Virus record (IMG/VR): IMGVR_UViG_3300001847_000332
Location: 940 to 64,939 of that record
From: a virus
Taxonomy: Duplodnaviria > Caudoviricetes
Reading direction: 5' to 3' (one strand)
Length of the DNA: 64,000 bases
Position numbers and translations under genes: made by a program. Shown here piece by piece: positions 1 through 64,000 of this stretch. The notes beneath the pieces are model-generated. The model worked only from the letters and a program-made list of their open reading frames with translations, searched no databases and had not been told where the DNA came from. Positions within the stretch are counted from its first letter, which is position 1, and every line of letters starts with the position of its first letter.

Positions 1-2542
1 CTTCAGAATACTGTCCTACTAGCGAATCCACGTCGGCATCCGTCAGGTTGACGTTCATGCTTTTTGCGACGTTCCTGACTTCTTCGCTCGTGGTCGTTCC
101 TCGATTGATATAGTCAGTGATTGCAGCTGTCTTATTTGGGCTTCTGTAGAGGTCTAGCGCCAGCTTGTTGACTTCCTCTGACGTGCCTTTATATCCCTCG
201 CTGTCGAATTGACGCTGAACCAACTCTTTAAAGTTCACCGGCAAATTCTTGTCGCGGCCTTCGGTCAGGAAATGCGTTGCGGCGTTGGCCGATGTGACAT
301 TGTTGGCAATGCCGTATTCATATGCGTTGAAGCTCGGATCAATTGCTTTGGCGGCAGTGTTTTGAACTTGTGCTAGGTACTCATTTGTTGCGGCGGCCAT
401 CCGATTTTGTGCCGCATTTATTTGCGAAGTTTGCTGCGCCACTACCTGATCGCGTTGCGTTTTAAGCGACTGGCTATACGCATCATTTGCTGCAAGCTGC
501 TGCTTGTAAAAATCAACCTGAGATGGCGGCATCCATGATGGCGCAGACGCTAACTGTTGTTTAAGCTGAGTATCTTTGATAGCCGCCGTTTGCATTTGGC
601 TATCAAGCGCCGATAATCTGGAGTCAAACGCAATTTTAACTGACTGCACACTTTGCGCGGCATTTGTCAGATTGGAGCTGTTCAAATTGTTGATGATCGA
701 TTGAACAGCAGATTTTTTATCTTCTGTGCTCATGTTTTTGTCGGAATAAATAGCGATTGCCGCATTTCCGACAGAATCGCTAATTATTGACTTGGCTGCC
801 GCTGGAGCATTTTTATATGCTGCCGACTCCGCAAGCAACGCAGCTATTGCACCGGGCTGTCCAGTAACAGTTTTAACGGCTGCGGGGTCAAGCATGCCCC
901 ACATTTCGGACATAAGATCGCCCGAGGTTCGGCGCCCCGCTAGTTTGTTAATTTGCTCTTCGGTAAGCGGCAAGCCAATGTCTTGAGCGATCTGTTTTAC
1001 TTCCGCAGGGGTTTGGATGTTGCGGTCAATATAGTTGGCAACCATATCGCGCGGATTGACCGCGGTTGTTTTTCCCCAGCCGCCATATGAAGCGGACGAC
1101 ATCTCTTGTACAAGATTTTTGAGGTCCGTCGCGTTAGCATCAAATCCTTGTGCGCGTAGCTCACGAGTTGCCGCGGTTTCAAAATTTGTGGCGAGGTTGT
1201 CCTTATACCCAGATGTAAGATAGTGCTCGTAGGGGTCTGTTGCCTCAGGATGCAGGGCTTGGTATTGCGCCGCATTGAAGTGGTCGTCCAAACCCGCAAC
1301 CATTGCCTGCTTAGTTTGGCCGACAATGCTTGCCGTTTCTGAACTAATTTTGTCGCTGTTAGCCTGAAGATCGCCAGTAGCGATGTCATACTGATCCAAC
1401 ACGCTTTTGTGTTCCTGTTTTAGAACCTCAAGCTGTGTTGAAATTTTGTCTAAATCTTGTTGGTGCTGCTCCGCGTATAGATTCAAGGAATCGGTGGTTG
1501 AATTGATCTTATCGATCAAGCCATCTTTTACCATTGAATAAGCAACTTGCGATTCAGATACCGTGTAGTACCCCAGATTTCCGACTTGAACTTGTTTACC
1601 AATAGCGGACATTCTGCGGTCATATTCAGCCATCAACGATTCCCGCTCTTTCAACTTGGCGTTGATAACGTCAGCAATTTCGTTGTAATGATCCGCAAGC
1701 GTAGTCTGCGCAGCTTCGTTAGTTTTAATTGCTTCCTGTGAGCTCGCCGCTTTTTCGTAGTTTTTCTGCGCATCCGACACGTACTGTTGCAAGTTGCTCT
1801 GCGCGAGTTTGCCAAGATACTGGCCGGTTGATTTCAGTAACCCTTGTTTAGCAGCGTCGGAAAAGTTTGTGCCTGTTAGCACGCTGGCAAGGGTATTGCT
1901 CACCGTACCAAGTGCGATTTGTGCGGCAGCGGATTTGTTTGGGTCTCCGATAAGTTTTTTGAACTCAGGAGACACGTTGAGTGCTTTACTCAAAATGTCC
2001 GATGAGCTGATTGCCGCATTAATTGCCGCTTGAGAAGCATTTTGCCCGGTTATACCCGCTGCCGTAGCCGCTTTGATTGCGTCCTGCCCAACTTTGCCTA
2101 TTGATTTCCACGCATCATTATTGGCAAGCGCGATGTCCAACGCTCCAACCACGCCTTGCGCTGCGCCCGACAGCGCGCCGATACCAACGTTTTGTTTTTT
2201 GATTACTGACTCAGTAATCCCTGCGGCTACATTTGACAATACTTTGGAAGCAATTTGCCCCGTTGTTCCCGAGATCGCGGAACTTACCTGACTTCCAACG
2301 AACCCTCCAACTTTCGCACCCGCGTAAGATGCGGCGCCACTAGTGATTGCGTTTTTTAGCACGTCACTAACCCCGCCTCCGCGAATCGCGGTAGAAAGCC
2401 CTGAAATGGCTCCCGCGCCAATCGCCGTTGCTACCGTGCCTGTAACTGTAGCTCCAACCAATGATGCCAAGGCTGTGCCAATCGTGGCAGAAATGCCGGT
2501 AACCGCCAATCCACCTAATGCAATAGCTGCTACAAAGGGCAT
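1..2542 (-). CDS. N-terminal part of a very large internal virion/ejection protein (runs off the window start)
   Basis: Not in the ORF track because it has no stop in the window. ATG at 2542 opens a frame (MPFVAAIALGGLAVTGISATIG...) that stays open to base 2; Gly/Ala-rich N-terminus then coiled-coil-like region. Confidence 0.8.
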   Translation of the reverse strand, partial: MPFVAAIALGGLAVTGISATIGTALASLVGATVTGTVATAIGAGAISGLSTAIRGGGVSDVLKNAITSGAASYAGAKVGGFVGSQVSSAISGTTGQIASKVLSNVAAGITESVIKKQNVGIGALSGAAQGVVGALDIALANNDAWKSIGKVGQDAIKAATAAGITGQNASQAAINAAISSSDILSKALNVSPEFKKLIGDPNKSAAAQIALGTVSNTLASVLTGTNFSDAAKQGLLKSTGQYLGKLAQSNLQQYVSDAQKNYEKAASSQEAIKTNEAAQTTLADHYNEIADVINAKLKERESLMAEYDRRMSAIGKQVQVGNLGYYTVSESQVAYSMVKDGLIDKINSTTDSLNLYAEQHQQDLDKISTQLEVLKQEHKSVLDQYDIATGDLQANSDKISSETASIVGQTKQAMVAGLDDHFNAAQYQALHPEATDPYEHYLTSGYKDNLATNFETAATRELRAQGFDANATDLKNLVQEMSSASYGGWGKTTAVNPRDMVANYIDRNIQTPAEVKQIAQDIGLPLTEEQINKLAGRRTSGDLMSEMWGMLDPAAVKTVTGQPGAIAALLAESAAYKNAPAAAKSIISDSVGNAAIAIYSDKNMSTEDKKSAVQSIINNLNSSNLTNAAQSVQSVKIAFDSRLSALDSQMQTAAIKDTQLKQQLASAPSWMPPSQVDFYKQQLAANDAYSQSLKTQRDQVVAQQTSQINAAQNRMAAATNEYLAQVQNTAAKAIDPSFNAYEYGIANNVTSANAATHFLTEGRDKNLPVNFKELVQRQFDSEGYKGTSEEVNKLALDLYRSPNKTAAITDYINRGTTTSEEVRNVAKSMNVNLTDADVDSLVGQYSE

Positions 2543-2545
2543 GGT

Positions 2546-2959
2546 TTACAGCTCCACGTAATAGGCCGTTGTGTCTTGGCCATTAGGCATTTTTACTTCT
2601 TGCGTTTTGAATACCTTCACTCGTTTTGCAAGAATTTTGAATTTTGGGTCATTTGAGTAGCTATAAACTACTTTGGCCCCGATGTTTTTTAAATAATTTA
2701 CTAAACTCAACAAATGTTTGGATAACGCAATTCCATCTTCGTTAACCGATAGGGTATGAAATTCCACTACCCCTTTATCGCGCACTAAAACTAAAAACAA
2801 GGTATTTCCAAAATGTATTAGTTTGGCGCCATCCTCCTGCACTACTTGAGCCAGTTGCAAGATTAGCTGGTCGGCTTCTTGAGGAGTACTGGTATTTTGT
2901 TTTGCATACTCCTGAACAAGATTTTGAATGATTTGAGCATCCTTGTTTTCCATAATCAA
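2546..2959 (-). CDS. hypothetical protein in the virion operon (possibly GNAT-like)
   Basis: 137-aa ORF overlapping the upstream stop (ATGA-type coupling); the fold guess is positional only. Confidence 0.6.
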   Translation of the reverse strand: MIMENKDAQIIQNLVQEYAKQNTSTPQEADQLILQLAQVVQEDGAKLIHFGNTLFLVLVRDKGVVEFHTLSVNEDGIALSKHLLSLVNYLKNIGAKVVYSYSNDPKFKILAKRVKVFKTQEVKMPNGQDTTAYYVEL

Positions 2960-4305
2960 TCCGTCAAATCAATGAATGCTAGCCCGCCGATGGCGTCTCC
3001 AGTGCCCGTCAATACGCGCACTCCGATGGTGTAAATGTCGCTAACTCCAGCGATGGTGGAACCCAACTGGAGATCAAAGTTATATCCTGTCGGGCCTACC
3101 GATGATCCACGTGACTGATTGGTAGCCGACGAATAATCCAACTGTACACACGTACCGTCCGTCATAGCCGATGCGGTAATGTCATATTCCACGTTGTTGA
3201 ATGCTGTTGTTACCCATGACGCACCCGTGAGCGTTGAATTTTTGACCAGTTGTATCTCGTAGTTGCCAGAACTTGTTGGGAATACCGTTACTAACTGTGG
3301 CAACACCACTGCATTCAAACGCGTACTTTTTAATCGAATCGATACTAACGGAATTAACGTCGTCCCAATGGATGCCAGCGCACTAGTACGACGTGCGATT
3401 TGCTGTTTGACTTGCTGCTCATATCCGCCTTCGGAAATTACGGTGGAGCAAATTTGCTTCATCGTTGAAGATGATGCGGTAGCGCCGGTATTAGTAATTT
3501 CATAACGGACGGGCAAAATTGCAGTAGTCATATAGACCTTAGCAAGGTCATTGGCATTGTTGAACGTATGACAAATGATCAGTTGCCCGTTGATAACGAA
3601 ACCACACCGCACGGAACCCACTCCCAGCCACTCCAGGTCGCACCAAAAAATCTGAGATTTGGTGGTATCCAGCGTGTATCCACTGTCTCCTGTGCCGTCC
3701 AGTTTGTCGCCGTTCCAGTCTGCCTGATTGACTGTTCGGGCATCACTTACCGTGCCACTAGTGTAGGTTCGCAACACAAACGATTTTGTCGTATCCGCTT
3801 GTTGGAAAAACACGCCGTTTTGAGAATTAAAGTACCCTACCCGCTGGCGCAAGTTGGTCTTGGCGGCGTTCATCACAAACGTGCACATCACTTCCAAACT
3901 TTTGCCCGGCTGATACGGCATACAGCGATAAGTTTGCCGTACAACCTCGCTACCTGAACTAGTTGTCACATTTAGATCAAGTGTACTTTCATTAGATTGA
4001 TACGTTGTGCTGCCGCCCGTTGCCGTTGAAGTGTCAAACTGGTCATCCGCTTGAAAACGATTTTGGCTGTCAAACAACGTCATCGGTTCGCTCATGCGAG
4101 CACGACCAAAAGCGTCAAGAGCAGTCCCGTAAAAACCTACCTGATATGGTCCTTGATTTGCCACGAGTTGCCCCAGTACATAATTGAGTTGGTTGAAGTA
4201 CAACCGCAACACATTTGAATACTGTGCTGCCCATTCGGAGTTGTACTCTACGGGACCGTTTGGCAATCGCGGAACCGCGGGCATCCGAGCTTCAACAATT
4301 GACAT
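2956..4305 (-). CDS. virion structural protein with beta-rich domain
   Basis: 449 aa; N-terminal PRLPxxPxEY...LRLYFNQL segment followed by a DAFGRxRxSxPxTLFDSQ domain seen in phage structural proteins. Confidence 0.65.
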   Translation of the reverse strand: MSIVEARMPAVPRLPNGPVEYNSEWAAQYSNVLRLYFNQLNYVLGQLVANQGPYQVGFYGTALDAFGRARMSEPMTLFDSQNRFQADDQFDTSTATGGSTTYQSNESTLDLNVTTSSGSEVVRQTYRCMPYQPGKSLEVMCTFVMNAAKTNLRQRVGYFNSQNGVFFQQADTTKSFVLRTYTSGTVSDARTVNQADWNGDKLDGTGDSGYTLDTTKSQIFWCDLEWLGVGSVRCGFVINGQLIICHTFNNANDLAKVYMTTAILPVRYEITNTGATASSSTMKQICSTVISEGGYEQQVKQQIARRTSALASIGTTLIPLVSIRLKSTRLNAVVLPQLVTVFPTSSGNYEIQLVKNSTLTGASWVTTAFNNVEYDITASAMTDGTCVQLDYSSATNQSRGSSVGPTGYNFDLQLGSTIAGVSDIYTIGVRVLTGTGDAIGGLAFIDLTD

Positions 4306-4307
4306 GG

Positions 4308-6173
4308 CTACCTCCGGCCATCAGGACGCACATCAATTCGGGGGGCCCCCAATTGCCAATTTACGCCTAAATCTGTGCTTTCAATTTTCATTGCGAGTTG
4401 CCTGCCCCTAACGCGTATATAAACTTGTCCGGTAAATTCTTCTACTGGAATTATCGCAGTGCGCGTTACTGCGGCGTTGTTTACCCCTGCCACTGATTCG
4501 GGATCATTGTATCCACTTCCCGAATTTCGCAATGGGTCAAGATATAAAGTTACACTTGGCGATGTCGCTGATGATCCTCGGAATGTTATGTCCGGTAAAA
4601 CACGATAGATAAAACTGAAATTATGGCCGTCGTCAATATCAAATTCCGATGACTGAACGTAAGCATCGATTGCGGTCAACGTTCCTGTTGTACCGTCATC
4701 CGTTCCATATTCATGATTCACAATATTATTGACGTATGTTGCGGCAAGTGGGTATGCACGCAATCCACTATCCAACCATGCTGTACGAGCCATATTGCCG
4801 TAGTACCAAATATCTTCCATGTAATTGTAAATTACATATTTATCAATTGACGTGGAATCGCTTGAACAATAAAACCACCACACTTCATTAAACCCTTCAT
4901 TGGTGCCCGCAAAAATTTGCCCGTATTGAAGAGTATTGATATTTCCAAAAATGTGCTGACGAAGGTCACAGCGAAGCGTTGATACACGACCATCATATTT
5001 ATAAAACTTATCCACACCCATCCAATAAACTACGCCAGACGCTAACGCCATTGCGTTTTGAGACGGCACAGAAATGTTGTCGCCCAACAACTGAACACCC
5101 CAAACTTCAGGGGCGCCCAAATACTGCAACGAATACATAGAGCTATCTGTCCAAACCAAAATTTCTTGGCGTGCTTGCAAAGCTCCAATGATTTCGGAAC
5201 CGTGTGAAAGCCTAATGCTTCCCGCCTGCGATGTCGCTGATGGAGTCCAGTTTGCTGCGTTTTCTTGATCCGACCAGCGAATTAGCATCGGGTCAAATAA
5301 TGCGCTGCTGATGTCCTCTGTACCAAACGCGAACACAAACCTGCTCTGGTCTGAGACAAACACAAAATTTGCTTGGACTGGAGTATCTGATGCTCCAGCC
5401 AGCGTACTAATATTGACGCCGCGAGTTGATAGCCCTGCGCTTGCATCCCAATAATAAATTCCGCCACCGCGCGGGTTAAAAATCAAATCCTCACCAAAAT
5501 TGCTTTGGCTCCACAACCGTAGGCTGTCTGACGCTGACGTTGTCCCCCATGATCCACTTGACCACGCCCCCGCGCCCCAACCAGCCAAGGGCACAGAGAA
5601 CTCTGGCCCCGTATTGATTTGATATGCCGCAGTCACTGTTCCGCCGCCGGGGGAGCCTGCGGCGTCCGTCGCGTTTGCCGTGGCTGCTACAGTAATCGTG
5701 TAAGAATTTGTGTTGATTACCGTTACCGCATACTCTTTGTTCAAAACACTGGCTGTGATATTTCCTCCCAAACCCGTCGCGCCGGAAAAAGTGACATAGT
5801 CACCGGTCACGCAGCCGTGAGCCGTATCCGCTACCGTAATAACAGATGACGCATTCGTTGCCGTAAATGGATTGGTTAGAACGGCCGTATCCCTAATTGG
5901 AGTAATGTCGTAATAATCGGCACCCAATTCAATGTAAAACTTTTTATTTGTCCCAATTCCCAACAAATTCAAACCGGATAAAGTGATCCAGTTCCACAAC
6001 GAACGCGCATACCCCAAAAAGGTACTTGCGCTGATTCGTTGCCATCCGCCGAGTTTTTCAGGCGTCCCTTGCCGAAATCTAATTTTGTCGCAGGAATACC
6101 AACCACCTTCATTGGTATATCTTGTGTTTTCCCTATTTACGCCGGCACGCGGCAGGATTTTCTTCAACGGCAT
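4308..6173 (-). CDS. tail hub / DNA stabilisation protein (P22 gp10-like)
   Basis: 621 aa; IRWSDQE and ARTAWLD motifs; position between lysis and ejection genes. Confidence 0.7.
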   Translation of the reverse strand: MPLKKILPRAGVNRENTRYTNEGGWYSCDKIRFRQGTPEKLGGWQRISASTFLGYARSLWNWITLSGLNLLGIGTNKKFYIELGADYYDITPIRDTAVLTNPFTATNASSVITVADTAHGCVTGDYVTFSGATGLGGNITASVLNKEYAVTVINTNSYTITVAATANATDAAGSPGGGTVTAAYQINTGPEFSVPLAGWGAGAWSSGSWGTTSASDSLRLWSQSNFGEDLIFNPRGGGIYYWDASAGLSTRGVNISTLAGASDTPVQANFVFVSDQSRFVFAFGTEDISSALFDPMLIRWSDQENAANWTPSATSQAGSIRLSHGSEIIGALQARQEILVWTDSSMYSLQYLGAPEVWGVQLLGDNISVPSQNAMALASGVVYWMGVDKFYKYDGRVSTLRCDLRQHIFGNINTLQYGQIFAGTNEGFNEVWWFYCSSDSTSIDKYVIYNYMEDIWYYGNMARTAWLDSGLRAYPLAATYVNNIVNHEYGTDDGTTGTLTAIDAYVQSSEFDIDDGHNFSFIYRVLPDITFRGSSATSPSVTLYLDPLRNSGSGYNDPESVAGVNNAAVTRTAIIPVEEFTGQVYIRVRGRQLAMKIESTDLGVNWQLGAPRIDVRPDGRR

Positions 6174-6180
6174 ATTTTCC

Positions 6181-6693
6181 TCACGCCATCATGGTCGTTG
6201 CTTCTTGTTTGACTTCAGCCACGCGCCTGCCCCAGCCACGTCCAAACGCGCTCCATGTAGGTAGTTCTTCCAGAAAAGCCAGTCGAATCGCGTTATAACC
6301 TTCGATCAACAGCCGTGTGTCGGCGGCTTTAACCGCCGCCATTGTTGCCGGGCCAAACGCTCCGTCCACTTTTACCTCTAGTGCCTGTTGAAGCCACTTG
6401 ATAGCCCGCCCCGGTCCGCTGTTCACCGCCGCATCAAAAACCGCATAATCAATACCTGCGGGCAAATGATCGCCACATACCTTGTCCCAGTATTTGCGTT
6501 TGTAAAACGGTGTGATTTTTTCGACGGTCAGCTTTTTGATTTCATCGACCGTGGCTGGACGGCCGACCCACTCTTCCCAAGCGGCCTTCGTAACGCCCAT
6601 ATTGGTAGCGCCGCCGGGGTCTTGCGGATGATCCACAAAGCCGCCTTCGTGCTTGAGTAACCGGGCTAAGGAGCTGCTAAAGTTTTCTTTCAT
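6181..6693 (-). CDS. endolysin, glycosyl hydrolase family 108 with peptidoglycan-binding domain
   Basis: HEGGFVDHPQDPGGATNMGVT, FDAAVNSG and FGRGWxRR motifs; start trimmed to MKENF. Confidence 0.92.
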   Translation of the reverse strand: MKENFSSSLARLLKHEGGFVDHPQDPGGATNMGVTKAAWEEWVGRPATVDEIKKLTVEKITPFYKRKYWDKVCGDHLPAGIDYAVFDAAVNSGPGRAIKWLQQALEVKVDGAFGPATMAAVKAADTRLLIEGYNAIRLAFLEELPTWSAFGRGWGRRVAEVKQEATTMMA

Positions 6694-7099
6694 TGGCTGA
6701 CCGTGCTGAGAGGATTTTCTCCAAGGTTCGGCCACCGAAATATGCGCTCATTACGAGCATGCCCCACTGTCCCAGCAGGGTCACATAACTTTCGGAGACC
6801 TTGAACCCGATCCCATCTAGCACGGCCAGTAGCAGGTAAGCAGAAAGCAGGTAAATCAGCGTCATCGGACGCACATTTTTGGATAGCCATGAATCGCTAC
6901 CCATATCTGCTTTCCACCTGTCAGAGACGCCGGTTGTCTCCGACTCAATACGCTTTGTTTCTTCCAGCATTTTAGCCAACTCGCCGTCCTGCGCGAGACG
7001 AGTCAGCTCTTCTTGGGCTTTTGCCTTGGCTTCGGGGTCAGGTATGACCTTATCGAGCAGTTGCGCTCCGACTGTTAGCAGCGTTTCCAGTCCAATCAT
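6677..7099 (-). CDS. holin (3TM-holin-like)
   Basis: DKVIPDP...RWKADM...KNVRP motif, hydrophobic segments, AYFGGRTLEK; directly upstream of the endolysin. Confidence 0.75.
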   Translation of the reverse strand: MIGLETLLTVGAQLLDKVIPDPEAKAKAQEELTRLAQDGELAKMLEETKRIESETTGVSDRWKADMGSDSWLSKNVRPMTLIYLLSAYLLLAVLDGIGFKVSESYVTLLGQWGMLVMSAYFGGRTLEKILSARSANERKL

Positions 7100-7111
7100 A
7101 CCCGCCCCCAA

Positions 7112-10100
7112 TCAGAAGAACACGAAGAAATTCCCGTTGGGGATATTCCACCCCGTGTTGTTGCCGCTATCCACTGAGTTTAAGGCATACCAGAATGCCC
7201 CACCTGCGGCCGTGGAATATCTCAAATCCAGGTAATTGGATGTAACCGTGCCCGAGGACTTGGATAGCGTCGCCGGAGTCGTGCTGGTTGCGTTGATGGT
7301 GACCAGATTCCCAGCCGTTCCGCTTACGCTCCAGTTGGTCACGGTCTGCGTGGAGCCGGACTCAAACGTAAATGTCGTAGGCTGGACGGAGTTATCAATT
7401 GTGGTGAACGTATTGCTGCCCGTTACCGTGAGCGCCCCCGCTCCCCCATTTCTCAACGTGCAGTTGTAAGCCGACCCGCCGCCCACAAACGTCTTGGCCG
7501 ACGCGGAGGTCATGGAGATAACGCCCGTGCCTGTGCCTGCTGTGGTAGTGAAGCCCGTCGGGTTGGCGTTGTTAAACGCAGTTGCACCACTGCCGGCAAT
7601 GACAAGCGTTGATCCATTAAAGGTAATATTTTTTGTGCCTGCTGATGTCGATAGCGTTCCAAGCGTTACCGATTTGCCATTTAGGTCAAAGGTGCCATTT
7701 GCCAATGTTAAGTTGCGAGTTGCCCCCATTACAAATGTATCTTGCGGCTGAACTGTCGCTCCTACAGCATTTATGCTAATTGGAAAATCAAACGTCTGGC
7801 CGTTAGCAGTAATTTTTTGCGTGCCAGAAGTTGCATAAAACCATATGGCATTTGCCCCTGAAATAGTCATTCCGCTACTAAACTTCAGATCTCCATAAAC
7901 CACCATCGTTGCGCCATTAGCCAAGGTGCCTGTAAACCCGGTGTAATCCACGTTTTTGAAACCATTAAACATGTTTACCGTATCCGAACCAGCAGTAATT
8001 GCTACGGACACAACATTGCTATCCGTATATCCTGAAGTAACTCTAAAATTTCTTGTTCCTGTCGAACCCGAATAATTTGATACAAACAACGGAGTACCTG
8101 TATATGAAAATCCTGTTGAATTGCTCAAATTGAGAACCGTAGTATTATTCCCAGTGAGCGTAATTTGGCCTGTCCCAAACGCAATTGCTCTTGTATTGGA
8201 GTTGTTTGATACCCATCCTACGCAAGTTAGTGTTTTGTTATTTAAGTCGACCGTTCCGGCTGTCAACGTAAATCCCGAGGACGCTGTAGTTGTAAAATTA
8301 TCTTGCAATGCCACAGTGCCACCACAGTTAACCGTGATGGGCTGGTCTATGGTTACGTTGTTAGAGGTGATTTGCTGGACACCACTAGATGACAAAAATG
8401 ACATTCCGCCATTGCTTGTTGCTACTGTGCACGTACTACTTAATTTTAAGTTTCCGTATATAAATCTATTTGTAGTTGAAGCTGCAACTGTCCCGCTAAA
8501 ACCAGAATAATCAAGATTTTTTATATAAGATGATGATGAAAATGCTACCGTATCAGACCCGGCTGAGATGTTGAAAGAAATTGCATTAGATTCAGACCCG
8601 CCACCGCTTTGATGAACGGCCAACGTGCGTGTTCCGGTACTGCCGCTATACGTTGCATTGACTATTGGCGTCCCGGTATAAGTAAAATTTGTTGCCGTCC
8701 CTGTATTCCAAATTGTTGCGTTATTGCCTGTAAGCGTAATGTTCCCAGTACCAAAAGCAATTGCGCGAGTCGTTGAGACGTTAGACCCGAACAGCACACA
8801 AGTTAGCGTTTTGTTATTGAGGTTAAGCGTACCTGCTACCAACGAGAACCCACTATTGCTTGTTTGCGTTAGGTTGTCTCCGAGCTGCACCGTCCCGCCT
8901 GGGCTATTGACCGTAATTGGCTGTGTCCAAGTGATACCCGCCGACGTGATCGTTTGCGTTGTGCCTTGTCCAGCAAATGTAATTGTATTGGTTCCGCTCA
9001 AGGTCAAACTGGAAAACAGCGTGACGTTACCGTGGATATTTGGTTGGTTGCCAGATGTGGATAGCGTAAATGCCGTCGTTCGATTGGACACCCCATCCGC
9101 CATTTGAATGGTACCAATCCACCAGTTTGTATCAATTGTGACCGTTCCAGCGGTTCCCGCTTCCGTAAAGGTTGCGGTGTCCTGCGGCAACGGAAAATTG
9201 TTGGCCGCTGGCGCCCCGTTGTTCGTTGTGGCCCATCCTGTAGAGGACCAATTCAACGACCCGGCGGCATTCCAATAAACCGTCTTGGGCGAAGCCGTTG
9301 TAATGCTGCTCACGTTTCCGGCGTTGCCCAGTCTCGTTCCTGTCCATGGAGTAGCAACGCTGCCAGCCGCTTTGATGTCACGGAAATCCACATCTGCCAG
9401 AGTTGCTAAAGAACCATTTAACGTCAGTGTCCGCTGTGTGCCAATAGTGTCCGAACCAACTTGAATCCGACGCACCGCTGTATTAGCTGCACCCAGCGTG
9501 AGTGCGCCTGAAATTGTTTGGTTTGAGTCAAACGTAACAATCCTATTCCCGTCAGCAGCCCGGCTTGTAAACGTCAAATTGTTGTACGTATTGGCCCCGG
9601 TAATCGTGAGCGTTCCAGACGCCGTGGAGCTTTGCGTGACGTTGTAATAGGTTAAGCCTCCACCGCTAAACACTTGTGTTGCGGCAGACAAAGTAATGGT
9701 AGATGTCCCGGCACTAAAGGTTAACCCGGTTGTTGTTGAAAACACCCATGCGCTACCACCACCTAATGTAATGGTCGATGAGCCTAAAGTTACACTTTTA
9801 GTTGCCGTGCCAGACGTTTGGAATGCTGCCGCAGATACGCTGTAGTTTCCCGTATCAAATGAGCCATTTACAAAAACTAATGTTCCCGTATTACTTCCGA
9901 TGGACAAAGCACTTCCAAGTGTCCATCCACCCCCGACTCCATCAAAATATATAGATATTGAACCTGGGATTCCTACACCATTGGTGGTTATCGTTTTCCC
10001 TGTTGTTGTGGATTTGAATCTCCACGTTGACCCCGAAGATATTGTTGCGGCGAAATTTGTTGCTGGCAGGGTCATTGACCCATAAATGTCCAAATATCCT

Positions 10101-10369
10101 AATGCTGCCGTTGCCAGCGTCATCGCGCCGTCCAACGCACCGCCTGCTCCGCCCGTAGCAAAACTATTGCACAGCGAGGGCGATCCCGACGTGCCATCCA
10201 CCGTAACCGTAAATGACCCAGTACCGGTATTGGAATTGGCATCAAAAAATACATCGTCAGCCGATGTGGGTAAGAATGATGCGTTCGGCGTGCCGCCTGT
10301 TGTATCCGACCAATGATTAGTCGCGTCTGACCAGCTACCTGTTCCGCCAACCCAATACCGATTTGCCAT
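7112..10369 (-). CDS. tail fibre / large beta-repeat virion protein
   Basis: 1085 aa, Thr/Gly/Ser/Asn-rich; MANRYWVGGTGSW start; internal repeats (LNNKTLTCV...TRAIAFGTG.ITLTGNN). Confidence 0.75.
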   Translation of the reverse strand: MANRYWVGGTGSWSDATNHWSDTTGGTPNASFLPTSADDVFFDANSNTGTGSFTVTVDGTSGSPSLCNSFATGGAGGALDGAMTLATAALGYLDIYGSMTLPATNFAATISSGSTWRFKSTTTGKTITTNGVGIPGSISIYFDGVGGGWTLGSALSIGSNTGTLVFVNGSFDTGNYSVSAAAFQTSGTATKSVTLGSSTITLGGGSAWVFSTTTGLTFSAGTSTITLSAATQVFSGGGLTYYNVTQSSTASGTLTITGANTYNNLTFTSRAADGNRIVTFDSNQTISGALTLGAANTAVRRIQVGSDTIGTQRTLTLNGSLATLADVDFRDIKAAGSVATPWTGTRLGNAGNVSSITTASPKTVYWNAAGSLNWSSTGWATTNNGAPAANNFPLPQDTATFTEAGTAGTVTIDTNWWIGTIQMADGVSNRTTAFTLSTSGNQPNIHGNVTLFSSLTLSGTNTITFAGQGTTQTITSAGITWTQPITVNSPGGTVQLGDNLTQTSNSGFSLVAGTLNLNNKTLTCVLFGSNVSTTRAIAFGTGNITLTGNNATIWNTGTATNFTYTGTPIVNATYSGSTGTRTLAVHQSGGGSESNAISFNISAGSDTVAFSSSSYIKNLDYSGFSGTVAASTTNRFIYGNLKLSSTCTVATSNGGMSFLSSSGVQQITSNNVTIDQPITVNCGGTVALQDNFTTTASSGFTLTAGTVDLNNKTLTCVGWVSNNSNTRAIAFGTGQITLTGNNTTVLNLSNSTGFSYTGTPLFVSNYSGSTGTRNFRVTSGYTDSNVVSVAITAGSDTVNMFNGFKNVDYTGFTGTLANGATMVVYGDLKFSSGMTISGANAIWFYATSGTQKITANGQTFDFPISINAVGATVQPQDTFVMGATRNLTLANGTFDLNGKSVTLGTLSTSAGTKNITFNGSTLVIAGSGATAFNNANPTGFTTTAGTGTGVISMTSASAKTFVGGGSAYNCTLRNGGAGALTVTGSNTFTTIDNSVQPTTFTFESGSTQTVTNWSVSGTAGNLVTINATSTTPATLSKSSGTVTSNYLDLRYSTAAGGAFWYALNSVDSGNNTGWNIPNGNFFVFF

Positions 10370-10372
10370 TCG

Positions 10373-10528
10373 TTACTCCGACTCTGCCGTGATGACGGCA
10401 ATCCACGCACTCAGCCGTTGTTGTTTCATCGCCTCGATTTCTGCGTCCGAGGGCGTTTCGCCATCAGGAAACCACAACGCATCCGAGAACTTGCCATGCT
10501 CAGTATCAAACGAGAAATCAATCTTCAT
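10373..10528 (-). CDS. small hypothetical protein, possible fibre chaperone
   Basis: MKIDFSF... start overlaps the upstream stop; 51 aa. Confidence 0.6.
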   Translation of the reverse strand: MKIDFSFDTEHGKFSDALWFPDGETPSDAEIEAMKQQRLSAWIAVITAESE

Positions 10529-11295
10529 GCTTGCGTCACCACGCCCACCACATCCCAGCGGGTATTGTTGGCGTTGTAAACGCAACCTACATACACGGTC
10601 TTATTCGGCACGGTAGCTGTTGGAAGCGTCACGCCGATAACGGTATATGTAGCGTTCCATGTCAAAGTACGGGTAGTTCCGTTATCCAAAATTCGGAACA
10701 ACAGCTTATTGCCGTCCAGCGGAGTGCCTGTAGGCGCGTTGATAGTAAGACCCGCCGCTAACGCGGTGAATGCATACTGATCGTACAGAGAAATATCTGG
10801 CGTTACCGAAGCTGCCGACGCCGTACTAGAAACCCGAGGGTTAATCCGACCGCCGAAAGGCGTGGACGCAATCTTCACAAAGTCGCTGCCATTCCACGTA
10901 ATTAGCGCCGTTTCGCCAGCGATCATTGTAACGCCAGTGGTCGGACCTGCCCCCACTACCTTTACCGACTGACTTGTGGAGGTTGCGTTGAGCACCAGAT
11001 AGATTTTGCTTGCCGCAGGGACGGTCACGGTCAGCGTGCCTGCCGGGTTTCCTGTGCAGTTGATGATCTGATACTGAGAAGAACCCGTAGCGCCCGAGCC
11101 TGCTTGTGATAAGGATGTCCCGTTGGTCACGCTCAATGTGACTGCGGTCTGGTTTCCGCTGATGGTCTGTGCCCCGGCGACGGCTGCATCCAAGTAAGAC
11201 GTAATGTAGTTGTTGACCGTATCGCCCCACGTGCCGGCCAATTCACCTGTGACAGGAAGTGCCAACCCAAGCAATGATGTGTATGAAGTAGCCAT
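10525..11295 (-). CDS. tail fibre proximal/adaptor protein
   Basis: MATSYTSLLGLALPVTGELAGTWG N-terminus typical of podovirus-like fibre anchors; C-terminal GCVYN...RWDVV domain. Confidence 0.7.
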   Translation of the reverse strand: MATSYTSLLGLALPVTGELAGTWGDTVNNYITSYLDAAVAGAQTISGNQTAVTLSVTNGTSLSQAGSGATGSSQYQIINCTGNPAGTLTVTVPAASKIYLVLNATSTSQSVKVVGAGPTTGVTMIAGETALITWNGSDFVKIASTPFGGRINPRVSSTASAASVTPDISLYDQYAFTALAAGLTINAPTGTPLDGNKLLFRILDNGTTRTLTWNATYTVIGVTLPTATVPNKTVYVGCVYNANNTRWDVVGVVTQA

Positions 11296-11367
11296 TCGTT
11301 ATCCTTATGTCGGGATTTGTTGCCAATTAGAGCTTTGGCTATCGCTATCAACGCCCAAAATTGCGGA

Positions 11368-11553
11368 CTACGATGTGCTGATTGCTTGCCAATTGCCAAC
11401 CTGTGAATCGTCAATTACTGCCCATGCCGGAGTTTGTGCATCTGCGATCTGCGCCCAGTTAGCCGTTTGAGTATCATCAATGATGAACCAAATCAATGAT
11501 GATGTCTGAAATGCATCATTTTGAAATGAGTCTAACTGGAACGCTCTTGCCAT
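11368..11553 (-). CDS. short repeat protein (11-aa xDxQxxxWxxI repeats), apparently truncated
   Basis: 61 aa; three repeats, then TAG at the conserved Gln position; the frame continues to TAA at 11305. Confidence 0.6.
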   Translation of the reverse strand: MARAFQLDSFQNDAFQTSSLIWFIIDDTQTANWAQIADAQTPAWAVIDDSQVGNWQAISTS

Positions 11554-11556
11554 ATC

Positions 11557-12099
11557 CTAGTCCGTTTGTTTTTGAGGTTTCACTAAAGTGGCATGCATAT
11601 CCAATGCCGCTTCTTTAAAATTCTGTAAAGCAAACTGGATGTATTCTGAATTTCTAACTGAAAGCTCAGGGCTAAATGAATAACCCCACGTTGCGGTAAA
11701 GTCACACGAATATCCAGCAGGATTCCATTTAATATCCGTGTGCGGTGCATTGACCTCGCGCCAATCCTGTTTGACGTAGTAATACGACATTTCTGATACT
11801 GGCGGCCATGCATGAGTGAAATCGCCGTAAGCCCGGTTTGATGCCCAGTGCGGAGTAATCAAAAATGCTTTTCCCCCATCTTGGAGCACACGAAATGCTT
11901 CATTCAGGAAATGCACTCTTTGAGTAGCGGACAGATGCTCAAGGAAATGGCTTGCGTGAATTTCTTCTACAGACCCGTCTTCCCAAGGCCATTTGTCCTC
12001 TCCGATATTGAGGACAACATCAACCCCCTCCATCGGATACTGGTCCACCCCGATGTAACCTTCTTTTTTCCGCTTCCCACAGCCAAGATCAAGTTTCAT
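11557..12099 (-). CDS. class I SAM-dependent methyltransferase
   Basis: LDLGCG motif I, SHFLEHL and EAFRVLxxGG. Confidence 0.88.
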   Translation of the reverse strand: MKLDLGCGKRKKEGYIGVDQYPMEGVDVVLNIGEDKWPWEDGSVEEIHASHFLEHLSATQRVHFLNEAFRVLQDGGKAFLITPHWASNRAYGDFTHAWPPVSEMSYYYVKQDWREVNAPHTDIKWNPAGYSCDFTATWGYSFSPELSVRNSEYIQFALQNFKEAALDMHATLVKPQKQTD

Positions 12100-12102
12100 T
12101 TT

Positions 12103-12837
12103 TCACCAAGTGTAATCAGGAATTCCGCCGCGCTTGCCATCAAGATCATAGTGTCCAACCTTGACAGAACAGTCAATTGCGCAGCGATACCCATACTGAC
12201 GCGCGTTTTGCCAGAAGTACAAGTCTTGCGTTGCGACACCACTTTCCGTTTGCGTTACAAACCATGGCCTGCGCAGTCGCTCATCCTTAAACATCTCCAA
12301 ACGAAATACATTAAATCCCATTCCTGTGCCACAGCATTCCACCAAACCACCATTCGGGTCAGGTCGCTGCGGCCGGAAATTTAACACTGGATCATTCGGG
12401 TCGCCCCAAATTTGCGCACAGCCCCCCGCACCTTGCGTGAAGTACAGCCCGCCAATACAAGCAAACTCTGGGTGTGCTTCCATTCGTGCCAGCAACTTTA
12501 CAATTCCGTCTGGCGGAGGAATGTTGTCATGCTCAAGTGTGATGATGTACTTCCACTTACTCAAATCTGGGTGAGCAAGAATTCCTTCAATCGCTGAAGA
12601 AAATGCTTTTCCTACTTCCATTCCAACTGCCCATAACCGAGTAAATTTGGCGTTGGGCGGGGAGTACAAGTTCATCCAACTCGCTACTGCTTTGGTGGGA
12701 ATCTGACCAAAACACGGGACAATTTGAATGCAAGACATGTCCTTGTACGATTTGTCCGATGTGAGCCGCGAGATAGTCTTTTCCAAATCCGCGTTATGAA
12801 CTCCACCATCGTAGGAAGAAATAATTTGAGGTTGCAT
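12103..12837 (-). CDS. GT-A fold (GT2-like) glycosyltransferase
   Basis: ITLEHDNIPPPD (DxD-equivalent), GTGMG, TQDLYF and VKVGH motifs. Confidence 0.75.
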   Translation of the reverse strand: MQPQIISSYDGGVHNADLEKTISRLTSDKSYKDMSCIQIVPCFGQIPTKAVASWMNLYSPPNAKFTRLWAVGMEVGKAFSSAIEGILAHPDLSKWKYIITLEHDNIPPPDGIVKLLARMEAHPEFACIGGLYFTQGAGGCAQIWGDPNDPVLNFRPQRPDPNGGLVECCGTGMGFNVFRLEMFKDERLRRPWFVTQTESGVATQDLYFWQNARQYGYRCAIDCSVKVGHYDLDGKRGGIPDYTW

Positions 12838-15725
12838 TAGTTGTTTCTCATCACCACAGCAAAGTTAGCTTGCAATCGACTGGCACCAGTCATGGTCATT
12901 TGCGAGTACGAAATCGTAGCCGGCAATCCAGTTGAAGCGGCTGAGAATACACCAGATGGTTGCAAACTGTTATTGGTGTTTGCCGTTGCCACTGCGTAGT
13001 CTTGGACCATCGCCCAGCTTGCTGACTGCATCGTGTTGCCGACAATAGACAATGTTTGCCCAAGCGCCGTGGTCGCAGTGCCGCTAGAAAACGTGTTGGT
13101 CACTAGGTTAGCGGCAATAAAATACTCACCGGGGGTTACGCTAAAGTTTACGGGGCATGAAATTGGCCTGATCCCTGATCCCAAAATCTGCGTTGCGCCA
13201 GCCGTATTGCTCGCAAGGGTATATGTCGTCTGTGTTGATCCTGAGGACAGGGACATCAATCTTGAGTTCAGCGTGTCATTTGTATAAATGCCCATGTAAA
13301 TTGACAACTGCTGACCGTAGGTATTTGCCGTTGCCGAACTTGCGAGCGATTGATACAACAACAGATCCATGCGAGAACCGCTCAGGTACGGCAAGGTCAC
13401 GACATTTACCGATGCCGAAGCGTTGGTTGGAGCCGACAACATTGTTAGCCCCGCATAATTTGGAACAATTACCCGTGATAGGAGCGGCGCTGCCGGAGCA
13501 CTCAAAGACAATGCTAAACCGTTTGTGTTCAGCGTCAGCGAACCCGAAATGTTTGTACCGCCGAATGTCGTGCCCGTCCCTGCTCTACCGGATGTCAGGT
13601 CATTAACATAAGTGGTAATGAACGGCGGCCATGCTGCCGACAAGCCAGACGTATTGAGCGTTACACCGACGGTTGTACCCGCTTGTGTCGTGCTTGTGTA
13701 ACCAGTCCCCGCTTTGTTGGTATCTACGGTTTGCGCTACTGTATTGACGCCGCTGATGGTAATTGCATTACCTACTTGGCTAAGGGTAATGTTATTCCCC
13801 CCTGCCAAAGTTAAAGTCCCGCTGGAGACTTGAGCTAGCGTTCCTGACGTATTTCCCGATAGCGTGATGTTGTGCAGGTTTTGCGTTTGGACCGTTTGTG
13901 CCACGTATGTAGTCAAATACGCCGGCACTCCCAAACTCAAACCGCTTGTGTTCAGCGTACCAACAATTGCTGTACCTGCCGTTGTGGTCGACGTAAAGCC
14001 AGTACCTGCCTTGTTGGTATCGACCGTTTGTGCCGCGTAGGTCGTAATAAAGGGCGGCCACGCTGCCGACAGACCAGACGTGTTCAATGTTACGCCTACT
14101 GTTGATCCAGCTTGCGTAGTGCTTGTATACCCCGTGCCGGCCTTATTGGTATCTACGGTTTGCGCGACTGTGTTGACGCCGCTAATGGTAATCGCATTTC
14201 CCACTTGACTGAGGGTGATGTTATTTCCACCAGCCAAGGTTAACGTTCCACTTGAGATTTGGGCTAGCGTACCCGAGGTATTCCCGGATAACGTGACATT
14301 ATGAAGATTCTGCGTTTGAACCGTTTGCGCCGCATAAGTTGTTAAATAGGCTGGGACACCTAAGCTCAAACCACTTGTATTTAATGTGCCGACTACTGCC
14401 GTTCCCGCAGTTGTCGTAGATGTAAAACCTGTTCCCGCCTTATTTGTGTCTACGGTTTGTGCGACCGTGTTAACACCACTGATGGTAATAGCATTGCCTA
14501 CCTGACTTAGCGTGATGTTGTTACCACCCGCTAATGTGAGCGTTCCACTAGAAATTTGCGCCAGCGTGCCTGATGTGTTCCCCGACAGTGTGACGTTGTG
14601 CAAGTTCTGCGTCTGCACCGTTTGTGCCGCATAAGTGGTGATATATGCGGGGACTCCCAGACTTAGTCCGTTAGTATTAAGGGTGCCGACGACTGCTGTT
14701 CCAGCGGTCGTCGTAGAAGTGAACCCTGTGCCTGCCTTGTTGGTGTCTACTGTTTGTGCCGCATAAGTCGTCAAAAACGGCGGCCACGCTGCCGAAAGTC
14801 CCGATGTATTAAGCGTAACCCCAACCGTTGATCCCGCTTGCGTCGTACTTGTATAGCCAGTTCCCGCATAATCCGTTTTGACGGATGCCGTCATCTGATT
14901 CGTGCTAAGCCCAAACGTAACGCCGTTTGAGTTGGCGAACTGGATTGTCCCACTGTTCTGTGTATAGGTGCCCGAGCCTTGCAATGCCGCGCCCGCACCT
15001 GCCCCACCCGCGTTTCCGCTTAGTGAGAGCGCGACGCCATTTGTATTGACCGACAATGTTCCAGTCAAATTTGTCAGGGCCAGTGTCGTACCTGTACCAG
15101 CTCGCCCCGATGTCAGATCATTTGCGTAAGTGGTAATGAATGCGGGCATCGCCATGCTGAGACCATTAGTCCCATTTGTGGCGACCACTGCGGTACCGGC
15201 AGTTGTTGTGGATGTGAATCCAGTGCCTGCAAAATTTGTTGTATTAGCCGACGGAAACGCCGCGCTTGTAATTGCTGATGTCGCGCTTGTCTGTTGAAAT
15301 AGACTTGACTGGCTGGTATTTACAAAATTAGAACTTTGATTGCTCGCCATGTAATTTGTGGCGACCGTTGCAATTACCGAACCGTTTGACAAACTAAAGC
15401 TAACACCATTAGTATCGCCAAACTGCATCGTATTGGCACTTGTGTTCGTACCCGACGCCGAAAAATACATCGGCTGCTGAGTCTGCGCGAATGTGGCAGC
15501 ATTGAAAATAATTGTTGCCGCACTTACATCCGTAGTCGCGCTCAATGTGATATTACTACCACCTTGAAAAACAATATTTGTTCCGCTAATTGAAGCCGGA
15601 CCAAGATAATTACCGGACAGTGTTTGGGCTTGGATATGCGCTGAATTCCAGTCGCTTGGACGAACCACACTTGTGGCTGTTCCATCTGCTACTGTCTGGG
15701 TGTAGGCATGAAAAAGAGCGGTCAT
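12837..15725 (-). CDS. repeat-rich fibre protein
   Basis: 962 aa, very Thr/Ser/Asn/Gly-rich; modular near-identical repeats. Confidence 0.75.
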   Translation of the reverse strand: MTALFHAYTQTVADGTATSVVRPSDWNSAHIQAQTLSGNYLGPASISGTNIVFQGGSNITLSATTDVSAATIIFNAATFAQTQQPMYFSASGTNTSANTMQFGDTNGVSFSLSNGSVIATVATNYMASNQSSNFVNTSQSSLFQQTSATSAITSAAFPSANTTNFAGTGFTSTTTAGTAVVATNGTNGLSMAMPAFITTYANDLTSGRAGTGTTLALTNLTGTLSVNTNGVALSLSGNAGGAGAGAALQGSGTYTQNSGTIQFANSNGVTFGLSTNQMTASVKTDYAGTGYTSTTQAGSTVGVTLNTSGLSAAWPPFLTTYAAQTVDTNKAGTGFTSTTTAGTAVVGTLNTNGLSLGVPAYITTYAAQTVQTQNLHNVTLSGNTSGTLAQISSGTLTLAGGNNITLSQVGNAITISGVNTVAQTVDTNKAGTGFTSTTTAGTAVVGTLNTSGLSLGVPAYLTTYAAQTVQTQNLHNVTLSGNTSGTLAQISSGTLTLAGGNNITLSQVGNAITISGVNTVAQTVDTNKAGTGYTSTTQAGSTVGVTLNTSGLSAAWPPFITTYAAQTVDTNKAGTGFTSTTTAGTAIVGTLNTSGLSLGVPAYLTTYVAQTVQTQNLHNITLSGNTSGTLAQVSSGTLTLAGGNNITLSQVGNAITISGVNTVAQTVDTNKAGTGYTSTTQAGTTVGVTLNTSGLSAAWPPFITTYVNDLTSGRAGTGTTFGGTNISGSLTLNTNGLALSLSAPAAPLLSRVIVPNYAGLTMLSAPTNASASVNVVTLPYLSGSRMDLLLYQSLASSATANTYGQQLSIYMGIYTNDTLNSRLMSLSSGSTQTTYTLASNTAGATQILGSGIRPISCPVNFSVTPGEYFIAANLVTNTFSSGTATTALGQTLSIVGNTMQSASWAMVQDYAVATANTNNSLQPSGVFSAASTGLPATISYSQMTMTGASRLQANFAVVMRNN

Positions 15726-15734
15726 TGCCGTTCC

Positions 15735-16160
15735 TTATGCAACGCGAATTAACGCGGTAGATTGTGTGGCGGCCGGCATCGTCACCGTAAAGGGCGAGTT
15801 CAATGACGACTTGTCCGAACCAAAATCCAAAACCGCAATCGCTTTGTTAGACTTACTAAAATTATAAATCAACGCCCCACGCGCCGTAATGTTTGAATTC
15901 GACCAAGTTGAATTATTAAAACTTACAATTGCCGTTGTTCCCGCCAATGTTACGGACACGCCTGTAAGCGTGTTCCCTCCAGCCGTATAGTTAGTACCAG
16001 AAGACGATACCTCGCCTGTGGTGGAGTAAACTGTTGTTGAGTCATTTAGTATCGCACTGCTTGTGTAAAGTGCGATTTTGATAACGTCGGTCGATAAATC
16101 ATGTTGCCCAAGCAGGATTTGCTGCTTGAATGACGAGCACATTGTTTGCACAATTGCCAT
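15735..16160 (-). CDS. structural protein (tail-associated)
   Basis: MAIVQTMCSSFK...KIALYT...ARGALIYN...VLDFGSDK motifs common in phage tail-region genes. Confidence 0.65.
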   Translation of the reverse strand: MAIVQTMCSSFKQQILLGQHDLSTDVIKIALYTSSAILNDSTTVYSTTGEVSSSGTNYTAGGNTLTGVSVTLAGTTAIVSFNNSTWSNSNITARGALIYNFSKSNKAIAVLDFGSDKSSLNSPFTVTMPAATQSTALIRVA

Positions 16161-16161
16161 C

Positions 16162-16791
16162 TCAACTTACCTTTTCGCGGAATTGGCCAGAACGATAAGC
16201 ATCCTGACGGAGCTTGCCGTCGCCCAAATTTTTAAGAAGCCCAACAGCTTGTACGTACAGGGTTTGGTACAACTGAACCATATCCTGTTCCCCTTTCATA
16301 AAACGAATAGCTTCAATCAACGCACCATTTAAAAGTGCGGAATCGAACTCATCTCCAAGCCATGTTGTGCCCGCAGTAACAATTGATGGCGGGTAGTATC
16401 CGTAATGAAGCTCCGCAGAATAACTGCTATTGGGAGTAGGACCGACGATAAATGTATTGTCGTCAAAATACGCATAATGTTTAGGCAATCCTGTGCTAGT
16501 CGGCACCGGATAAGCTTCGCGCATAAAATTAACATCTTTATTTAACAAATAGTGATATGCGCCATCACTATCTACCACGGCCAACGAATAGGTATACAAA
16601 AAATCGTTTGGCGCGGACAAATACTTGTTATTAGCCGTCAGCGTTCCAGTAACATTTTTTCGAAGTGCTGGAATTTGGACACTGTTGTAAATTTTTTGCT
16701 CGGCCTGTTCAGTAAACATAGCGAGCTGATCGGCTGTGAAAGTGTTTTCACAGATGTCTTGTATATTTGTACAAAGTGTCGCGTAATTCAT
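16162..16791 (-). CDS. head-to-tail adaptor / tail tubular-like protein
   Basis: 209 aa; GLPKHYA, VGPTPxSxY and LLNGALIEA motifs. Confidence 0.65.
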   Translation of the reverse strand: MNYATLCTNIQDICENTFTADQLAMFTEQAEQKIYNSVQIPALRKNVTGTLTANNKYLSAPNDFLYTYSLAVVDSDGAYHYLLNKDVNFMREAYPVPTSTGLPKHYAYFDDNTFIVGPTPNSSYSAELHYGYYPPSIVTAGTTWLGDEFDSALLNGALIEAIRFMKGEQDMVQLYQTLYVQAVGLLKNLGDGKLRQDAYRSGQFREKVS

Positions 16792-16798
16792 AAGCGCC

Positions 16799-16984
16799 TC
16801 ACGCCATCGGACCGCGAGCCGTTACGCCTTTTGTGGCTGCACCCGTCCCACGAATTTTAACGCCGGAAGTTTTAACTCCATTGTTAGCAGTCATGGACAT
16901 GCCATCAGTAGGTGTCCAGTTTTTCTTTTGTTCAAACGGTACTTCTTTACCTGCCTTAACCGGGATAACTTTCTTATCAGCCAT
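16799..16984 (-). CDS. small basic protein
   Basis: 61 aa ending KIRGTGAATKGVTARGPMA. Confidence 0.65.
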   Translation of the reverse strand: MADKKVIPVKAGKEVPFEQKKNWTPTDGMSMTANNGVKTSGVKIRGTGAATKGVTARGPMA

Positions 16985-16985
16985 C

Positions 16986-17153
16986 TCAAGCACCTTTTTT
17001 GTAGGTAAATGATGATTTCTTTTGATTAGCTACTTTAGCCAGACCGCGACCAAGTTGTTTACGCTGAAGGCTAGTTACGCCGCCTTTGGCGTATCCCTTA
17101 CCAGCCGCCTTGCTTTCAGTCTTAACGATAGATTTTGTGTTTACTTTGCCCAT
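16986..17153 (-). CDS. small basic protein (not in the ORF track)
   Basis: Read by hand: MGKVNTKSIVKTESKAAGKGYAKGGVTSLQRKQLGRGLAKVANQKKSSFTYKKGA, 55 aa, GAGG upstream, fills the operon gap. Confidence 0.75.
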   Translation of the reverse strand: MGKVNTKSIVKTESKAAGKGYAKGGVTSLQRKQLGRGLAKVANQKKSSFTYKKGA

Positions 17154-17163
17154 GTTCCGTCCC

Positions 17164-17535
17164 TCAAGTTGTAGATATAGTTACCGTGCCAATTTGCCCG
17201 GTAGCGACCAGATTATTTACAAATCCCGGCATTGCTGCAGAATCCCCTCCGCCTACCGGAACCCAGCCCCATTGAACGTCTCGGGACGCATTTTGTGCCG
17301 ATGTATAAACCAGTGATTGATCTGGACGTGGTCTACGCAGGGCTTGCGGGTCATCTACTGGATACATACCCTGCATGTTTTGCGGGTGGTCCACACTCCA
17401 ACATTCATTACAGGCCAAAACGTTTGTTTTCTTTGTACGGACGATTAGCTCTTTGAGCTTAGACAGAGCATAACGAAACCCGCAAACGTCGCAGAATCCG
17501 AATGCTTTTTTGCCCGCTGCGAACCTATTGCCCAT
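17164..17535 (-). CDS. zinc-ribbon virion-associated protein
   Basis: CDVCG and CNECW pairs; DPQALRRPRPD motif. Confidence 0.7.
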   Translation of the reverse strand: MGNRFAAGKKAFGFCDVCGFRYALSKLKELIVRTKKTNVLACNECWSVDHPQNMQGMYPVDDPQALRRPRPDQSLVYTSAQNASRDVQWGWVPVGGGDSAAMPGFVNNLVATGQIGTVTISTT

Positions 17536-17537
17536 GG

Positions 17538-18224
17538 CTACCTCGATCTAAACATTCGAGGTACGAATCGAACGGAAGCCTTTTCTCGGTCCTCACCCGC
17601 CGCTAAATCAAACTGTTCGTCATACGCGGCTTTCAGCATTTGAATACGCTCTCCAAGAGCGGGGTCTTTTTGTGCTAAATAATAGGCCAGCCCAGCTACC
17701 AAGCAAGGCAAAAAACGAAATTGAACATCTGGAGTTTCTATACCATTTCCAGCGTCCTGAATCCGGCGCATACGCCAGTACACAAGCGTGTAGGTCTGGG
17801 TGGTATCCGGCACGGGCCACACCGTAACCTGTGGCGCATCACGCAGCCGCTGAACGTAGAGCTGGATGGGGCGGCCCTGTACATTTTTGTTGGGGATCGT
17901 GGCGTAAGTGGAAACGCTGATCCGCGAGATTGCCAGATCAGCCTGCGTCGAGCCGCTGCCTGTACGTACGACATGATCGAGAAGGTCGATGGTGTCTGAC
18001 GGAAGGGTGTATGTGGCGACCCCGGGCGAAAGCACTTGCGTACCTTGCTCAATGGTCCACATGTTAATGCCACGGTTTTGCCACTCAATCGTGAGCAGGT
18101 TCATGGACCGCCGCGCTGTTCGTAGGTCATAACCCGAACGCATCTCGCGCCCAGCACGCTCCCACGCTTCTTCAGCAATCTCCGTGAAGTCCAGATTAAA
18201 CGCGGTTGTGCCGGATGTGGTCAT
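17538..18224 (-). CDS. head-to-tail adaptor protein
   Basis: 228 aa; MTTSGT...ARRSMNLL..EWxNRG...WPVPD...RFLPCLVAGLAYY. Confidence 0.7.
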   Translation of the reverse strand: MTTSGTTAFNLDFTEIAEEAWERAGREMRSGYDLRTARRSMNLLTIEWQNRGINMWTIEQGTQVLSPGVATYTLPSDTIDLLDHVVRTGSGSTQADLAISRISVSTYATIPNKNVQGRPIQLYVQRLRDAPQVTVWPVPDTTQTYTLVYWRMRRIQDAGNGIETPDVQFRFLPCLVAGLAYYLAQKDPALGERIQMLKAAYDEQFDLAAGEDREKASVRFVPRMFRSR

Positions 18225-18401
18225 TTATTTGCCCAGTTTCTTGAGCGTCTGCGCCAGACGTGCACGCTTGCCCGTTGTGCCGGGTTTCTTGGCAGCTGCT
18301 GCTAGCTTGCCAGCGGGAATGGGCTTGCCTTCTTTGACGCCGAGTGAACTACGCAATGCGCCCGGCTTCTTGATCGCTTTCTGAATCCACTTCTCAGCCA
18401 T
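18225..18401 (-). CDS. small basic protein (not in the ORF track)
   Basis: Read by hand: MAEKWIQKAIKKPGALRSSLGVKEGKPIPAGKLAAAAKKPGTTGKRARLAQTLKKLGK, 58 aa, GAGG RBS. Confidence 0.8.
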   Translation of the reverse strand: MAEKWIQKAIKKPGALRSSLGVKEGKPIPAGKLAAAAKKPGTTGKRARLAQTLKKLGK

Positions 18402-18403
18402 GA

Positions 18404-18655
18404 TTACCTCTTCACAGTTTTAGCCGACTGTCGGAATGCCGCAGCAGTCGGAGCACCTTTGGCACCGGGTTTGCGCATCTTCTCGCCCGAGCCCGCGGCA
18501 ATACGTTTGCGCTTGGCATTGATGTTGGCATACAACCCGACGTTACCGCCCGCGGCATACATGTCCACGTCCTGAGGATGATCCTTACGGACAATCTTCT
18601 TGGCTTTGGGCATCTTGCTGGGGTTGATAATCCCCATACCACGGCTCGGTCTCAT
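18404..18655 (-). CDS. small basic protein
   Basis: 83 aa; YAAGG and GLYANIxAKRKR motifs. Confidence 0.75.
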   Translation of the reverse strand: MRPSRGMGIINPSKMPKAKKIVRKDHPQDVDMYAAGGNVGLYANINAKRKRIAAGSGEKMRKPGAKGAPTAAAFRQSAKTVKR

Positions 18656-19074
18656 CAGATAATCTTGCCTTTCGTTTTGCCTTTAGTGGCAATGCCGTCA
18701 GCCCGACGGGACGCGGAACCCACGGAGCCGCCTTTTTTTAGTCCTCGGGCTTCTCTACGTTCTTGGGCAGCGGCTTCACGTCCAGCTTTCATTACCGATG
18801 GGTAGCGATCAAAAGCTACTTCTCCGATACTAGGAGCTGGCACATCTTCTTTAAAAGCCCTATTGGCTTCTTGATCACGTGCATACTGGGCACCAGCACT
18901 TAATTCTGTGCCGTAATCATCGTCGCTACTGCCGGTAAGAGCATTTTTTAAACGGTTAGCAATGCCTTTACGTCGGTCTACTTCCGCAGCTAACCCCCCC
19001 GCAGTGGGGTTTAATTTTTCAAGCTCTTGCTGTTTACGCAATCGACGAGCCCCGGGAGATTCTTTATCTGCCAT
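18655..19074 (-). CDS. hypothetical virion-region protein
   Basis: 139 aa ending LKKGGSV...RADGIATKGKTKGKII; GGAG RBS. Confidence 0.75.
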   Translation of the reverse strand: MADKESPGARRLRKQQELEKLNPTAGGLAAEVDRRKGIANRLKNALTGSSDDDYGTELSAGAQYARDQEANRAFKEDVPAPSIGEVAFDRYPSVMKAGREAAAQERREARGLKKGGSVGSASRRADGIATKGKTKGKII

Positions 19075-19083
19075 GATATCTCC

Positions 19084-19485
19084 TTACTTGCACATGCCGC
19101 CTTTTTTCATCACGATCTGCTTGGCTTTGGTCTTGCCTTTTTGAGCAATGCCATCAGCCGCCTTCGTGAAGCCGCCTTTGGCGTAGCACTTGCCGCCCTT
19201 CTTCATACCCTTGGCTTCTTCAGACTTTTCGCCCTTGGCGTATTGCTGCGGCGTGATCTTGCCAGATTTGATCGCTTTGGCTTCTTTCAGCTCTTCGCTG
19301 TAAGTTTCTTTACCGCCAAACAGTTTTTTAGCTGCCATCTTTCCACCCTCGCTGAATTTGCGGCCCTTATCGGCCTTCATAAACTCTTGCCCAACCGACT
19401 GCGGAATGCCTACTCGTTTAGCCGCTTTCGGATCGTTGGCAACCATTGCCATCAAATTGTGCTGCTTTTGACTACGACTCGGCAT
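19084..19485 (-). CDS. small basic protein with four xxxGG motifs
   Basis: 133 aa; FSEGG, MKKGG, YAKGG, MKKGG. Confidence 0.75.
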   Translation of the reverse strand: MPSRSQKQHNLMAMVANDPKAAKRVGIPQSVGQEFMKADKGRKFSEGGKMAAKKLFGGKETYSEELKEAKAIKSGKITPQQYAKGEKSEEAKGMKKGGKCYAKGGFTKAADGIAQKGKTKAKQIVMKKGGMCK

Positions 19486-19669
19486 TCTTTTTACCCCTGC
19501 CGTGAATCCATCCTTGAACGGTCGGCGTTTCGTAAATTCGGATTAACGTCCAGACGATTGAAAACAACGCGGCAATCGCCGGAAGGTAATTTACAATCGT
19601 ACCGATTACCGTAAGTATCGAAGCCGCATCGCCAACTTGCTTAGCCACCTCGTGTGCTTGGTCACTCAT
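19472..19669 (-). CDS. small membrane protein
   Basis: 65 aa with a long hydrophobic stretch; coupled to both neighbours. Confidence 0.7.
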   Translation of the reverse strand: MSDQAHEVAKQVGDAASILTVIGTIVNYLPAIAALFSIVWTLIRIYETPTVQGWIHGRGKKNAES

Positions 19670-19938
19670 TTACATCCCCACCGTTTGAGACTAGCCGCCT
19701 TGCGCGTCGGGCGACCTTTCTCATCCTTCATTGGTCCCGGCATGCCACTCATACGGGCGCAAAACGATTTCTTACGTCCCGCATCTGCCTTGGTTTTTGG
19801 GTTTGGTGCCGGTGCCTTTAGGTTTGAACCAGTCGCTGCGTTATAGCGAGCACGCCCTTTGGCAGTTAAGCCGGCTCCCTGAGAAACCGGAAGTTTCTCA
19901 CCTCGGCCTACCGCCAAAGAGACGTTCTTTTTAGGCAT
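19666..19938 (-). CDS. basic protein (DUF6321-like)
   Basis: GLTAKGR...RKKSFCARM...SLKRWGC; start trimmed to MPKKN. Confidence 0.7.
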   Translation of the reverse strand: MPKKNVSLAVGRGEKLPVSQGAGLTAKGRARYNAATGSNLKAPAPNPKTKADAGRKKSFCARMSGMPGPMKDEKGRPTRKAASLKRWGCK

Positions 19939-20209
19939 AAAACACCGTAACTTTGGCATTCGACAATGTAGCGTAGGCACTTGTTAGAAACAGTACCCCT
20001 TCCGCTGGAATCACGACGTTAAACGGTGTTCCGGCTGCCGTGGTATTGATTGTCAAAATTGTGGTACCGCTTGATCCACCATCTTTTAACACCACACTGC
20101 CAATACTCGCACCCGGTTCAATGACTAAACCGCGAACTCTGGCACGCGCATCCGTGACTGCGCCAGATGCTGCCAGAGAGATGGCTTTAACATCAGTCTG
20201 CATCGACAT
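19931..20209 (-). CDS. small virion protein
   Basis: 92 aa beta-rich ORF with GGAG RBS. Confidence 0.7.
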   Translation of the reverse strand: MSMQTDVKAISLAASGAVTDARARVRGLVIEPGASIGSVVLKDGGSSGTTILTINTTAAGTPFNVVIPAEGVLFLTSAYATLSNAKVTVFYA

Positions 20210-20222
20210 GATGCGCTCCTAA

Positions 20223-20762
20223 TTAGCTGTCAGCGAACGGAGTAGCGACAACGCCGGTACCGAGCACAACGCCTGTCACGGCATATTTCAGCGCAGCGAT
20301 AGCAACGATCTGAACCCAAGTGCCAACAACACCGCCCGTTGTACCGCCATTCAGGTTAATAAAGTCATTGGATGCGGCTGGAACAAAGCCGACCGTAACG
20401 TTAGCTGAATCGGTATCAATGGATAAAACCGAACCGATAAATTTATCTGTACCATCTGTGCCGATCTTCAGCGAACTTGTCGCGATTGTCGTCGGAACCC
20501 AAATGGTATAAACAACGCCTTCGTTATTTACGGTGTTGGGGTCAGCACCGGGGCCGCTTGTTACCGGGTCACTAGAGGCATTAATCGTTGGAAGCGTCAA
20601 AACGACGTTGGATGCCAATGTGCCGCCAACCGCCAGAATGCGACCGCCGTGGTCATTGGGATTTAGCGTTGTGCTAGCTGTCAGGGTGAGAACAGCGCCG
20701 GGGCCTTGTTGGAAGATACCGCCCAAAGAGCGGATTGGGCCTTGGAAAGTAGAGCGAGCCAT
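20223..20762 (-). CDS. virion (capsid decoration/fibre-like) protein
   Basis: 179 aa; MARSTFQGPIRS...ATPFADS; first gene after the capsid terminator. Confidence 0.7.
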   Translation of the reverse strand: MARSTFQGPIRSLGGIFQQGPGAVLTLTASTTLNPNDHGGRILAVGGTLASNVVLTLPTINASSDPVTSGPGADPNTVNNEGVVYTIWVPTTIATSSLKIGTDGTDKFIGSVLSIDTDSANVTVGFVPAASNDFINLNGGTTGGVVGTWVQIVAIAALKYAVTGVVLGTGVVATPFADS

Positions 20763-20770
20763 AAATTGTC

Positions 20771-20841
20771 CCTCATGCGGTTAGGTATACGCGCCTGCAT
20801 GAAGTCAGCCGGGACTGCCGCGTACACCGGAAAGTTCCCGG
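20771..20841 (-). ncRNA. putative structured cis-regulatory leader (three interlocked helices)
   Basis: CCGGGA/UCCCGG, GGUGUACGCG/CGCGUAUACC and CUUCAUGC/GCAUGAGG; the last helix covers the GAGG RBS. Confidence 0.6.
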
Positions 20842-20849
20842 ATAGTGTC

Positions 20850-20878
20850 TTTTTAACAGCCCCGTACGGTGTGGTCAA
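20850..20878 (-). promoter_or_regulatory. possible sigma70-type promoter
   Basis: TTGACC-17-TAAAAA with TG extension, ending just before the structured leader; the -10 is imperfect. Confidence 0.4.
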
Positions 20879-20953
20879 GCTAAACCTGCTGCGTTACGAT
20901 ACAGGTAACGTCCGATACAAAGCTCGAGTACCGCGAGAACCCCCGATACAAAG

Positions 20954-20977
20954 AAAAAAGGGGCCTTGCGGCCCCCT
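20954..20977 (-). terminator. rho-independent terminator after the major capsid gene
   Basis: GGGGCC-GCAA-GGCCCC followed by TTTTTT. Confidence 0.88.
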
Positions 20978-21006
20978 TCCAAATACACTTAAGTATTTGA
21001 TTTACA

Positions 21007-21918
21007 TCAGGTCGAACCGGGCGAACCGAAGATGCCAAGCGGGTCAGACACGCCGAACGAGTAACGCTCACGGGCCTTATAACGTGTGTTGCCAGTGTCA
21101 AAATCACCATCCATTCCGGTTTGCATCGGAGTACGGACAAAGTGCTTCAGACCATTCGGAACATCCGTCAGCAGGAACCAAGCGTTAGTGTCAGTCAGCC
21201 AGTGGTTGACCGTGTAACCCTCGGGGATCGAGCCGTTGTTCTTCAGCGCGTTGATGTCATTGTCGGCGGTGCCAACACGCAGCTCAGTTTCGAGCAGGCG
21301 TGTAGCAACGAACTGAAGGGACGGAGGCACGACCAGCTTGCGGGGCTTGGCAGCGATCAGCAGGCCGCGTTCGTCAGTCCAGCCAGCGATCTGAATGACA
21401 GCGGCCTCGAGCGAGGTTTCATTCAGGTCAGCACCCGTTGTGGGACGGTTGCTATTTGTGCCGCCAGAGATCAGGGGGTGATCTGTGGCACACAGAACCT
21501 TGCCGTCACCGTAGGTGGGGCCGCCAGAGAAGGCTTGGTTCAGAATGGTAGCGGCCTTAACTTGCTTGGTGTAGGCCATCGCACGGGCTAGGGCCTTGGT
21601 ATAACGAGCCGAAAGGCTGTCATACAGGTTGTCCTCAATCGCTTCTTCAGTGATTGAGAAACCCATCGCAATGGTTTCGTGGTTATAGCGAGCGGTCCAA
21701 GCTTCTTGCCCATTATCATAAGCAATAGCGGAGCCTTCGTTTTTGACCGGAGCGGCGGAGAAGCCGGACAGCTTGGTTTCTTCTTCGAAAGAACGTTCGG
21801 AAGTTTCGGCTTCGAAAATTTCCTTGTGTTCTTCGCCGTAACGCTTGTACTCCAGACCGAACAACGCGTTCAGGCCGGGGAGCAGTTCTTTGAGTAGCTG
21901 GGCACGAGAAATAGCCAT
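21007..21918 (-). CDS. major capsid protein
   Basis: 303 aa; MAISRAQLLKELLPGLNALFG...DFDTGNTRYKARERYSFG; strong RBS, followed by a terminator. Confidence 0.9.
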   Translation of the reverse strand: MAISRAQLLKELLPGLNALFGLEYKRYGEEHKEIFEAETSERSFEEETKLSGFSAAPVKNEGSAIAYDNGQEAWTARYNHETIAMGFSITEEAIEDNLYDSLSARYTKALARAMAYTKQVKAATILNQAFSGGPTYGDGKVLCATDHPLISGGTNSNRPTTGADLNETSLEAAVIQIAGWTDERGLLIAAKPRKLVVPPSLQFVATRLLETELRVGTADNDINALKNNGSIPEGYTVNHWLTDTNAWFLLTDVPNGLKHFVRTPMQTGMDGDFDTGNTRYKARERYSFGVSDPLGIFGSPGST

Positions 21919-21929
21919 GACTTAGCTCC

Positions 21930-22562
21930 TTAAACGCCAGCAGTAGCGTTGTATGTGTGGTAGGTAGCGTTGAACTTAACAATAAATTCAACAAAGTTGC
22001 CGGAGCTGTTTTGAGTATCCGGCACCACATCCACCACACGGATCGGCAGAATGGTAGCGACGTTGTTAATAAACACGCCCATACGGCTATTGCCAGAAGT
22101 TGACAGACCAGTGTTCAACACCAATTCCGCATTACAGGAAATAGCATTTGCACGGCTGATGTAAGCGGGAAGCAAGCCGCCAGCAGCATCGTCAGCCACC
22201 GCGCTGGTGACGTTAACAACGCGGAACAGAGCGTTGGGATCATCACAAACATAAGCGACAATGTCAGAAGCTACAATACTACCGGGATAGTACTGGGAAA
22301 ACAGCTTCTGCTTGGTGCTCGGGTTTGTGTACGAGCAGCCGAGGAACACGCCAACCACACCAGCCACAGGGCTAGTTTGGTTTTGCAGTGTGGTAATAAT
22401 AAGCGTGCCGTCGTTCTTGTACTGCACCACGTCGCCGGTATAAATGGCGGTAGCGTAGTTAGAAGCGATAGGAATTTGCCGTGTAGCGCCAGCAAACGGC
22501 AAGCCGCCGATCAGATTGACCGGTTTCAGGCCGTAAGGCGCATCAACTGTAGGATAAGCCAT
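21930..22562 (-). CDS. capsid-associated/decoration protein
   Basis: 210 aa directly upstream of the capsid gene; APYGLKPV and VGVFLGCSYT motifs. Confidence 0.7.
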   Translation of the reverse strand: MAYPTVDAPYGLKPVNLIGGLPFAGATRQIPIASNYATAIYTGDVVQYKNDGTLIITTLQNQTSPVAGVVGVFLGCSYTNPSTKQKLFSQYYPGSIVASDIVAYVCDDPNALFRVVNVTSAVADDAAGGLLPAYISRANAISCNAELVLNTGLSTSGNSRMGVFINNVATILPIRVVDVVPDTQNSSGNFVEFIVKFNATYHTYNATAGV

Positions 22563-22576
22563 TTAAGACTCCTGAA

Positions 22577-23011
22577 TTAGGTACCAGAACCGAAACTTAC
22601 CTTGGATTTACGCTCGTGAAAGAGCGGCATCCGCGGATCATTTTCGCGCATGAGGTTGTTGTCGACCGAACGCATCTGATTGTCCGCCTGACCGCGATAA
22701 AAGGCGTCACGCTCTTCAGCCATTTCGGTTGGAATCTTGCAAAGCATCAAGCCACCAATCACGATGTTGTCACGATGCTTGTCGTTCTCCACAGCCGCCA
22801 GTTGAATCTCGGGATGCTGTGAAGCTTTTACCGGTTCCCAGCCTTCGCGAAGTTTTGCGGAAACATTCATGGGATCAGCCTGATTCATCGTGGACATGCG
22901 TACCCACCGAAACGTATATCCCTGTTCAGGATTGGGATCAGGCAGCAAGGCAGCGGGTGCCCAGCGACGTTTACGGACGGTAGCTTCACGTGGAGTTCTG
23001 TTCTCAGCCAT
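22577..23011 (-). CDS. conserved head-region protein
   Basis: 144 aa; FRWVR...LREGWEPV...GGLMLCK. Confidence 0.75.
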   Translation of the reverse strand: MAENRTPREATVRKRRWAPAALLPDPNPEQGYTFRWVRMSTMNQADPMNVSAKLREGWEPVKASQHPEIQLAAVENDKHRDNIVIGGLMLCKIPTEMAEERDAFYRGQADNQMRSVDNNLMRENDPRMPLFHERKSKVSFGSGT

Positions 23012-23945
23012 TTTGTTTCCTCATATCTTCAGCAACCTGTCTGGCGTATTGCTCCAGAGTTAGACCCAGCCGTTTGGCAATGGCCTGTTGCGACTTGGTA
23101 AGCACGATTTTTTTGGGCGCAGTGGTACGAGTCGCTGGAGCTACCACAGGTTTGGACCGGGGTTTTTCTTCCGGTTCGACTTCCTCGAACTGATCGGGGA
23201 ACACTTGGCGCATACGACGGTTGATGCTGTCGTAGTATTCGTCGGATTGAGGGTCGACACCCTGCTTGATAAGCTTCTGATGCAGCCCCAGAGCAAAGCT
23301 CGTCATCTCGTCGTCAGACCCGAACCACGGATTGTTCTCATGCCACGCAGTGACTCGTGGGTCTGCAGCTGAAACCGATTGCTTTACTGGAACGGTTTGC
23401 TTACTTTCTACATCAGGAGTTTCCTCTTGTAAAGAGGGGAGTTGAAAGTTTGCTACACGATCTGCTTTAAGTTTAGCTGAAGTGAGCGACTCCTGTGCAG
23501 CCGTGACCTTATCAGGATCACCCTCCTCGTATGCAGCGCGGAACATCGCCTTGGCCTGTTCAAGCTCAACAGTCGCGGCACGTTTAGCCTGCTCAAGTAG
23601 CGCTTCTTGGTTCTGGTTGACGGTCTGTTTAAGCTTCTTGTTTTCCTCAATGATGCTTTGTGCAAGGCGAAGTGCTTCCTCGCGCTCCCGTAGGGCTGCT
23701 TCCTTGGCTCGACGTTCATCGTGATAGCCGCGAGTAAAGTGCTGGATACGCTTCTTAACCTTTTCGGAATACCCTTCCAGCTCATCGTCAGTCACCTCGG
23801 TGGGCGGGTCCGCTGGCTTGCGCCCTTGGTCCTTGGGTGGCGTATCGTCGACGATCTCAACCTCAAAACTGTCATCTTCCGCAGCTGCTTTCTTCTCGTC
23901 CTTGTCAGGATCGGGAAACTCAAACTCTACTCGGTCCATATTCAC
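23004..23945 (-). CDS. capsid scaffolding protein
   Basis: 313 aa acidic coiled-coil, NPWFG motif, C-terminal IAKRLGLTLEQYA. Confidence 0.75.
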   Translation of the reverse strand: MNMDRVEFEFPDPDKDEKKAAAEDDSFEVEIVDDTPPKDQGRKPADPPTEVTDDELEGYSEKVKKRIQHFTRGYHDERRAKEAALREREEALRLAQSIIEENKKLKQTVNQNQEALLEQAKRAATVELEQAKAMFRAAYEEGDPDKVTAAQESLTSAKLKADRVANFQLPSLQEETPDVESKQTVPVKQSVSAADPRVTAWHENNPWFGSDDEMTSFALGLHQKLIKQGVDPQSDEYYDSINRRMRQVFPDQFEEVEPEEKPRSKPVVAPATRTTAPKKIVLTKSQQAIAKRLGLTLEQYARQVAEDMRKQNG

Positions 23946-23948
23946 TCC

Positions 23949-24317
23949 TTACGGACGGCTGATGCCGCGCGGGTCCGCCACTACGGCCTCCACGCTGTCA
24001 TCTGACATGAGGCGATACTCCACCCCCCGGAATGTGAACCGTGTGCCTGTGTTGGCGCGGAACATCACGTAGTCGCCTTTACAGCACCACGGACCGTAGG
24101 GGAACCTATCCTCGTCCATGTACGCTTGGTTGCCCACGTCCACCACCAACCCGATTGTGGACAGGATGCGCTCATGGTGGATGGTCTTAGAGTCTTTGAG
24201 TAGGCCAGACTCATACTCTTCCTCCACCTGCGGTAGTGCGATCAGCAACATATATCCGACCGGTTTGGGCAACTGCTCGTCAAACTCTGCGTCGGTCAAT
24301 GTGATTTCCTCAGTCAT
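23949..24317 (-). CDS. groES: GroES-like co-chaperonin
   Basis: PKPVGYMLLI...SGLL...GLVVDVG...GDYVMF...GT...YRLMSDDSVEAVV matches the Cpn10 pattern. Confidence 0.8.
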   Translation of the reverse strand: MTEEITLTDAEFDEQLPKPVGYMLLIALPQVEEEYESGLLKDSKTIHHERILSTIGLVVDVGNQAYMDEDRFPYGPWCCKGDYVMFRANTGTRFTFRGVEYRLMSDDSVEAVVADPRGISRP

Positions 24318-24507
24318 TCTCGTCGTCCAAGTAGTTTTGCTCGAGGTCTGTTACAACTGCGACTGCGTAGGTCAGACCCCGGAGGACCCCACACAGCTCC
24401 TTATACGTGGCGTAATCCCCCGCCTTGCCTTCAGCGAGGTGATTACGCACCCGGTTAACCTCTTCCCCAAGGTTGCCCCTGAGGACCTCAAACACCGTTT
24501 TTGCCAC
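24310..24507 (-). CDS. small hypothetical protein
   Basis: 65 aa; DYATYKELCGVLRGL; coupled between portal and groES. Confidence 0.75.
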   Translation of the reverse strand: MAKTVFEVLRGNLGEEVNRVRNHLAEGKAGDYATYKELCGVLRGLTYAVAVVTDLEQNYLDDEND

Positions 24508-26973
24508 TTATTTCCCCTTCATTTTTTGCTGCTGTACCACCGTTTTTAACAGGTCAGTCTTGAGCCTGTCTGTGTTCTGCTTGTCCTGCGCCTGCAGCCG
24601 CATACCTTCCTTCTGCTGCTCGAGGGCGAGTCGCTGCGTCTCCAGCGCGAGGCGCTTGTCCGCGTGCTGCGCGTCGATGGCGTCCTTCTGAGCCTTGCGC
24701 TGGAGCTCCTGCTGCTTGACCTGCAGCTCCTGCTGCTGCATCTGCAACAGGGGGTCTTGAGCCTGCTGCTGGGCTTGCTGTTGTGCAGCCTGCTGCTGGT
24801 GGAGCTGCACGAGCTGTTGAGCTGCGTCGGCCACGAGGCGGGAGAGCTGCACCTCCATCTCAGGCGGCATGGGCTCGTTGGGCGGGGGCAGCGGCACGCC
24901 GAGGCGTTCCTCAATCTGCTTGCGATAGCTGTAGCCCAAGTGCTCGGCCACGTGTGCCATGAGGGCGGCCTGCATCTGCTGCGCCATGGGGTTCTGGCCA
25001 ATAGTCGCGGCGATCATGGGGTCCTGCATGAATGTCATGTGAGCAGCGATGTGCGCATCGTGATCTTGGTAGATAAACGCCTTGACCGGCTTGCCAACCA
25101 TGACCGCCATGTTCTCGCTGATGGGGTCCATCGGCTTCTGGTCCTCGGGCATCGGCACGATAAGCTCAGCGTTCTTGATGCCCAGCACCTCAAGCATCTG
25201 CCTGTGCAGGTACTGCAGGTCGTATATCTGGGGAGACTGCTGGGCCATCTGCAGCGCCGCTTGGTACTGTACAACCCGCTGGGCCATGGTGCTGCTGTTG
25301 GGGTCGCTGACCGGGATGACCTCCACGAGCGCGTAGTCCTCGCGCCGTGCGGCTGGAGCGGCTTTACTCGGGGTATAGTCGTAAGACGTCGGGGCATACT
25401 CAGCGATGATCGCCTTGAGCAGCTTGAACTCCTGCTTCATCGCGTAGTGCACCCGGGCCTGCACTGCAGCCATGGGCTTGAGGGTGCGCTCGAGGATCGC
25501 CAGCGTGGTGCCTACCGGCGCGTTGGCCGACATGTCACTCACCTTGAGGTCGCTGATCGCCCCCAGACGGCGGCCTTCTTCCGTGATCTGATTGAGCAGC
25601 GCCAGCAGAGTCTGGCTTGGCTCCTTGTACGGCAGGGGCATGATGTTGTCGCGGATGGCTCCGCTCGGGATGTCCACGTCCCGGAACTCCCCGGGCGCGA
25701 TGGGCGTGTCGTCGCCCTTAATACGCAGCCCGCGTGCCTTGAGCCCGCCCGGCAGGTTAGACAGCGTACCCGCGTCAACCAACTGACGGATGAGGCTGGT
25801 ACCTGCCCGGGCATACCCGCCGATGATGTGGATAAGCCCCAGACCATAGAACCCAAACCCAATCACGTACGGGTAGTGCACGAAGTGCTGACGCTTGAGG
25901 GGGCTGGGGGTGGGGTAGCGTGTGGCTGTGCCTGTGGGCGTGGCCGGGGAGGGCAGGTGAGGCTCCCAGTTACGGCGGATAGACAGGACAGTCTGCGTGC
26001 TTTTATCGATAGTCACCACGTACGGTGAGGGCAGGTCGTCGTCTGCACTGTCGATGCCGGGGATGATAAGGTCTGCGTGCACCTCGAACAGAGCGTACCG
26101 ATTGTCATCCGACAGCGTGTAGCCAGCATCCTCAGACTTCTTCTTCTCAAGGTCGCTTTGGAATGACTTAGGCTCCCCAAGGTCCACGTCCCGGTAGAAG
26201 TTGGCGGCCTGCAGCTTCTGCATCTCCATCTTGGTCTTACGCAGCACGTGAGTCACGCGCTCCGCAGTCTCCAGAGCCGTCGCACCGTACGGCACGATAA
26301 TGTCCTCAGCCGGGACGGTGATGCTCACCTGCCGGGCAAGGGTGGGGTCAAAGTAAACCTTCTTGAACACACTGCCAGCCAGCGCAAGATTAAACAACGC
26401 ACGCTCATGCTCCGTACGATACTCCACCATAACTTCCGTGAGCTGGTAATTCATGTCGTCGCGCACGCGCTCGGCAGCTTTCTCCTTGTCCGGCGTGGTC
26501 TCTCCAATAATGAGCGTCTTGACCGGACCCGCGGCAGGAAATGTCTCCTGCATGGTTTCAGCTTGGAACCTGATGGCAGCTTCCGACAGCACGGCGGAGT
26601 ACACGCCGCAGGATTCCTCCCACGGCTCCATCCGCTCCTCATACTTAAAGCCTAAGACCTCCAACCCTTTAACATAGGTTTCGACCCATTCCTTGCGACT
26701 GTTAATGTCCGTTTCAACTTCGTCGATCAAGTCCGAAGCGAGAGCGGCGAGTGTGCCTTCGTCGAGGTATTCGGCAAGGTTGGCATCGAACGGGACGCCA
26801 GCGGTGGAGTCGGCGTCAGTGGATGTGGGAGTCAGGTTGATTTCAACTGACCCGTCCTCGAGCTCGGTGATGTCGGCAGGGGAGGAATCTTGTTCAAGCT
26901 CGATCTCGAGCGCGGGCAGTCCCTCTACCTCAAGGGAGGAGGGCATAAGACCCTTATCTACGTTTGTGGCCAT
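24508..26973 (-). CDS. portal protein
   Basis: About 821 aa from MATNVDKG; GSVFKKVYFD, GFYGLG, RQLVDAGTLSNLP; Gln-rich barrel-like C-terminus; follows the terminase. Confidence 0.88.
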   Translation of the reverse strand: MATNVDKGLMPSSLEVEGLPALEIELEQDSSPADITELEDGSVEINLTPTSTDADSTAGVPFDANLAEYLDEGTLAALASDLIDEVETDINSRKEWVETYVKGLEVLGFKYEERMEPWEESCGVYSAVLSEAAIRFQAETMQETFPAAGPVKTLIIGETTPDKEKAAERVRDDMNYQLTEVMVEYRTEHERALFNLALAGSVFKKVYFDPTLARQVSITVPAEDIIVPYGATALETAERVTHVLRKTKMEMQKLQAANFYRDVDLGEPKSFQSDLEKKKSEDAGYTLSDDNRYALFEVHADLIIPGIDSADDDLPSPYVVTIDKSTQTVLSIRRNWEPHLPSPATPTGTATRYPTPSPLKRQHFVHYPYVIGFGFYGLGLIHIIGGYARAGTSLIRQLVDAGTLSNLPGGLKARGLRIKGDDTPIAPGEFRDVDIPSGAIRDNIMPLPYKEPSQTLLALLNQITEEGRRLGAISDLKVSDMSANAPVGTTLAILERTLKPMAAVQARVHYAMKQEFKLLKAIIAEYAPTSYDYTPSKAAPAARREDYALVEVIPVSDPNSSTMAQRVVQYQAALQMAQQSPQIYDLQYLHRQMLEVLGIKNAELIVPMPEDQKPMDPISENMAVMVGKPVKAFIYQDHDAHIAAHMTFMQDPMIAATIGQNPMAQQMQAALMAHVAEHLGYSYRKQIEERLGVPLPPPNEPMPPEMEVQLSRLVADAAQQLVQLHQQQAAQQQAQQQAQDPLLQMQQQELQVKQQELQRKAQKDAIDAQHADKRLALETQRLALEQQKEGMRLQAQDKQNTDRLKTDLLKTVVQQQKMKGK

Positions 26974-27232
26974 TTTTAATCCTTGCTGTATTGGTTTTGG
27001 GGTCGTAGGTGAAGGCACGTGCGGGCTTGCCAGTGGCTTTCTTAGCACGGTCTATTGCCCGTTCCTCAGCTGTCATCTGGTCTCGAGCATGCCCCTCTGG
27101 GGTGAGGGTGGTGGTGCCGGGGTACACGTGGCCGCGCTTCTCCAGTATGGCAAGCGCCTTAGCTCGGTCTCCTACCTGTGCAGCCAGCCGGTCTATCAGC
27201 TGATTGCGCCCCATAAACTTCTGAGTTGTCAT
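26954..27232 (-). CDS. hypothetical protein
   Basis: 92 aa coupled to the terL stop. Confidence 0.65.
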   Translation of the reverse strand: MTTQKFMGRNQLIDRLAAQVGDRAKALAILEKRGHVYPGTTTLTPEGHARDQMTAEERAIDRAKKATGKPARAFTYDPKTNTARIKNGHKRR

Positions 27233-28731
27233 CAGTAATACCCCCCGCGTCGACGGAAATAGACCGGATCATTGTCCTCGTTATCCGTACGTAATGGGAG
27301 TAGTCCGCCCTTACGTATCCGCATCAGGGCAAGGGTCGTGGCGTCCACCTCGTCGTCGTGTTCTCCGGCAGGGAAAGACACTATTTCTTCCACGGTAGCT
27401 TGCGCCCATGGCGTCTCTGGAAACCACACGTGGCCCGATGCAAACATGTCGGACACGGCGTTAAGCCGGGCGATCTTGTCTTGCCCTTTGCCCGGGCTGT
27501 AGTCCTGCACAAAGATGCCGCTGCGTCGCATCTCGTCGATCAGCGGCTGGCCGCTGGCTTTTGCTTCGACAATCACGGAGTCCGGCTCCCAATCTGCGTA
27601 TTGCTGCAGAGCCATTTGCTTGAGCTCAGGAAACTCCCATTTTCCTTTAGTCCGATTGAGCAAAATGGCATTGGTGGAGTTGTCCTCCTCATTAAAGAAC
27701 ACTCCCCACGTGTGGCACACGGAATAGTCCGACCGGTCTTTGGTGGTGAGCGCCGTGTCGTATGACTGCACAATAAAGGAAACCGATGGCGGATCGTCTT
27801 TCGTCCACCATCTGACCCAATCCCGCTTGATAATGGCCGACTCTGAGGCAGTCGGGTTCTGCATGTACTGAGCATTCCACTGCCACAGCACGTTGACCAT
27901 CGACGCTTTAGTCCGCAGGAGCGACTCAAGGCTCCATTGCTCCGGCCACAACGATTTTGGCGGGTGGTCCGGGTGGTCCGGGGGGTTATCTGCGTTCAGA
28001 ATGGCAGGAAATTCGAAGATTTCGTATTGATCGGCCTCTGGATTAGTCGCAGCAGCCTTGATAAGGCGCCCGATGAGGTCCCGCTGGTGCCAACGGGTGT
28101 GCAGAATGCAGATTTTCCCGTCCGGCATGAGACGTGTGCGCAAGCCCGCACTGAACCACTCATATAAGGAGTCCAAAGCCTCTGGATTCAGGTCCTGTTC
28201 CGAGATAGGATCGTCCACAATCAGCAGGTGGGCACCCCGCCCGGCGATGGCGCCGCCTGAACCGACCGCATACACCTCGCCGCCGGCCGTCGTATTCCAC
28301 TTCCCGGCAGCTTTAGCGTCGGCTGCAATGGAAACGTCGGGGAAAATGGCCCGATATTCGGCAGATTGCATCAAATTTCGCACTTTTCGGGCCATATCCA
28401 TGGCCAGATTGGCAGTGTGCGATGTGATAATGATCTTGTGTTCGGGGTGCAAGCCCAAGTACCACGCCGGGTAGTAGATGGAAATCATCTGTGACTTGCC
28501 CATACGAGGTGCCATGGACACGGCAACCCGGTCTTTGTACCCTTTCTCGACGTCCATCAGCAGCCCGCCAAGGCGTTTGAGGTGTGTACCGAACTTATAG
28601 GTACGGTCAATTGCCCCAATGAATGCCAGAAAATCATTCCGGCACAGGGACACCCGCTTGCGCGTCTCAAGCTCGTCCAGCAAAGCAAGGAGTTCTGCCT
28701 TTTCAGCTGTGTTCAGCGTCGCAAGGTTCAT
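27232..28731 (-). CDS. terL: terminase large subunit
   Basis: Walker A MAPRMGKS, Walker B LLIVDDP, TRWH coupling motif, nuclease SYDTA and HDDEVD. Confidence 0.95.
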   Translation of the reverse strand: MNLATLNTAEKAELLALLDELETRKRVSLCRNDFLAFIGAIDRTYKFGTHLKRLGGLLMDVEKGYKDRVAVSMAPRMGKSQMISIYYPAWYLGLHPEHKIIITSHTANLAMDMARKVRNLMQSAEYRAIFPDVSIAADAKAAGKWNTTAGGEVYAVGSGGAIAGRGAHLLIVDDPISEQDLNPEALDSLYEWFSAGLRTRLMPDGKICILHTRWHQRDLIGRLIKAAATNPEADQYEIFEFPAILNADNPPDHPDHPPKSLWPEQWSLESLLRTKASMVNVLWQWNAQYMQNPTASESAIIKRDWVRWWTKDDPPSVSFIVQSYDTALTTKDRSDYSVCHTWGVFFNEEDNSTNAILLNRTKGKWEFPELKQMALQQYADWEPDSVIVEAKASGQPLIDEMRRSGIFVQDYSPGKGQDKIARLNAVSDMFASGHVWFPETPWAQATVEEIVSFPAGEHDDEVDATTLALMRIRKGGLLPLRTDNEDNDPVYFRRRGGYY

Positions 28732-29254
28732 TAAACACGGCTTCTATGGGTTCATGGTGGACAGGCATGGGTATGACTTCGCCCTCTACAACTTTTGATA
28801 GCCGCTCGCGGAGCATTTGCTCCAGCTCTTCTGTTGGGCGGTGGCGTAGCGTGATCTCAGCTTTTTCCGTGAACAGGCCGACATCGCTGATTTTGCCTAG
28901 CAGCTCGAGTGCTTTGATCCGAATGCGTGGGTCGGAGCTGGCAGTTTCAAATATGAGCTTATTAGTAATATAAGTCCGCAGCTGACTGGCAGATTCAATT
29001 ACCTGCTTGTCGTATTCCGACAGCATTGCCTTGAGATGCACAACCATCCCGGGGCTGGATAGGTCCACATCAGTGGCATTTTCGGTCCCCATGAATACAG
29101 ACCGTGCCTTAACAATGTCCGTTTCGCTGACGTGCACATCCGCTTCAAGGTCGGCTAGTGCAGAAAAAGCAGCTTCTACCCGCGCTTGCAATGTTTCAAA
29201 CGTGGGCTGGTATTCGGCAAACTCAATATGAGTGTCCACTACGGGCGTATACAT
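28703..29254 (-). CDS. terS: probable terminase small subunit
   Basis: RIKALELLGK..GLFTEK motif; overlaps the terL start; ATG at 29254 fits the upstream promoter. Confidence 0.7.
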   Translation of the reverse strand: MYTPVVDTHIEFAEYQPTFETLQARVEAAFSALADLEADVHVSETDIVKARSVFMGTENATDVDLSSPGMVVHLKAMLSEYDKQVIESASQLRTYITNKLIFETASSDPRIRIKALELLGKISDVGLFTEKAEITLRHRPTEELEQMLRERLSKVVEGEVIPMPVHHEPIEAVFNEPCDAEHS

Positions 29255-29282
29255 GGGCAACCCATAATAGGGCGATGCTTTG

Positions 29283-29311
29283 ACTGTAACGTACGGGTGC
29301 CCAAGCGTCAA
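29283..29311 (-). promoter_or_regulatory. sigma70-type promoter for the terS/late operon
   Basis: TTGACG-17-TACAGT. Confidence 0.6.
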
Positions 29312-29365
29312 GCGTACGGTTCTAGCTATGGGCGTGTATAAGTTTTTATGAGTCCATATAGGGTG

Positions 29366-29456
29366 TACTAAGTCAATTTATGGCTATCGGCCAATGTTGG
29401 AAATTTACTAAGTCAATTTATGGCTATTGGCCAATGTTGGAAATTTACTAAGTCAA
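29366..29456. repeat. 40-bp tandem repeat, 2.3 copies
   Basis: TACTAAGTCAATTTATGGCTATYGGCCAATGTTGGAAATT at 29366 and 29406, partial copy at 29446. Confidence 0.95.
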
Positions 29457-29599
29457 CGTAGGTCTGGAGGAGGATGTGGTGGATATAAAACTCAGCGCAG
29501 CGCGGGCGAGCGTAGCCCAAAAAATCTTGGGGGGCACCGGGGGTAGTGGGGTCGCGCTGGCGCCCATTCCGCGCCTCTAACGTTAGAACGAAATATATC

Positions 29600-29628
29600 T
29601 TGACAATCCGTCAAGGCTTATATATACT
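29600..29628 (+). promoter_or_regulatory. sigma70 early promoter
   Basis: TTGACA-17-TATACT. Confidence 0.85.
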
Positions 29629-29699
29629 CCACTCATGTGCTGATAACAGCGCATCCGACACGGGGCGGATTCCCCTAGATACTACAAAGGAAAAACATC

Positions 29700-30317
29700 A
29701 TGAAAAAGACCGATATTATTATCAACGTGATCCCTTCCGAGATGCTGCAAAAGGCGGCGGATAAGATTGCCCATGCAGAACGCTCATTAATCGCGAATGC
29801 AATAAAAATTACCGAAAAAGCCAGCACAGTCCGGCGGGACGAAATCAGGGTGCTGATTAAGTATGCCTTGGATAATAACGTGCCGCGCAAGATTGCACGA
29901 GATGATATTGTGGAAAAGGTACTCATGCCCGCGATTAGTTCGAACGGTGCAGATATTCCGGGCGCCCTGACCAAAAAGACAGTGCAACAGTACGGCACCA
30001 GCATCATGCGGGCGATTGAGCTTGGGGTGGAATATCGGCACAACCTTGCCAATGATCCGCAATATGCGCGCAAGAAAAAGCCCAAAGTGGAAACGCCTGC
30101 CGATGAAGAATCGCTCGAAGTGGGCGAAGGTCTGGCACAGGGCAAGCGCGAGGCCAAGAAACCCGGCGCACCCAAAGTGGCGACAAGGTGGGAGGTGTCC
30201 CACCATGCGAGTGTCACTGTAGGCATGCTTCGCGCCGTGGGTGAAATGGAATGTGCAGATGCTGTGCAGGAAATCCTTGAGGATTACAACCTGTGGGCAC
30301 TGCCAAAAGCCAACTAA
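29700..30317 (+). CDS. first early hypothetical protein
   Basis: 205 aa, AAGGA RBS, downstream of a consensus promoter. Confidence 0.75.
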   Translation: MKKTDIIINVIPSEMLQKAADKIAHAERSLIANAIKITEKASTVRRDEIRVLIKYALDNNVPRKIARDDIVEKVLMPAISSNGADIPGALTKKTVQQYGTSIMRAIELGVEYRHNLANDPQYARKKKPKVETPADEESLEVGEGLAQGKREAKKPGAPKVATRWEVSHHASVTVGMLRAVGEMECADAVQEILEDYNLWALPKAN

Positions 30318-30364
30318 CACAACCGCGCCCCGCAAGGGGCGCACCCAACCTAGGGGGATATACC

Positions 30365-30562
30365 ATGCTAGATATGATTGACCTATTGTTGCAAGCCCGT
30401 TCGAGCGGCAGACTTGACCCCGCGCTAAATGCGCGCATCGATGCCGCAGTGTGCGCGGTGTTGCGTAGGATGGATGCCCACATGGCGCAGATTATGGAAC
30501 GTGAATTCCTCGGGGTATCCAACATCATGGATTGTGAGGAACTCATTGGGCGCGCGCCATGA
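30365..30562 (+). CDS. hypothetical protein
   Basis: MLDMIDLL..., GGGGGA upstream. Confidence 0.55.
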   Translation: MLDMIDLLLQARSSGRLDPALNARIDAAVCAVLRRMDAHMAQIMEREFLGVSNIMDCEELIGRAP

Positions 30563-30642
30563 CCACAGGGCAGGAACTCGGATACCTTATCATGCTGGCC
30601 CTTGCAGTGACGATTGTGGTGGGCTGGATATTCTTCGATTGA
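30559..30642 (+). CDS. 27-aa single-pass membrane peptide
   Basis: MTTGQELGYLIMLALAVTIVVGWIFFD; ATGA-coupled; ends just before the terminator. Confidence 0.55.
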   Translation: MTTGQELGYLIMLALAVTIVVGWIFFD

Positions 30643-30647
30643 CCTAG

Positions 30648-30672
30648 GCCCCGCGAAAGCGGGGCTTTTTTT
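30648..30672 (+). terminator. rho-independent terminator
   Basis: GCCCCGC-GAAA-GCGGGGC-TTTTTTT. Confidence 0.9.
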
Positions 30673-30796
30673 CGCCCGCCTTCCGGGCGGGCGTCATAGT
30701 GGTCTAAGGCGGGCGAGTGAGGGCGCGCGGGCGCGCGTGGGTGGGCGAGGGCCTTACGGGCGCGCACGTAGGGGCCGGATTCTAATGTTAGAAGTG

Positions 30797-30805
30797 TGAT
30801 ATAAT
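30797..30805 (+). promoter_or_regulatory. extended -10 promoter
   Basis: TGaTATAAT with a palindrome copy (30781-30792) immediately upstream. Confidence 0.6.
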
Positions 30806-30834
30806 ATAAGTTCAATACTTACATGGAGGCGCAC

Positions 30835-31173
30835 ATGCGCAACAGATCATGGCCGTTTAAGAATCTGGACATTGGCCAGTCCTGCACCATCCCCGCAAAC
30901 CTTGTACCCAAGGCGCGCGCATACGTGCACGTGTATGGCGGGCAGACGGGCAAACGTTTCTCGTGCAGGGCACAGCCGGATGGGTCGCTGATAGTCACGC
31001 GCAAGCCGCTGGGGGAGCGGCGCATTGTTCTAACGTTAGAAGAGCTGCATGCCCTCGCTAGCACGTTTAGCAAGGCACGCTTGCGCGAGCTAGCCCCCAT
31101 ACTGGCAGGGCACTTCAAAATCGAGAAGTTTGAGGACCGCGCAGAGCTGGTGCAGCGTGACGAAATCGCGTAA
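30835..31173 (+). CDS. small putative DNA-binding protein
   Basis: WPFKNLDIGQS...GKRFS...LIVTR; GGAGG RBS. Confidence 0.65.
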   Translation: MRNRSWPFKNLDIGQSCTIPANLVPKARAYVHVYGGQTGKRFSCRAQPDGSLIVTRKPLGERRIVLTLEELHALASTFSKARLRELAPILAGHFKIEKFEDRAELVQRDEIA

Positions 31174-31620
31174 CGCGGTTACAAAACTTATTAGCTAAGG
31201 ATACGAATCCAAAATAACCGGTTATTATATGCACTATCCCCCTGCTAAGTGGCTGATCCGGCAGGGGGAGTCGTTATAAATGTTCTTTAAATAAATAAAA
31301 ATATAACTAGTAAGTTATGTTGTTACGCCTGTTTATTATGAGCGCTGGAATTTTCTTGGAAGGCTCTCGGCTGCCCTTGACGCTTTTTTTTCTCGTACCT
31401 TTGTGCAAGAAAAAAGGCGTTTTCCCCCTTACGCTCTTAAAATAACGCATAACTCGCCACTTTCGTTGATTTTAAAGGGTTTTCCCGTAACGCGTTTTTT
31501 GCCCCTTGTTACAGCCTTGATTCCAATAGCCCCAACCGTTACGTATTTCGCCACCCATGCGTTACAACGTTGATTTTAAAGGATTCTATAGTCGCCTATA
31601 TTTTGCCTATTTTTTAGGCA
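31174..31620. other. AT-rich non-coding region, candidate replication origin
   Basis: No ORF; AT-rich core; many GTTAC/GTAAC; 15-bp direct repeat at 31464 and 31568. Confidence 0.5.
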
Positions 31621-31623
31621 CGT

Positions 31624-31652
31624 TTGACATTTTTCTGGCGAAATGTTAAGAT
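31624..31652 (+). promoter_or_regulatory. sigma70 promoter
   Basis: TTGACA-17-TAAGAT with TG extension. Confidence 0.75.
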
Positions 31653-31722
31653 ATAATTATCAGGGTAAACCCCTACTTATACCTATAGCCGACGAACCCT
31701 TTTTTCCTAGGACTTGACACTC

Positions 31723-32088
31723 ATGCCTCTAACGTTAGAACTTATTCCCTGCCTAAACGGCGTGCCCCTTAAAGTACAGTATATAAATAGTGTGCGCTAC
31801 GTGCGTATCGGCTCCAAGCTGTTGCCCCTCAAGCAGGTTGTTGCTGAAATCAAGTACGGCACATATCTCCCACCTGCTGAACTAAACCCAACAGAACGGG
31901 TCGAACGCTTGCGCCGCCTCACCACTGAGGGCGGGCTGTCTTACGCCAAGGCCGGCGCCCTGTTCGGCATCACGAGGCAGCGGGTACACCAGCTGCTGCA
32001 CCCACCTGCCGCTCCCGTAGACCCCACAGACTCCGTAGACCCCACAGACTCCGTAACACTCCCTGCCGGATGGACCCCCATCACTTGA
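31723..32088 (+). CDS. HTH DNA-binding protein (sigma region 4-like HTH)
   Basis: LSYAKAGALFGITRQRVHQL; AGGA upstream of ATG 31723. Confidence 0.7.
   Translation: MPLTLELIPCLNGVPLKVQYINSVRYVRIGSKLLPLKQVVAEIKYGTYLPPAELNPTERVERLRRLTTEGGLSYAKAGALFGITRQRVHQLLHPPAAPVDPTDSVDPTDSVTLPAGWTPIT
32015..32055 (+). repeat. 18-bp tandem repeat in the HTH gene tail
   Basis: CCGTAGACCCCACAGACT x2 plus CCGTA (VDPTDS repeats). Confidence 0.9.
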
Positions 32089-32113
32089 CAAACTGTTAAG
32101 TATATGCTATAAT
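32085..32113 (+). promoter_or_regulatory. perfect-consensus sigma70 promoter
   Basis: TTGACA-17-TATAAT with TG extension. Confidence 0.9.
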
Positions 32114-32193
32114 GTATATACGCTGGTAACTCGGCCCCAGCCGAGCCCAGCTAGTTGCCTGCTTACTTTTTCTAACGTTAGACGGAGACGACG

Positions 32194-32409
32194 ATGCACA
32201 CACTATCTACACGTAACCCCATATGCACTGAGTGCGGTATCAACAAGCTACAGCATGCCCGTGCGGCGCTCGGGTACACCGTATGCCTCAGCTGCGGCGA
32301 GCAGATTGCCCAACAACGCAAGCACATAACCGCGCCAATCAATAAGTCCAGCTACATGCTAATCACCGATCTAACCCTGCTCAAACAACTCAACCCTAAG
32401 CGAGCCTAA
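32194..32409 (+). CDS. C4 zinc-finger protein (DksA/TraR-like finger)
   Basis: CTECG...ARAALGYTVCLSCG. Confidence 0.65.
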   Translation: MHTLSTRNPICTECGINKLQHARAALGYTVCLSCGEQIAQQRKHITAPINKSSYMLITDLTLLKQLNPKRA

Positions 32410-32456
32410 GCCACACCCCAGATTTCTAACGTTAGAGTTTACTCACGGAGCCAACC

Positions 32457-33194
32457 ATGACCACACTACACACCCTACTGACCCAGCACCTGCACAGACA
32501 TGCTTACCGCAGAGGCATATTCAAGGGCGCTGCGCCTCTCAACCAGCGCTGGGCAAGGCACAAGCGTGTGCATCACAATCCCATCACCGACACGATGGAC
32601 GTCATTATCTACAACACGGACGTCGTATCTGCCCACAGGGACGGCAGCATCACCCTACGCACTAACGGATGGAACTCGCAGACAACCAAGGACGGTATCA
32701 ATCGGGTGCTATACACCCTGCGCAGCCGTCTATACATCTATTCCCTAAGGCATAGGGGTGTATCCCAATGGGTGTTATCCACTGAACATGGTACTTATGC
32801 ATTCTACGACGGGATGGTGTTGTCCCCAGAACTCAAGCCCTGCCATCCCAAGCCATTTAAGTACCGTGCCATCAACGCTTTTAAATCCACAGCCTTCACC
32901 AAGGACCCCACTACCAAGGAGTTTTTTCAAACCCTGCCGCTGCTCCACGCTGCGCTGCCGGACACTAGGCAGGCACACCTTAACTGGTATGCCTACGAAC
33001 AACGCGGCTCCGCCCTGCGCAAGCTTATAGCAGACCCCGCTCAGTGGGCGGACTTGGTCGAGGCGCAGGCGTACTACGCCCAGTGGCCGGGGGCCCCTAA
33101 ACACCCGGACCACAAGGACGTTGCACGACTACTCAAGCAATACGCCAAGGAGGACCTGTACGAGGTACACGACACGCCATACACCCTGCTGTAA
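32457..33194 (+). CDS. hypothetical early protein
   Basis: 245 aa; ITLRTNGWNSQTTK motif; GGAG RBS. Confidence 0.75.
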   Translation: MTTLHTLLTQHLHRHAYRRGIFKGAAPLNQRWARHKRVHHNPITDTMDVIIYNTDVVSAHRDGSITLRTNGWNSQTTKDGINRVLYTLRSRLYIYSLRHRGVSQWVLSTEHGTYAFYDGMVLSPELKPCHPKPFKYRAINAFKSTAFTKDPTTKEFFQTLPLLHAALPDTRQAHLNWYAYEQRGSALRKLIADPAQWADLVEAQAYYAQWPGAPKHPDHKDVARLLKQYAKEDLYEVHDTPYTLL

Positions 33195-33248
33195 CCCACC
33201 GCCTAACCTTTCTAACGTTAGCACCCTGTATAGGGTGGAGGAACGACC

Positions 33249-33539
33249 ATGCCAACCAAGAAATTAAAAGTTGAAGATATATTGCCGCCTCTGCTCGACA
33301 CGTTGGCGGCGCAGGCTGCCTGCCGTCCGCCCACGGGGTTCCGGCCATCGTCACACTGGTCACAAGCCGGCCCACTTATCGAGGAGGCGCGCATCACGCT
33401 CAGATACTGGAGCAACCAGTCGTTTGTCACGGCGTATGTGGAGGAGGGCGAGTGGTATCAAGGCCCGACACCACTGATAGCCGCCATGCGTGCGTATGTA
33501 GCCCTGCGCATGGGCGACAAGATCACCCCATCAACCTAA
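33249..33539 (+). CDS. NinX/DUF2591-like protein
   Basis: PSSHWSQAGPLIE...GPTPLIAAMRAYV. Confidence 0.8.
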   Translation: MPTKKLKVEDILPPLLDTLAAQAACRPPTGFRPSSHWSQAGPLIEEARITLRYWSNQSFVTAYVEEGEWYQGPTPLIAAMRAYVALRMGDKITPST

Positions 33540-33563
33540 CCTAACCTAACCCGGAGACTTACC

Positions 33564-34616
33564 ATGCGTACTACTATCAACCTTGCCCAAGCTGAGGCGC
33601 TCATCCGCACCTGCGGCCACACTAATACCGTCCTGCTCCGAGGCCAGCCCGGCGTAGGCAAGAGCAGCCTGCTGCACACACTCACCCACCACCTGCCCGA
33701 CTACTACCCGTGCTACGTGGACTGCGCTAACCTAGACCTTGGCGATCTGGGTATGCCGCTCGTAAACCGCGAGACCGAGACCACGTCCTACGCACCGAAC
33801 GTGCGGTTCGGTATACACCAGCCCCGCCCGGTGCTTCTAATGTTAGACGAGCTGGGAAAGGCGCCACGGCCTGTGCTCAACATGCTGCTGCCCGTCATCC
33901 TCGAACGGCGCCTTGGCGACAAGCAACTGCCCACTGGCTCGATCATATTTGCCACGACTAACCTCGACAGCGACGGGGTGGGGGACAACATACCGGCCCA
34001 TGCGTATAACCGCATGACGGTCGTCAACCTTGCTAACCCCACGTCCTCGGAGTGGCTAGCGTGGGCCATGGCTAACAACGTCGCAGCAGAGGTCTGCACA
34101 TTCGCTGAGCAGTACTCACAAGTGTTCGAGTGCTATGCCGACAACCCCGAGACCAAGAATCCGTACATATTCAACCCACTCACCGGTAACACCCGTGCGT
34201 TCGTCAGCCCTCGCAGCCTAGCCCACGCCTCCCACATCGTCCGGCATCGCCAGACGCTAGGTGAGGCGACACTACCTGCGCTCATCGGCACGGTAGGCGA
34301 GTCCGCTGCCCGGGATATGGACGCCCTGCTGCGTATCTCTGACAAGCTGCCGTCACTCCAGACCATCGTCGAGCATCCCACCACTGCCCCCCTACCCAAG
34401 GACGCCGCAGGCTATTTCATCCTTGCGTTCCAGCTGGCTGCGGACTCCAGCCCCTCAACCATGGACGCCATGATGACCTACGTCAACAGGTGGGACGCGT
34501 TCGAGGCGGCGACTGTGTTAATCACTACGCTAGCAGGCGACCGCAACAAAGCGCCGATGGCCTGTGCCAACGCACAGTTCAGAAAGAAAGCGGCTGAGCT
34601 GGGTAAGTATTTCTAA
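33564..34616 (+). CDS. MoxR/CobS-like AAA+ ATPase
   Basis: Walker A GQPGVGKS, Walker B LLMLDE, FATTN sensor, NRM, SPRS. Confidence 0.88.
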   Translation: MRTTINLAQAEALIRTCGHTNTVLLRGQPGVGKSSLLHTLTHHLPDYYPCYVDCANLDLGDLGMPLVNRETETTSYAPNVRFGIHQPRPVLLMLDELGKAPRPVLNMLLPVILERRLGDKQLPTGSIIFATTNLDSDGVGDNIPAHAYNRMTVVNLANPTSSEWLAWAMANNVAAEVCTFAEQYSQVFECYADNPETKNPYIFNPLTGNTRAFVSPRSLAHASHIVRHRQTLGEATLPALIGTVGESAARDMDALLRISDKLPSLQTIVEHPTTAPLPKDAAGYFILAFQLAADSSPSTMDAMMTYVNRWDAFEAATVLITTLAGDRNKAPMACANAQFRKKAAELGKYF

Positions 34617-34626
34617 GGAGACGACG

Positions 34627-35031
34627 ATGCAGATTAAAACAAGTGAGCTGCGTGACGCTGCGCTCGACTGGGCTGTGGGGTTTGCACAATGTATGGAGGC
34701 GACAGGTGGCAAGCCCATACAGGCTCGAGACCTCATGGCCGCTGCCGTGCGTAACGGTATAGCGAGCTACTCGACCGACTGGTCACAAGCCGGGCCGATC
34801 ATCGAGCGGGAGAGTATAGACATTCAGAAAGGCAACCCGCTGTACTTCCCGAAAGGTAATGAGCACGGCGACTACTACGAACCACTGTGGATCGCCGGAG
34901 GTAAGCATGGCAGGACGCCGCTTGAAGCTGCTATGCGCTGCTATGTAGCGAGAAAGCTGGGCAACGAAGTAGATGTACCCGACGAACTTCTAACGTTAGA
35001 CGGAGACGACGATGAAAAAGCAAACGGTTGA
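34627..35031 (+). CDS. NinX/DUF2591-like protein
   Basis: IKTSEL..AALDWAV...YSTDWSQAGPIIERE...TPLEAAMRCYV. Confidence 0.85.
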   Translation: MQIKTSELRDAALDWAVGFAQCMEATGGKPIQARDLMAAAVRNGIASYSTDWSQAGPIIERESIDIQKGNPLYFPKGNEHGDYYEPLWIAGGKHGRTPLEAAMRCYVARKLGNEVDVPDELLTLDGDDDEKANG

Positions 35032-35206
35032 AGCACTGATACAAGACCTCAAGGCACTCATTCAGGTGCAGGAGGAGAAGGAGGAGCTGCTCATTCAGGT
35101 CATAAAGATGTGCCGGGATGAGATCAACAAACCCTCAGCCAATAAGACACAGCTGCTCGCATCACTCGACAAGTTTATCTCAACGCACTACCCCACCACT
35201 CACTAA
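35012..35206 (+). CDS. hypothetical protein
   Basis: 64 aa, GGAG RBS. Confidence 0.65.
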   Translation: MKKQTVEALIQDLKALIQVQEEKEELLIQVIKMCRDEINKPSANKTQLLASLDKFISTHYPTTH

Positions 35207-35215
35207 GGAGACATC

Positions 35216-35569
35216 GTGGACATTAAAGAGTTAGCTATATCCCGTGCTATAGCCATGCTCAACGCAGCGGATGCCAAGTACAAGATCGTGATGCCTGACG
35301 GGCGGGAGTTCGGAGAGCTTGAGGTTAAGCCACCCCGCATCCGCAAACGTAGCTACAGATACCCGCCCGGCGAGATGAGTGCCTACTGGCGGCCACTGGT
35401 GAAGGACTTCGAGGTGGGTACGGTGTTGTCTATTCCGTTCGGCAAGTTCGACGGGGTACACCTGCGCGGCACCATGTCAGGGTACTTCACAACTACCTAC
35501 GGTAAGGGTGCGGTAATGACGTCAATCAACCATGAAACCAAAACTATTGAATGTTTAAGGGTGAGCTGA
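35216..35569 (+). CDS. hypothetical protein (possible DNA-binding)
   Basis: 117 aa, AAGGAG RBS. Confidence 0.7.
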   Translation: MDIKELAISRAIAMLNAADAKYKIVMPDGREFGELEVKPPRIRKRSYRYPPGEMSAYWRPLVKDFEVGTVLSIPFGKFDGVHLRGTMSGYFTTTYGKGAVMTSINHETKTIECLRVS

Positions 35570-35570
35570 C

Positions 35571-35969
35571 ATGTGGACATCAAGCGTAGTTAATCGCAGT
35601 GAGATAGAGGAGCGTCTTGAGGAGCTCGACGCTGAGCGCGATCAGTTCATGGAGGAGACAGGGCTAGACGAAGTGGCCGATAGCGAAGCGTGGGACGAAG
35701 CCCTCAAGGTGTGGGAAACCCATAACGAGGAGGGGCAGGAGTGGCTCAAGCTATCCGAGGTCCTCGAAGAGATGGGCAGTGCCGATTTACTTATCGCTGA
35801 AGATTATTGGGTGGAGTATGTGCAGGACATGCTGGAGGGGTGTGGAGACATACCCGACAACCTGCCGTGGTACGTGGAGATCGACTGGGAAGCAACCGCC
35901 AAGAATGTGGCCGGTGACTACAGCACCATCACAATCGACGGCAAGGAATGGCATTACCAGTACAACTAA
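35571..35969 (+). CDS. highly acidic ArdA-like antirestriction/DNA-mimic protein
   Basis: About 37 D/E vs 7 K/R by hand count; IPDNL..YVEIDWEATAKN...DY resembles the ArdA C-terminus. Confidence 0.6.
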   Translation: MWTSSVVNRSEIEERLEELDAERDQFMEETGLDEVADSEAWDEALKVWETHNEEGQEWLKLSEVLEEMGSADLLIAEDYWVEYVQDMLEGCGDIPDNLPWYVEIDWEATAKNVAGDYSTITIDGKEWHYQYN

Positions 35970-36016
35970 GCAACGCTTCTAACGTTAGAAACCACCCTTA
36001 ACAGGAAGAAACGACG

Positions 36017-37189
36017 ATGAAACCAATAGATCGCTTTAACAAGGCGAGGATCGCCATCATGCGTCACCCACGCTTCTGCCGGTACAGCGGCATCATGGCG
36101 TGCGGCGATACCAAGCTGACCACCGACGTGCCGACAGCCTGCACGGACGGGTGGAACACGTACTTTAACCCCGAGTTTTTCGCAGACTTCACGGACAGCC
36201 AGCTGCGCATGCTTATCCTGCATGAGCAACAGCACAAGGCATACCGACACAACGTAGTGTGGCGCAGCCTGTGGAAGAAAGACCCACAGCTCGCCAACAT
36301 CGCCGCTGACCACTTCGTGAACCTGTCCCTGATAGACATGGACGCAGGCGAGGGGTTTGTCACCATGCCTAACGTCGGTGTGCAGCCTGACCCACAATAC
36401 CGCGGCTGGTCGGTGGGTCGTATCTACCACCACCTCAAGCAAGACCCACCGCCCGAGGGCTCAGGCGGCATGGACGACCACGACTGGGAGCCCTCCTCCG
36501 ACCCTGCCAACCCCGACGAAGCAAGCGAGGCCCAACGGGCCCTCGACCAAGCGCGTGCCCAGCAGATAGACCAAGCCCTGCGCCAAGGCGAGATACTTGC
36601 CAAGCGTAGGGCCGCCGCACTTGGGCTAGACAATGAGCTCGGGTTCGGTGAGCTGCTGCACCCCATGGTCGACTGGCGCACCGCCCTGCGGGAGTTCGTG
36701 ACGGAGCATTGTGCAGGCAAGGATGAGTCCTCATGGCGCAGGCCTAACCGACGCTACCTAGCCGACGACGTGTATATGCCGTCCATGCAGGGAATCACTA
36801 TGACGCGCTTGGCTGTGGTGATGGACACCAGCGGCTCGTGCTTCGGCACGGACATCGCCACGCGGTTCGTTAGCGAACTTGCCGCTATCGCGGAGCAAGT
36901 TAAGCCTACCCTCATTGACATATTGTACGTTGACACCGAGGTAGCCATGCACCAGACATTCGACCATGGCCAGTTCGCTGTAGCGCAGCTTAGACCGCGT
37001 GGTGGTGGCGGCACTAATCTACCAGTGGCGTTCGGCTACCTGAGCGACAAGCGCATTGAGCCCACTGCCATGGTGGTGCTCACGGATGGCGAGACACCGT
37101 TCGGCAACCCGCCGGCGTACCCCGTGCTGTGGGCGATGAGTTCTAACGTTAGAGCGCCGTATGGCACCACCGTGTATTTGGGAGACTGA
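36017..37189 (+). CDS. DUF2201-type metallopeptidase-like + VWA domain protein
   Basis: PTACTDG, LHEQQH, NIAADHFVN, SWRRPNRR, MIDAS DTSGS, GGGGT, LTDG. Confidence 0.88.
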   Translation: MKPIDRFNKARIAIMRHPRFCRYSGIMACGDTKLTTDVPTACTDGWNTYFNPEFFADFTDSQLRMLILHEQQHKAYRHNVVWRSLWKKDPQLANIAADHFVNLSLIDMDAGEGFVTMPNVGVQPDPQYRGWSVGRIYHHLKQDPPPEGSGGMDDHDWEPSSDPANPDEASEAQRALDQARAQQIDQALRQGEILAKRRAAALGLDNELGFGELLHPMVDWRTALREFVTEHCAGKDESSWRRPNRRYLADDVYMPSMQGITMTRLAVVMDTSGSCFGTDIATRFVSELAAIAEQVKPTLIDILYVDTEVAMHQTFDHGQFAVAQLRPRGGGGTNLPVAFGYLSDKRIEPTAMVVLTDGETPFGNPPAYPVLWAMSSNVRAPYGTTVYLGD

Positions 37190-37199
37190 GGTTCGAAAA

Positions 37200-37805
37200 A
37201 TGGGAATGAAATTAACAGCAAGTGAATTAAAGGAACGCTATCCGCGCAAGTTTGAAAAGGAGCATGAAGATTGGATCAACCAGCTGTGGGATGACTGGTG
37301 GGATTATGTGTGGGAGGGTTTCAAGGAGGATATGCAGGCTAAAGGCATGAGTGAGCTGGAGGGCCCGCAGTTTGACCTGTACCGCCGCTACGCCATGTTC
37401 TCTGGCACCCTCAAGCTAAGCACGATCATGGAAGAAACAGGCGCCCATGAAAAATATTACCCGCTGTACTTGGCCGTTGTGCAGGCTAGGGATTATGTGC
37501 GGTGCCATCCAAAAAGCAGGTCCGATACCCTCGGTGTAGCTGTATCCAGCTACTCTTTCAGTAGCAATCCCGAAGGCGTGTTCTCTGACATGGATGACGA
37601 CGACTGGCAGGACTTAGTGGGCGACCTATGGAAGCAGTGCGATCCTGAATCCCTTGCACTCGAGTATTGCAATGACTTGTGCCACGACCTGCTCAAACGC
37701 CTTGATGATGCTTACGGGTGGGAAACATCCGAAGAAAACTTTATAGAAATGTGCGAAACCAACGAAGTGACCTTTGAGGTGAACGACGATGAAATTCAAG
37801 ATTGA
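37200..37805 (+). CDS. acidic hypothetical protein
   Basis: About 201 aa; WWDYVWE...EMCETNEVTF. Confidence 0.7.
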   Translation: MGMKLTASELKERYPRKFEKEHEDWINQLWDDWWDYVWEGFKEDMQAKGMSELEGPQFDLYRRYAMFSGTLKLSTIMEETGAHEKYYPLYLAVVQARDYVRCHPKSRSDTLGVAVSSYSFSSNPEGVFSDMDDDDWQDLVGDLWKQCDPESLALEYCNDLCHDLLKRLDDAYGWETSEENFIEMCETNEVTFEVNDDEIQD

Positions 37806-38055
37806 TATTGCAGGTACATCAGTTTTCCTGTCTCCCGAACAGCTGGGCCAGCTGGTCATAATGCTGGGCGATGCCACCCGCATTGAGGAGAAGTACGTAG
37901 GCACAGGCAAGGGACCCAACGGCGCGTCGTACATAAAGCTCATCCGTTCGTACCAACCGTCCGAGCACTTCCGACCGTACTGCGTAACCGACGACGAGTA
38001 TGCGGCGATGGAGCTCGTCACCAAGCTGGAGGATGAGAAAAATGGAACAAGTTGA
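37789..38055 (+). CDS. hypothetical protein
   Basis: 88 aa, GAGGTG RBS. Confidence 0.65.
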   Translation: MKFKIDIAGTSVFLSPEQLGQLVIMLGDATRIEEKYVGTGKGPNGASYIKLIRSYQPSEHFRPYCVTDDEYAAMELVTKLEDEKNGTS

Positions 38056-38305
38056 GTGCAGGTATTCTGAGTCCGATGGGTATTACTACCTCGCCATATA
38101 CGACCATCGGGTGATCGGACGGTTTGCGGTAGTCGACCAAGAGGGACCCATCGACAAGCGTCCTGAGTGGCTCACGAACATTGTTAATATCGCTGCTGTT
38201 GGTGACCACTTTCTGTCTGTGACAGACCCTCCGCCTACTCGGGTGTTGTGGTTCTGGATGGACAAGAACTACAACTTGCTCGAGATCGGATCGCATAATT
38301 TATGA
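38042..38305 (+). CDS. hypothetical protein
   Basis: Coupled ORF starting MEQVEC. Confidence 0.6.
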   Translation: MEQVECRYSESDGYYYLAIYDHRVIGRFAVVDQEGPIDKRPEWLTNIVNIAAVGDHFLSVTDPPPTRVLWFWMDKNYNLLEIGSHNL

Positions 38306-38493
38306 CGAAGTTTTGCAGCAACTGCATGAAAGTCCGCCCCTCTGAGGGCGGAGTGTGGCTACGCACAGCCACAGCTAAGCGTTGGAGATGTGCCGCATGT
38401 ACCGCACGGGTTAAAGCTCGCAGCGGACCTAATCAACCTGAAAGGACTCAAGATGAATCTGGAGCTGGTGAAGGAAGCATTGAAGGTGGCTGA
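38302..38493 (+). CDS. small zinc-finger protein
   Basis: FCSNC...RWRCAAC. Confidence 0.65.
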   Translation: MTKFCSNCMKVRPSEGGVWLRTATAKRWRCAACTARVKARSGPNQPERTQDESGAGEGSIEGG

Positions 38494-38632
38494 CAGCATT
38501 CTGGGCGCAGCCGTGCATTCCGGCACGCATTTTCAAACAGCGGCGGGCAAGGATGACGCTGTGCAAGCTCGCAACTTGGTCAAAGCCGCATTACAGGAAC
38601 TTACACATGAACCGCATTCCGTCCGTGCCTAA
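38453..38632 (+). CDS. hypothetical protein
   Basis: AAGGA RBS before MNLELV. Confidence 0.55.
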   Translation: MNLELVKEALKVADSILGAAVHSGTHFQTAAGKDDAVQARNLVKAALQELTHEPHSVRA

Positions 38633-38903
38633 TCTACAACAAGTTGTTCGACCTCAGCCTCACGCTACATACAACGAATTGCGGCAAAAAAACGATCAGC
38701 TTGAAGCTGAAGTAGGCAGGCTTAAAGAACTGGTGGATTATCAGCACGCCATCATTGTTGGCCAGCAGCCTCTTATGTCTCACCTCCAGTGGGAGGCGTC
38801 TAAGTGGAATCATTACAAACGTATTCTCGAGGCCAAGGAAGGGAAAGCCGCGGTGTCTGAGGCAGAGAGTCAGGTTCAGCAGCGAATGTCAGGACTAATT
38901 TGA
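38607..38903 (+). CDS. hypothetical coiled-coil protein
   Basis: AGGA RBS before MNRIPS. Confidence 0.6.
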   Translation: MNRIPSVPNLQQVVRPQPHATYNELRQKNDQLEAEVGRLKELVDYQHAIIVGQQPLMSHLQWEASKWNHYKRILEAKEGKAAVSEAESQVQQRMSGLI

Positions 38904-38912
38904 GGGCAAAAA

Positions 38913-39053
38913 ATGATGACTGAGGAAGAATTTACGACTGTTATGGAACAAGGGTATGAGGATGGATACCGAGGTGGGTTAATTATCGGATTCATCCTTG
39001 GAGCGCTCAGCGCGCTGGCCGCGGGCCTGCTTTATATGGTGGTGATGAGATGA
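38913..39053 (+). CDS. 46-aa membrane peptide
   Basis: Read by hand: MMTEEEF...GLIIGFILGALSALAAGLLYMVVMR. Confidence 0.6.
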   Translation: MMTEEEFTTVMEQGYEDGYRGGLIIGFILGALSALAAGLLYMVVMR

Positions 39054-39187
39054 CCGAGGAACAAAAGAAGGCATGGAATGACGCTATTGATGCAGTATTG
39101 GAGCTGTTGAGGATTCATCCCCCAAGCCGCATAGGGGAGGCAGCATTTATGCGGCGTTTAATTAACCTCAAGGAGACGTTAAAGTGA
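39050..39187 (+). CDS. 45-aa hypothetical protein
   Basis: MTEEQKKAWNDAIDAVLELL...; coupled on both sides. Confidence 0.55.
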   Translation: MTEEQKKAWNDAIDAVLELLRIHPPSRIGEAAFMRRLINLKETLK

Positions 39188-39591
39188 AGTCAGTATCAAG
39201 CATGTCGGACGCACGTACATTTGTTAGTGATACAACGGTGGTAAGCCCGTTTCGCCCCCCGGCACAACCGCAACTGAAACCGAAAGACCCAGTACGGTGG
39301 GCGAATTCGGACAACCCACTGCGTCCGGCGCCGATGCCTAAAGTAGTGACTCAAAAAGTAAATGCTCAGCCAGTTAGAACATTGCCTACAGTACAGGAAC
39401 CCCCGGTGCAGGAAAGCAAAACACGCCCTCGCCTTAGAGCAGCCTTGATGTTAGCGGGTGCATTTTTGGTTATTCCCGGGCTAATCGGCGGCATGATTTC
39501 AATGGTAGCGTTAGGGCCACTTGGATTGGCCGTGGCAGCAGGGGCACTGTTTGTCGGGAGTGCGCTCCTGAAGGCTGCGGTAAACATGTAA
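39184..39591 (+). CDS. membrane protein (Pro-rich N-terminus, two TM segments)
   Basis: 135 aa, AAGGAG RBS. Confidence 0.65.
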   Translation: MKSVSSMSDARTFVSDTTVVSPFRPPAQPQLKPKDPVRWANSDNPLRPAPMPKVVTQKVNAQPVRTLPTVQEPPVQESKTRPRLRAALMLAGAFLVIPGLIGGMISMVALGPLGLAVAAGALFVGSALLKAAVNM

Positions 39592-39600
39592 GGAAAAGAC

Positions 39601-40149
39601 ATGGGCAACGGTGTGAGCAGAACGTATCCAGTAGGGATTATTAAGCACAGCCCGACGAGAGTTAGCTTCGGCAAACCCGAAGTTCGGGTATATAACCGAG
39701 AAGAGTGGGAGACAAAACCGTTGCTCAACACTCATGAAGTACGCCGCATCGAAGCCAAGATAAAAGCGGCTGCGGTGCGGCCTATTGAGCCTCAGTGCCG
39801 ATTACCAGAAATTGAGTTGCCAAAACCAAAATGGTGGCAGAAATTACTGCGTACATCTCTTGAAGATCAGCTCGGACTTTTGCTTGGCTCTTGTTTAGTG
39901 GCTGGCGCGGCGACGATATTTATGGGGCCAGTAAGTTTTGTTCTTCCAGCAGCAGTAATAGGTTTCATGCTTGTCAGCGCAGCATATAAAGCGACTGCAA
40001 AAAAACTCCCCACTGAAGCAGAAATCATGGCAAGAAGAAAAGCAGCACAGCATTTAATTAAGTTGGCGAATAAATACAGACGGGCAGGGCTGCATATTGA
40101 GGCCAAACTGTATGCAGATATGGCACAAAAACAATTGAGGATAAAATGA
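39601..40149 (+). CDS. membrane protein (two TM segments)
   Basis: 182 aa, AAGGA RBS. Confidence 0.65.
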   Translation: MGNGVSRTYPVGIIKHSPTRVSFGKPEVRVYNREEWETKPLLNTHEVRRIEAKIKAAAVRPIEPQCRLPEIELPKPKWWQKLLRTSLEDQLGLLLGSCLVAGAATIFMGPVSFVLPAAVIGFMLVSAAYKATAKKLPTEAEIMARRKAAQHLIKLANKYRRAGLHIEAKLYADMAQKQLRIK

Positions 40150-40343
40150 CAGACCAAGAAATGCACCAATTCAATGCGCTCCGTAAGGGATTGAATGCCA
40201 CCTGCTTAGTTATAAAGCGCTTGCTAGCTGAGCGACACTCTATACCCATGACAGACCCGCGTATTGATGAGCTAACAATCAAACTGGTAAATGCCGCCGC
40301 TGATATGTTTGAAGCTGACGCGAGAAAGGATAACTTGCAATGA
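40146..40343 (+). CDS. hypothetical protein
   Basis: 65 aa, coupled. Confidence 0.6.
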   Translation: MTDQEMHQFNALRKGLNATCLVIKRLLAERHSIPMTDPRIDELTIKLVNAAADMFEADARKDNLQ

Positions 40344-40714
40344 ACCTACGCGAAGCAGCACAACAGGCGCTTGAGGCGTTGAGCGTGTTGAAGCCCGACA
40401 ATTGGGAAGATAAAGAATTGCAAATCCAAGCATGGGAGGCCCTTCGCGCCGCGCTATCTGAAGAAGCCATGCAACGCCTGACGGATGTGCAGCAGGAGAT
40501 GGAGCCTGCAATTACAAGAACTGAACGAGGACTGATTTTGCACGTTGGGTGGGATGACATTCCGGCAGGGGCCAAGCTATATCTCTATCCACCAAAGCGA
40601 GAATGGGTTGGGCTGACGGATGAGGATATGAAAGAGATTTTTATCTACGCCGGAGATACAGCAAAGCGTGTTGCCCGCGCCATCGAAGCCAAGCTGAAGG
40701 AGAAAAATTCATGA
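40340..40714 (+). CDS. hypothetical phage protein
   Basis: LREAAQQALEAL...REWVGLTDE...ARAIEAKLKEKN mosaic motifs. Confidence 0.7.
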   Translation: MNLREAAQQALEALSVLKPDNWEDKELQIQAWEALRAALSEEAMQRLTDVQQEMEPAITRTERGLILHVGWDDIPAGAKLYLYPPKREWVGLTDEDMKEIFIYAGDTAKRVARAIEAKLKEKNS

Positions 40715-41184
40715 GATACACACAAGCCAAACCGCTGATTGACAAACTGATGGACATCGCAGTCCTATTCCATGGCTCGCCGTCGCTGCTTAGAGACAGG
40801 CTGTATTCCGCCATCAATGAGTTCCTGCCTGACATGGACGAAGCGTGCATGGAGCGCGGGTGTCCGGCCTTTGATGGGCGTGATGTGGTTGAAGAAGCTC
40901 CTCCGATACAAGAGCAAACTGAAAAACAAACGATCGATAAAGACACGATGGAATATCTAACCATGGCGCAGGAGGCAGATGTATCAATTCGTGGGCACTA
41001 CGACGAAACCGGAGTAACCCCGCAAGAACTCGAACGCTTCGCCGCCCTTGTCGCAGCAGCCGAACGCGAGGCGTGTGCGAAGGTGTGCGAGGAAGTCGAG
41101 CGTAAGGCAACCAAACAACCGCCGATGGTTGGTCAAGGCGCTCAGTCATGCGCTGCGGCTATTCGAGCAAGGGGAGAGAAATGA
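40711..41184 (+). CDS. hypothetical phage protein (EREACA motif)
   Basis: LERFAALVAAAEREACAKVCE...CAAAIRARG. Confidence 0.7.
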   Translation: MRYTQAKPLIDKLMDIAVLFHGSPSLLRDRLYSAINEFLPDMDEACMERGCPAFDGRDVVEEAPPIQEQTEKQTIDKDTMEYLTMAQEADVSIRGHYDETGVTPQELERFAALVAAAEREACAKVCEEVERKATKQPPMVGQGAQSCAAAIRARGEK

Positions 41185-41444
41185 CTAAAGATCAATACAT
41201 CAATCTGTTTCATGAGTTAGAACTGAATCGCGTGGCTTTCAAACGTCTTATGGATTGCGATGACGAAGTGTTGCGCCTGGTTAATCGCGCTCTCGAAATA
41301 GAACGCGAGGCGTGCGCTCAGATATGCGAATCTTTAGCGCAGGATCGTGGGATGTTTCACCCCGATGATGAAGAGTTTAAAACTGGTGTTTTGGCAGGGG
41401 CTGGAATGTGCGGAGTAACGATCCGAGCAAGGAGCAACAAATGA
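41181..41444 (+). CDS. hypothetical phage protein (EREACA motif)
   Basis: EREACAQICE...IRARS. Confidence 0.7.
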   Translation: MTKDQYINLFHELELNRVAFKRLMDCDDEVLRLVNRALEIEREACAQICESLAQDRGMFHPDDEEFKTGVLAGAGMCGVTIRARSNK

Positions 41445-41614
41445 AGAACTTCATCGCAACATATGAAAGCCCGAAGAACATTTTCAGTGGCAAAAAGCTT
41501 TTCCGATGCGCCAACATAGCTGAAGCACAGGATCAGTTCTTCGCATGGCTACGCACGCAAAGCACGTACCAACACATGTGGGCACTTACCGTGTCGTTTG
41601 AGGAGGTACAATGA
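41441..41614 (+). CDS. hypothetical protein
   Basis: AAGGAG RBS, coupled. Confidence 0.6.
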   Translation: MKNFIATYESPKNIFSGKKLFRCANIAEAQDQFFAWLRTQSTYQHMWALTVSFEEVQ

Positions 41615-41814
41615 AGCTATACGACGTACCAAAAAATACAAAAATTAGAGTTGGGGATGTGCCGCTGATGTTTCACCACATCGACGGCATGTATTCATTG
41701 TGCACTGATGAACACGGGCATCCCGTACACCTTGCTGCATGGACCGACGTTGAATGCGTAAGCGAAGCCGATACAGACCAAAGCCAATCCTCCGAAACAC
41801 GATTGGATATGTAA
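41611..41814 (+). CDS. hypothetical protein
   Basis: MKLYDVP...FHHIDGMYSLC; GGAGG RBS. Confidence 0.7.
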   Translation: MKLYDVPKNTKIRVGDVPLMFHHIDGMYSLCTDEHGHPVHLAAWTDVECVSEADTDQSQSSETRLDM

Positions 41815-42215
41815 TAGAAGGTGTAACCCCGTTAGCTCAGCATAACCCGCACGTACTGACACTCAAGATCAAGAACCACGCGTCCATGGTTGCGCTGACC
41901 AAGGGCGAAGCTACCAAGGATGACTTTAATCGGCTGGTGGCTGCTGCCAATGTAGTCGAGGCGCTGTATATCATGGGCTTTGGCAAGGAGTACAAGGACG
42001 CCATGGATAACGGGCACTCCGCCCTTATGGCACTTGGCCAGCGTGGTAAAAAGATCGGCAAGCTTGTGCTGAAGGCGGAAGAACTTCAGGCACTTAACTA
42101 CATGATGGAGCTGCACGATGCGCAGCTGGATGTCATTACGGTTAAGCATTTGGAGAACGCGATCAAGATGGTTGAGCGCGAACGCAGGGCAGGGCGTACC
42201 AAGGATATTGTATGA
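41754..42215 (+). CDS. hypothetical protein
   Basis: 153 aa; MRKRSRYRPK...LHDAQL. Confidence 0.7.
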   Translation: MRKRSRYRPKPILRNTIGYVIEGVTPLAQHNPHVLTLKIKNHASMVALTKGEATKDDFNRLVAAANVVEALYIMGFGKEYKDAMDNGHSALMALGQRGKKIGKLVLKAEELQALNYMMELHDAQLDVITVKHLENAIKMVERERRAGRTKDIV

Positions 42216-42424
42216 TTGTTAAAGACTCATCCGATGGCACGGCAGCGGTTGACCCGAATTATTTCTGGCAGCCGATTGCTACCTGCCCCATTGGCCGTAA
42301 GGTTCAGCTCATCAACAAACCGATGGGCTGCGCTACCTACGGCGTTTATGACCGTAAAAGTACCTACTGGACTCATTGGGCACCCCTGCCCAAGTTCAGT
42401 GTTGATTCTTTAAAGGAGCAGTAA
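42212..42424 (+). CDS. DUF551-like protein
   Basis: WQPIATCP...THWAPLP. Confidence 0.7.
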   Translation: MIVKDSSDGTAAVDPNYFWQPIATCPIGRKVQLINKPMGCATYGVYDRKSTYWTHWAPLPKFSVDSLKEQ

Positions 42425-42811
42425 ATGAAAGCAAAAGATAAAATCCGTAAGGCTTTGGCGAAAAACCCTAACCTGAGCGTGGCCGAGTTGGCCGATAAGC
42501 TCAACATCTCTCGCGTTACGGTGTACGCTGTCCGCAAGCAGTTGGCGCAGGAAACGTTTGAGGAAACTGTTGAGGAAACCGCGCCGGTTGAAGTCGAATC
42601 CGTTACCGCCAAGCAAGTTGGCGGTAACCATTACACAACCCTTGAGATTCAGCCATGGGAAGTCATCGAACGCAACAACATGGGTTTCTTCGACGGCAAT
42701 GCCGTGAAGTATCTGATGCGGTACAAGGCCAAGGGTGGTGTGGAGGACCTCAAGAAGGCCCATCACTATCTCGAGAAACTGATCGAGCTCGAGAATGGCC
42801 GCAACGCCTGA
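42425..42811 (+). CDS. DUF3310 (T7 gp1.7-like nucleotide kinase) with N-terminal HTH
   Basis: QVGGNHY...GNAVKYLMRY..KGGVEDLKKAHHY; HTH SVAELADKLNISRVTVY. Confidence 0.82.
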   Translation: MKAKDKIRKALAKNPNLSVAELADKLNISRVTVYAVRKQLAQETFEETVEETAPVEVESVTAKQVGGNHYTTLEIQPWEVIERNNMGFFDGNAVKYLMRYKAKGGVEDLKKAHHYLEKLIELENGRNA

Positions 42812-43130
42812 AGCAAAGGTTAAAGCTAAAGTCCATGCCAAGCTCAAATCGCATGGCGCATATGCCGTCAATTACATTGGCGGCCAATATGCTAATAACG
42901 GCACTCCTGATATTCTGGCCTGCTACCGCGGGCGGTTTATCGCGATAGAGTGCAAGGCTGGCAAGAACAAGCCCACCGCTCTTCAGCTGCGCAACCTCGA
43001 GCGCATTGAGGACGCCGGTGGGCTGGCCTTGGTTATCAACGAAACCAACTTGGAGGTGCTCAATGACCTCGAAGCCGCTCGATCTAATTGGGCAGATTTT
43101 GGCCGATCCGTCACTGATCCTGAAGGGTGA
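42795..43130 (+). CDS. VRR-NUC nuclease (Holliday junction resolvase-like)
   Basis: TPEAKVK...GTPDIL...FIAIECKA...PTALQ. Confidence 0.88.
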   Translation: MAATPEAKVKAKVHAKLKSHGAYAVNYIGGQYANNGTPDILACYRGRFIAIECKAGKNKPTALQLRNLERIEDAGGLALVINETNLEVLNDLEAARSNWADFGRSVTDPEG

Positions 43131-43180
43131 TGAGCACGAGCAGGAGATACTTCGCGTGCGGATGAAACAACGGCAAGACG

Positions 43181-43256
43181 TGGTGCTGGCGGAAGGAATC
43201 GAACCCTCGACCGCTCGCTTACAAGGCGAGAGCTCTACCAACTGAGCTACGCCAGC
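43181..43256 (-). tRNA. tRNA-Thr (anticodon UGU), CCA encoded
   Basis: GCTGGCGTAGCTCAGTTGGTAGAGCTCTCGCCTTGTAAGCGAGCGGTCGAGGGTTCGATTCCTTCCGCCAGCACCA: 76 nt, full cloverleaf. Confidence 0.95.
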
Positions 43257-43277
43257 AATTTCTAACGTTAGAACACG

Positions 43278-45152
43278 ATGCCACAAATACTTGTTTGCGA
43301 CTTTGAAACTTTCTACGACCGCGACTTTAGTTTGTCGAAGCTTACCACGGAGGAGTATGTCCGCGACTCACGGTTTGAAGCCATCGGTTTAGCATTCAAG
43401 CTGAATGATGGCGTTACCACGTGGGTGTCCAAGCCGTCCGTGGCGCGGTGGGTTGCCTCGGTAGATTGGTCGGACAAGATTGTGGTGTGCCAGAACACAG
43501 CGTTTGATGGAGCGATACTGGCATGGCATTACGGCGTGAAGCCGCTGGCGTGGGCGGACACGCTGAGCATGTCCCGTGCGCTGTACCCACACGACAAGTC
43601 GCATAGCCTCAAGGCGCAGGCGGAGCGCATGGGCATCGGTGCCAAGGGCGACGAAGTGCTCAACGCGTTGGGCAAGCACTATGACGATTTCTCAGTCGAA
43701 GAGCTCTCTCGGTACGCCGCGTACTGCGTGAACGACGTAAACCTCACGCACACCCTGTTCACCCGCTACATCGAGCAGGGCTTCCCCAAGCAGGAGCTCA
43801 AGCTCATTGACCTCACCCTGCGCATGTTCATCGAGCCTCGGCTGGTGCTCGACAACGCCGCGCTGGTCGCTCACCTGCAGGCTGTGCGTGAGCATAAGCA
43901 GCAGCTGCTCGACGCCGTGCGTGACCAGCTCATTAACGCTGACCCTGACAATGCCGCGGCTATCCTTTCCGAGGACATCAAGAAGCTCCTCATGTCCAAC
44001 GACAAGTTCGCCGCCCTGCTGCGCCAGCTCGGCATTGAGCCCCCGCTCAAGATCAGCCCCACCACCGGCAAGGAAACCTATGCCTTCGCCAAGACCGACG
44101 AGCCGTTTAAGGAGCTGCAGGAGCACGACGATCTGCGCGTGCAGACACTGGTTGCCGCCCGGCTGGGCAACAAGACCACCCTTGAGGAGACCCGCACCGA
44201 GCGCTTCATCGGTATGTCTGGGCGCGGCGAGTTCCCAGTACCCCTGCGCTACTACGGCGCACACTCGGGACGTTGGTCTGGCCAAGACTCGGTGAACCTG
44301 CAAAACCTCCCCAGCCGAGGGCCTCACGCCAAGAAGCTTAAGAAGGCCATCCGCGCACCCGAGGGCTACATCGTCATCGACTCCGATTCCGCGCAGATCG
44401 AGGCCCGCACCCTTGCGTGGCTCGCCGGGCAGGACGACCTCGTACAGTCATTCCGTGACAAACAGGACGTGTACAAACAGATGGCCAGCTTCATCTACAA
44501 CGTGGCCGAAGATCAAATCACCAAGGAGCAGCGGCAGGTAGGTAAAGTCGTAATTCTCGGGGCAGGTTACGGCGTAGGACACACTAAGCTCAAGCTGTTC
44601 CTCAAGGCCATGGCCGGTGTCGAGGTGTCCGAGGACGAAGCCCGGCGCATCATCAGCGCATACCGTAACCGCTACGCTGCCATTCCGTACCTGTGGGACA
44701 AGGCTAACCGTGCGATTGAGGCGCTGCACGCAGGCCAGACCTTACAGGTCGACGCTATCGGGCTCGTGCACGTTGAGCCGGGCAAGGGCCTGACCCTGCC
44801 GAGCGGCCTGCACATCCAGTACCCAGGCTTGAAGCGCGTGAACCGCGAGAACAAAACCGAGTGGGCGTACGACGCCAAGGGCATCCTCACTCGCGTGTAC
44901 GGCGGGCTGTGTGTTGAGAACTTCACTCAAGCTATCGCCCGCTGCGTTATCGCGGAACAGATGCTGCGCATCCGCCGGCGCTATCCAGTAGTGCTGACTG
45001 TGCACGACTCCATCGCGTGTATTGCTCCGGCGGATGAGCGTGAGCAGGCCACTCAGTATGTCGTCGAGTGTATGTCGTGGAACCCCAAGTGGGCAGTCGG
45101 TTTGCCCCTCGCATGCGAGGCAGGTTCGGGCGATTCCTACGGAGACTGTTGA
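43278..45152 (+). CDS. polA: DNA polymerase family A with 3'-5' exonuclease
   Basis: Exo DFET and NTAFD; motif A DSAQIEAR; motif B RQVGKVVILGAGYG; motif C VHDS. Confidence 0.95.
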   Translation: MPQILVCDFETFYDRDFSLSKLTTEEYVRDSRFEAIGLAFKLNDGVTTWVSKPSVARWVASVDWSDKIVVCQNTAFDGAILAWHYGVKPLAWADTLSMSRALYPHDKSHSLKAQAERMGIGAKGDEVLNALGKHYDDFSVEELSRYAAYCVNDVNLTHTLFTRYIEQGFPKQELKLIDLTLRMFIEPRLVLDNAALVAHLQAVREHKQQLLDAVRDQLINADPDNAAAILSEDIKKLLMSNDKFAALLRQLGIEPPLKISPTTGKETYAFAKTDEPFKELQEHDDLRVQTLVAARLGNKTTLEETRTERFIGMSGRGEFPVPLRYYGAHSGRWSGQDSVNLQNLPSRGPHAKKLKKAIRAPEGYIVIDSDSAQIEARTLAWLAGQDDLVQSFRDKQDVYKQMASFIYNVAEDQITKEQRQVGKVVILGAGYGVGHTKLKLFLKAMAGVEVSEDEARRIISAYRNRYAAIPYLWDKANRAIEALHAGQTLQVDAIGLVHVEPGKGLTLPSGLHIQYPGLKRVNRENKTEWAYDAKGILTRVYGGLCVENFTQAIARCVIAEQMLRIRRRYPVVLTVHDSIACIAPADEREQATQYVVECMSWNPKWAVGLPLACEAGSGDSYGDC

Positions 45153-45184
45153 GGTATAGTCAGGGGCTACCTAAGGACCCTACG

Positions 45185-45838
45185 ATGCTCTCTCATTCAT
45201 ACTCCGCTATTAAGGATTTTGAAGGCTGTCCCCGTCGTTACCATGCGGTTCGCATACTGAAGCAGTTCAAGCAGTCAGATACTGAAGCCACACTGTACGG
45301 CACAGCTGTACACAAGGCGTTTGAAGAATACATCCGCGACGGCAAGCCGCTTCCCGAACAGTTTAAGTTGTTCGAGCCATACGTCGAGCCGCTCAAGAAC
45401 ATTAAGGGCACCGTGCTGTGCGAGCAACGAATGGGCATCCGCAAGGACTTTACTCCTTGCGAGTTTTTCGACAAGAACGTGTGGTTTCGCGGCGTGCCCG
45501 ACTTCTTGGCGGTGAACAAAACCAAAGCCCGGATAGCCGACTACAAGACCGGGAAGTCTGCGCGCTTTGCCGACCCCGACCAGCTCGAGCTGATGGCAGC
45601 GATGGTGATGGCACATCATCCTGAGGTTACACATGTGTCCGGGATATTGTTGTTTGTCGTAGCTCGAGATGTGGTCAAAGCAGAATTTTCGCGCGACATG
45701 CTTCCAAACATCTGGTCAAAATGGGCAGGCCGCGCTAGTATGATTGAGTCAGCTGTGGATCACGGCGCATGGGGGGCTAAACCCTCCCCGCTGTGCCGGT
45801 TCTGTCCGTTGACGCAAGAAGCATGTGAACACAGATAG
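45185..45838 (+). CDS. PD-(D/E)XK (Cas4/RecB-like) exonuclease
   Basis: SYS....EGCPR, GTAVH, RGVPD...IADYKTG, QL, C-terminal CRFCP....C. Confidence 0.88.
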   Translation: MLSHSYSAIKDFEGCPRRYHAVRILKQFKQSDTEATLYGTAVHKAFEEYIRDGKPLPEQFKLFEPYVEPLKNIKGTVLCEQRMGIRKDFTPCEFFDKNVWFRGVPDFLAVNKTKARIADYKTGKSARFADPDQLELMAAMVMAHHPEVTHVSGILLFVVARDVVKAEFSRDMLPNIWSKWAGRASMIESAVDHGAWGAKPSPLCRFCPLTQEACEHR

Positions 45839-45846
45839 TGCAACAT

Positions 45847-46390
45847 GGCCCCCAGCCACCGGTGGGGTAAAACAGTGGCAGCTGTAGGTAGGACTGCTCG
45901 GATCATCAGCGTCTCCCCCTACTGATACAGCAGGCCCCCGTCTCTCCGGGGGGCCAACACGCATGAGGATTGGCGCATAAATATCGGTCATGGGGAATGA
46001 AGTCGCGCTCTGGGTTCGAAACCAACGTGCACTGCCCTTCATCCCGATTGAGCGTAACGGATCGCAACCGTAAACAGTCCTCAACCGTGTTGGTGAATGC
46101 GCAAGCTGATGCGCAACGAGTTGTGTCTGATACGTGGCGTGGCTGGGACAGTGCCGAATCGGTAAGGTTGAGTGCCCCAACGAATAACACAGACTGGTCA
46201 CACGTCTTAATGCAGAAATGCCGGAGATCAGCACCGGCCACCAACACTTGACCGCAGGGAGAGACCTGCCTGATTAGGGAGCCGGATATTCCTTTGACAC
46301 CTCGGAAAGACGAGGGCTAACACACATGCGTCCTGAGCGGCTAGGTGGGGGAACACCTAGTGCGCGCCCCAAGGGCGCAGCCGTGTTAGC
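45847..46390 (+). ncRNA. cluster of structured RNA modules
   Basis: No credible ORF; back-to-back helices, a pseudoknot, kissing loops and duplicated scaffolds (see findings). Confidence 0.65.
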
Positions 46391-46432
46391 ATAAGGTAAA
46401 AGTTTTTGGCTTACGCCAACCGGGATCGCTAA

Positions 46433-46690
46433 GTGGCTACGAAAAAACGTAATTATGCGCGTGAATATGCTCTGTATCAGGGTACCCCGGAGCAACTGAA
46501 GAAACAGTCCGAACGGCACAAGGCCCGGCGTGCCTACGAAAAGGCTAACGGCAAGCTGCCGGACAGTATGGATGTGGACCACGTGAAGCCCTTGAGCAAG
46601 GGCGGAACCAGTAAACTAAGCAACCTACGGGCCGTGCCCAAGTCGAAGAACAGAAGCTTTGCGCGTACCAGTACGAACAAGGTTAAGTAG
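46433..46690 (+). CDS. HNH endonuclease
   Basis: DVDHVKPLSKGG....NLR......NRS. Confidence 0.85.
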   Translation: MATKKRNYAREYALYQGTPEQLKKQSERHKARRAYEKANGKLPDSMDVDHVKPLSKGGTSKLSNLRAVPKSKNRSFARTSTNKVK

Positions 46691-46713
46691 TCTATACAAC
46701 CAGTAGGACGTTT

Positions 46714-48258
46714 ATGCAGATCGTGGACAACCGCGCGCTGCTCTTCGTCACGCGCAAGGCAGATCAGATTACTGCCTTGATCCCCAAAAGCCGCATCCTT
46801 GCACGCAGTGGTGACAAGGCGCAGGTGCTCGTGAATTGGGGGCCGGACGAGGTGCAGATACTCCGCAACCTCAAGATCAAAGCCCCGCCTAACCCGATAC
46901 TGGGTAGGTACGAATGGCCGGGCGTATACAAACCCTTCGAGCATCAGCGCACTACTGCAGCATTCCTTGCGTCACACCCTCGGTGCTTTTGTTTCAATGA
47001 TCCCGGCACAGGCAAGACCAGTGCTGCGGCGTGGGCTGCCGACTACCTGATGAATCAAGGCAAGGTTAAGCGCGTGCTGGTGGTGTGCCCGGTGTCGATC
47101 ATGGACACAGCATGGCGGTCTGACTTGTTTAAGACCGTGATGCACCGCACTGTTGGGATTGCGATTGGGTCGCGAGAAAAGCGCGAGGCCATCATCAACG
47201 GGCGCTACGAATTCGTCATCATCAATTTCGATGGCGTAAAGATAGTCACTCCGGCACTCGCGGCAGGAGGGTTTGATCTTATCATCGTCGACGAAGCCAA
47301 CGCCATCAAAAGCGTATCCACCGACCGCTGGAAAGCGCTCGCCTCGCTTGTGCGCGCGGACACCCGGCTGTGGCTGATGACCGGCACCCCTGCCTCCCAA
47401 TCTCCATTGGATGCGTATGGGCTGGCCAAGCTCGTCAACCCAGACGGCGTGCCGCGCTTTTTTGGCGCGTGGCGTGATAAGGTGATGGTCAAGATCACGC
47501 AATACAAATGGGTGCCCAAGAATGAGTCTCAGGCTATTGTGCATGCAGCGTTACAGCCGGCTATTCGGTACACGAAAGAAGAGTGCTTGGACCTGCCCGA
47601 TCTGCTCTATGCTACCCGGGAAGTGCCCCTTACACCGCAGCAGCAAAAGTACTACAACGCCATCAAGCAGGAAATGATTACTCGCGCGGCAGGTGAGGAG
47701 ATCACCGCCGCGAATGCCGCGTCAATGCTCAACAAGCTGCTGCAGCTGTCCCAAGGTGCGGTATACACCGACACCAAGGAGATCGTGCAGTTCGACATCA
47801 AGCCCCGACTGGCTGAGCTCATAAGTATCATTGAGCAGACTGACTATAAGGTGCTGGTGTTTGTGCCGTTTCGGCACGTGCTCGAGATGCTTCGCGACGC
47901 CCTGACTGGCTACACCGTGGAGGTTATTCACGGAGGTGTGCCAGCTACGGCGCGGGCTGAGATCATCAAGCGGTTCCAGACGCAGGACAACCCGCGCATC
48001 CTGCTCATGGTGCCGCAGGCTACTGCGCATGGCATCACACTAACCCGGGCAGATCAGGTGGTATGGTGGGGGCCTATCCCGTCCACCGAGTATTACCTGC
48101 AAGCTAACGCCCGCGCCCACCGGCAGGGCCAGACACGCAACGTAACCGTCACGCACCTGCAGGGCAGTCCGGTGGAGAAGCGTCTCTACACCATGCTGCA
48201 GGGCAAGATCGACATGCACCAAGCGCTCGTCGAGTTGTACAAACAAGAAATAAGTTGA
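46714..48258 (+). CDS. SNF2-like superfamily 2 helicase
   Basis: DPGTGKT, IVDEA, MTGTP, HGITLT, QANARAHRQGQ. Confidence 0.92.
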   Translation: MQIVDNRALLFVTRKADQITALIPKSRILARSGDKAQVLVNWGPDEVQILRNLKIKAPPNPILGRYEWPGVYKPFEHQRTTAAFLASHPRCFCFNDPGTGKTSAAAWAADYLMNQGKVKRVLVVCPVSIMDTAWRSDLFKTVMHRTVGIAIGSREKREAIINGRYEFVIINFDGVKIVTPALAAGGFDLIIVDEANAIKSVSTDRWKALASLVRADTRLWLMTGTPASQSPLDAYGLAKLVNPDGVPRFFGAWRDKVMVKITQYKWVPKNESQAIVHAALQPAIRYTKEECLDLPDLLYATREVPLTPQQQKYYNAIKQEMITRAAGEEITAANAASMLNKLLQLSQGAVYTDTKEIVQFDIKPRLAELISIIEQTDYKVLVFVPFRHVLEMLRDALTGYTVEVIHGGVPATARAEIIKRFQTQDNPRILLMVPQATAHGITLTRADQVVWWGPIPSTEYYLQANARAHRQGQTRNVTVTHLQGSPVEKRLYTMLQGKIDMHQALVELYKQEIS

Positions 48259-48283
48259 CAGTGTTTACTGTCAGAAGTAGGCT
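48255..48283 (+). promoter_or_regulatory. sigma70-type promoter
   Basis: TTGACA-17-TAGGCT with overlapping TGACAGT-N4-ACTGTCA inverted repeat. Confidence 0.65.
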
Positions 48284-48311
48284 GTAACAACATACGACCA
48301 AGGAGACTTTT

Positions 48312-48698
48312 ATGGACGCTGCGAAACTTGTGCAAGTTTATTTGAAGATGCGAGACACCAAGGACATGATGGTACGTGACCATGAAACCAAGCTAGCTGC
48401 GCTCACTTCCCAAATGGAAGCAATCGAACAGGAACTCATTGAAATCTGCAAAGCCACGGGACAGCAGGGAGGCAAGACGCCGTACGGAAGCTTTACGAAA
48501 ACCGTTAAAACGCGCTACTGGACTAACGATTGGGATAGCATGTACCGCTTTATCAAAACGCATGACCTGCCGCAGCTGCTGGAACGACGCATACACCAAG
48601 GAAATTTTAAGGAGTTCATGGAAGCTAATCCCGGGACGCTTCCTGAAGGATTGAACGTTGACTCGCGCTACGCCATAACCGTGCGGAGGTCCAAATGA
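48312..48698 (+). CDS. conserved phage replication-region protein
   Basis: 128 aa; KTPYG...YWTNDW...LLERRIHQGN; AAGGAG RBS. Confidence 0.75.
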   Translation: MDAAKLVQVYLKMRDTKDMMVRDHETKLAALTSQMEAIEQELIEICKATGQQGGKTPYGSFTKTVKTRYWTNDWDSMYRFIKTHDLPQLLERRIHQGNFKEFMEANPGTLPEGLNVDSRYAITVRRSK

Positions 48699-48901
48699 TT
48701 AAGTTTTTATATGGCGTATCAGTAGCCCTTATACTCGCCGGCGGATTTGGCATAGTCGTTAAAGCAGAAACAGAAAATGAAAAAAACCTCGATGCGTTAG
48801 AAGCCGCATGTGAGAGCTCCTTGGGCGTGCTGGCACGTATGCGCCAAGGCTATAAATGTGTCGTGCCAGTTCACCAACTTATAAGGAACAACCATGAGTA
48901 A
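48695..48901 (+). CDS. small membrane-anchored protein
   Basis: N-terminal TM segment and a Cys pair. Confidence 0.6.
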   Translation: MIKFLYGVSVALILAGGFGIVVKAETENEKNLDALEAACESSLGVLARMRQGYKCVVPVHQLIRNNHE

Positions 48902-49805
48902 CCTAACCCTATTCAACAACGGCTCTTCCGTTCCTGATTACTTGCGCAATCCTGAGGATGACGTTACCAAGTCGCTCGCCGGTCAAAGCTCTACCAAAGC
49001 TATCTCCATCAAAGGCGGTGTGTGGCGTCTCATGTCTGGCGGTGAGGAAATTGCCAAGAATGAGGACAGAGCCCTTAATATGGTGATCGTGGCCGCCGCC
49101 AAAACCAATTCGCGCACCTACTTCCAAGGCAAATACGAAGAGGGCAAGGATATTGGCCCGACATGTTGGTCTGCTGACGGCGTTAAACCCAATGATGAAG
49201 TGCCGGCCGATCAGCGCCAGTCCAGCCTGTGCGTCTCTTGCCCCCAGAACATTGAGGGCTCTGGCGAAGGCAAGTCCCGCGCATGCCGTTTCAGTCGTCG
49301 TCTAGCAGTTGTACTAGACAATGACATTGGCGGCGACATTTACCGCCTGCAGCTGCCCGCCAAGTCTATTTTTGGCAAGCCGGTTGATGGCAAGATGAGC
49401 CTGCAGGCGTATGCCAACTTCCTGTCTGGCCACAACGTGCCTATCAACGGGTTGGTCACTGAGGCGCGGTTCGACACTGGTGAAGCGGTGCCTGTGCTGC
49501 GCTTCAAGGCTGTCCGCCCGCTCACTCGTGAGGAATGGGAAGTGGCCAAGGCTCAGGGCGCATCCGAAGATGCCCGTCGCGCTATTGAGTTCAAGCTGGC
49601 AGTTAAAACTGACAAGCAAGCTGCCCTGCCTGCCGCGTTTGCTGAGACTCCTGCCCGCAAGGAAGTGGTTGCCGCCGAGCCTGCTGTTGAGGAAGTAGCC
49701 GAGCCGGTCAAGCGCGCCAAGAAAGCTGCGCCTGCTGCTGAGCCTACGGATAAGCCGAGCGTGGCTGCTATCCTAAGCGACTGGGGTTCTGACGACGATG
49801 AGTGA
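48894..49805 (+). CDS. putative single-stranded DNA-binding/annealing protein
   Basis: 303 aa; PTCWSxDG, CxxCPQN..GS...ACR; acidic tail WGSDDDE. Confidence 0.7.
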   Translation: MSNLTLFNNGSSVPDYLRNPEDDVTKSLAGQSSTKAISIKGGVWRLMSGGEEIAKNEDRALNMVIVAAAKTNSRTYFQGKYEEGKDIGPTCWSADGVKPNDEVPADQRQSSLCVSCPQNIEGSGEGKSRACRFSRRLAVVLDNDIGGDIYRLQLPAKSIFGKPVDGKMSLQAYANFLSGHNVPINGLVTEARFDTGEAVPVLRFKAVRPLTREEWEVAKAQGASEDARRAIEFKLAVKTDKQAALPAAFAETPARKEVVAAEPAVEEVAEPVKRAKKAAPAAEPTDKPSVAAILSDWGSDDDE

Positions 49806-50040
49806 TCGGCGGGGGTACAGCTCAGCACTTATTGAAGAGGTAGCTGCGGCTGACCCCGCGCTGCCCGCGGTACGCTTGGCCAAGCTGTGCATCGCACAGG
49901 GAAGGTCTGTGTGGGAAGTCTCAGCTCAGCTGGGCGTATCGCGGATTACAATTTACAAGTGGTTTTGCGGTAGAGTGAACCCACGCAGCAAGCACTTGGA
50001 ACGAATTTTTAAACTAATTTCTGAACTTGAGCGTGCATAA
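49798..50040 (+). CDS. Cro/XRE-like HTH regulator
   Basis: SVWEVSAQLGVSRITIYKWFCG..NP. Confidence 0.8.
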   Translation: MSDRRGYSSALIEEVAAADPALPAVRLAKLCIAQGRSVWEVSAQLGVSRITIYKWFCGRVNPRSKHLERIFKLISELERA

Positions 50041-50048
50041 TCAGTACC

Positions 50049-50142
50049 GAGGCTAGGCTACGCTGATCCCGTAGCGACGAGGCGGAACACGGGGCCGCCG
50101 CCTCACCTATTACCCCGCACATAACAATAACCCCGTGTGAGG
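50049..50142 (+). ncRNA. putative structured leader of the primase gene
   Basis: Three-way junction, plus ACACGGGG/CCCCGTGT pairing next to the RBS. Confidence 0.55.
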
Positions 50143-50146
50143 CTAC

Positions 50147-53011
50147 GTGAGCACCGCATTCCTAGACGCTGTTCTGCCGTCTGCAGGTCTCTACTGTGTA
50201 ACAAGGATCAAAAACAAAAAGGTCGTCGACCAGCGGTTCTGCACAAGCAAAACCGACATCGCCCAATTAACCTCAACCCTGAATGAAGCCCCGTGGAACG
50301 TCTACGTGGCGTTGGCGTCATTCAAGTCTGAAGTCCGCGAGGCGGAGAACGCCCGCACCATTAAATGCTTTTTTGTCGACATCGACAGCAAGAACGGCAA
50401 GCCATACGCCAGCGCTGCCGAAGCTGGTCTTGCGCTCAAGCAATTCGTCAAAGCCTCCGGTCTGCCCATCCCCACAGTCGTGGCCTCGGGCGGCGGCGTG
50501 CATGCGTATTGGACGTTCACCGAGGAAGTGCCAATCGCGCAGTGGCGTCCGTATGCACGTGCCTTTAAACATTTCTGTTTTGAGCATAGCCTGAAGATAG
50601 ATGCCCAAGTGTCTGCCGACGCAGCGCGAGTCATGCGCATGCCGGGTACGCTCAACTACAACACCGCCACGCCCACGCTAGCCAGCTTGGTCAAGCTGGG
50701 CAAGCCCACGCTGTTTGAGGACTTGTGCAAGCTGCTGCCGGCTCCGCCAGCCGATTTGACTGCGGCCACAGCCTTCGGCGCGGACGACATGACCCGCGGG
50801 CTGGCACACAGCAGTGACCTACCCCCGTGCGAGTTCTCCACCTTGCTCGACAAGAGCACCCGCGGCAACGGTTGCGCCCAGATCAAGTGGGCGTATGAGA
50901 ACCAGTCTGAGGTGCCGGAGCCTCTGTGGCGTGCGGTGCTGTCGATAGCGTGGAACTGCACGGATGCACGCACCGCCATCCATGACGTATCCCAGAACCA
51001 TCCAGAGTATTCGTACCACTCGACGCTGGCCAAGGCCGAGCGGCTCACTCAAAAGCCGCATACCTGCCAATGGTTCCGGGACAACAACCCCGAGCTATGC
51101 AAAGGCTGCCCGCAGAAAGTCACCAGTCCTATCCAGCTGGGTCGCACCGTCAAACCCACGCCCACGGTTGTTGAGGACGGCGCTGAGGTTTATGTGGTGG
51201 AGCACACCGTAGCCACCCTGTCCGGCACGCAGCAGTCGGTCACGGTATCTATCCCGGCGTTCCCGTTCCCTTACTACCGAGGCGAGCGCGGCGGGGTGTA
51301 CCGCGACGAGGAAGCGCCGGATGGCGAGAAGAAGCCGGTTGAGATATACGCGCAAGACCTCTATCTAACTGGGCGATTCTACGACTCCGACGACCACGGA
51401 GACGGTGAAGGCGAGTTGCTTGGCGTCTGCCTACACTTACCACGTGACGGGGTGCGTACCTTTTACGCCCCGGCAACATCGCTGCTCAACAAGGAGAAAC
51501 TGCAAACCATCCTGCTCAAGCATGGGGTGGTCGCATTCGGCAAACAATGGGACGGCATCATGGCTTACTTCGCTTCATCCATCCGCAAGCTGCAAAAAGA
51601 CGCGAGCGCATACCGCACGCGCAACCAGATGGGCTGGACGCCTGACGAGCTTGGCTTTGTCGTGGGCGAAATTGAATATACCGAGATTGGCCCCAAGCTG
51701 GCCCCGCCTGCCAGCAGCACCCGGCAGATGGCCCCGGCGTTCCAACCTGCCGGTAGCCTCGACGAATGGAAAAAAATCGCCAACTTCTACGACAAAAAAG
51801 GCATGGAGCCCCACGCCTTCACCCTGTTCTGCGGCTTCGGTTCTCCGCTTATGCCCCTGTTGGGCGGGTTCGACGTGAAGGGTGCAGTGGTCAATCTGGT
51901 GTCCAACGAGTCCGGCACGGGCAAGACCACCGCTGTCATGGTCAAGGACTCCATCTTCGGGAACCCGGCTCGGCTGTTGGGCTCCGCGGACGACACCTAT
52001 CTGGCCAAGTTCCAGCATATCGGCATGCTGAACAACATCAGCCCGTCGTTCGACGAGATGACCAATTCCAAGCCGGAAGAGCTCTCCGACTTCATTTACT
52101 CCGTCACGCGCGGTCGAGCTCGGCACCGGATGGATTCTCAAGCCAACAAGCTGCGGAACAACAACACCACGTGGAGCAGCATTGTTGTCACCACCAGCAA
52201 CTCCGTGTTCTCCGACGCCATCAGCAGCATCAAGTCCACCTCCGGCGGCGAGCAGGCGCGCCTGCTGGACATCTACGTCGGCGCGGTACCCGACATAAGC
52301 AAGGCCGAAGCCGACGAAATTTTCCGCAAGCTGTCGACCAACTACGGCGTAGCCGGCCCCGTGTTCATCAGCTATGTGCTGGCCAACAAGCAGCTGGTCA
52401 TCGAAACCCTGCACAAGATGCAGAATAAAATCGACGAAGAACTCAAGCTCGACAAGGCCGACCGCTTCTACTCCGGCTTGCTTGCTTGCGCGTTCACTGG
52501 CGCATACTTCGCCCGCAAGCTGGGCCTGTTCGACATCAACATTGGCCGGGTATACCGCCACATGCTGCACGAAGTGCTGGGTATCCGCGCGGCGCGCGTG
52601 TCCTCCGTCGGCTCGAGCACACAGGTCGCCGTCGAAACACTGGGTCGCTACATCAACGAATTCCTGTCCAACGCGATCATCATCGAAAGTGCCAAGAACG
52701 GCGTACCCGCCGCGCCGATCACAGCACCACGCGGCGCGTTGAAGATGCGGTACGAACCAGACAGCAAAGAGTTATGGATACCCGTGCACGAGCTACGCAC
52801 CTACTTCGTCGAGAAGCAGGTGGATGTGAAGCAAAGCTTAGCCGTGATGACCAAGAACGGCATGCTCAAAAACAAGGGCAAGGCTCTCAACAAGCGGATC
52901 GGTGCCGGCGCTATGGGCAGCATGAGCGCAGTGCCCGTGCGGTGTTATTGTTTTGATAGCGACGCGGTAGGTATGACAGATGTCATTCCTCAAAGCCAAG
53001 AAACTACCTGA
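50147..53011 (+). CDS. primase-helicase (RepB/AEP-like primase + DUF927 helicase)
   Basis: FFVDID, SGGGVHAYW, RVMRMPGTLN; Walker A ESGTGKTT, FDEMT. Confidence 0.88.
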   Translation: MSTAFLDAVLPSAGLYCVTRIKNKKVVDQRFCTSKTDIAQLTSTLNEAPWNVYVALASFKSEVREAENARTIKCFFVDIDSKNGKPYASAAEAGLALKQFVKASGLPIPTVVASGGGVHAYWTFTEEVPIAQWRPYARAFKHFCFEHSLKIDAQVSADAARVMRMPGTLNYNTATPTLASLVKLGKPTLFEDLCKLLPAPPADLTAATAFGADDMTRGLAHSSDLPPCEFSTLLDKSTRGNGCAQIKWAYENQSEVPEPLWRAVLSIAWNCTDARTAIHDVSQNHPEYSYHSTLAKAERLTQKPHTCQWFRDNNPELCKGCPQKVTSPIQLGRTVKPTPTVVEDGAEVYVVEHTVATLSGTQQSVTVSIPAFPFPYYRGERGGVYRDEEAPDGEKKPVEIYAQDLYLTGRFYDSDDHGDGEGELLGVCLHLPRDGVRTFYAPATSLLNKEKLQTILLKHGVVAFGKQWDGIMAYFASSIRKLQKDASAYRTRNQMGWTPDELGFVVGEIEYTEIGPKLAPPASSTRQMAPAFQPAGSLDEWKKIANFYDKKGMEPHAFTLFCGFGSPLMPLLGGFDVKGAVVNLVSNESGTGKTTAVMVKDSIFGNPARLLGSADDTYLAKFQHIGMLNNISPSFDEMTNSKPEELSDFIYSVTRGRARHRMDSQANKLRNNNTTWSSIVVTTSNSVFSDAISSIKSTSGGEQARLLDIYVGAVPDISKAEADEIFRKLSTNYGVAGPVFISYVLANKQLVIETLHKMQNKIDEELKLDKADRFYSGLLACAFTGAYFARKLGLFDINIGRVYRHMLHEVLGIRAARVSSVGSSTQVAVETLGRYINEFLSNAIIIESAKNGVPAAPITAPRGALKMRYEPDSKELWIPVHELRTYFVEKQVDVKQSLAVMTKNGMLKNKGKALNKRIGAGAMGSMSAVPVRCYCFDSDAVGMTDVIPQSQETT

Positions 53012-53225
53012 CAACGTCCGGGTCCTCACCATCTTCGGCGCGGAGTACTGGATGCCTTGGGAGGACATGCGCCGCGGTTGCTCCTGCTTTCTGCCGACGA
53101 CCGCCACCGCCCAGCAGGTAGCCGAACTGCTAGGTCCCATCGAGAAATACCTCGGATGGCACTTCGCAGTGGCTAACCGCTGTGAATACGGACGCTACGG
53201 CGTCCGTATCTGGCGCATGGTCTGA
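52980..53225 (+). CDS. small putative DNA-binding protein
   Basis: PWEDMRRGCSCFLP...GVRIWR. Confidence 0.7.
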   Translation: MSFLKAKKLPDNVRVLTIFGAEYWMPWEDMRRGCSCFLPTTATAQQVAELLGPIEKYLGWHFAVANRCEYGRYGVRIWRMV

Positions 53226-56200
53226 TTACTTCTTACCCAAGTAAATCTGTTTGGCTTCGCGCAGCCAGCTGAGCTGCTCGTTAATCATTTTCTCCACCTC
53301 CTGCTTGGCCTTGAGTCGTTCTGCAGAGTTCGGGATTTCTCTCTCGCCGTTCGGGCTTTCGAGGAAAGTGATGTACTGCCGTTGTTGCGCCAGTTGAGTC
53401 AGCGCGATGTTTGTCATGGCAGCCAGCGTGAGCTCAGCTTCATGCGCCTTGGCGTACTCAACCGCCCGTTCCGCGTCGTTTTTGGAAAGATCGTCCAGCG
53501 CCCGCTTATAGGGTGCGACCTTGTTCACCAAGTCGTAGAACTCTTCCTTCGGCCCGGTTGGCACATCCGGCAGCAGATACTGACCAATAAACCAGTACTG
53601 GCTCAGCGGGCGATCAATCTTGCCCGGGTTGATAAGCTGGTCGGTCAGCATGTTAGACAGCGGCACCGCCCCACCAAAATACCCACGCAAGGTGTTGTCG
53701 ATGACAATCGGAGAAATCTCCACGCCCATCGTCTCAGACGCCCAGCGACCGATAGCTTTAGCTAGCTCGCTTGTGGACGATACTGCCTGCATACCTGCCG
53801 GAAGGTTGGCCTTGTAAATGCCTGTGAGCGGACGCCCCGTCACGAACGAGTAATTCAGCACTCCCTCAATGATTGGCTTCACTGCCTGCGGAACTGGCGT
53901 CATACGCCCGCCAATTGGCGAGTATTGCGTGAACGCATACGACAGCGCCGACTTCACAGCCTCGCTGGCAAGCTGCTCCTGCGGGGTATCCAGCCGGGAC
54001 ATGTAGCTAATAACAGTCTCAACCGGCACCTTGAACAGCGCGGCCATATCGCTGGGTACCGGCAGTCTTTTGCCGCCTACAATCCAGTTGTCCGAACGCG
54101 TACGCAAGTCCTGCTTTTCGTATTCATCATCTCCGGTATTGGCCAGCGCGTACAGGACACTAAAGCCCACCATTTTGGCCGCCTGCGTCCAAAACAGCCG
54201 GGCCGCCGTACGTCTATCAACCGACGCTGAGCCCCTGCCAGTCATACTGCGCAGCAATACATCACTGGCTTGGATGTACGCGTTGAAGAACGGGATAGTC
54301 GCCACGGCGCTGCCGATAGTTTGGCTGGCTCCACGCCTGCGGAAATTGATGAACTCCCGAGCCCGAGTGAGTGCAAGTGCTTCGTCCTTGGACTCCTTGA
54401 TTGTGCGGTCGTAAATAGCCTTACGAATGGCCAAGTCCGACGCACGGGTCAGCGACTCAAGGCGATGATGCAGCTCGCGCAGGGGTTTACGTTTGGAGTA
54501 ACCCAAGTTAAACAGCGCCACTTCGGTCGGATTGCTGGGGTTGTAGTCGACTTCACCAACCAAGCCCTTTTCCGCAAACCGTTTGGTGAACTCATGGTTT
54601 TTGCCGAAGATCAGCTCATGCGTACCGATGCGCAGGAAGTTGGTGATGGCTGGAATAATCAGCAACGACGGGTGTTTCACACCTGATGTGATAAATGCCC
54701 GTTGGATGTCATCCGTCACCTGCTTGGCCACAAACGGAGGCATGACGGTCACAATCCGGCGCAGGATTTGAGACACTGCAGCAAACACCTTGGTGATTGC
54801 CATCTTGGGGCCTTGCATGTCTTTGAAGGCCCGCATATCCCAGTGCGACCGCACCTCGTAGTAATACTCCCGTCCGTTGCGGTAGGCTGCCACCACATTG
54901 TTTGGGTTGGTAAGCCCAGACTTAGTGTACCCAAGCTCTTTAGCCTGCCCGATGTCCGCCAGCAGTTTGAGCGTTGTGGCATTGGCATCCTGCCTCAGCG
55001 TTTGCTTTAGCATCCACGTCATCAGCTTGGCGTGGTTATCAACCACGTTGCCAACTTCCATTCGAGTCGTGCCTTTAAACATCGGCAACGATCCGAGCTG
55101 GGCAAGGCCTCGGCCAGCACTGCGCTTGGGGGTGAACTTATCGAAGAACTTATCGATACGATCAAACGGCACATACCCTGACGCTTCTTTCCACTGATCG
55201 GCTACTTCTTTGCTGATACGTCCAACTGAAACCAGCTTGTCAATCATGTGGAATCGCTGCTGGTCCATCATCTTGAGGATTTCTTTTACTTCCGGGTTGG
55301 CCTCAAGGCCGCGCAGGGCGATGGCGATTTGTTCTTCCGCAGAACGCGGGTCAGCTTTAGCCAGCTTGTGAATTGGGAATACGGCTTCCTTTTCCGCTTT
55401 GTTGACCTTGACCATCTCATTCAAGCGCACCGCTTCCATCATTTTGGAAGTTTCAGCATACGCCTGCTCGAACGTCATGCCTTTAGCGTCACCCCAGTTC
55501 TTAACAGCAGCGAGCACGTCCGCGATGGAGGAGACGTTTTTGGTTCGCTTCACTACCCACTCGCCAAGCGTCGCGTCCTTCTCCATATCACCGTTTTCAA
55601 TGAACGCATTGAACATCTTTTCCGCGTCCGCGGCTTGGCGGATCAACAACTCAGGATTGGTAAGCCCGGTAATGTTATCCCGCACATTGCCGTCAAACAG
55701 GATATTGAGGCGATTAACAACCGATGCGTACGCATCCGCAATCTCCGTGCGGAACCGAGTTACAAACGGAACGTCATCCTTCTCAAGGAAGATGCGGCTT
55801 GCTGAGCGGATCATGCGCCCCGCAGGCCCGGGCTGGTCTTTCATCAGCTCGCTCTTCTCAGCGATGCCCTCGGTGGGGCTTACCGCGCGAGATGGTTGGG
55901 CAGTGGTGTCGACAGTGCCAGACCACACAACCGGTTTAGCCGGACCCATGTTATTGAGGAATTCGGCTACTGATTTAGCCGGAGCAAACCGCTGCCCTGT
56001 AACGGCAGCAACCAAAGCCCGAAGCTTGTCCGCGACAGACTTGAAGAACTTTTCAACGACTGAAACAGGTCGTTCGTCCGTGGTAGCCCACTTGGAAACG
56101 TTGTCAGCAAACCATTCGCTGAAGGATGTCCAGTACGGCGATAGCAGTTTGGCTTCAACCTCTTTACCCACTGTCGCCGCATGCGATTCAGCTGTTTCAC

Positions 56201-59200
56201 GGTTGCGCAAGGATTCAATCACTTCCTTGGCGGACGCGCCTTTAGTCGTCTGCAGCCACTGTTCGTACTCAGTTTTGATGGCAGCTTTAACATCGCTCGA
56301 AGCATTGTCGTACGACACGCGCTGAATGAGATGCCCCAACTCATGCGCAATGGTTTCCAGCGTACGCGCTTCGGACAATCCGGGGCGGAGCGAAATGTAA
56401 AAACTGTCGCGCTTGGGGCCGTACGCGCGAAGTGACCCGTCCTCGCCGGGGTCCATACCCGCGGATTGGGCGGAGGCATACTCCGCGTACAGCTTGTACT
56501 TATCAATAGCCCCTTCGGCTTTGACATCTTCCGGGTGCAACAAAAACACCTTGATGTCGCCAAGCCCAAGGTCTTGCATGAGTGCTGCCAAGTAGCCCGA
56601 ATAGCGGCTGTCCACCGTTTCGCTGGCGACAACATTACTCTTGGCGTTGGTAAACGGCCCATCCGGGTTTGCTCGCAAGTTAGCCGCTTCTTCCGCAACC
56701 AAACGAGCTTTGGCAGCTCTAAGGCGCTTGGCAAGCTCAGGCGAAAGTTTGCTATCGAGCAGTTTGGAATCTACATCTATCCGATACCGTCCGGTCAGTT
56801 CTACCGGGGCATAAACGTACTGCCCCGTTAGAGCACTAAACCCGCGAAGCAATGCTCCTTCTTCATCGGAGTACACCACTTTGCCAGCGACATCTGGCTC
56901 AAACTTGGTAGCCCATTCCGGGTGCTTGTCGCTTTCCCCAAACACAGCGGACGGCTCTTCAACTTCCGTGGGCTTAGCAACAACCGGCTCCGCTTTACGC
57001 TTAGCTTCTTTTTTTGCTTTGGCTTCTTCCGCCTTTTTGGCAACGGCAGCTTCACGCTCGGCTTTAGCTTTTTCAGCCTTGGCTTTCTTGGCAGTGGCAG
57101 CTTCGGCTTTAGATGTTCTTAGGTCCGTAATCTTATTGCCCGCGTGCATACCTGCGTAGGCTTCATACCCGGGTACATCTTCCCGCGATTGCCACAATTC
57201 CAGCGGATACCGCCCAACAGCGGGTTCGGTATGATACGGAATGTTTTTGTTTGTATCCGAGGTGCCAAATTTTCCGGTTTTTGGGGTAGCCCAAACCAAA
57301 GTGGCAAGCCCGTTTTTCAAGACAACTCGGGCGTTTTTCATGTCAGATACGCCAGCCGCGCTTAACCTTGAGGCATCCGCATCAAGGTAGATTGTTTTTA
57401 CACTGCGCGGCTTAGCCCCAAAGTCTCCTTCATGTCCGACATCGGCACGGGCGGCCTTGGTCCGTAGGGTTGTGCCGTCCGCGTACACCTTATAGGTAGA
57501 CCCTTTGGCTGTAGTAAATTCTGCGGTATGTGGTTCTAGTGCAGGGGCAGGCTTGCCTTCAAGCTCAACTGCTGCTGGAGCAACTCGTCCAGCAGGTACC
57601 ACTCCACGTCCGACAGACTCTCCAGCTCTGGGGGCAGGGGTTGCGGGCGGTGCGACTGCAGGCTCGCTAGGTACGCCCACGCGAGGCTTACCTTCTCCGG
57701 GGGCAGGTCTAAATGCAGGTACTGCTGGTTGTGGGAAGAGCGCATCAAACACCTCCGCTTTGGAAGAACCTTCCGTGAGTTTAAGGGCCTTGCGGGCTTC
57801 CGGCGCGGCCGCAGGTGCCATCTCCGTCAGCTTGCGCAGGAACGGTCGGTTCTTAGCATTGGCTGCCCACGTCAACGTTTCGGGCCGTACGCCGGCTTCC
57901 GTGAGTTTGTTGATGGTTGGCTGGAGTTCCGCCGGTACAGCGCGTTTAGGCGCCAGCGTAGGTTCCGGCACAGGTTCAGTTGGCGCCGACACTTCCGCTT
58001 CCGGCGCCGTAAAATCCAGCCGTTGCTGCCCACGCCGTTCCATCTGCTCCGCGGTCAACGGTGCGGTGGGAGCAGCTTCTTCAGCTTTGGCTTTCTTGAT
58101 CCCGGCTTCTTTGAGTTCTGTAGGCGTGAACAACCTACCCTGCCCGGCAGCGGTATACCCGCGCGGAGTGAGCGCCGCACGGAGCGGCTGGATGCGATCT
58201 TTTAGTTCTGCAAGCCGCTCTTTTAGCTGCGCCGTTTGGGGGGATAACTCTTTAAGCCGTTTGAATTCCTGTTCATAATCACTTAACGTACGCGCGTCTT
58301 CCAACGGCAACTGCAATTGTTCCGCAGGAGGCGCAACTTCCGCCGGAATAGGCTCTGCCGGAGCCGCCGCTTCTTTGGGCCGTTTAATGCCCGCTAACTC
58401 TTCAGGCGAAAACAGCTGCGCTTGCCCCTCCACGGTATAGCCCCGCGGTGCCGCGGCTTCCTGTGCTTCCTTAGCACGTGCTGCCAGCACACGCTGCTGC
58501 GCTTCTTCTCGAGCCCGTGCTGCAGGCTCAGCCCGTGCGCCACCACGCAAGCCGCTAACCGCGCCAACACCGCCACCCAACCCGGCAGCACCCAGCGCTG
58601 CCATAGCCCCAGTCTCACCCAGCTTCTCAGTCAGGCGCTGTGTGGGGTCAATCGTACGCAGGGCAATGTTCTCGGCCAGCCGGCCGCCAACTTCTTCAGG
58701 GATTTCACCTAAGGTCTCACCTGCGGCTGTGCTGACCGCACCTCGAAACACTCCGGGGGCGGCTCTACCAGCAAGCGCCTCCTCAAGGCGGCTAGCCCCG
58801 GGCAGGTTCTGCGCCAACCATGAAATAACGCCTGCGCTAGCCCCAGCACCACGGGCGAGGTTGATAGCTTGTGCAGCAGCTTCCGGCTCCGGCGTGCCTT
58901 GCCTCACCAGTTTGTCATACGCTGCGGCATAGGTATCCGCCCCGATGTCCGCGCCTTGCATAGCCGCGCCTACGCCTTTAGCGGCAACTGCCCCGGCTTT
59001 GATCGCCGCTTCGCGAGCGGCAACTTCCTCAACGCCTTTGGCCAGCCCACGCCGCAATGCAGCGCGACCTACACCAGCCGCGGCTCCGCCCGGAACAATA
59101 AGCTGGGGAGCTTGCTTGGCAAGGAACCCTAGCAACAACCCCGGATCAGTTACCGTTTCTCCAAGGGCTGTACCGAAAGCCTGCAGCTCCCCAGTCTTTT

Positions 59201-59546
59201 CCGCTTCAGCAATCTTGGCAGCACGCGCAGCTTCTCGAGCTTTATAGCCGGGCGACATAGCTTCTTCCGCGGCTTTCTCTGTGCGCTTACCCCAGCCATA
59301 CAGCCCCGTCTCGCCAAAGTCGCCAGTGGCCAGCCCATACAACTGCCCCGGAAACTGCGCTAGTGCGCCAATGCCGCCTTTGAACTGCTTGCCAATGTCG
59401 GACACAGCTTCGCCAGTTGTGCGCTCGGTCGATGCAGGTTTGGCTCCTTGCTTATGGGTTGTATACGCCCATTGCCAAGCGGTGTTTTCATCAGGGGCAT
59501 CTACTTCATACTCAGCCCCTTCAACGGTCACGTCATATGTCGGCAT
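53226..59546 (-). CDS. large polyvalent ejection protein (zincin-like HExxH + LPD38-like C-terminus)
   Basis: 2106 aa; IAHELGH...FSEWFAD; INFRRRG...PFFNAYIQ...TGRP. Confidence 0.75.
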   Translation of the reverse strand: MPTYDVTVEGAEYEVDAPDENTAWQWAYTTHKQGAKPASTERTTGEAVSDIGKQFKGGIGALAQFPGQLYGLATGDFGETGLYGWGKRTEKAAEEAMSPGYKAREAARAAKIAEAEKTGELQAFGTALGETVTDPGLLLGFLAKQAPQLIVPGGAAAGVGRAALRRGLAKGVEEVAAREAAIKAGAVAAKGVGAAMQGADIGADTYAAAYDKLVRQGTPEPEAAAQAINLARGAGASAGVISWLAQNLPGASRLEEALAGRAAPGVFRGAVSTAAGETLGEIPEEVGGRLAENIALRTIDPTQRLTEKLGETGAMAALGAAGLGGGVGAVSGLRGGARAEPAARAREEAQQRVLAARAKEAQEAAAPRGYTVEGQAQLFSPEELAGIKRPKEAAAPAEPIPAEVAPPAEQLQLPLEDARTLSDYEQEFKRLKELSPQTAQLKERLAELKDRIQPLRAALTPRGYTAAGQGRLFTPTELKEAGIKKAKAEEAAPTAPLTAEQMERRGQQRLDFTAPEAEVSAPTEPVPEPTLAPKRAVPAELQPTINKLTEAGVRPETLTWAANAKNRPFLRKLTEMAPAAAPEARKALKLTEGSSKAEVFDALFPQPAVPAFRPAPGEGKPRVGVPSEPAVAPPATPAPRAGESVGRGVVPAGRVAPAAVELEGKPAPALEPHTAEFTTAKGSTYKVYADGTTLRTKAARADVGHEGDFGAKPRSVKTIYLDADASRLSAAGVSDMKNARVVLKNGLATLVWATPKTGKFGTSDTNKNIPYHTEPAVGRYPLELWQSREDVPGYEAYAGMHAGNKITDLRTSKAEAATAKKAKAEKAKAEREAAVAKKAEEAKAKKEAKRKAEPVVAKPTEVEEPSAVFGESDKHPEWATKFEPDVAGKVVYSDEEGALLRGFSALTGQYVYAPVELTGRYRIDVDSKLLDSKLSPELAKRLRAAKARLVAEEAANLRANPDGPFTNAKSNVVASETVDSRYSGYLAALMQDLGLGDIKVFLLHPEDVKAEGAIDKYKLYAEYASAQSAGMDPGEDGSLRAYGPKRDSFYISLRPGLSEARTLETIAHELGHLIQRVSYDNASSDVKAAIKTEYEQWLQTTKGASAKEVIESLRNRETAESHAATVGKEVEAKLLSPYWTSFSEWFADNVSKWATTDERPVSVVEKFFKSVADKLRALVAAVTGQRFAPAKSVAEFLNNMGPAKPVVWSGTVDTTAQPSRAVSPTEGIAEKSELMKDQPGPAGRMIRSASRIFLEKDDVPFVTRFRTEIADAYASVVNRLNILFDGNVRDNITGLTNPELLIRQAADAEKMFNAFIENGDMEKDATLGEWVVKRTKNVSSIADVLAAVKNWGDAKGMTFEQAYAETSKMMEAVRLNEMVKVNKAEKEAVFPIHKLAKADPRSAEEQIAIALRGLEANPEVKEILKMMDQQRFHMIDKLVSVGRISKEVADQWKEASGYVPFDRIDKFFDKFTPKRSAGRGLAQLGSLPMFKGTTRMEVGNVVDNHAKLMTWMLKQTLRQDANATTLKLLADIGQAKELGYTKSGLTNPNNVVAAYRNGREYYYEVRSHWDMRAFKDMQGPKMAITKVFAAVSQILRRIVTVMPPFVAKQVTDDIQRAFITSGVKHPSLLIIPAITNFLRIGTHELIFGKNHEFTKRFAEKGLVGEVDYNPSNPTEVALFNLGYSKRKPLRELHHRLESLTRASDLAIRKAIYDRTIKESKDEALALTRAREFINFRRRGASQTIGSAVATIPFFNAYIQASDVLLRSMTGRGSASVDRRTAARLFWTQAAKMVGFSVLYALANTGDDEYEKQDLRTRSDNWIVGGKRLPVPSDMAALFKVPVETVISYMSRLDTPQEQLASEAVKSALSYAFTQYSPIGGRMTPVPQAVKPIIEGVLNYSFVTGRPLTGIYKANLPAGMQAVSSTSELAKAIGRWASETMGVEISPIVIDNTLRGYFGGAVPLSNMLTDQLINPGKIDRPLSQYWFIGQYLLPDVPTGPKEEFYDLVNKVAPYKRALDDLSKNDAERAVEYAKAHEAELTLAAMTNIALTQLAQQRQYITFLESPNGEREIPNSAERLKAKQEVEKMINEQLSWLREAKQIYLGKK

Positions 59547-59549
59547 CGG

Positions 59550-61373
59550 TTAGCCTTTCGTTTTTGGACGAACAGCACCCGGAGGGGCGGGAGGAACGGC
59601 GGCTCCGCCAGCAGAGGCGATTCCGGCGTTAGTCACCAAATCTTGTACGCTTTGTGGGGTAGCCAACGCGGCTTTTAGCAGTTGAACATGCCGTTTTTCT
59701 ACTTCTCGCTGTCTAAACTGCTCTGGCGAAAGACCCGCTTTTTGTGCTTGTGTTTGCGCAATAAATAACCCAGATTTAGGATCGGCTAAATCTTTCTCAT
59801 ACATTTTTTCCGCATCAAGCCTAATTTTTTCTTGTTGTGCCGGAGTCAAGGTATTTCGCGCAAGGTCTTTGATTTGAGCATTAAGTACTGCAATGTCCGC
59901 GCGAGTATCCGCCCCATACTTTGCAGCTTCATAAGAGCCAACGGTTTGCGCAGATTTACTACGCTCTTCAAGCGCTTGCTTGCGTGCTTCCTCACCCTTG
60001 CCATAAGCCGTCTCGGCTTGAGTAATCTTGCCTGAAGCTTGAGCTTCACGAAGCTTCTGCAGCTGGTCCTCAAGTGCAGCGCGTGCGGTCATTTGCTCCT
60101 GTTGGTAGTTACGTCCAGCTCTGCCTGCGGAGCCCAACACTTCTCCGATAGTGCGCCCTTGAGCGCCTGACAACCATGCCCCCAGAGGGTCCTGCATCGC
60201 CTGTTGCTGACGCATGCGCTCCTGAAGCGCCTCGAGTCCTTGCTGCTGCACCTTAGCTTGTTCAGCGTAAAGCGGGTCAAAGCGTTTGGAATACGCTGCT
60301 TCGCGAGCAGTGGCTACATCTTCTGGTTTAACTCCAAGCGCTTCGGTTTGCGACTTTTCGAAGGCTTGTTGCAGCGCGGAGGGAGCTGCTTGTTGGCCCA
60401 AAGCTCCGGCAATGCCGGGTTGGGGGGCTGCCGGGCCAACGCCCGGAGCCATATTGGGAGCCCCAGCAGGTGCCGCACCTTCTCTGCGAGTAGGCAATTC
60501 CAAACCTGCTGAGATACCTGCTCCACCCGGCGCCGGCAAGGGACCTGCAGGAAGCGTCTGCGGTCCGGGCACTAGGCCTTGAGGTTCGGTTGGCGGTGCT
60601 GCTTGCGCTTGCGGTGCGGGCTGTTCCGCAGGCTGTGCGGCTTGCGATTCAGTAGTTGGGCGGATTACCCCTTCAGCGGTACGCATTTTCCCAGTAACAA
60701 ACGCTTCTGGATTAGCTTTGAACGCCGCAAACAGTTGGGGGTTATCAACCAGCTCGCGATAGTTTGACTGAATATATTTACGAACCGCGGTTTTTACGTC
60801 GTATTGTTCAGCCGGCAACGTGAATGCGCCTTGGAAGGGCCCAAGGTCGTACTGAGCTTGGATACCCGCGAGCTCTTCTCTACGCCTACGCCGAGCTTCT
60901 TCTTCTGCAGATGGAGGCGCAACGCTGAACAACGATTTAAGCCCGCGCGTAAACGCTGTTTCATCGCTTTTTACTTCGGAACCGCCCGGACCTGCAAACG
61001 CCACGATGCCGCCCGAGGCCATAGCTTGCGCTGGCATCATGTTAGGGGACGGAGCTTGGGCGATGCCGGTCTGTGCAGCACGCTGCAGGTTCTCGCGTTG
61101 CTGCTGGGCTTGCTGCTGGGCCACTTGGCCCACGCGCTGCGCGACTTCTTGCTTGGTCATGTCGAGCACTTGCTGCTCGCGTTGTTGGGCCACCGTGGGC
61201 ATCTGGCCCGGAGCGCCCATTTGCATCTGCCGAGCGGCGGCTTCTTTTTCAGATTTAAGCTTCTGCAAAGCCAATAGGTCGATGAGCTGCTGAGACTGGG
61301 CGTAACGCTGCATCAGCGCTTGCGGGTTGCCACGATAGGCATCCATACGATTTTGGATTTCTTGATCGATCAT
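59550..61373 (-). CDS. internal virion/ejection protein
   Basis: 607 aa, Gln/Ala/Pro-rich; MASGGIVAF motif. Confidence 0.7.
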   Translation of the reverse strand: MIDQEIQNRMDAYRGNPQALMQRYAQSQQLIDLLALQKLKSEKEAAARQMQMGAPGQMPTVAQQREQQVLDMTKQEVAQRVGQVAQQQAQQQRENLQRAAQTGIAQAPSPNMMPAQAMASGGIVAFAGPGGSEVKSDETAFTRGLKSLFSVAPPSAEEEARRRRREELAGIQAQYDLGPFQGAFTLPAEQYDVKTAVRKYIQSNYRELVDNPQLFAAFKANPEAFVTGKMRTAEGVIRPTTESQAAQPAEQPAPQAQAAPPTEPQGLVPGPQTLPAGPLPAPGGAGISAGLELPTRREGAAPAGAPNMAPGVGPAAPQPGIAGALGQQAAPSALQQAFEKSQTEALGVKPEDVATAREAAYSKRFDPLYAEQAKVQQQGLEALQERMRQQQAMQDPLGAWLSGAQGRTIGEVLGSAGRAGRNYQQEQMTARAALEDQLQKLREAQASGKITQAETAYGKGEEARKQALEERSKSAQTVGSYEAAKYGADTRADIAVLNAQIKDLARNTLTPAQQEKIRLDAEKMYEKDLADPKSGLFIAQTQAQKAGLSPEQFRQREVEKRHVQLLKAALATPQSVQDLVTNAGIASAGGAAVPPAPPGAVRPKTKG

Positions 61374-61383
61374 GGCTTAGTCC

Positions 61384-62241
61384 TTACTTGGCAGGTGTTG
61401 TGCTGGGGAACAGCATGTCATACAGCTGACGAATACCGCCGGCGCTCTGCAGAATCTCTGCCAGCGCGCTAGGCTGCTGGTATGTAGTGGTCTGAGCTTG
61501 AAGTGGCAGCCCTTGGAGCAGCGATTGTTGATACTGCACCTGCTTGTACGGGAAGTCGCGTTCTTCCTCGAACGCTGCTTTCTCCGCAGCGATGCCTTCG
61601 CCTGTGATGCCGCGCTGGACTCCACCAAGTTCAGCTTGTTTAGCCAGCAACCCAAGGCCGTACTGATTGGCTTGGTTCCGCGCCTCCATCTGGCGCTGCT
61701 GCTCGACGTTGAACTGCTGTTGGCCTTGCTCATATGCACGCTGATAGCCTTGGCCGGTGATGTTAGCCAAGTTCTGCAACAGGTTGCGGTTGCCCTCCGA
61801 CTCCATCACCGCTTGGCGGCTGCCGCCGTAGGCACCGGCCTTGGTCAGCCGTGCGGCATCCTGTATGCGCTGAATCTGCGCTTGGCGGCGGGCTTCGTCA
61901 ATCTGCGGCTGCAAGGAAGCCTGCAGGTAAGGGCTCATGTACTGCTGCGCAGTGCCTTGAGCGGTAAACGTGCCCGGCTGATAGGCCCCCATCTGCTGAG
62001 GTACAGCAAGCCCAGCAAGCCCTTGGAACGCCTGCTGCTGCAGCTGGCTAGCGCCCGCAGTAAGGGGGCCTTCGTAGGCTTGATACGGCGTGCTGGCCAG
62101 AGCCTGCCCTTTGCCAAGCATGCTAGTTACATAAGGCCCAACCCAGTTGGACAAAGAGGATTCAGTGCCGACCGGCAACTGCGTAGTAGTGCCGGTACCG
62201 GTGGTGCCGGTGGATGTAGTCGTAGGAGTCGTGGTCGCCAT
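61384..62241 (-). CDS. DNA transfer/pilot-like internal virion protein
   Basis: 285 aa; YMSPY, AGAYGGSRQA, YPYKQ-like motifs; Gln-rich. Confidence 0.7.
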   Translation of the reverse strand: MATTTPTTTSTGTTGTGTTTQLPVGTESSLSNWVGPYVTSMLGKGQALASTPYQAYEGPLTAGASQLQQQAFQGLAGLAVPQQMGAYQPGTFTAQGTAQQYMSPYLQASLQPQIDEARRQAQIQRIQDAARLTKAGAYGGSRQAVMESEGNRNLLQNLANITGQGYQRAYEQGQQQFNVEQQRQMEARNQANQYGLGLLAKQAELGGVQRGITGEGIAAEKAAFEEERDFPYKQVQYQQSLLQGLPLQAQTTTYQQPSALAEILQSAGGIRQLYDMLFPSTTPAK

Positions 62242-62248
62242 TCTTAAC

Positions 62249-63118
62249 TCACTTGGGAAGGAATTTATTGGGGTTGATCTGTTTGCCCTGTTGTTTTGTG
62301 CCGGTGCGGGCTTTACGGATGCGATCCATCATCTCGTACAACCGCTGCGCACCCGCTTCCGAATTGCCATTCCCGAGATGGCTTACCACGTCTGCAGGGA
62401 CCACAAATTCGCCGTCGCTAAGTTTGGCAGGTTGCTTGCCGTCAATATGCGCGGGTACTTCGTCCGCCATACCATCGGTCTTACCGCCCAGATAATACCC
62501 GCCTGTGATTCCACCTTCAGCATATTGAGGTGCGGGTCGCGCAGCATTGAGCTGGGCGAGTCCTGCGGCTTGCTGCGCGGCAGATTGTTGTGCCGCTGCT
62601 GCTTGCTCGGGCGCGACATATTGCACATCAGAGAAGTACCTACGGCCGCCAGCACCCGGGCGGTGGGCTCCAGACTGCGGAACCTGTTCGCGCACCGCGG
62701 TCAGCGCAGGGATTTTTCCTTGGTACCCGACTTTTTCTGCGGGCTTATTCATTTTTGTGCCGAGTAATCCGGCAAGGCCTCCGCCGATGGTGGCGATGTT
62801 TTTCCAATTCGGGTCCCCGGTTTTTTCATCAAAAAATACTTTGTTTCCAAACTTTTTGATTGCGGAAAAAATTCCGTCTAACCCTCCGGGAGTACTGACA
62901 TCCCCTCCAGTAGCTGTGTTGGCGTACAAATAATCCAGCATTGGGCCGTACGATGTGCCGCTTGGCAGCGTTATATTAGACCAGTCAATGTTAGGCGTAT
63001 CCGATCCATACACGGGAATTTGAATATCAAGGTTTGGGTTGTCTGGTGTAGACATATCGTAGCCGGAGCTACCGCCCGCGGAGGACGACCCGTAATACCC
63101 ATAATCTTCTAATGCCAT
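62249..63118 (-). CDS. internal virion protein
   Basis: 289 aa; YAEGG followed by a DGMADEVPA...LSDGEFVVPADVVS domain. Confidence 0.7.
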   Translation of the reverse strand: MALEDYGYYGSSSAGGSSGYDMSTPDNPNLDIQIPVYGSDTPNIDWSNITLPSGTSYGPMLDYLYANTATGGDVSTPGGLDGIFSAIKKFGNKVFFDEKTGDPNWKNIATIGGGLAGLLGTKMNKPAEKVGYQGKIPALTAVREQVPQSGAHRPGAGGRRYFSDVQYVAPEQAAAAQQSAAQQAAGLAQLNAARPAPQYAEGGITGGYYLGGKTDGMADEVPAHIDGKQPAKLSDGEFVVPADVVSHLGNGNSEAGAQRLYEMMDRIRKARTGTKQQGKQINPNKFLPK

Positions 63119-63119
63119 A

Positions 63120-64000
63120 TCAATCCCCCAAAATTTTCATAAGGTCCTCGACCGAACCGCCTTCTACATAAGGCGTGACAAACCGCTTTTCTTGTTCCGG
63201 CGTGGCGAAGATGCTTTTACCACCAATATCGTAAACGTACTTGATGTCCGCAGGGGCCGCCTGCGGCACTTGTTGCGGCGCTGCCTGCTGTCCGCCAAAC
63301 CCACCCAGCAAGCCAAGCAAAGTGCCAAAATTAGCTTGTTGCTGCACGCCAGTGATCTGCCTACCTAGCGCAGCTTGCGCGGCCTGCTGTTGTTGTCCAA
63401 GTCCGGTAATTTGCTGGCCAATAGAACTGCCAAGCTGCCCGAGCTGTTGACCAAGGCCAGACTGACCTGCGGCAAGTTCGCGCAAGGCTTGACCGGTGGC
63501 GTCTTGATAAGACTGCCCTTGCTGCATCAGGTCAGTCACACGCTGATCAACTTGGCCAATCTGAGTACCCAGCTGTGCTTGGCCTTGCTTTAGCTCAGAC
63601 TGCGCTTGCTGGTTGGCTGCTTGATAGTCTTGTCCTTGGCGCATCAACTCCACAACACGGGCGTTGAAGTCAGTCTGCAGCTGGCCAATTTGTTGCCCCT
63701 GCGCTGCCTGTCCTGCGCCAAGCTGCGTTATCTGCTCCGCTGTCGATTTTTGATTGGCAGCAGCTTGTTTAGCTACTGCCTCAATACCCGCCTGTAAAGC
63801 TCTATCCGAATCCAACCCCGCTGCCCGCGCAGCGTCGAACTGCCGCTGAAACTCATCTCGCAATCCGCCGATTTGCTGTCCAGTACTTGCCGCCAACGCC
63901 GCCAAAGCTTTGTCGACATCCGATTGAGTCGGTGTGGGCGTAGGCGTAGGTGTGGGCGTAGGTGTGGGCGTAGGTGTGGGCGTAGGCGTAGGCGTAGGCG
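63120..64000 (-). CDS. C-terminal part of a large virion protein (start outside the window)
   Basis: Frame open to the window end through (PT)n; Gln-rich repeats; ends YVEGGSVEDLMKILGD. Confidence 0.75.
   Translation of the reverse strand, partial: PTPTPTPTPTPTPTPTPTPTPTPTQSDVDKALAALAASTGQQIGGLRDEFQRQFDAARAAGLDSDRALQAGIEAVAKQAAANQKSTAEQITQLGAGQAAQGQQIGQLQTDFNARVVELMRQGQDYQAANQQAQSELKQGQAQLGTQIGQVDQRVTDLMQQGQSYQDATGQALRELAAGQSGLGQQLGQLGSSIGQQITGLGQQQQAAQAALGRQITGVQQQANFGTLLGLLGGFGGQQAAPQQVPQAAPADIKYVYDIGGKSIFATPEQEKRFVTPYVEGGSVEDLMKILGD
63931..64000. repeat. hexamer repeat (GGYGTR)n encoding a Pro-Thr linker
   Basis: At least 11 consecutive units up to the window edge. Confidence 0.92.

Follow-up and report, generated by a model that had tools for sequence, protein, structure and literature searches.

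Twelve copies of a single 12-base palindrome in the early genes of an uncultured freshwater phage

The window analyzed here is a 64,000-nucleotide (nt) stretch, bases 940 to 64939, of the 64,939-bp record of an uncultured freshwater phage (genome of ∼65 kb, record with direct terminal repeats). Its early genes bear 12 copies of a single 12-base palindrome, TCTAACGTTAGA. A scan allowing up to one mismatch recovered 9 exact and 3 one-mismatch copies (TCTAATGTTAGA at 30781 and 33836 and TCTAACGTTAGC at 33211), the same counts and coordinates as in the initial annotation, compared with a mean of 0.06 and a maximum of 1 in 100 dinucleotide shuffles. All 12 lie within 29576 to 43272, i.e., in 13.7 kb of the 64.9-kb genome; at up to one mismatch, the whole 64,939-bp record held no further copies outside this interval, in agreement with the confinement to the early region proposed earlier, and the reversed control pattern gave 0 copies in the whole record. 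With up to three mismatches allowed, just nine 3-mismatch matches were added, all at 4543 to 23053 (21 found in total versus 15.3 expected), and no 2-mismatch copies, so that the motif family is sharply bounded.

The first site (29576 to 29587, exact) is located in a divergent intergenic region, 12 nt 5' of the −35 element TTGACA (29600) of a plus-strand sigma70-type early promoter (TTGACA-17-TATACT, 29600 to 29628, 11 of 12 consensus positions), and the sites syntenic with it in relatives also lie 5' of TTGACA. The first early gene (29700 to 30317, plus strand) encodes 205 amino acids (aa), and an intrinsic terminator-like hairpin (30646 to 30667, plus strand) closes this first transcription unit. 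Site 2, TCTAATGTTAGA (30781 to 30792), is found in a promoter spacer, 5' of TATAAT at 30800 to 30805 and 42 nt from the ATG at 30835; by manual reading this promoter is of the extended −10 type (TGaTATAAT), and both copies that had been placed beside promoters are thus indeed there. The promoter of the 112-aa gene for the "WPFKN" protein (30835 to 31173, plus strand) contains site 2, and the codons VLTLEE of the gene contain site 3 (31029 to 31040, exact), which is kept in the closest relative, L020. A 121-aa protein with a C-terminal sigma70-region-4-like helix-turn-helix (HTH) is encoded at 31723 to 32088 (plus strand), and site 4 (31728 to 31739, exact) occupies codons 2 to 6 of this gene (ATG at 31723); its homologue in G003 is located 5' of a Shine-Dalgarno sequence.

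Farther along lies a full-consensus sigma70 promoter (TTGACA-17-TATAAT, 12 of 12 positions; 32085 to 32113, plus strand), and site 5 (32171 to 32182, exact) is in a 5' leader, 1 nt from GGAGA and 11 nt from the ATG (32194) of a zinc-ribbon protein gene. Site 6 (32425 to 32436, exact) precedes the ATG at 32457 by 20 nt, and site 7, TCTAACGTTAGC (33211 to 33222), precedes that of a short NinX-like protein (33249) by 26 nt. The tract at 33536 to 33550, described earlier as three CTAAC half-sites, is present as a repeat, but its unit is a tandem (CCTAA)x3, with a stop codon on one side and the Shine-Dalgarno sequence of the AAA+ gene on the other. Site 8, TCTAATGTTAGA (33836 to 33847), falls within the AAA+ ATPase gene, on its Walker B codons (LLMLDE); site 9 (34989 to 35000, exact) lies in the 3' end of a NinX-like gene, 11 nt 5' of the ATG at 35012; and site 10 (35978 to 35989, exact) lies 27 nt 5' of the ATG (36017) of a DUF2201 metallopeptidase/VWA protein. 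Site 11 (37142 to 37153, exact), like site 4, is within coding sequence as annotated, more precisely in the 3' end of the DUF2201 gene, and precedes two candidate starts of the next gene by 7 or 46 nt. The last site (site 12, 43261 to 43272, exact) lies between the 5' end of a minus-strand tRNA-Thr (TGT; 43181 to 43256), 4 nt away, and the ATG of the DNA polymerase I gene polA (43278 to 45152, plus strand), with no Shine-Dalgarno sequence between and no dyad sites 3' of the polA start. G003 and G004 (locus L008) have a copy in the syntenic place, and in all three genomes polA has no Shine-Dalgarno sequence and starts 5 to 7 nt 3' of the dyad.

The suggested scan of relatives showed the array to be widespread, with at least five copies of one dyad in the same early region in 67 of 80 related viral loci. 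Confinement recurs in the whole records G003 (11 sites, 19982 to 33701), G006 (13 sites, 23435 to 33213), G009 (13 sites, 10440 to 19875), and G010 (14 sites, 42135 to 55584) and in the half-complete G007 (13 sites, 9194 to 19298). The array is conserved as a feature; its sequence itself is not. The general form is TNTAA, 2 to 4 spacer bases, and TTANA, and between close relatives both the half-site (TCTAA, TATAA, TTTAA, CTTAA, and others) and the spacing (N2, N3, or N4) vary, so that phages with 82 to 88% identical DNA fall into six or more motif classes, besides variants in spacing. From one close relative to another, the copies within a genome switch as a set: across the locus, the DNA of L032 (TATAA) and L039 (TCTAA) is 82 to 88% identical, yet every copy is switched. 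One locus, L029, carries a mixed array of 5 TCTAA and 4 TATAA sites. Spacing is N4 in L066 versus N3 in L069 (∼85% DNA identity) and N2 in the window versus N3 in G003. That each phage has its own version of the array points to a fast-evolving regulatory code.

Positions of the array are conserved, and it persists in coding sequence. Relatives hold their arrays at syntenic places despite encoded proteins down to 35 to 50% identity, and in-gene copies are maintained via rare codons or frame-compensating flanks. At the Walker B site, the window and L020 use CTA and TTA codons, and the N3 relatives use CTT, CTC, or CTG. Three genomes (the window, G003, and G002 [locus L006]) retain the DUF2201 3'-end site with the reading frame preserved, the 12/13-nt difference being offset by the flank (25 versus 28 nt, manual count). 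These patterns strongly support selection at the nucleic acid level, as had been argued from the persistence of copies within genes.

The twelve palindromes are best explained as the window's version of a lineage-wide "early-gene box." The best reading of such boxes, which we hold tentatively and at somewhat less than even confidence, is an operator/roadblock array on DNA that is read by a phage-specific dimeric protein. The sites would then be bound by protein, as DNA rather than as RNA, and the effect of binding would be repression.

A serious rival, possible though in our view doubtful, is that the functional copy is the one in the mRNA leader, as an RNA-level element of early translation initiation regions. 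Its reader could be a nuclease or an RNA-binding protein of the phage; alternatively, the self-complementary copies could pair with one another in 12- to 24-bp duplexes, leading to RNase III-like processing or gating ribosome access. Apart from the promoter-proximal site, most sites are followed within a few bases by a Shine-Dalgarno sequence (median distance, 8 nt), and 347 of 700 sites (50%) have a Shine-Dalgarno sequence and start within 60 nt downstream, compared with 22% of random positions and with 3.9% on the other strand, a strand dependence that favors RNA. In some lineages the dyad is embedded in a fixed cassette, AAAACT-dyad-ACTTTT-GGAGAA-ATG, and the polA starts just past the dyad described above also suit a leader element. 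Class-to-class changes always exchange a complementary pair (A:T, C:G, or T:A at position 2), which together with the spacer lengths of 2 to 4 resembles a stem-loop, and 6 of 10 half-changed sites are T..G, wobble compatible on the mRNA strand, at about two independent places; two of these T..G sites are, however, the promoter-proximal first site. That conserved first site is 5' of the −35 and therefore untranscribed from the first early promoter. Among the 38 loci with enough upstream sequence, the first site precedes TTGAC(A/G) by 2 to 27 nt in 22 by manual reading, and in 11 by a stricter scripted pattern that also requires a −10; the distances from dyad centre to −35 cluster at 8 to 10, 17 to 21, and 25 to 34 nt. 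Although the dyad symmetry is exact, the hairpins predicted for the window version are marginal (−0.2 to −1.2 kcal/mol), the 2-base spacer being too short to make a loop. Structure leaves the uniformity within a genome unexplained, and a sequence-specific reader or pairing between copies would be needed; the only Rfam match in 28500 to 44500 was the tRNA.

Centre and flanks of the dyad are asymmetric, with a bias whose direction differs by class (CC in TATAA and GG in TTTAA). A stem-loop would readily accommodate the one-base spacing change between close relatives, a rigid dimer less readily. Overall, the tie to translation starts, the asymmetric centre and flanks, and the spacing shifts count against a DNA reading, and the copies 5' of the −35 and in the promoter spacer, the weak hairpins, and the precedents of stoperators and of the KorA/KorB operators count for it.

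If a phage protein reads the sites, its sequence might be expected to follow the motif class, and the first early gene is the sole family tested for which this is so. Among locus pairs with AAA+ proteins at least 90% identical, its product has a median identity of 91.3% in same-class pairs (n = 27; minimum, 47.5%) and of 47.4% in different-class pairs (n = 37; maximum, 66.5%), a co-variation that rests on about two to three independent allele/class events; in every other family tested, different-class pairs reach 84 to 98%. The scan covered plus-strand open reading frames of at least 50 aa within loci of up to 21 kb. Of the six alleles of the first early gene that have more than one member, five each occur in a single class, and the sixth involves the mixed array of L029. 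The product of 29700 to 30317 is thereby a candidate reader. In the window it is 14 to 26% identical to the relatives that give the co-variation and 30 to 40% identical to its nearest relatives, and first genes can diverge within a class (40% identity between the window and L020). The window's product matched no Pfam or PHROG family, and its predicted structure matched no known DNA-binding folds. The interpretation proposed initially is partly supported, an operator- or stoperator-like array for a dimeric protein remaining the favored hypothesis.

The three products that had been put forward as binders fared less well. L037 and L039, both TCTAA, share an identical HTH region of the 31723 family with L032, a TATAA locus, and this protein does not co-vary with the motif class. 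Homologues of the 49798 HTH protein likewise show little or no difference between TATAA and TCTAA genomes, and the 30835 product was found in the nearest relatives only, with no blastp match in L032. Neither an integrase nor an HTH tracking the motif was present among the window proteins scanned (34 against Pfam and 28 against PHROGs).

The absence of clean co-variation in phage DNA-binding proteins would suit a host reader, a nucleoid-associated protein or global regulator, with the motif classes as adaptation to host strains. The early promoters are of the host sigma70 type, and the co-variation of the first early gene is also expected if gene and motif both track the host; a fast-evolving anti-defence gene tracking the host would give the same pattern. 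We nevertheless consider a host reader unlikely, since the at least six classes plus spacing variants at 82 to 88% DNA identity would need equally many host variants of one regulator, and the mixed array of L029 fits poorly.

The boxes at gene boundaries had alternatively been taken for crossover sites, i.e., shared linkers at which early-gene cassettes are shuffled. Of 95 homology-block breakpoints, 25 do lie no more than 40 nt from a site (expected, 8%; binomial p = 2e-7), an insertion of two genes in L032 starts at a site (8165), and mixed arrays such as L029 occur. Compared with dyad-free gene starts, however, the enrichment is not significant (breakpoints near 20 of 61 starts with a dyad versus 37 of 175 without; odds ratio, 1.8; p = 0.08; the pairs compared are mutually nonindependent), so that most of the signal is a gene-boundary effect. 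Linkers would need neither dyad symmetry, nor a copy 5' of the promoter, nor in-gene copies kept by rare codons, and differing classes in close relatives would hinder exchange; we regard them as highly unlikely.

It is very improbable that the boxes are promoters, possibly of hairpin type, from which a phage RNA polymerase or sigma-like factor that has escaped recognition transcribes each early or middle gene separately: one box 5' of most genes, with its own sequence in each phage and copies changing jointly, recalls the phage-specific promoters of the T7 group, whose copies also change together, the 5-bp stem and 3-nt loop of N4 virion-polymerase promoters recur in the geometry of the N3 versions, and a sigma70-region-4-like HTH protein is encoded inside the array, but no RNA polymerase was found among the proteins scanned, strong consensus sigma70 promoters already serve the region, the motif is symmetric and shows no co-variation with the sigma-like HTH, and boxes ending as near as 1 to 2 nt from a Shine-Dalgarno sequence or ATG leave no room for a leader. 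The 2,106-aa protein is a polyvalent ejection-type protein with lysozyme-like, protease-like, and LPD38 domains.

Under the preferred operator/roadblock reading, boxes placed at the first early promoter and then 5' of or within most genes through polA would allow a dimeric phage protein on double-stranded DNA to control transcription of the early block by host RNA polymerase. The promoter-proximal copy would set initiation, and operon-internal copies would act as roadblocks or cooperative anchors for timed shut-off or tuning of the early genes. If this is true, a private motif per phage would prevent cross-talk with the circuits of related phages.

Several known systems offer comparisons. In phiC31, a temperate phage of actinobacteria, the repressor binds conserved inverted repeats (CIR), many copies of which precede early genes. 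The KorA and KorB operators of plasmid RK2 are repeated 12-bp and 13-bp palindromes at and off promoters (oligonucleotides OA TGTTTAGCTAAACA and OB ..TTTTAGCGGCTAAAA..; PMC11790492) that jointly control a whole gene block, as the array might; KorB is a ParB-family CTPase clamp, and the system is that of a plasmid. A ParB domain was absent from the 34 window proteins scanned against Pfam, which leaves the parS-like role once considered without support.

The array appears to resemble three already-known kinds of phage repeats. Stoperators of Cluster A mycobacteriophages (L5 gp71-type immunity repressor) are likewise short motifs in many copies in short intergenic spaces and at gene starts and stops, with motif and reader specificity differing between related phages, and the bound repressor stops both initiation and elongation (PMC6550527, PMC9283540, PMC3203893). 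They are, however, asymmetric, transcription-oriented 13-mers spread genome-wide in temperate phages and read by a monomeric repressor, whereas the array is a dyad restricted to the early block. The start-associated sequences (SAS) and extended SAS (ESAS) of Cluster K mycobacteriophages share with the array their restriction to the nonstructural half of the genome, their position directly 5' of start codons, and their conservation before unrelated genes, and ESAS are inverted repeats whose consensus varies by subcluster; their authors describe the function as unknown, with a DNA-binding or an RNA reader both possible (PMC3203893). In contrast to the asymmetric 13-mer SAS, which includes the Shine-Dalgarno sequence and lies 3 to 7 nt from the start, and to the imperfect 17-bp arms and 4- to 13-bp spacers of ESAS (PMC3203893), the array has a perfect 12- to 14-bp dyad 5' of the Shine-Dalgarno sequence, plus promoter-proximal and in-gene copies. 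Finally, the 17-bp dyad repeats of Cluster O mycobacteriophages, TGTTCGGNNNCCGAACA, resemble it in their invariant inverted arms around a 3-bp variable centre and in being present in tens of copies, with many of them between genes or close to gene 5' ends; in their authors' account, function and reader are unknown, the tie to starts is loose, and specificity switching is unreported (PMC4351075). With 7-bp arms, those repeats number more than 30 across the genome (PMC4351075), whereas the array described here has 5- to 6-bp arms, is early-only and start-linked, and comes in many specificity classes.

The 12-bp palindrome TCTAACGTTAGA (the box) is present in the window as nine exact and three one-mismatch copies, compared with a mean of 0.06 in shuffled sequences. 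When up to three mismatches were allowed, no two-mismatch copies were found, and the only extra matches were nine three-mismatch sequences located elsewhere (21 in total versus 15.3 expected). The scan thus bears out the copies listed in the initial annotation as well as their proposed restriction to the early region: the whole 64,939-bp record, which has direct terminal repeats and is rated complete, contains the same 12 copies and no additional one, all inside 13.7 kb of the 64.9-kb genome. In an exact-string search, the 12-mer was not found in the published literature.

The source genome is that of a tailed phage. Large terminase, portal, and virion proteins are encoded on the minus strand (bases 1 to 29311), followed by a plus-strand block (29700 to 53011) that runs from small early genes through replication genes and by minus-strand genes (53226 to 64000) that include one for a 2,106-amino-acid polyvalent protein (53226 to 59546; lysozyme-like part at residues 675 to 842, LPD38, and a weak metalloprotease match). 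The plus-strand block encodes an AAA+ ATPase adjoining a DUF2201 metallopeptidase/VWA protein, two NinX-like proteins, DNA polymerase I, an exonuclease, a helicase, and a primase-helicase. The ATPase is MoxR-like, and its pair with the DUF2201 protein (33564 to 37189) has NinX-family paralogues on either side (33249 and 34564); the order ATPase-metallopeptidase-polymerase is common to the window and Rhizobium phage RHph_TM3_14A. Host-type promoters were found in the early block at 29600 (TTGACA-17-TATACT), 31624 (TTGACA-17-TAAGAT), and 32085 (perfect consensus), and a strong hairpin at 30646 resembles a terminator. Among 34 proteins searched against Pfam and 28 searched against PHROGs, none was an RNA polymerase, an integrase, or ParB-like, and a tRNA was the sole match in the Rfam search of positions 28500 to 44500. 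The divergent intergenic region between the terminase side and the early operon contains three tandem 40-nt repeats (29366 to 29485; 100%, 98%, and 63% identity), each with a small palindrome around GGCCAAT; these repeats possibly serve in packaging or replication. In an AT-rich noncoding stretch before the helix-turn-helix (HTH) gene (31174 to 31700), the motifs CGTTGATTTTAAAGG and CGTAACGCG recur, and two sites resemble promoters.

Box 29576 precedes the −35 element of the first early promoter by 12 nt, and box 30781 lies within the spacer of an extended −10 promoter. Boxes 32171, 32425, 33211, 34989, 35978, and 43261 are located 5 to 27 nt ahead of a start codon (two of these sites share an identical box-GGAGA-ATG string), and box 37142 is at the 3' end of the DUF2201 gene, directly ahead of the next gene. 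Three boxes are inside genes: 31029, 31728 (codons 2 to 6 of the gene starting at 31723), and 33836 (Walker B codons), the last with a single mismatch that is forced by an ATG in the box center. Box 43261 is positioned between the 5' end of a tRNA-Thr gene, which is on the minus strand within the plus-strand block, and the polA ATG, with no Shine-Dalgarno sequence in the gap; this layout (43181 to 43278) is kept in two relatives, G003 and G004 (locus L008). A tandem (CCTAA)x3 (33536 to 33550) separates the stop codon of the short NinX-like gene from the AAA+ Shine-Dalgarno sequence; in relatives, its place is taken by a full box or by CCAA/CCACCAA repeats. The stretch is present in aquatic and freshwater metagenome runs, and one metatranscriptome contained three short, exactly matching contigs of 266, 171, and 311 nt, for which DNA carry-over is possible; one of them crosses site 35978, and they reveal no transcript ends.

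Megablast of positions 29000 to 45000 against phage records returned no close cultured relative, only a 53-nt tRNA-like stretch; by primase, the closest cultured phages are Pseudomonas phage Rollin (27.9% identity) and the Rhizobium RHph_TM phages (24.9%). The dyad array is absent from Rollin. RHph_TM3_14A contains 14 copies of TACCT-N4-AGGTA dispersed over the structural and early regions, and since two mapped copies lie immediately 3' of the capsid and terminase genes, this dyad was set aside as probably a terminator-like hairpin. In the five viral contigs found via the AAA+ protein, the expected conservation held for the array but not for the exact 12-mer: none contained the 12-mer, and all five had dyads at homologous places, built either from the window's half-sites around a center longer by one base or from TTTAA arms. 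The complete 63.9-kb genome G003 has 11 copies of TCTAA-N3-TTAGA in 13.7 kb, G005 has 10 copies of TTTAA-N3-TTAAA, G001 has 8 copies, and the partial loci of G002 and G004 have 5 and 3 copies, respectively. The homologous places are 5' of the first promoter, at the start of the HTH gene, at the 3' end of the DUF2201 gene, and in the tRNA-polA gap. Identity to the relatives is 35 to 50% for early proteins and 70 to 86% for replication proteins. The AAA+ match in G005 (L009, 10001 to 11057) has seven stops in one frame, possibly because of a frameshift in the gene or of errors in the contig.

A profile-guided scan was then evaluated for the best 80 of 127 relatives, each taken as a locus of at most 21 kb, and at least five copies of one dyad were present in 67 of these 80 loci. 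Classed by the top dyad of each locus, TCTAA-N2 was the most frequent (22 loci, including the closest relative, L020, with a 12-mer identical to that of the window), followed by TATAA-N2 (11), TTTAA-N2 (10), TCTAA-N3 (7), CTTAA-N2 (7), and rarer classes that end in unrelated dyads in the most distant loci. The architecture is 12 to 14 bp, with arms of 5 to 6 bp, a center of 2 to 4 bp, and up to 19 copies per locus. The confinement to the early region was repeated in the whole genomes G003, G006, G009, and G010, and in the last three of these, the array spans only 10 to 13 kb.

Across the family, 347 of 700 sites have a Shine-Dalgarno sequence and the start of an open reading frame of at least 40 amino acids within 60 nt downstream, compared with 22% of positions drawn at random from these spans and 3.9% on the opposite strand; the Shine-Dalgarno sequence follows at a median of 8 nt and the start at a median of 19 nt. 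In the 38 loci with enough upstream sequence, TTGAC(A/G) follows the first site by 2 to 27 nt in 22 by manual reading and in 11 by a stricter script pattern. The distances from dyad center to −35 cluster at 8 to 10, 17 to 21, and 25 to 34 nt, which looks like helical phasing in what are few and related cases. The proposal that copies within genes are under selection was upheld by the Walker B box, which is common to the window and L020 and is made of CTA and TTA codons; N3 relatives use other leucine codons at this place.

The motif class can switch between close relatives. Over the locus, the DNA of L032 is 82 to 88% identical to that of L039, yet all boxes differ, being TATAA..TTATA throughout in L032 and TCTAA..TTAGA throughout in L039, in an otherwise identical surrounding cassette. 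In L066 and L069, both an arm letter and the spacer length are different, and L029 has a mixed array of five TCTAA-N2 and four TATAA-N2 boxes, with a first-early-gene allele near that of L024 (a TATAA locus). Among 431 nonredundant sites of the T-N-TAA type, 419 match the consensus, 10 deviate from it in a single arm, and private compensatory pairs are absent.

We tentatively predict that the boxes are DNA operators or roadblocks, a reading to which we give a little less than an even chance. In favor of DNA, the copy at the first promoter is not transcribed from that promoter itself, and box 30781 lies within a promoter spacer. The symmetry is exact, although the hairpins of the window form are marginal (best fold with a 4- to 5-bp stem and a 4-nt loop, −0.2 to −1.2 kcal/mol), and the 2-base center cannot serve as a loop. 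The marginal hairpins and the position of the first copy outside that promoter's transcript also argue against action at the RNA level, which we consider rather unlikely; in its favor are the strand-dependent tie of the sites to Shine-Dalgarno sequences, the complementary pairs that make up the between-class differences, the freely varying spacer length, and the T..G state of 6 of the 10 half-changed sites (about two independent places, one of them the promoter-proximal copy). Center and flanks are asymmetric in opposite directions between classes, so there is no simple mRNA-strand preference.

The HTH products of 31723 and 49798 had been put forward as box binders, but neither family tracks the motif class. 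The 31723 protein has a sigma70-region-4-like HTH that is conserved across the phage family; it is letter-for-letter identical between TATAA and TCTAA genomes, and different alleles occur within one motif class. The 49798 HTH (80 amino acids, near the primase) is likewise identical or nearly so between these classes. A word-based homology search with the 31723 HTH gave no match, and a profile search gave 1,398 proteins, mostly multi-HTH repeat proteins, which was uninformative; P0002 to P0010 have 300 to 1,557 amino acids and 6 to 17 tandem copies of the 31723-type unit. A second dyad, GTTAC-N3-GTAAC, is present in three to four copies regardless of box class in L021, L022, L024, L032, L033, L036, L039, L044, and L045, and may serve as an origin or as a site for the HTH protein itself.

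Association scans of all plus-strand open reading frame families within the loci revealed no family that separates the motif classes perfectly. Among close relatives, the first early gene (29700 to 30317, plus strand, 205 amino acids) is the only one that sets the classes apart. In locus pairs with AAA+ identity of at least 90%, its median identity is 91.3% for pairs of the same class (n = 27) and 47.4% for pairs of different classes (maximum 66.5%; n = 37), while HTH, zinc-ribbon, DUF2201, and other families reach 84 to 98% in different-class pairs; its alleles track the class where HTH alleles reassort. On its tree, the class labels need 16 changes (minimum 12; shuffled mean, 26.8). This covariation makes the first early protein a candidate reader of the boxes, as a lead and not as proof, because it reflects just two or three independent events, the window's protein is a distant family member, the model matches no recognized DNA-binding fold, and a gene this variable could instead be an anti-defense gene that tracks the host. 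The model (mean pLDDT, 83.7) consists of a helical N-terminal domain, a disordered linker, and two C-terminal helices (163 to 179 and 183 to 195) without a strand. Foldseek found no PDB match at an E value of ≤0.001, no chain of the ribbon-helix-helix type, the strand-helix-helix fold of intertwined dimers considered for the C terminus, is among the fold matches listed, VIA-align gave helical hairpins only (best Z, 6.1), and the ESM Atlas gave unnamed viral clusters only. Homodimer prediction for residues 150 to 205 gave a score of 0.39 (mark, 0.42).

The boxes had also been suggested to be crossover sites. In homology blocks of 11 informative locus pairs (12 were run and 1 had no blocks), 25 of 95 breakpoints lie within 40 nt of a site, versus 8% expected. 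Because boxes sit at gene boundaries, gene starts were taken as the unit, and a nearby breakpoint was then found for 20 of 61 starts with a box versus 37 of 175 without (P = 0.08); most of the coincidence with breakpoints therefore reflects gene boundaries, and crossover would be no more than a secondary function of the boxes. N4-type hairpin promoters have a stem of 5 to 7 bp and a 3-nt loop, a geometry that N3 relatives would fit, in contrast to the 2-base center of the window dyad, and no polymerase family was found in the four largest structural-side proteins, with the proviso that very divergent polymerases can escape profile searches. As for a parS-like array, no ParB domain of the ParB/KorB type was found in the 34 window proteins scanned against Pfam.

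The reading in full, a private and rapidly diversifying early-gene code in which the hypervariable first-made protein, without a known fold, of a large family of uncultured lytic freshwater phages reads 8 to 19 dyad boxes, strikes us as unlikely. If true, specificity, in half-site letter and spacing, would switch between near-identical phages, and the code would act as an immunity- or incompatibility-like determinant without lysogeny that regulates or excludes only genomes bearing its own mark. Dozens of close relatives, in which one letter pair or spacer base is changed at all copies together, form a natural experiment, so that the reader can be sought by covariation and tested by part swaps. 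The first early protein, if it is the reader, would represent a new DNA- or RNA-recognition fold and provide compact, orthogonal regulator-operator pairs, and boxes acting on RNA would be a new type of phage translation or processing signal.

Repeated phage motifs are known, mostly without a known reader or function. Cluster A stoperators (PMC6550527, PMC9283540, and PMC3203893) are asymmetric 13-bp sites oriented with transcription, spread over both genome arms and bound by a known phage-encoded HTH repressor with which their specificity coevolves, whereas the window site is a perfect 12-bp palindrome (12- to 14-bp dyads in relatives) confined to one early block, and its class is tracked by a non-HTH protein rather than by either HTH family. 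The Cluster K start-associated sequence (SAS) is an asymmetric 13-bp repeat that includes the Shine-Dalgarno core 3 to 7 nt from the start, and the start-linked SAS/ESAS system has subcluster-specific inverted repeats (PMC3203893). Like these, the boxes are found only in the nonstructural half, ahead of unrelated genes; unlike the SAS, the present dyad is symmetric and lies 5' of the Shine-Dalgarno sequence at the longer median distances reported here. The Cluster O 17-bp dyads have invariant 7-bp arms, a variable 3-bp center, and more than 30 copies genome-wide (PMC4351075), compared with the shorter arms, the center of variable length, and the fewer, early-only copies of the present loci. 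The palindromic KorA/KorB operators of RK2 are also among the nearest described systems (PMC11790492). The present array thus shares features with stoperators, SAS/ESAS, Cluster O dyads, and KorA/KorB operators and has the defining set of none of them; what is distinctive is the combination of many specificity classes among near-identical phages with a candidate reader that has no recognized fold.

Follow-up and report, generated by a model that had tools for sequence, protein, structure and literature searches.

The window analysed here is a stretch of 64,000 nt (positions 940 to 64,939 of IMG/VR record IMGVR_UViG_3300001847_000332) and is nearly the whole of a 64.9-kb virus record that has direct terminal repeats. 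On its + strand, a PD-(D/E)XK nuclease gene (45068-45838; Pfam PF12705, E-value 1e-16) is followed by a small HNH endonuclease gene (46433-46690; Pfam HNH_3 and HNH) and, 3' of that, by an SNF2 helicase gene; the + strand replication module around them also includes a family A DNA polymerase and a DUF927 primase-helicase. The nuclease and HNH genes are separated by a gap of 594 nt (45839-46432) that has no credible open reading frame and holds two hairpins. A preliminary description had proposed that these hairpins belong to a small RNA whose loops are antisense to the phage's own early ribosome-binding and start motif, and which silences early or host translation.

The sole RNA gene identified in the window by ARAGORN and by Rfam at gathering scores is a tRNA-Thr (43181-43256, - strand). 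A permissive Rfam search of 45600-46750 (E ≤ 10) gave nothing meaningful, with no riboswitch or ribozyme family matched, and a scan of 45500-46800 for promoters and terminators gave no promoter-like or terminator-like site on the + strand. Contigs from four metatranscriptome runs of one aquatic study match the region without differences at 45795-45948, 45797-46062, 46116-46355, 46119-46314 and 46489-47000; such contigs show presence only, and not strand, ends, level or transcription of the stretch. No contig in the four runs lies on 45000-45794, 46063-46115 or 46356-46488, from which neither absence nor relative abundance can be concluded.

Fold and conservation of the RNA element

A search of viral contigs with the nuclease protein yielded 56 related loci, ten of which (L002-L010 and L055) carry a conserved stretch directly 3' of a gene; in L002-L010 this gene is the nuclease. 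In the window, the corresponding element spans about 115 nt of the + strand (45845-45960), beginning 7 nt past the nuclease stop, and consists of a pseudoknot, two hairpins (H2 and H3) and an AACAC tail. H2 and H3 together make up precisely the interval originally noted, 45881-45955. A covariance model (R1) was built from seven sequences with the first pseudoknot stem, S1, left out, and further members were collected by three pattern scans; R1 matches the window element with 104.3 bits (E-value 1e-26).

The pseudoknot starts 10 nt past the nuclease stop codon. The 5' strand of S1, CCCC (45849-45852), pairs with 45864-45867, and the 5' strand of the second stem, S2, GCCAC (45855-45859), pairs with 45875-45879; since the latter strand sits within the S1 loop, this is an H-type pseudoknot. 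The two stems are joined by CGGU (AGGU in most relatives), which together with the S1 3' strand GGGG occupies 45860-45867, and here GGTGG is near-invariant in both of our alignments, A1 and A4. There follow an A-rich strand, UAAAACA, and the S2 3' strand GUGGC (45868-45879); AAAAC is conserved in all 32 rows of the family, and the same tail is found in the consensus of the Rfam family Proteo-phage-1 (RF03044), to which we return below. Hairpin H2 (45881-45931) is formed by pairing of 45881-45892 with 45918-45931, with a bulge at G45924-A45925 and an apical part at 45893-45917. Hairpin H3 (45933-45955) has a conserved stem and a loop, GUCUCUCC, that corresponds to the family loop GGAAAGAC in inverted form; the AACAC tail comes directly after it. 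The family consensus can be written as NCCC/GGGN' for S1 and GCCRC/GYGGC for S2, with the unpaired segments CA, (A/C)GGU and A-rich AAAAC conserved.

At a threshold of E ≤ 0.001, R1 recovers 32 homologues from phage contigs, betaproteobacterial prophages, HK022 and P22-like phages. Standard pairs occupy 94.7% of 716 cells among these homologues, against 64.9% after shuffling and 35-50% with slid partners, and changes on both sides occur in 23 of the 26 pairs; the fitting of alignment A4 to the model gives helices 2 to 4 an advantage, and because the rows are related such counts overstate the number of independent events. By helix, compensatory changes are seen in four of the five S2 pairs (98.1% of cells pair), in all 12 pairs of H2 (96.5% of cells) and in all five pairs of H3 (helix 4). 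S1 covaries as well, though it lies outside the search model, its outer pair being CG in 10 of the 32 rows, GU in seven, AU in four, GC in four and something else in six. An earlier alifold analysis of seven sequences had found compensatory pairs at 10 of 24 positions, and in the close-relative alignment the stems change in a compensatory manner while some unpaired letters are invariant. The same holds more widely, with the unpaired CA, AGGU and AAAAC strongly conserved across phages ranging from 46 to 74% G+C while the stems covary.

G-U pairs are frequent (15 at one H2 pair, for example), and this, together with the co-orientation of the element with its flanking genes, points to the + strand as the RNA. 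The element is thus a structured, RNA-level feature of the + strand comprising pseudoknot, H2 and H3. A double-stranded DNA site, such as a target of the HNH endonuclease or a packaging site, was rejected in view of the stem covariation with + strand G-U pairs. A coding explanation was also discarded: in the window and in L006 the frame continues past the nuclease stop for about 30 codons, but in L004 it is broken by a further stop, and the base changes between relatives are of the compensatory kind, not synonymous ones.

Distribution and genomic contexts

The R1 matches at E ≤ 0.001 lie at 32 places in 33 sources, among them coliphage HK022, phage L and BTP1. The HK022 copy (39762-39881; 37.7 bits, E-value 3e-9) lies towards the right end of that genome, apparently far from the put sites, and an HNH gene (40060-40413) follows about 180 nt downstream of it. 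By blastn, 165 phage records, P22, HK620, Sf6, ST64T, phage L and BTP1 among them, have sequences 90-100% identical to this copy; in these records it follows Rz or rha and precedes pid or the packaging genes. The gap in the window, and the elements of L079 and L085, gave no blastn match among 50,697 phage records. A pattern scan of species genomes located the element in Nitrotoga, Azoarcus, Thauera, Aromatoleum and Oxalobacter contigs. A literature search on the element returned nothing; the BTP1 transcriptome paper (PMC7067206) mentions nine candidate non-coding RNAs.

Throughout, the element is intergenic and co-oriented with its flanking genes, yet its place is not fixed. It is present in two of five complete (98-100%) related genomes, an accessory distribution that makes a core regulatory role for the neighbouring genes unlikely. 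Within a conserved gene order, it shifts from between the nuclease and HNH genes (the window clade) to between HNH and SNF2 (L060 and L062) or between SNF2 and a DUF7307 gene (L055 and L085). Elsewhere it is found in the head module (L058 and L061), after a RecT-like gene (L094 and L096), flanked by a capsid gene and an HNH gene (L092), and about 290 nt downstream of a Cro-like gene (L078). The genes that follow therefore vary from phage to phage, and include HNH, SNF2, DUF7307, head protease and holin genes.

The end of the element is often 20-30 nt from the next start codon. A Shine-Dalgarno sequence (SD) directly follows it in L085, L082, L055 and L002, and in L002, L003 and L006 the SD of the HNH gene is within about 20 nt of it. 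In L085 the end of a promoter-like site, TTGACA-16-TATATT (11 of 12 letters), is 5 nt upstream of the element, with an SD and ATG about 20 nt past H2; the H3 of L092, which has a T run, resembles a terminator and stands upstream of an HNH gene. In the window itself, the next start codon is some 477 nt from the element, too far for the element plausibly to control the SD of the HNH gene directly; L004, L007 and L010 resemble the window in having hundreds of nucleotides before the next gene.

Two further observations were made. In several high-G+C prophages the pseudoknot falls within a long open frame, with S2 still covarying, and tandem or partial repeats of the element occur in places (46247-46323 in the window, 4826-4948 in L004, and in L068 and L083).

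The hairpin loops and the early start motif

The letters of the first loop, CATCAGCGTCTCC at 45904-45916 within H2, are as first given, and the motif GGAGACGACGATG, proposed as its target, does occur exactly three times on the + strand (32184-32196, 34617-34629 and 35002-35014), each copy preceding the ATG of a small + strand open reading frame in a crude gene list. The reverse complement of the loop differs from the motif at two of 13 positions. This similarity had been taken as antisense to both the SD and the start codon, but it does not exceed chance. Allowing at most two mismatches and both strands, the 13-mer is expected to be matched 1.14 times, and five matches are found: the repeated motif accounts for three, a further gene start (36007) for one and the antisense loop for one, so that a single such antisense match stands against about 1.1 expected on both strands.

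Pairing energies lead to the same result. When 45893-45921 was compared by RNAduplex with 93 start regions from a crude gene call, using 300 dinucleotide shuffles of the loop as controls, the three sites ranked 2, 18 and 23 of 93, and 274 of the 300 shuffles had a best target that was equal or better. Just one of the 300 shuffled loops pairs equally well with the three sites themselves, but this carries no significance, since about 90 different start motifs were available for such a match. Nor are the 13 nt predicted to form one open loop, the values for being unpaired ranging from 0.06 to 0.38 for UCAGCGU and from 0.69 to 0.94 for CUCCC. In relatives, loop and target do not co-vary: the half that would face CGACGAUG differs in every close relative, and in the closest complete relative (G159) two near-copies of the start motif are kept and the loop does not follow. 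The only conserved part of the loop is GUCUCCC (45911-45917), of which TCTCCC is invariant in 10 of 10 close relatives and CUCCC is predicted to be single-stranded. The three early GGAGACGACGATG starts are accordingly unsupported as targets, a role of the element as their specific antisense regulator is not supported, and the resemblance to these start regions is probably fortuitous.

The conserved segment nevertheless bears out part of the description of this hairpin as anti-SD-like. CUCC is a conserved feature of the family, present in H2 in 21 of 28 rows as against 6.1 expected from shuffles; these rows represent about nine distinct clades, with other pyrimidine tracts in two more. CUCC(UU) is similar to the 16S rRNA 3' end, whose core is CCUCC. 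What is conserved is generic, not specific to an SD and start codon: GGAG occurs 261 times on sense strands, and the four nucleotides of CUCC pair with nearly any SD. Starts of GGAGAC type (spacing 2-8 nt, ATG or GTG) were considered as a target class and rejected; the window has seven such sites, all in the + block, and when ATG alone is counted, two genomes with the element have 5 and 3 sites and three lacking it have 4, 4 and 1.

A trans-acting small RNA could dispense with three specific targets, its exposed CUCC pairing with the SDs of phage or host mRNAs and blocking their translation. The enrichment of CUCC in H2 and its predicted single-strandedness in the window would suit such an RNA, as would the RNA-library contigs covering the element, the terminator-like hairpin with T run in L092, as in a discrete small RNA gene, a sporadic, moron-like distribution fitting an accessory gene, and the single shuffled loop in 300 that pairs equally with the three sites. 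This last figure, however, is post hoc among about 90 start motifs, loop and motif do not co-vary in relatives, and a 4-nt segment fits nearly any SD; moreover, GGAGAC-type starts are equally frequent in relatives without the element, the scan of 45500-46800 revealed no + strand promoter or terminator that would belong to the element, and most members lack a terminator. We regard trans action of this kind as unlikely. What stands of the proposed RNA that silences early translation is the RNA-level element; specific antisense pairing to the phage's own early SD and start codon is not supported.

The second loop, in H3, was correctly reported to be complementary to GGAGAGAC at 46258-46265, the complement lying at 45940-45947. 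By our estimate, an 8/8 complement within the same 594-nt gap has a chance of about 0.01. The loop at 45940-45947 agrees with the family loop GGAAAGAC at seven of eight positions as its reverse complement and at two of eight directly, and the sister genome L006 has the same inverted tendency in its H3 loop; the sequence of GUCUCUCC is not conserved, and 12 rows, from window relatives to HK022, have GAAAGA closed by G-C. Downstream in the same gap, the hairpin GCAGG-GAGAGA-CCUGC (46254-46269, + strand) carries GGAGAGAC and has an H3-type loop in the normal orientation, within a weak second model match (46247-46323; 14.9 bits, E-value 0.085). A second hairpin of H3 type, a canonical one with its tail, GACA CCUCG GAAAGA CGAGG GCUAACAC (46296-46323, + strand), is of the same kind as H3 of L004, L007, L060, L094 and HK022. 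From these sequences we infer that the DNA of the hairpin loop was inverted in a common ancestor of the window phage and L006; the perfect complement is explained by the H3 loop being an inverted family loop while 46254-46269 carries the normal orientation. Kissing between the H2 apex and the H3 loop was examined separately and rejected, the longest complementary runs, summed over 13 members, being 55 against 56.6 ± 3.3 in shuffles (P 0.72), an effect of composition only.

Possible modes of action and comparison with known RNAs

As a whole, the account that we find somewhat probable is that the element is a conserved folded phage RNA, a variant of RF03044, that is operon-borne and acts in cis. 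It would be transcribed within the + strand replication-module operon and would act on its own transcript, affecting downstream translation, read-through or processing; the pseudoknot would be the recognised or sensing core, and the CUCC segment would serve as a generic anti-Shine-Dalgarno-like pairing element. Cis action on the operon transcript, taken by itself, is a more tentative proposal that we would put at rather less than an even chance, its grounds being positional only: the element is intergenic, co-oriented with its neighbours, often 20-30 nt before a start, and accompanied once by a promoter-like site and once by a terminator-like hairpin.

A rival account is a leader that senses a ligand or factor, with the pseudoknot as aptamer or protein site and H3 or a downstream SD as a variable expression platform. 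Strongly conserved unpaired CA, AGGU and AAAAC alongside covarying stems in phages of 46-74% G+C would be in keeping with this, as would the variety of what follows—a terminator-like H3 in L092, a direct SD in L085, L082, L055 and L002—and the promoter-like site immediately before the element in L085. Yet no known riboswitch family matches at E ≤ 10, hundreds of nucleotides separate the element from the next gene in the window, L004, L007 and L010, and the downstream genes are mutually unrelated, a variety that is unusual for a metabolite riboswitch. A Pfam scan of ten + block open reading frames found only AAA and DUF2201 families, none hinting at a metabolite pathway, and the idea of a riboswitch pointed to by such a pathway (preQ1) was dropped. 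A sensing leader is in our judgement quite improbable.

Self-cleavage, or an RNase processing or stability signal that splits or stabilises a polycistronic mRNA, would fit an intergenic, sporadic and position-shifting element with a conserved pseudoknot core and tandem or partial repeats, and tRNA genes, which are RNase P substrates, follow four of 25 RF03044-type copies. Against it, the ribozyme families of Rfam give no match at E ≤ 10, a cleavage site cannot be specified, and the contigs at 45795-45948 and 45797-46062 span the 5' edge of the pseudoknot, though contigs cannot show ends. This explanation is very improbable indeed. A linkage to tRNA genes as such was rejected; it is striking in L116, L120 and L138, but a same-strand tRNA lies within 700 nt downstream in just four of the 25 distinct RF03044-like loci.

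The remaining candidate, modification of RNA polymerase (antitermination or antipausing), is suggested by the put RNA of HK022, which PMC9378689 describes as having two stems, the first with a minor-groove triplex. Like put RNA as described there, the element is a structured RNA that would act in cis in a phage operon, with a compact core of helix and third strand followed by a second long stem. The positions of some copies also favour such a role: that of L078 is past a Cro-like gene, and RF03044-type copies are found after NinG and a weakly Q-like gene (PF06323, E-value 1.9e-4, below the cut-off) and before holin-like genes. There is, however, no sequence or model similarity to HK022 put, the sole significant R1 match in that genome, with filters off, being 39762-39881; HK022 would thus bear the element on top of put and Q. 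The topology is different as well—an H-type pseudoknot as opposed to a hairpin with a third strand—and many copies, the RF03044-type ones often among them, lie just 3' of terminator-like hairpins and not before them. Polymerase modification is therefore given little credence here, slightly less than a sensing leader.

The carriers of the element are widespread: a covarying, conserved fold with no assigned function is common to uncultured aquatic phages such as the window phage, to betaproteobacterial prophages, and to HK022, P22, HK620 and Sf6. Because a copy is present in genetically tractable phages, this unexplained RNA motif is directly testable. A bolder possibility, to which we assign a small chance, is that CUCC(UU) is displayed on a pseudoknot scaffold and captures SDs in trans, reprogramming translation in the course of infection, or that the pseudoknot is an aptamer gating that segment. 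More generally, when a phage seems to carry short anti-SD matches to its own start sites, these need to be weighed by comparison with relatives; in this case the conserved part proved to be the generic CUCC and not the target-specific half.

A phage RNA that acts as the preliminary description proposed is known: the c4 antisense RNA of P1/P7-type phages, a small folded molecule whose loops base-pair with the ribosome-binding region of a phage mRNA. The window element differs in that no conserved pair of loop and target was found, and the c4 model (RF01695) has no match in the window, the positive control L110 being a true C4 (83.6 bits). Riboswitches of the preQ1-I type are small H-type pseudoknots with an A-rich third strand after S1, and the pseudoknot here is of the same kind, also with an A-rich strand after S1; it differs in having no Rfam match at E ≤ 10, a 4-nt junction between S2 and S1, and no consistent class of downstream gene.

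The closest likeness is to Proteo-phage-1 (RF03044), which to our knowledge has no known function, so that membership says nothing about mechanism. This family stems from a comparative-genomics survey (PMC5737381); its name is absent from the main text of that paper, whose supplement probably describes it, and from the literature searched. The RF03044 model has no match on 45600-46750 at E ≤ 10, and its best match in the whole genome (14.3 bits) lies elsewhere; on HK022 it scores 16.8 bits, below the cut-off of 42, exactly on the copy. A search of 151 genomes of one class with this model gave no match, and neither did the controls, making it uninformative. A scan for the tail of the RF03044 consensus returned at least 120 places, and eight of nine loci checked carry RF03044 above the cut-off (51.9-82.1 bits).

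The window copy lacks the 5' hairpin of RF03044 (CCAGG...CCUGG), none being present in alignments A1 or A4, and its S1 is short, at 4 bp, in contrast to the longer S1 of the Rfam family. The Rfam model, for its part, annotates neither the pseudoknot nor H2 nor H3; what is catalogued is only the 5' part of the element, in a longer form and without the pseudoknot, and the minimal core defined here is the pseudoknot plus H2 with its CUCC.

The two share a design. The RF03044 consensus has a hairpin with a GCCGG loop and then AAAAACA-CCGGC-AGCC, in addition to its longer S1 and extra 5' hairpin; in the window element the loop word is GCCRC, and here too it is complementary to a word that follows the A-rich strand (AAAAACA in RF03044) and is itself followed by CAG(CC). 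Typical RF03044 members have, 3' of the Rfam model, both an H2-type hairpin and another whose loop is G(G/A)AAGAC, and both groups are found in phages and prophages of Proteobacteria (betaproteobacterial contigs and enterobacterial phages). L142 and L200 exceed the RF03044 cut-off (65.3 and 51.9 bits) and bear the window-type CCCAGCCGGCGGTGG, and the pseudoknot of L200 is matched by R1 too (28.4 bits), at the same place as by RF03044. Given the common arrangement of hairpin and loop word, the features shared with L142 and L200, and the match of both models to L200, we read the window element as a minimal, divergent variant of Proteo-phage-1 that scores under the family cut-off.

Start-site motifs of the + strand block

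The preliminary description had proposed, as an antisense target, a 13-mer repeated at start sites at 32184, 34617 and 35002. At two of the three GGAGACGACGATG sites (32172-32196 and 34990-35014) the 22 nt upstream of the ATG are identical, and include the palindrome CTAACGTTAG followed by the 13-mer; this shared segment, a repeated regulatory site, is probably what that description called the palindrome system. The window has seven sites with GGAGAC, a spacer of 2-8 nt, and ATG or GTG, every one of them within the + strand block (30651-53150); the two - strand blocks contain none. Because related genomes without the RNA element have similar counts of such starts, we do not link these sites to the element. 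A tRNA-Thr (UGU) gene in this region (43181-43256, - strand) runs counter to the + strand genes around it, with 22 nt between its end and the start of the DNA polymerase gene.

Remainder of the 594-nt gap

The fold z-score of the whole gap between the PD-(D/E)XK nuclease and HNH genes (45839-46432) is -2.27, and the remainder, 45961-46432, is structured in addition to the element (45845-45960). It contains a T-loop-like GGGTTCGAAACC near 46023 and a run of hairpins at 46220-46238, 46254-46269, 46300-46315, 46342-46361 and 46363-46380; positions 46116-46355 are covered by RNA-library contigs. Four short conserved islands are common to this remainder and the insert of the related locus L004, and the segment may represent either a second RNA or the remnants of further element copies.

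Tandem and open-frame copies

Weaker second copies of the element are found in tandem with the first in several contigs—L004 (4826-4948), L068 (230-325) and L083 (253-359)—with E-values of 0.003-0.015. In the window itself, the covariance model (R1, built from seven sequences) gives a weak match containing GGCCGCAGGTGGGGCA at 7155-7220 on the - strand, within a 1085-aa ORF (11.3 bits, E 0.83), which is probably due to chance.

In L093 (5421-5527), L097, L098 and L067 (368-441), which are prophages of Azoarcus, Aromatoleum and Thauera together with one viral contig, a long open frame encloses the pseudoknot. Translation across it yields PQPEVGENTGS or PQPQVGENSGT, and the changes in stem S2 remain compensatory in these copies. 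Either the RNA sits within a linker that is translated, or these frames are ORFs over-called in DNA of high G+C.

Copies in HK022, P22 and related phages

Coliphage HK022 has a copy of the element at 39762-39881, which is present with 90-100% identity across 165 phage records, including P22, HK620, Sf6, ST64T, phage L and BTP1; L090 and L091 are among the loci that carry it. In most of the phage records it is without annotation, or lies beneath hypothetical ORFs; it is positioned with lysis genes or rha on one side and pid or packaging genes on the other. One enterobacterial prophage contig (L110, 1745-1933) has isrK and a C4 antisense RNA alongside an HK022-type copy.
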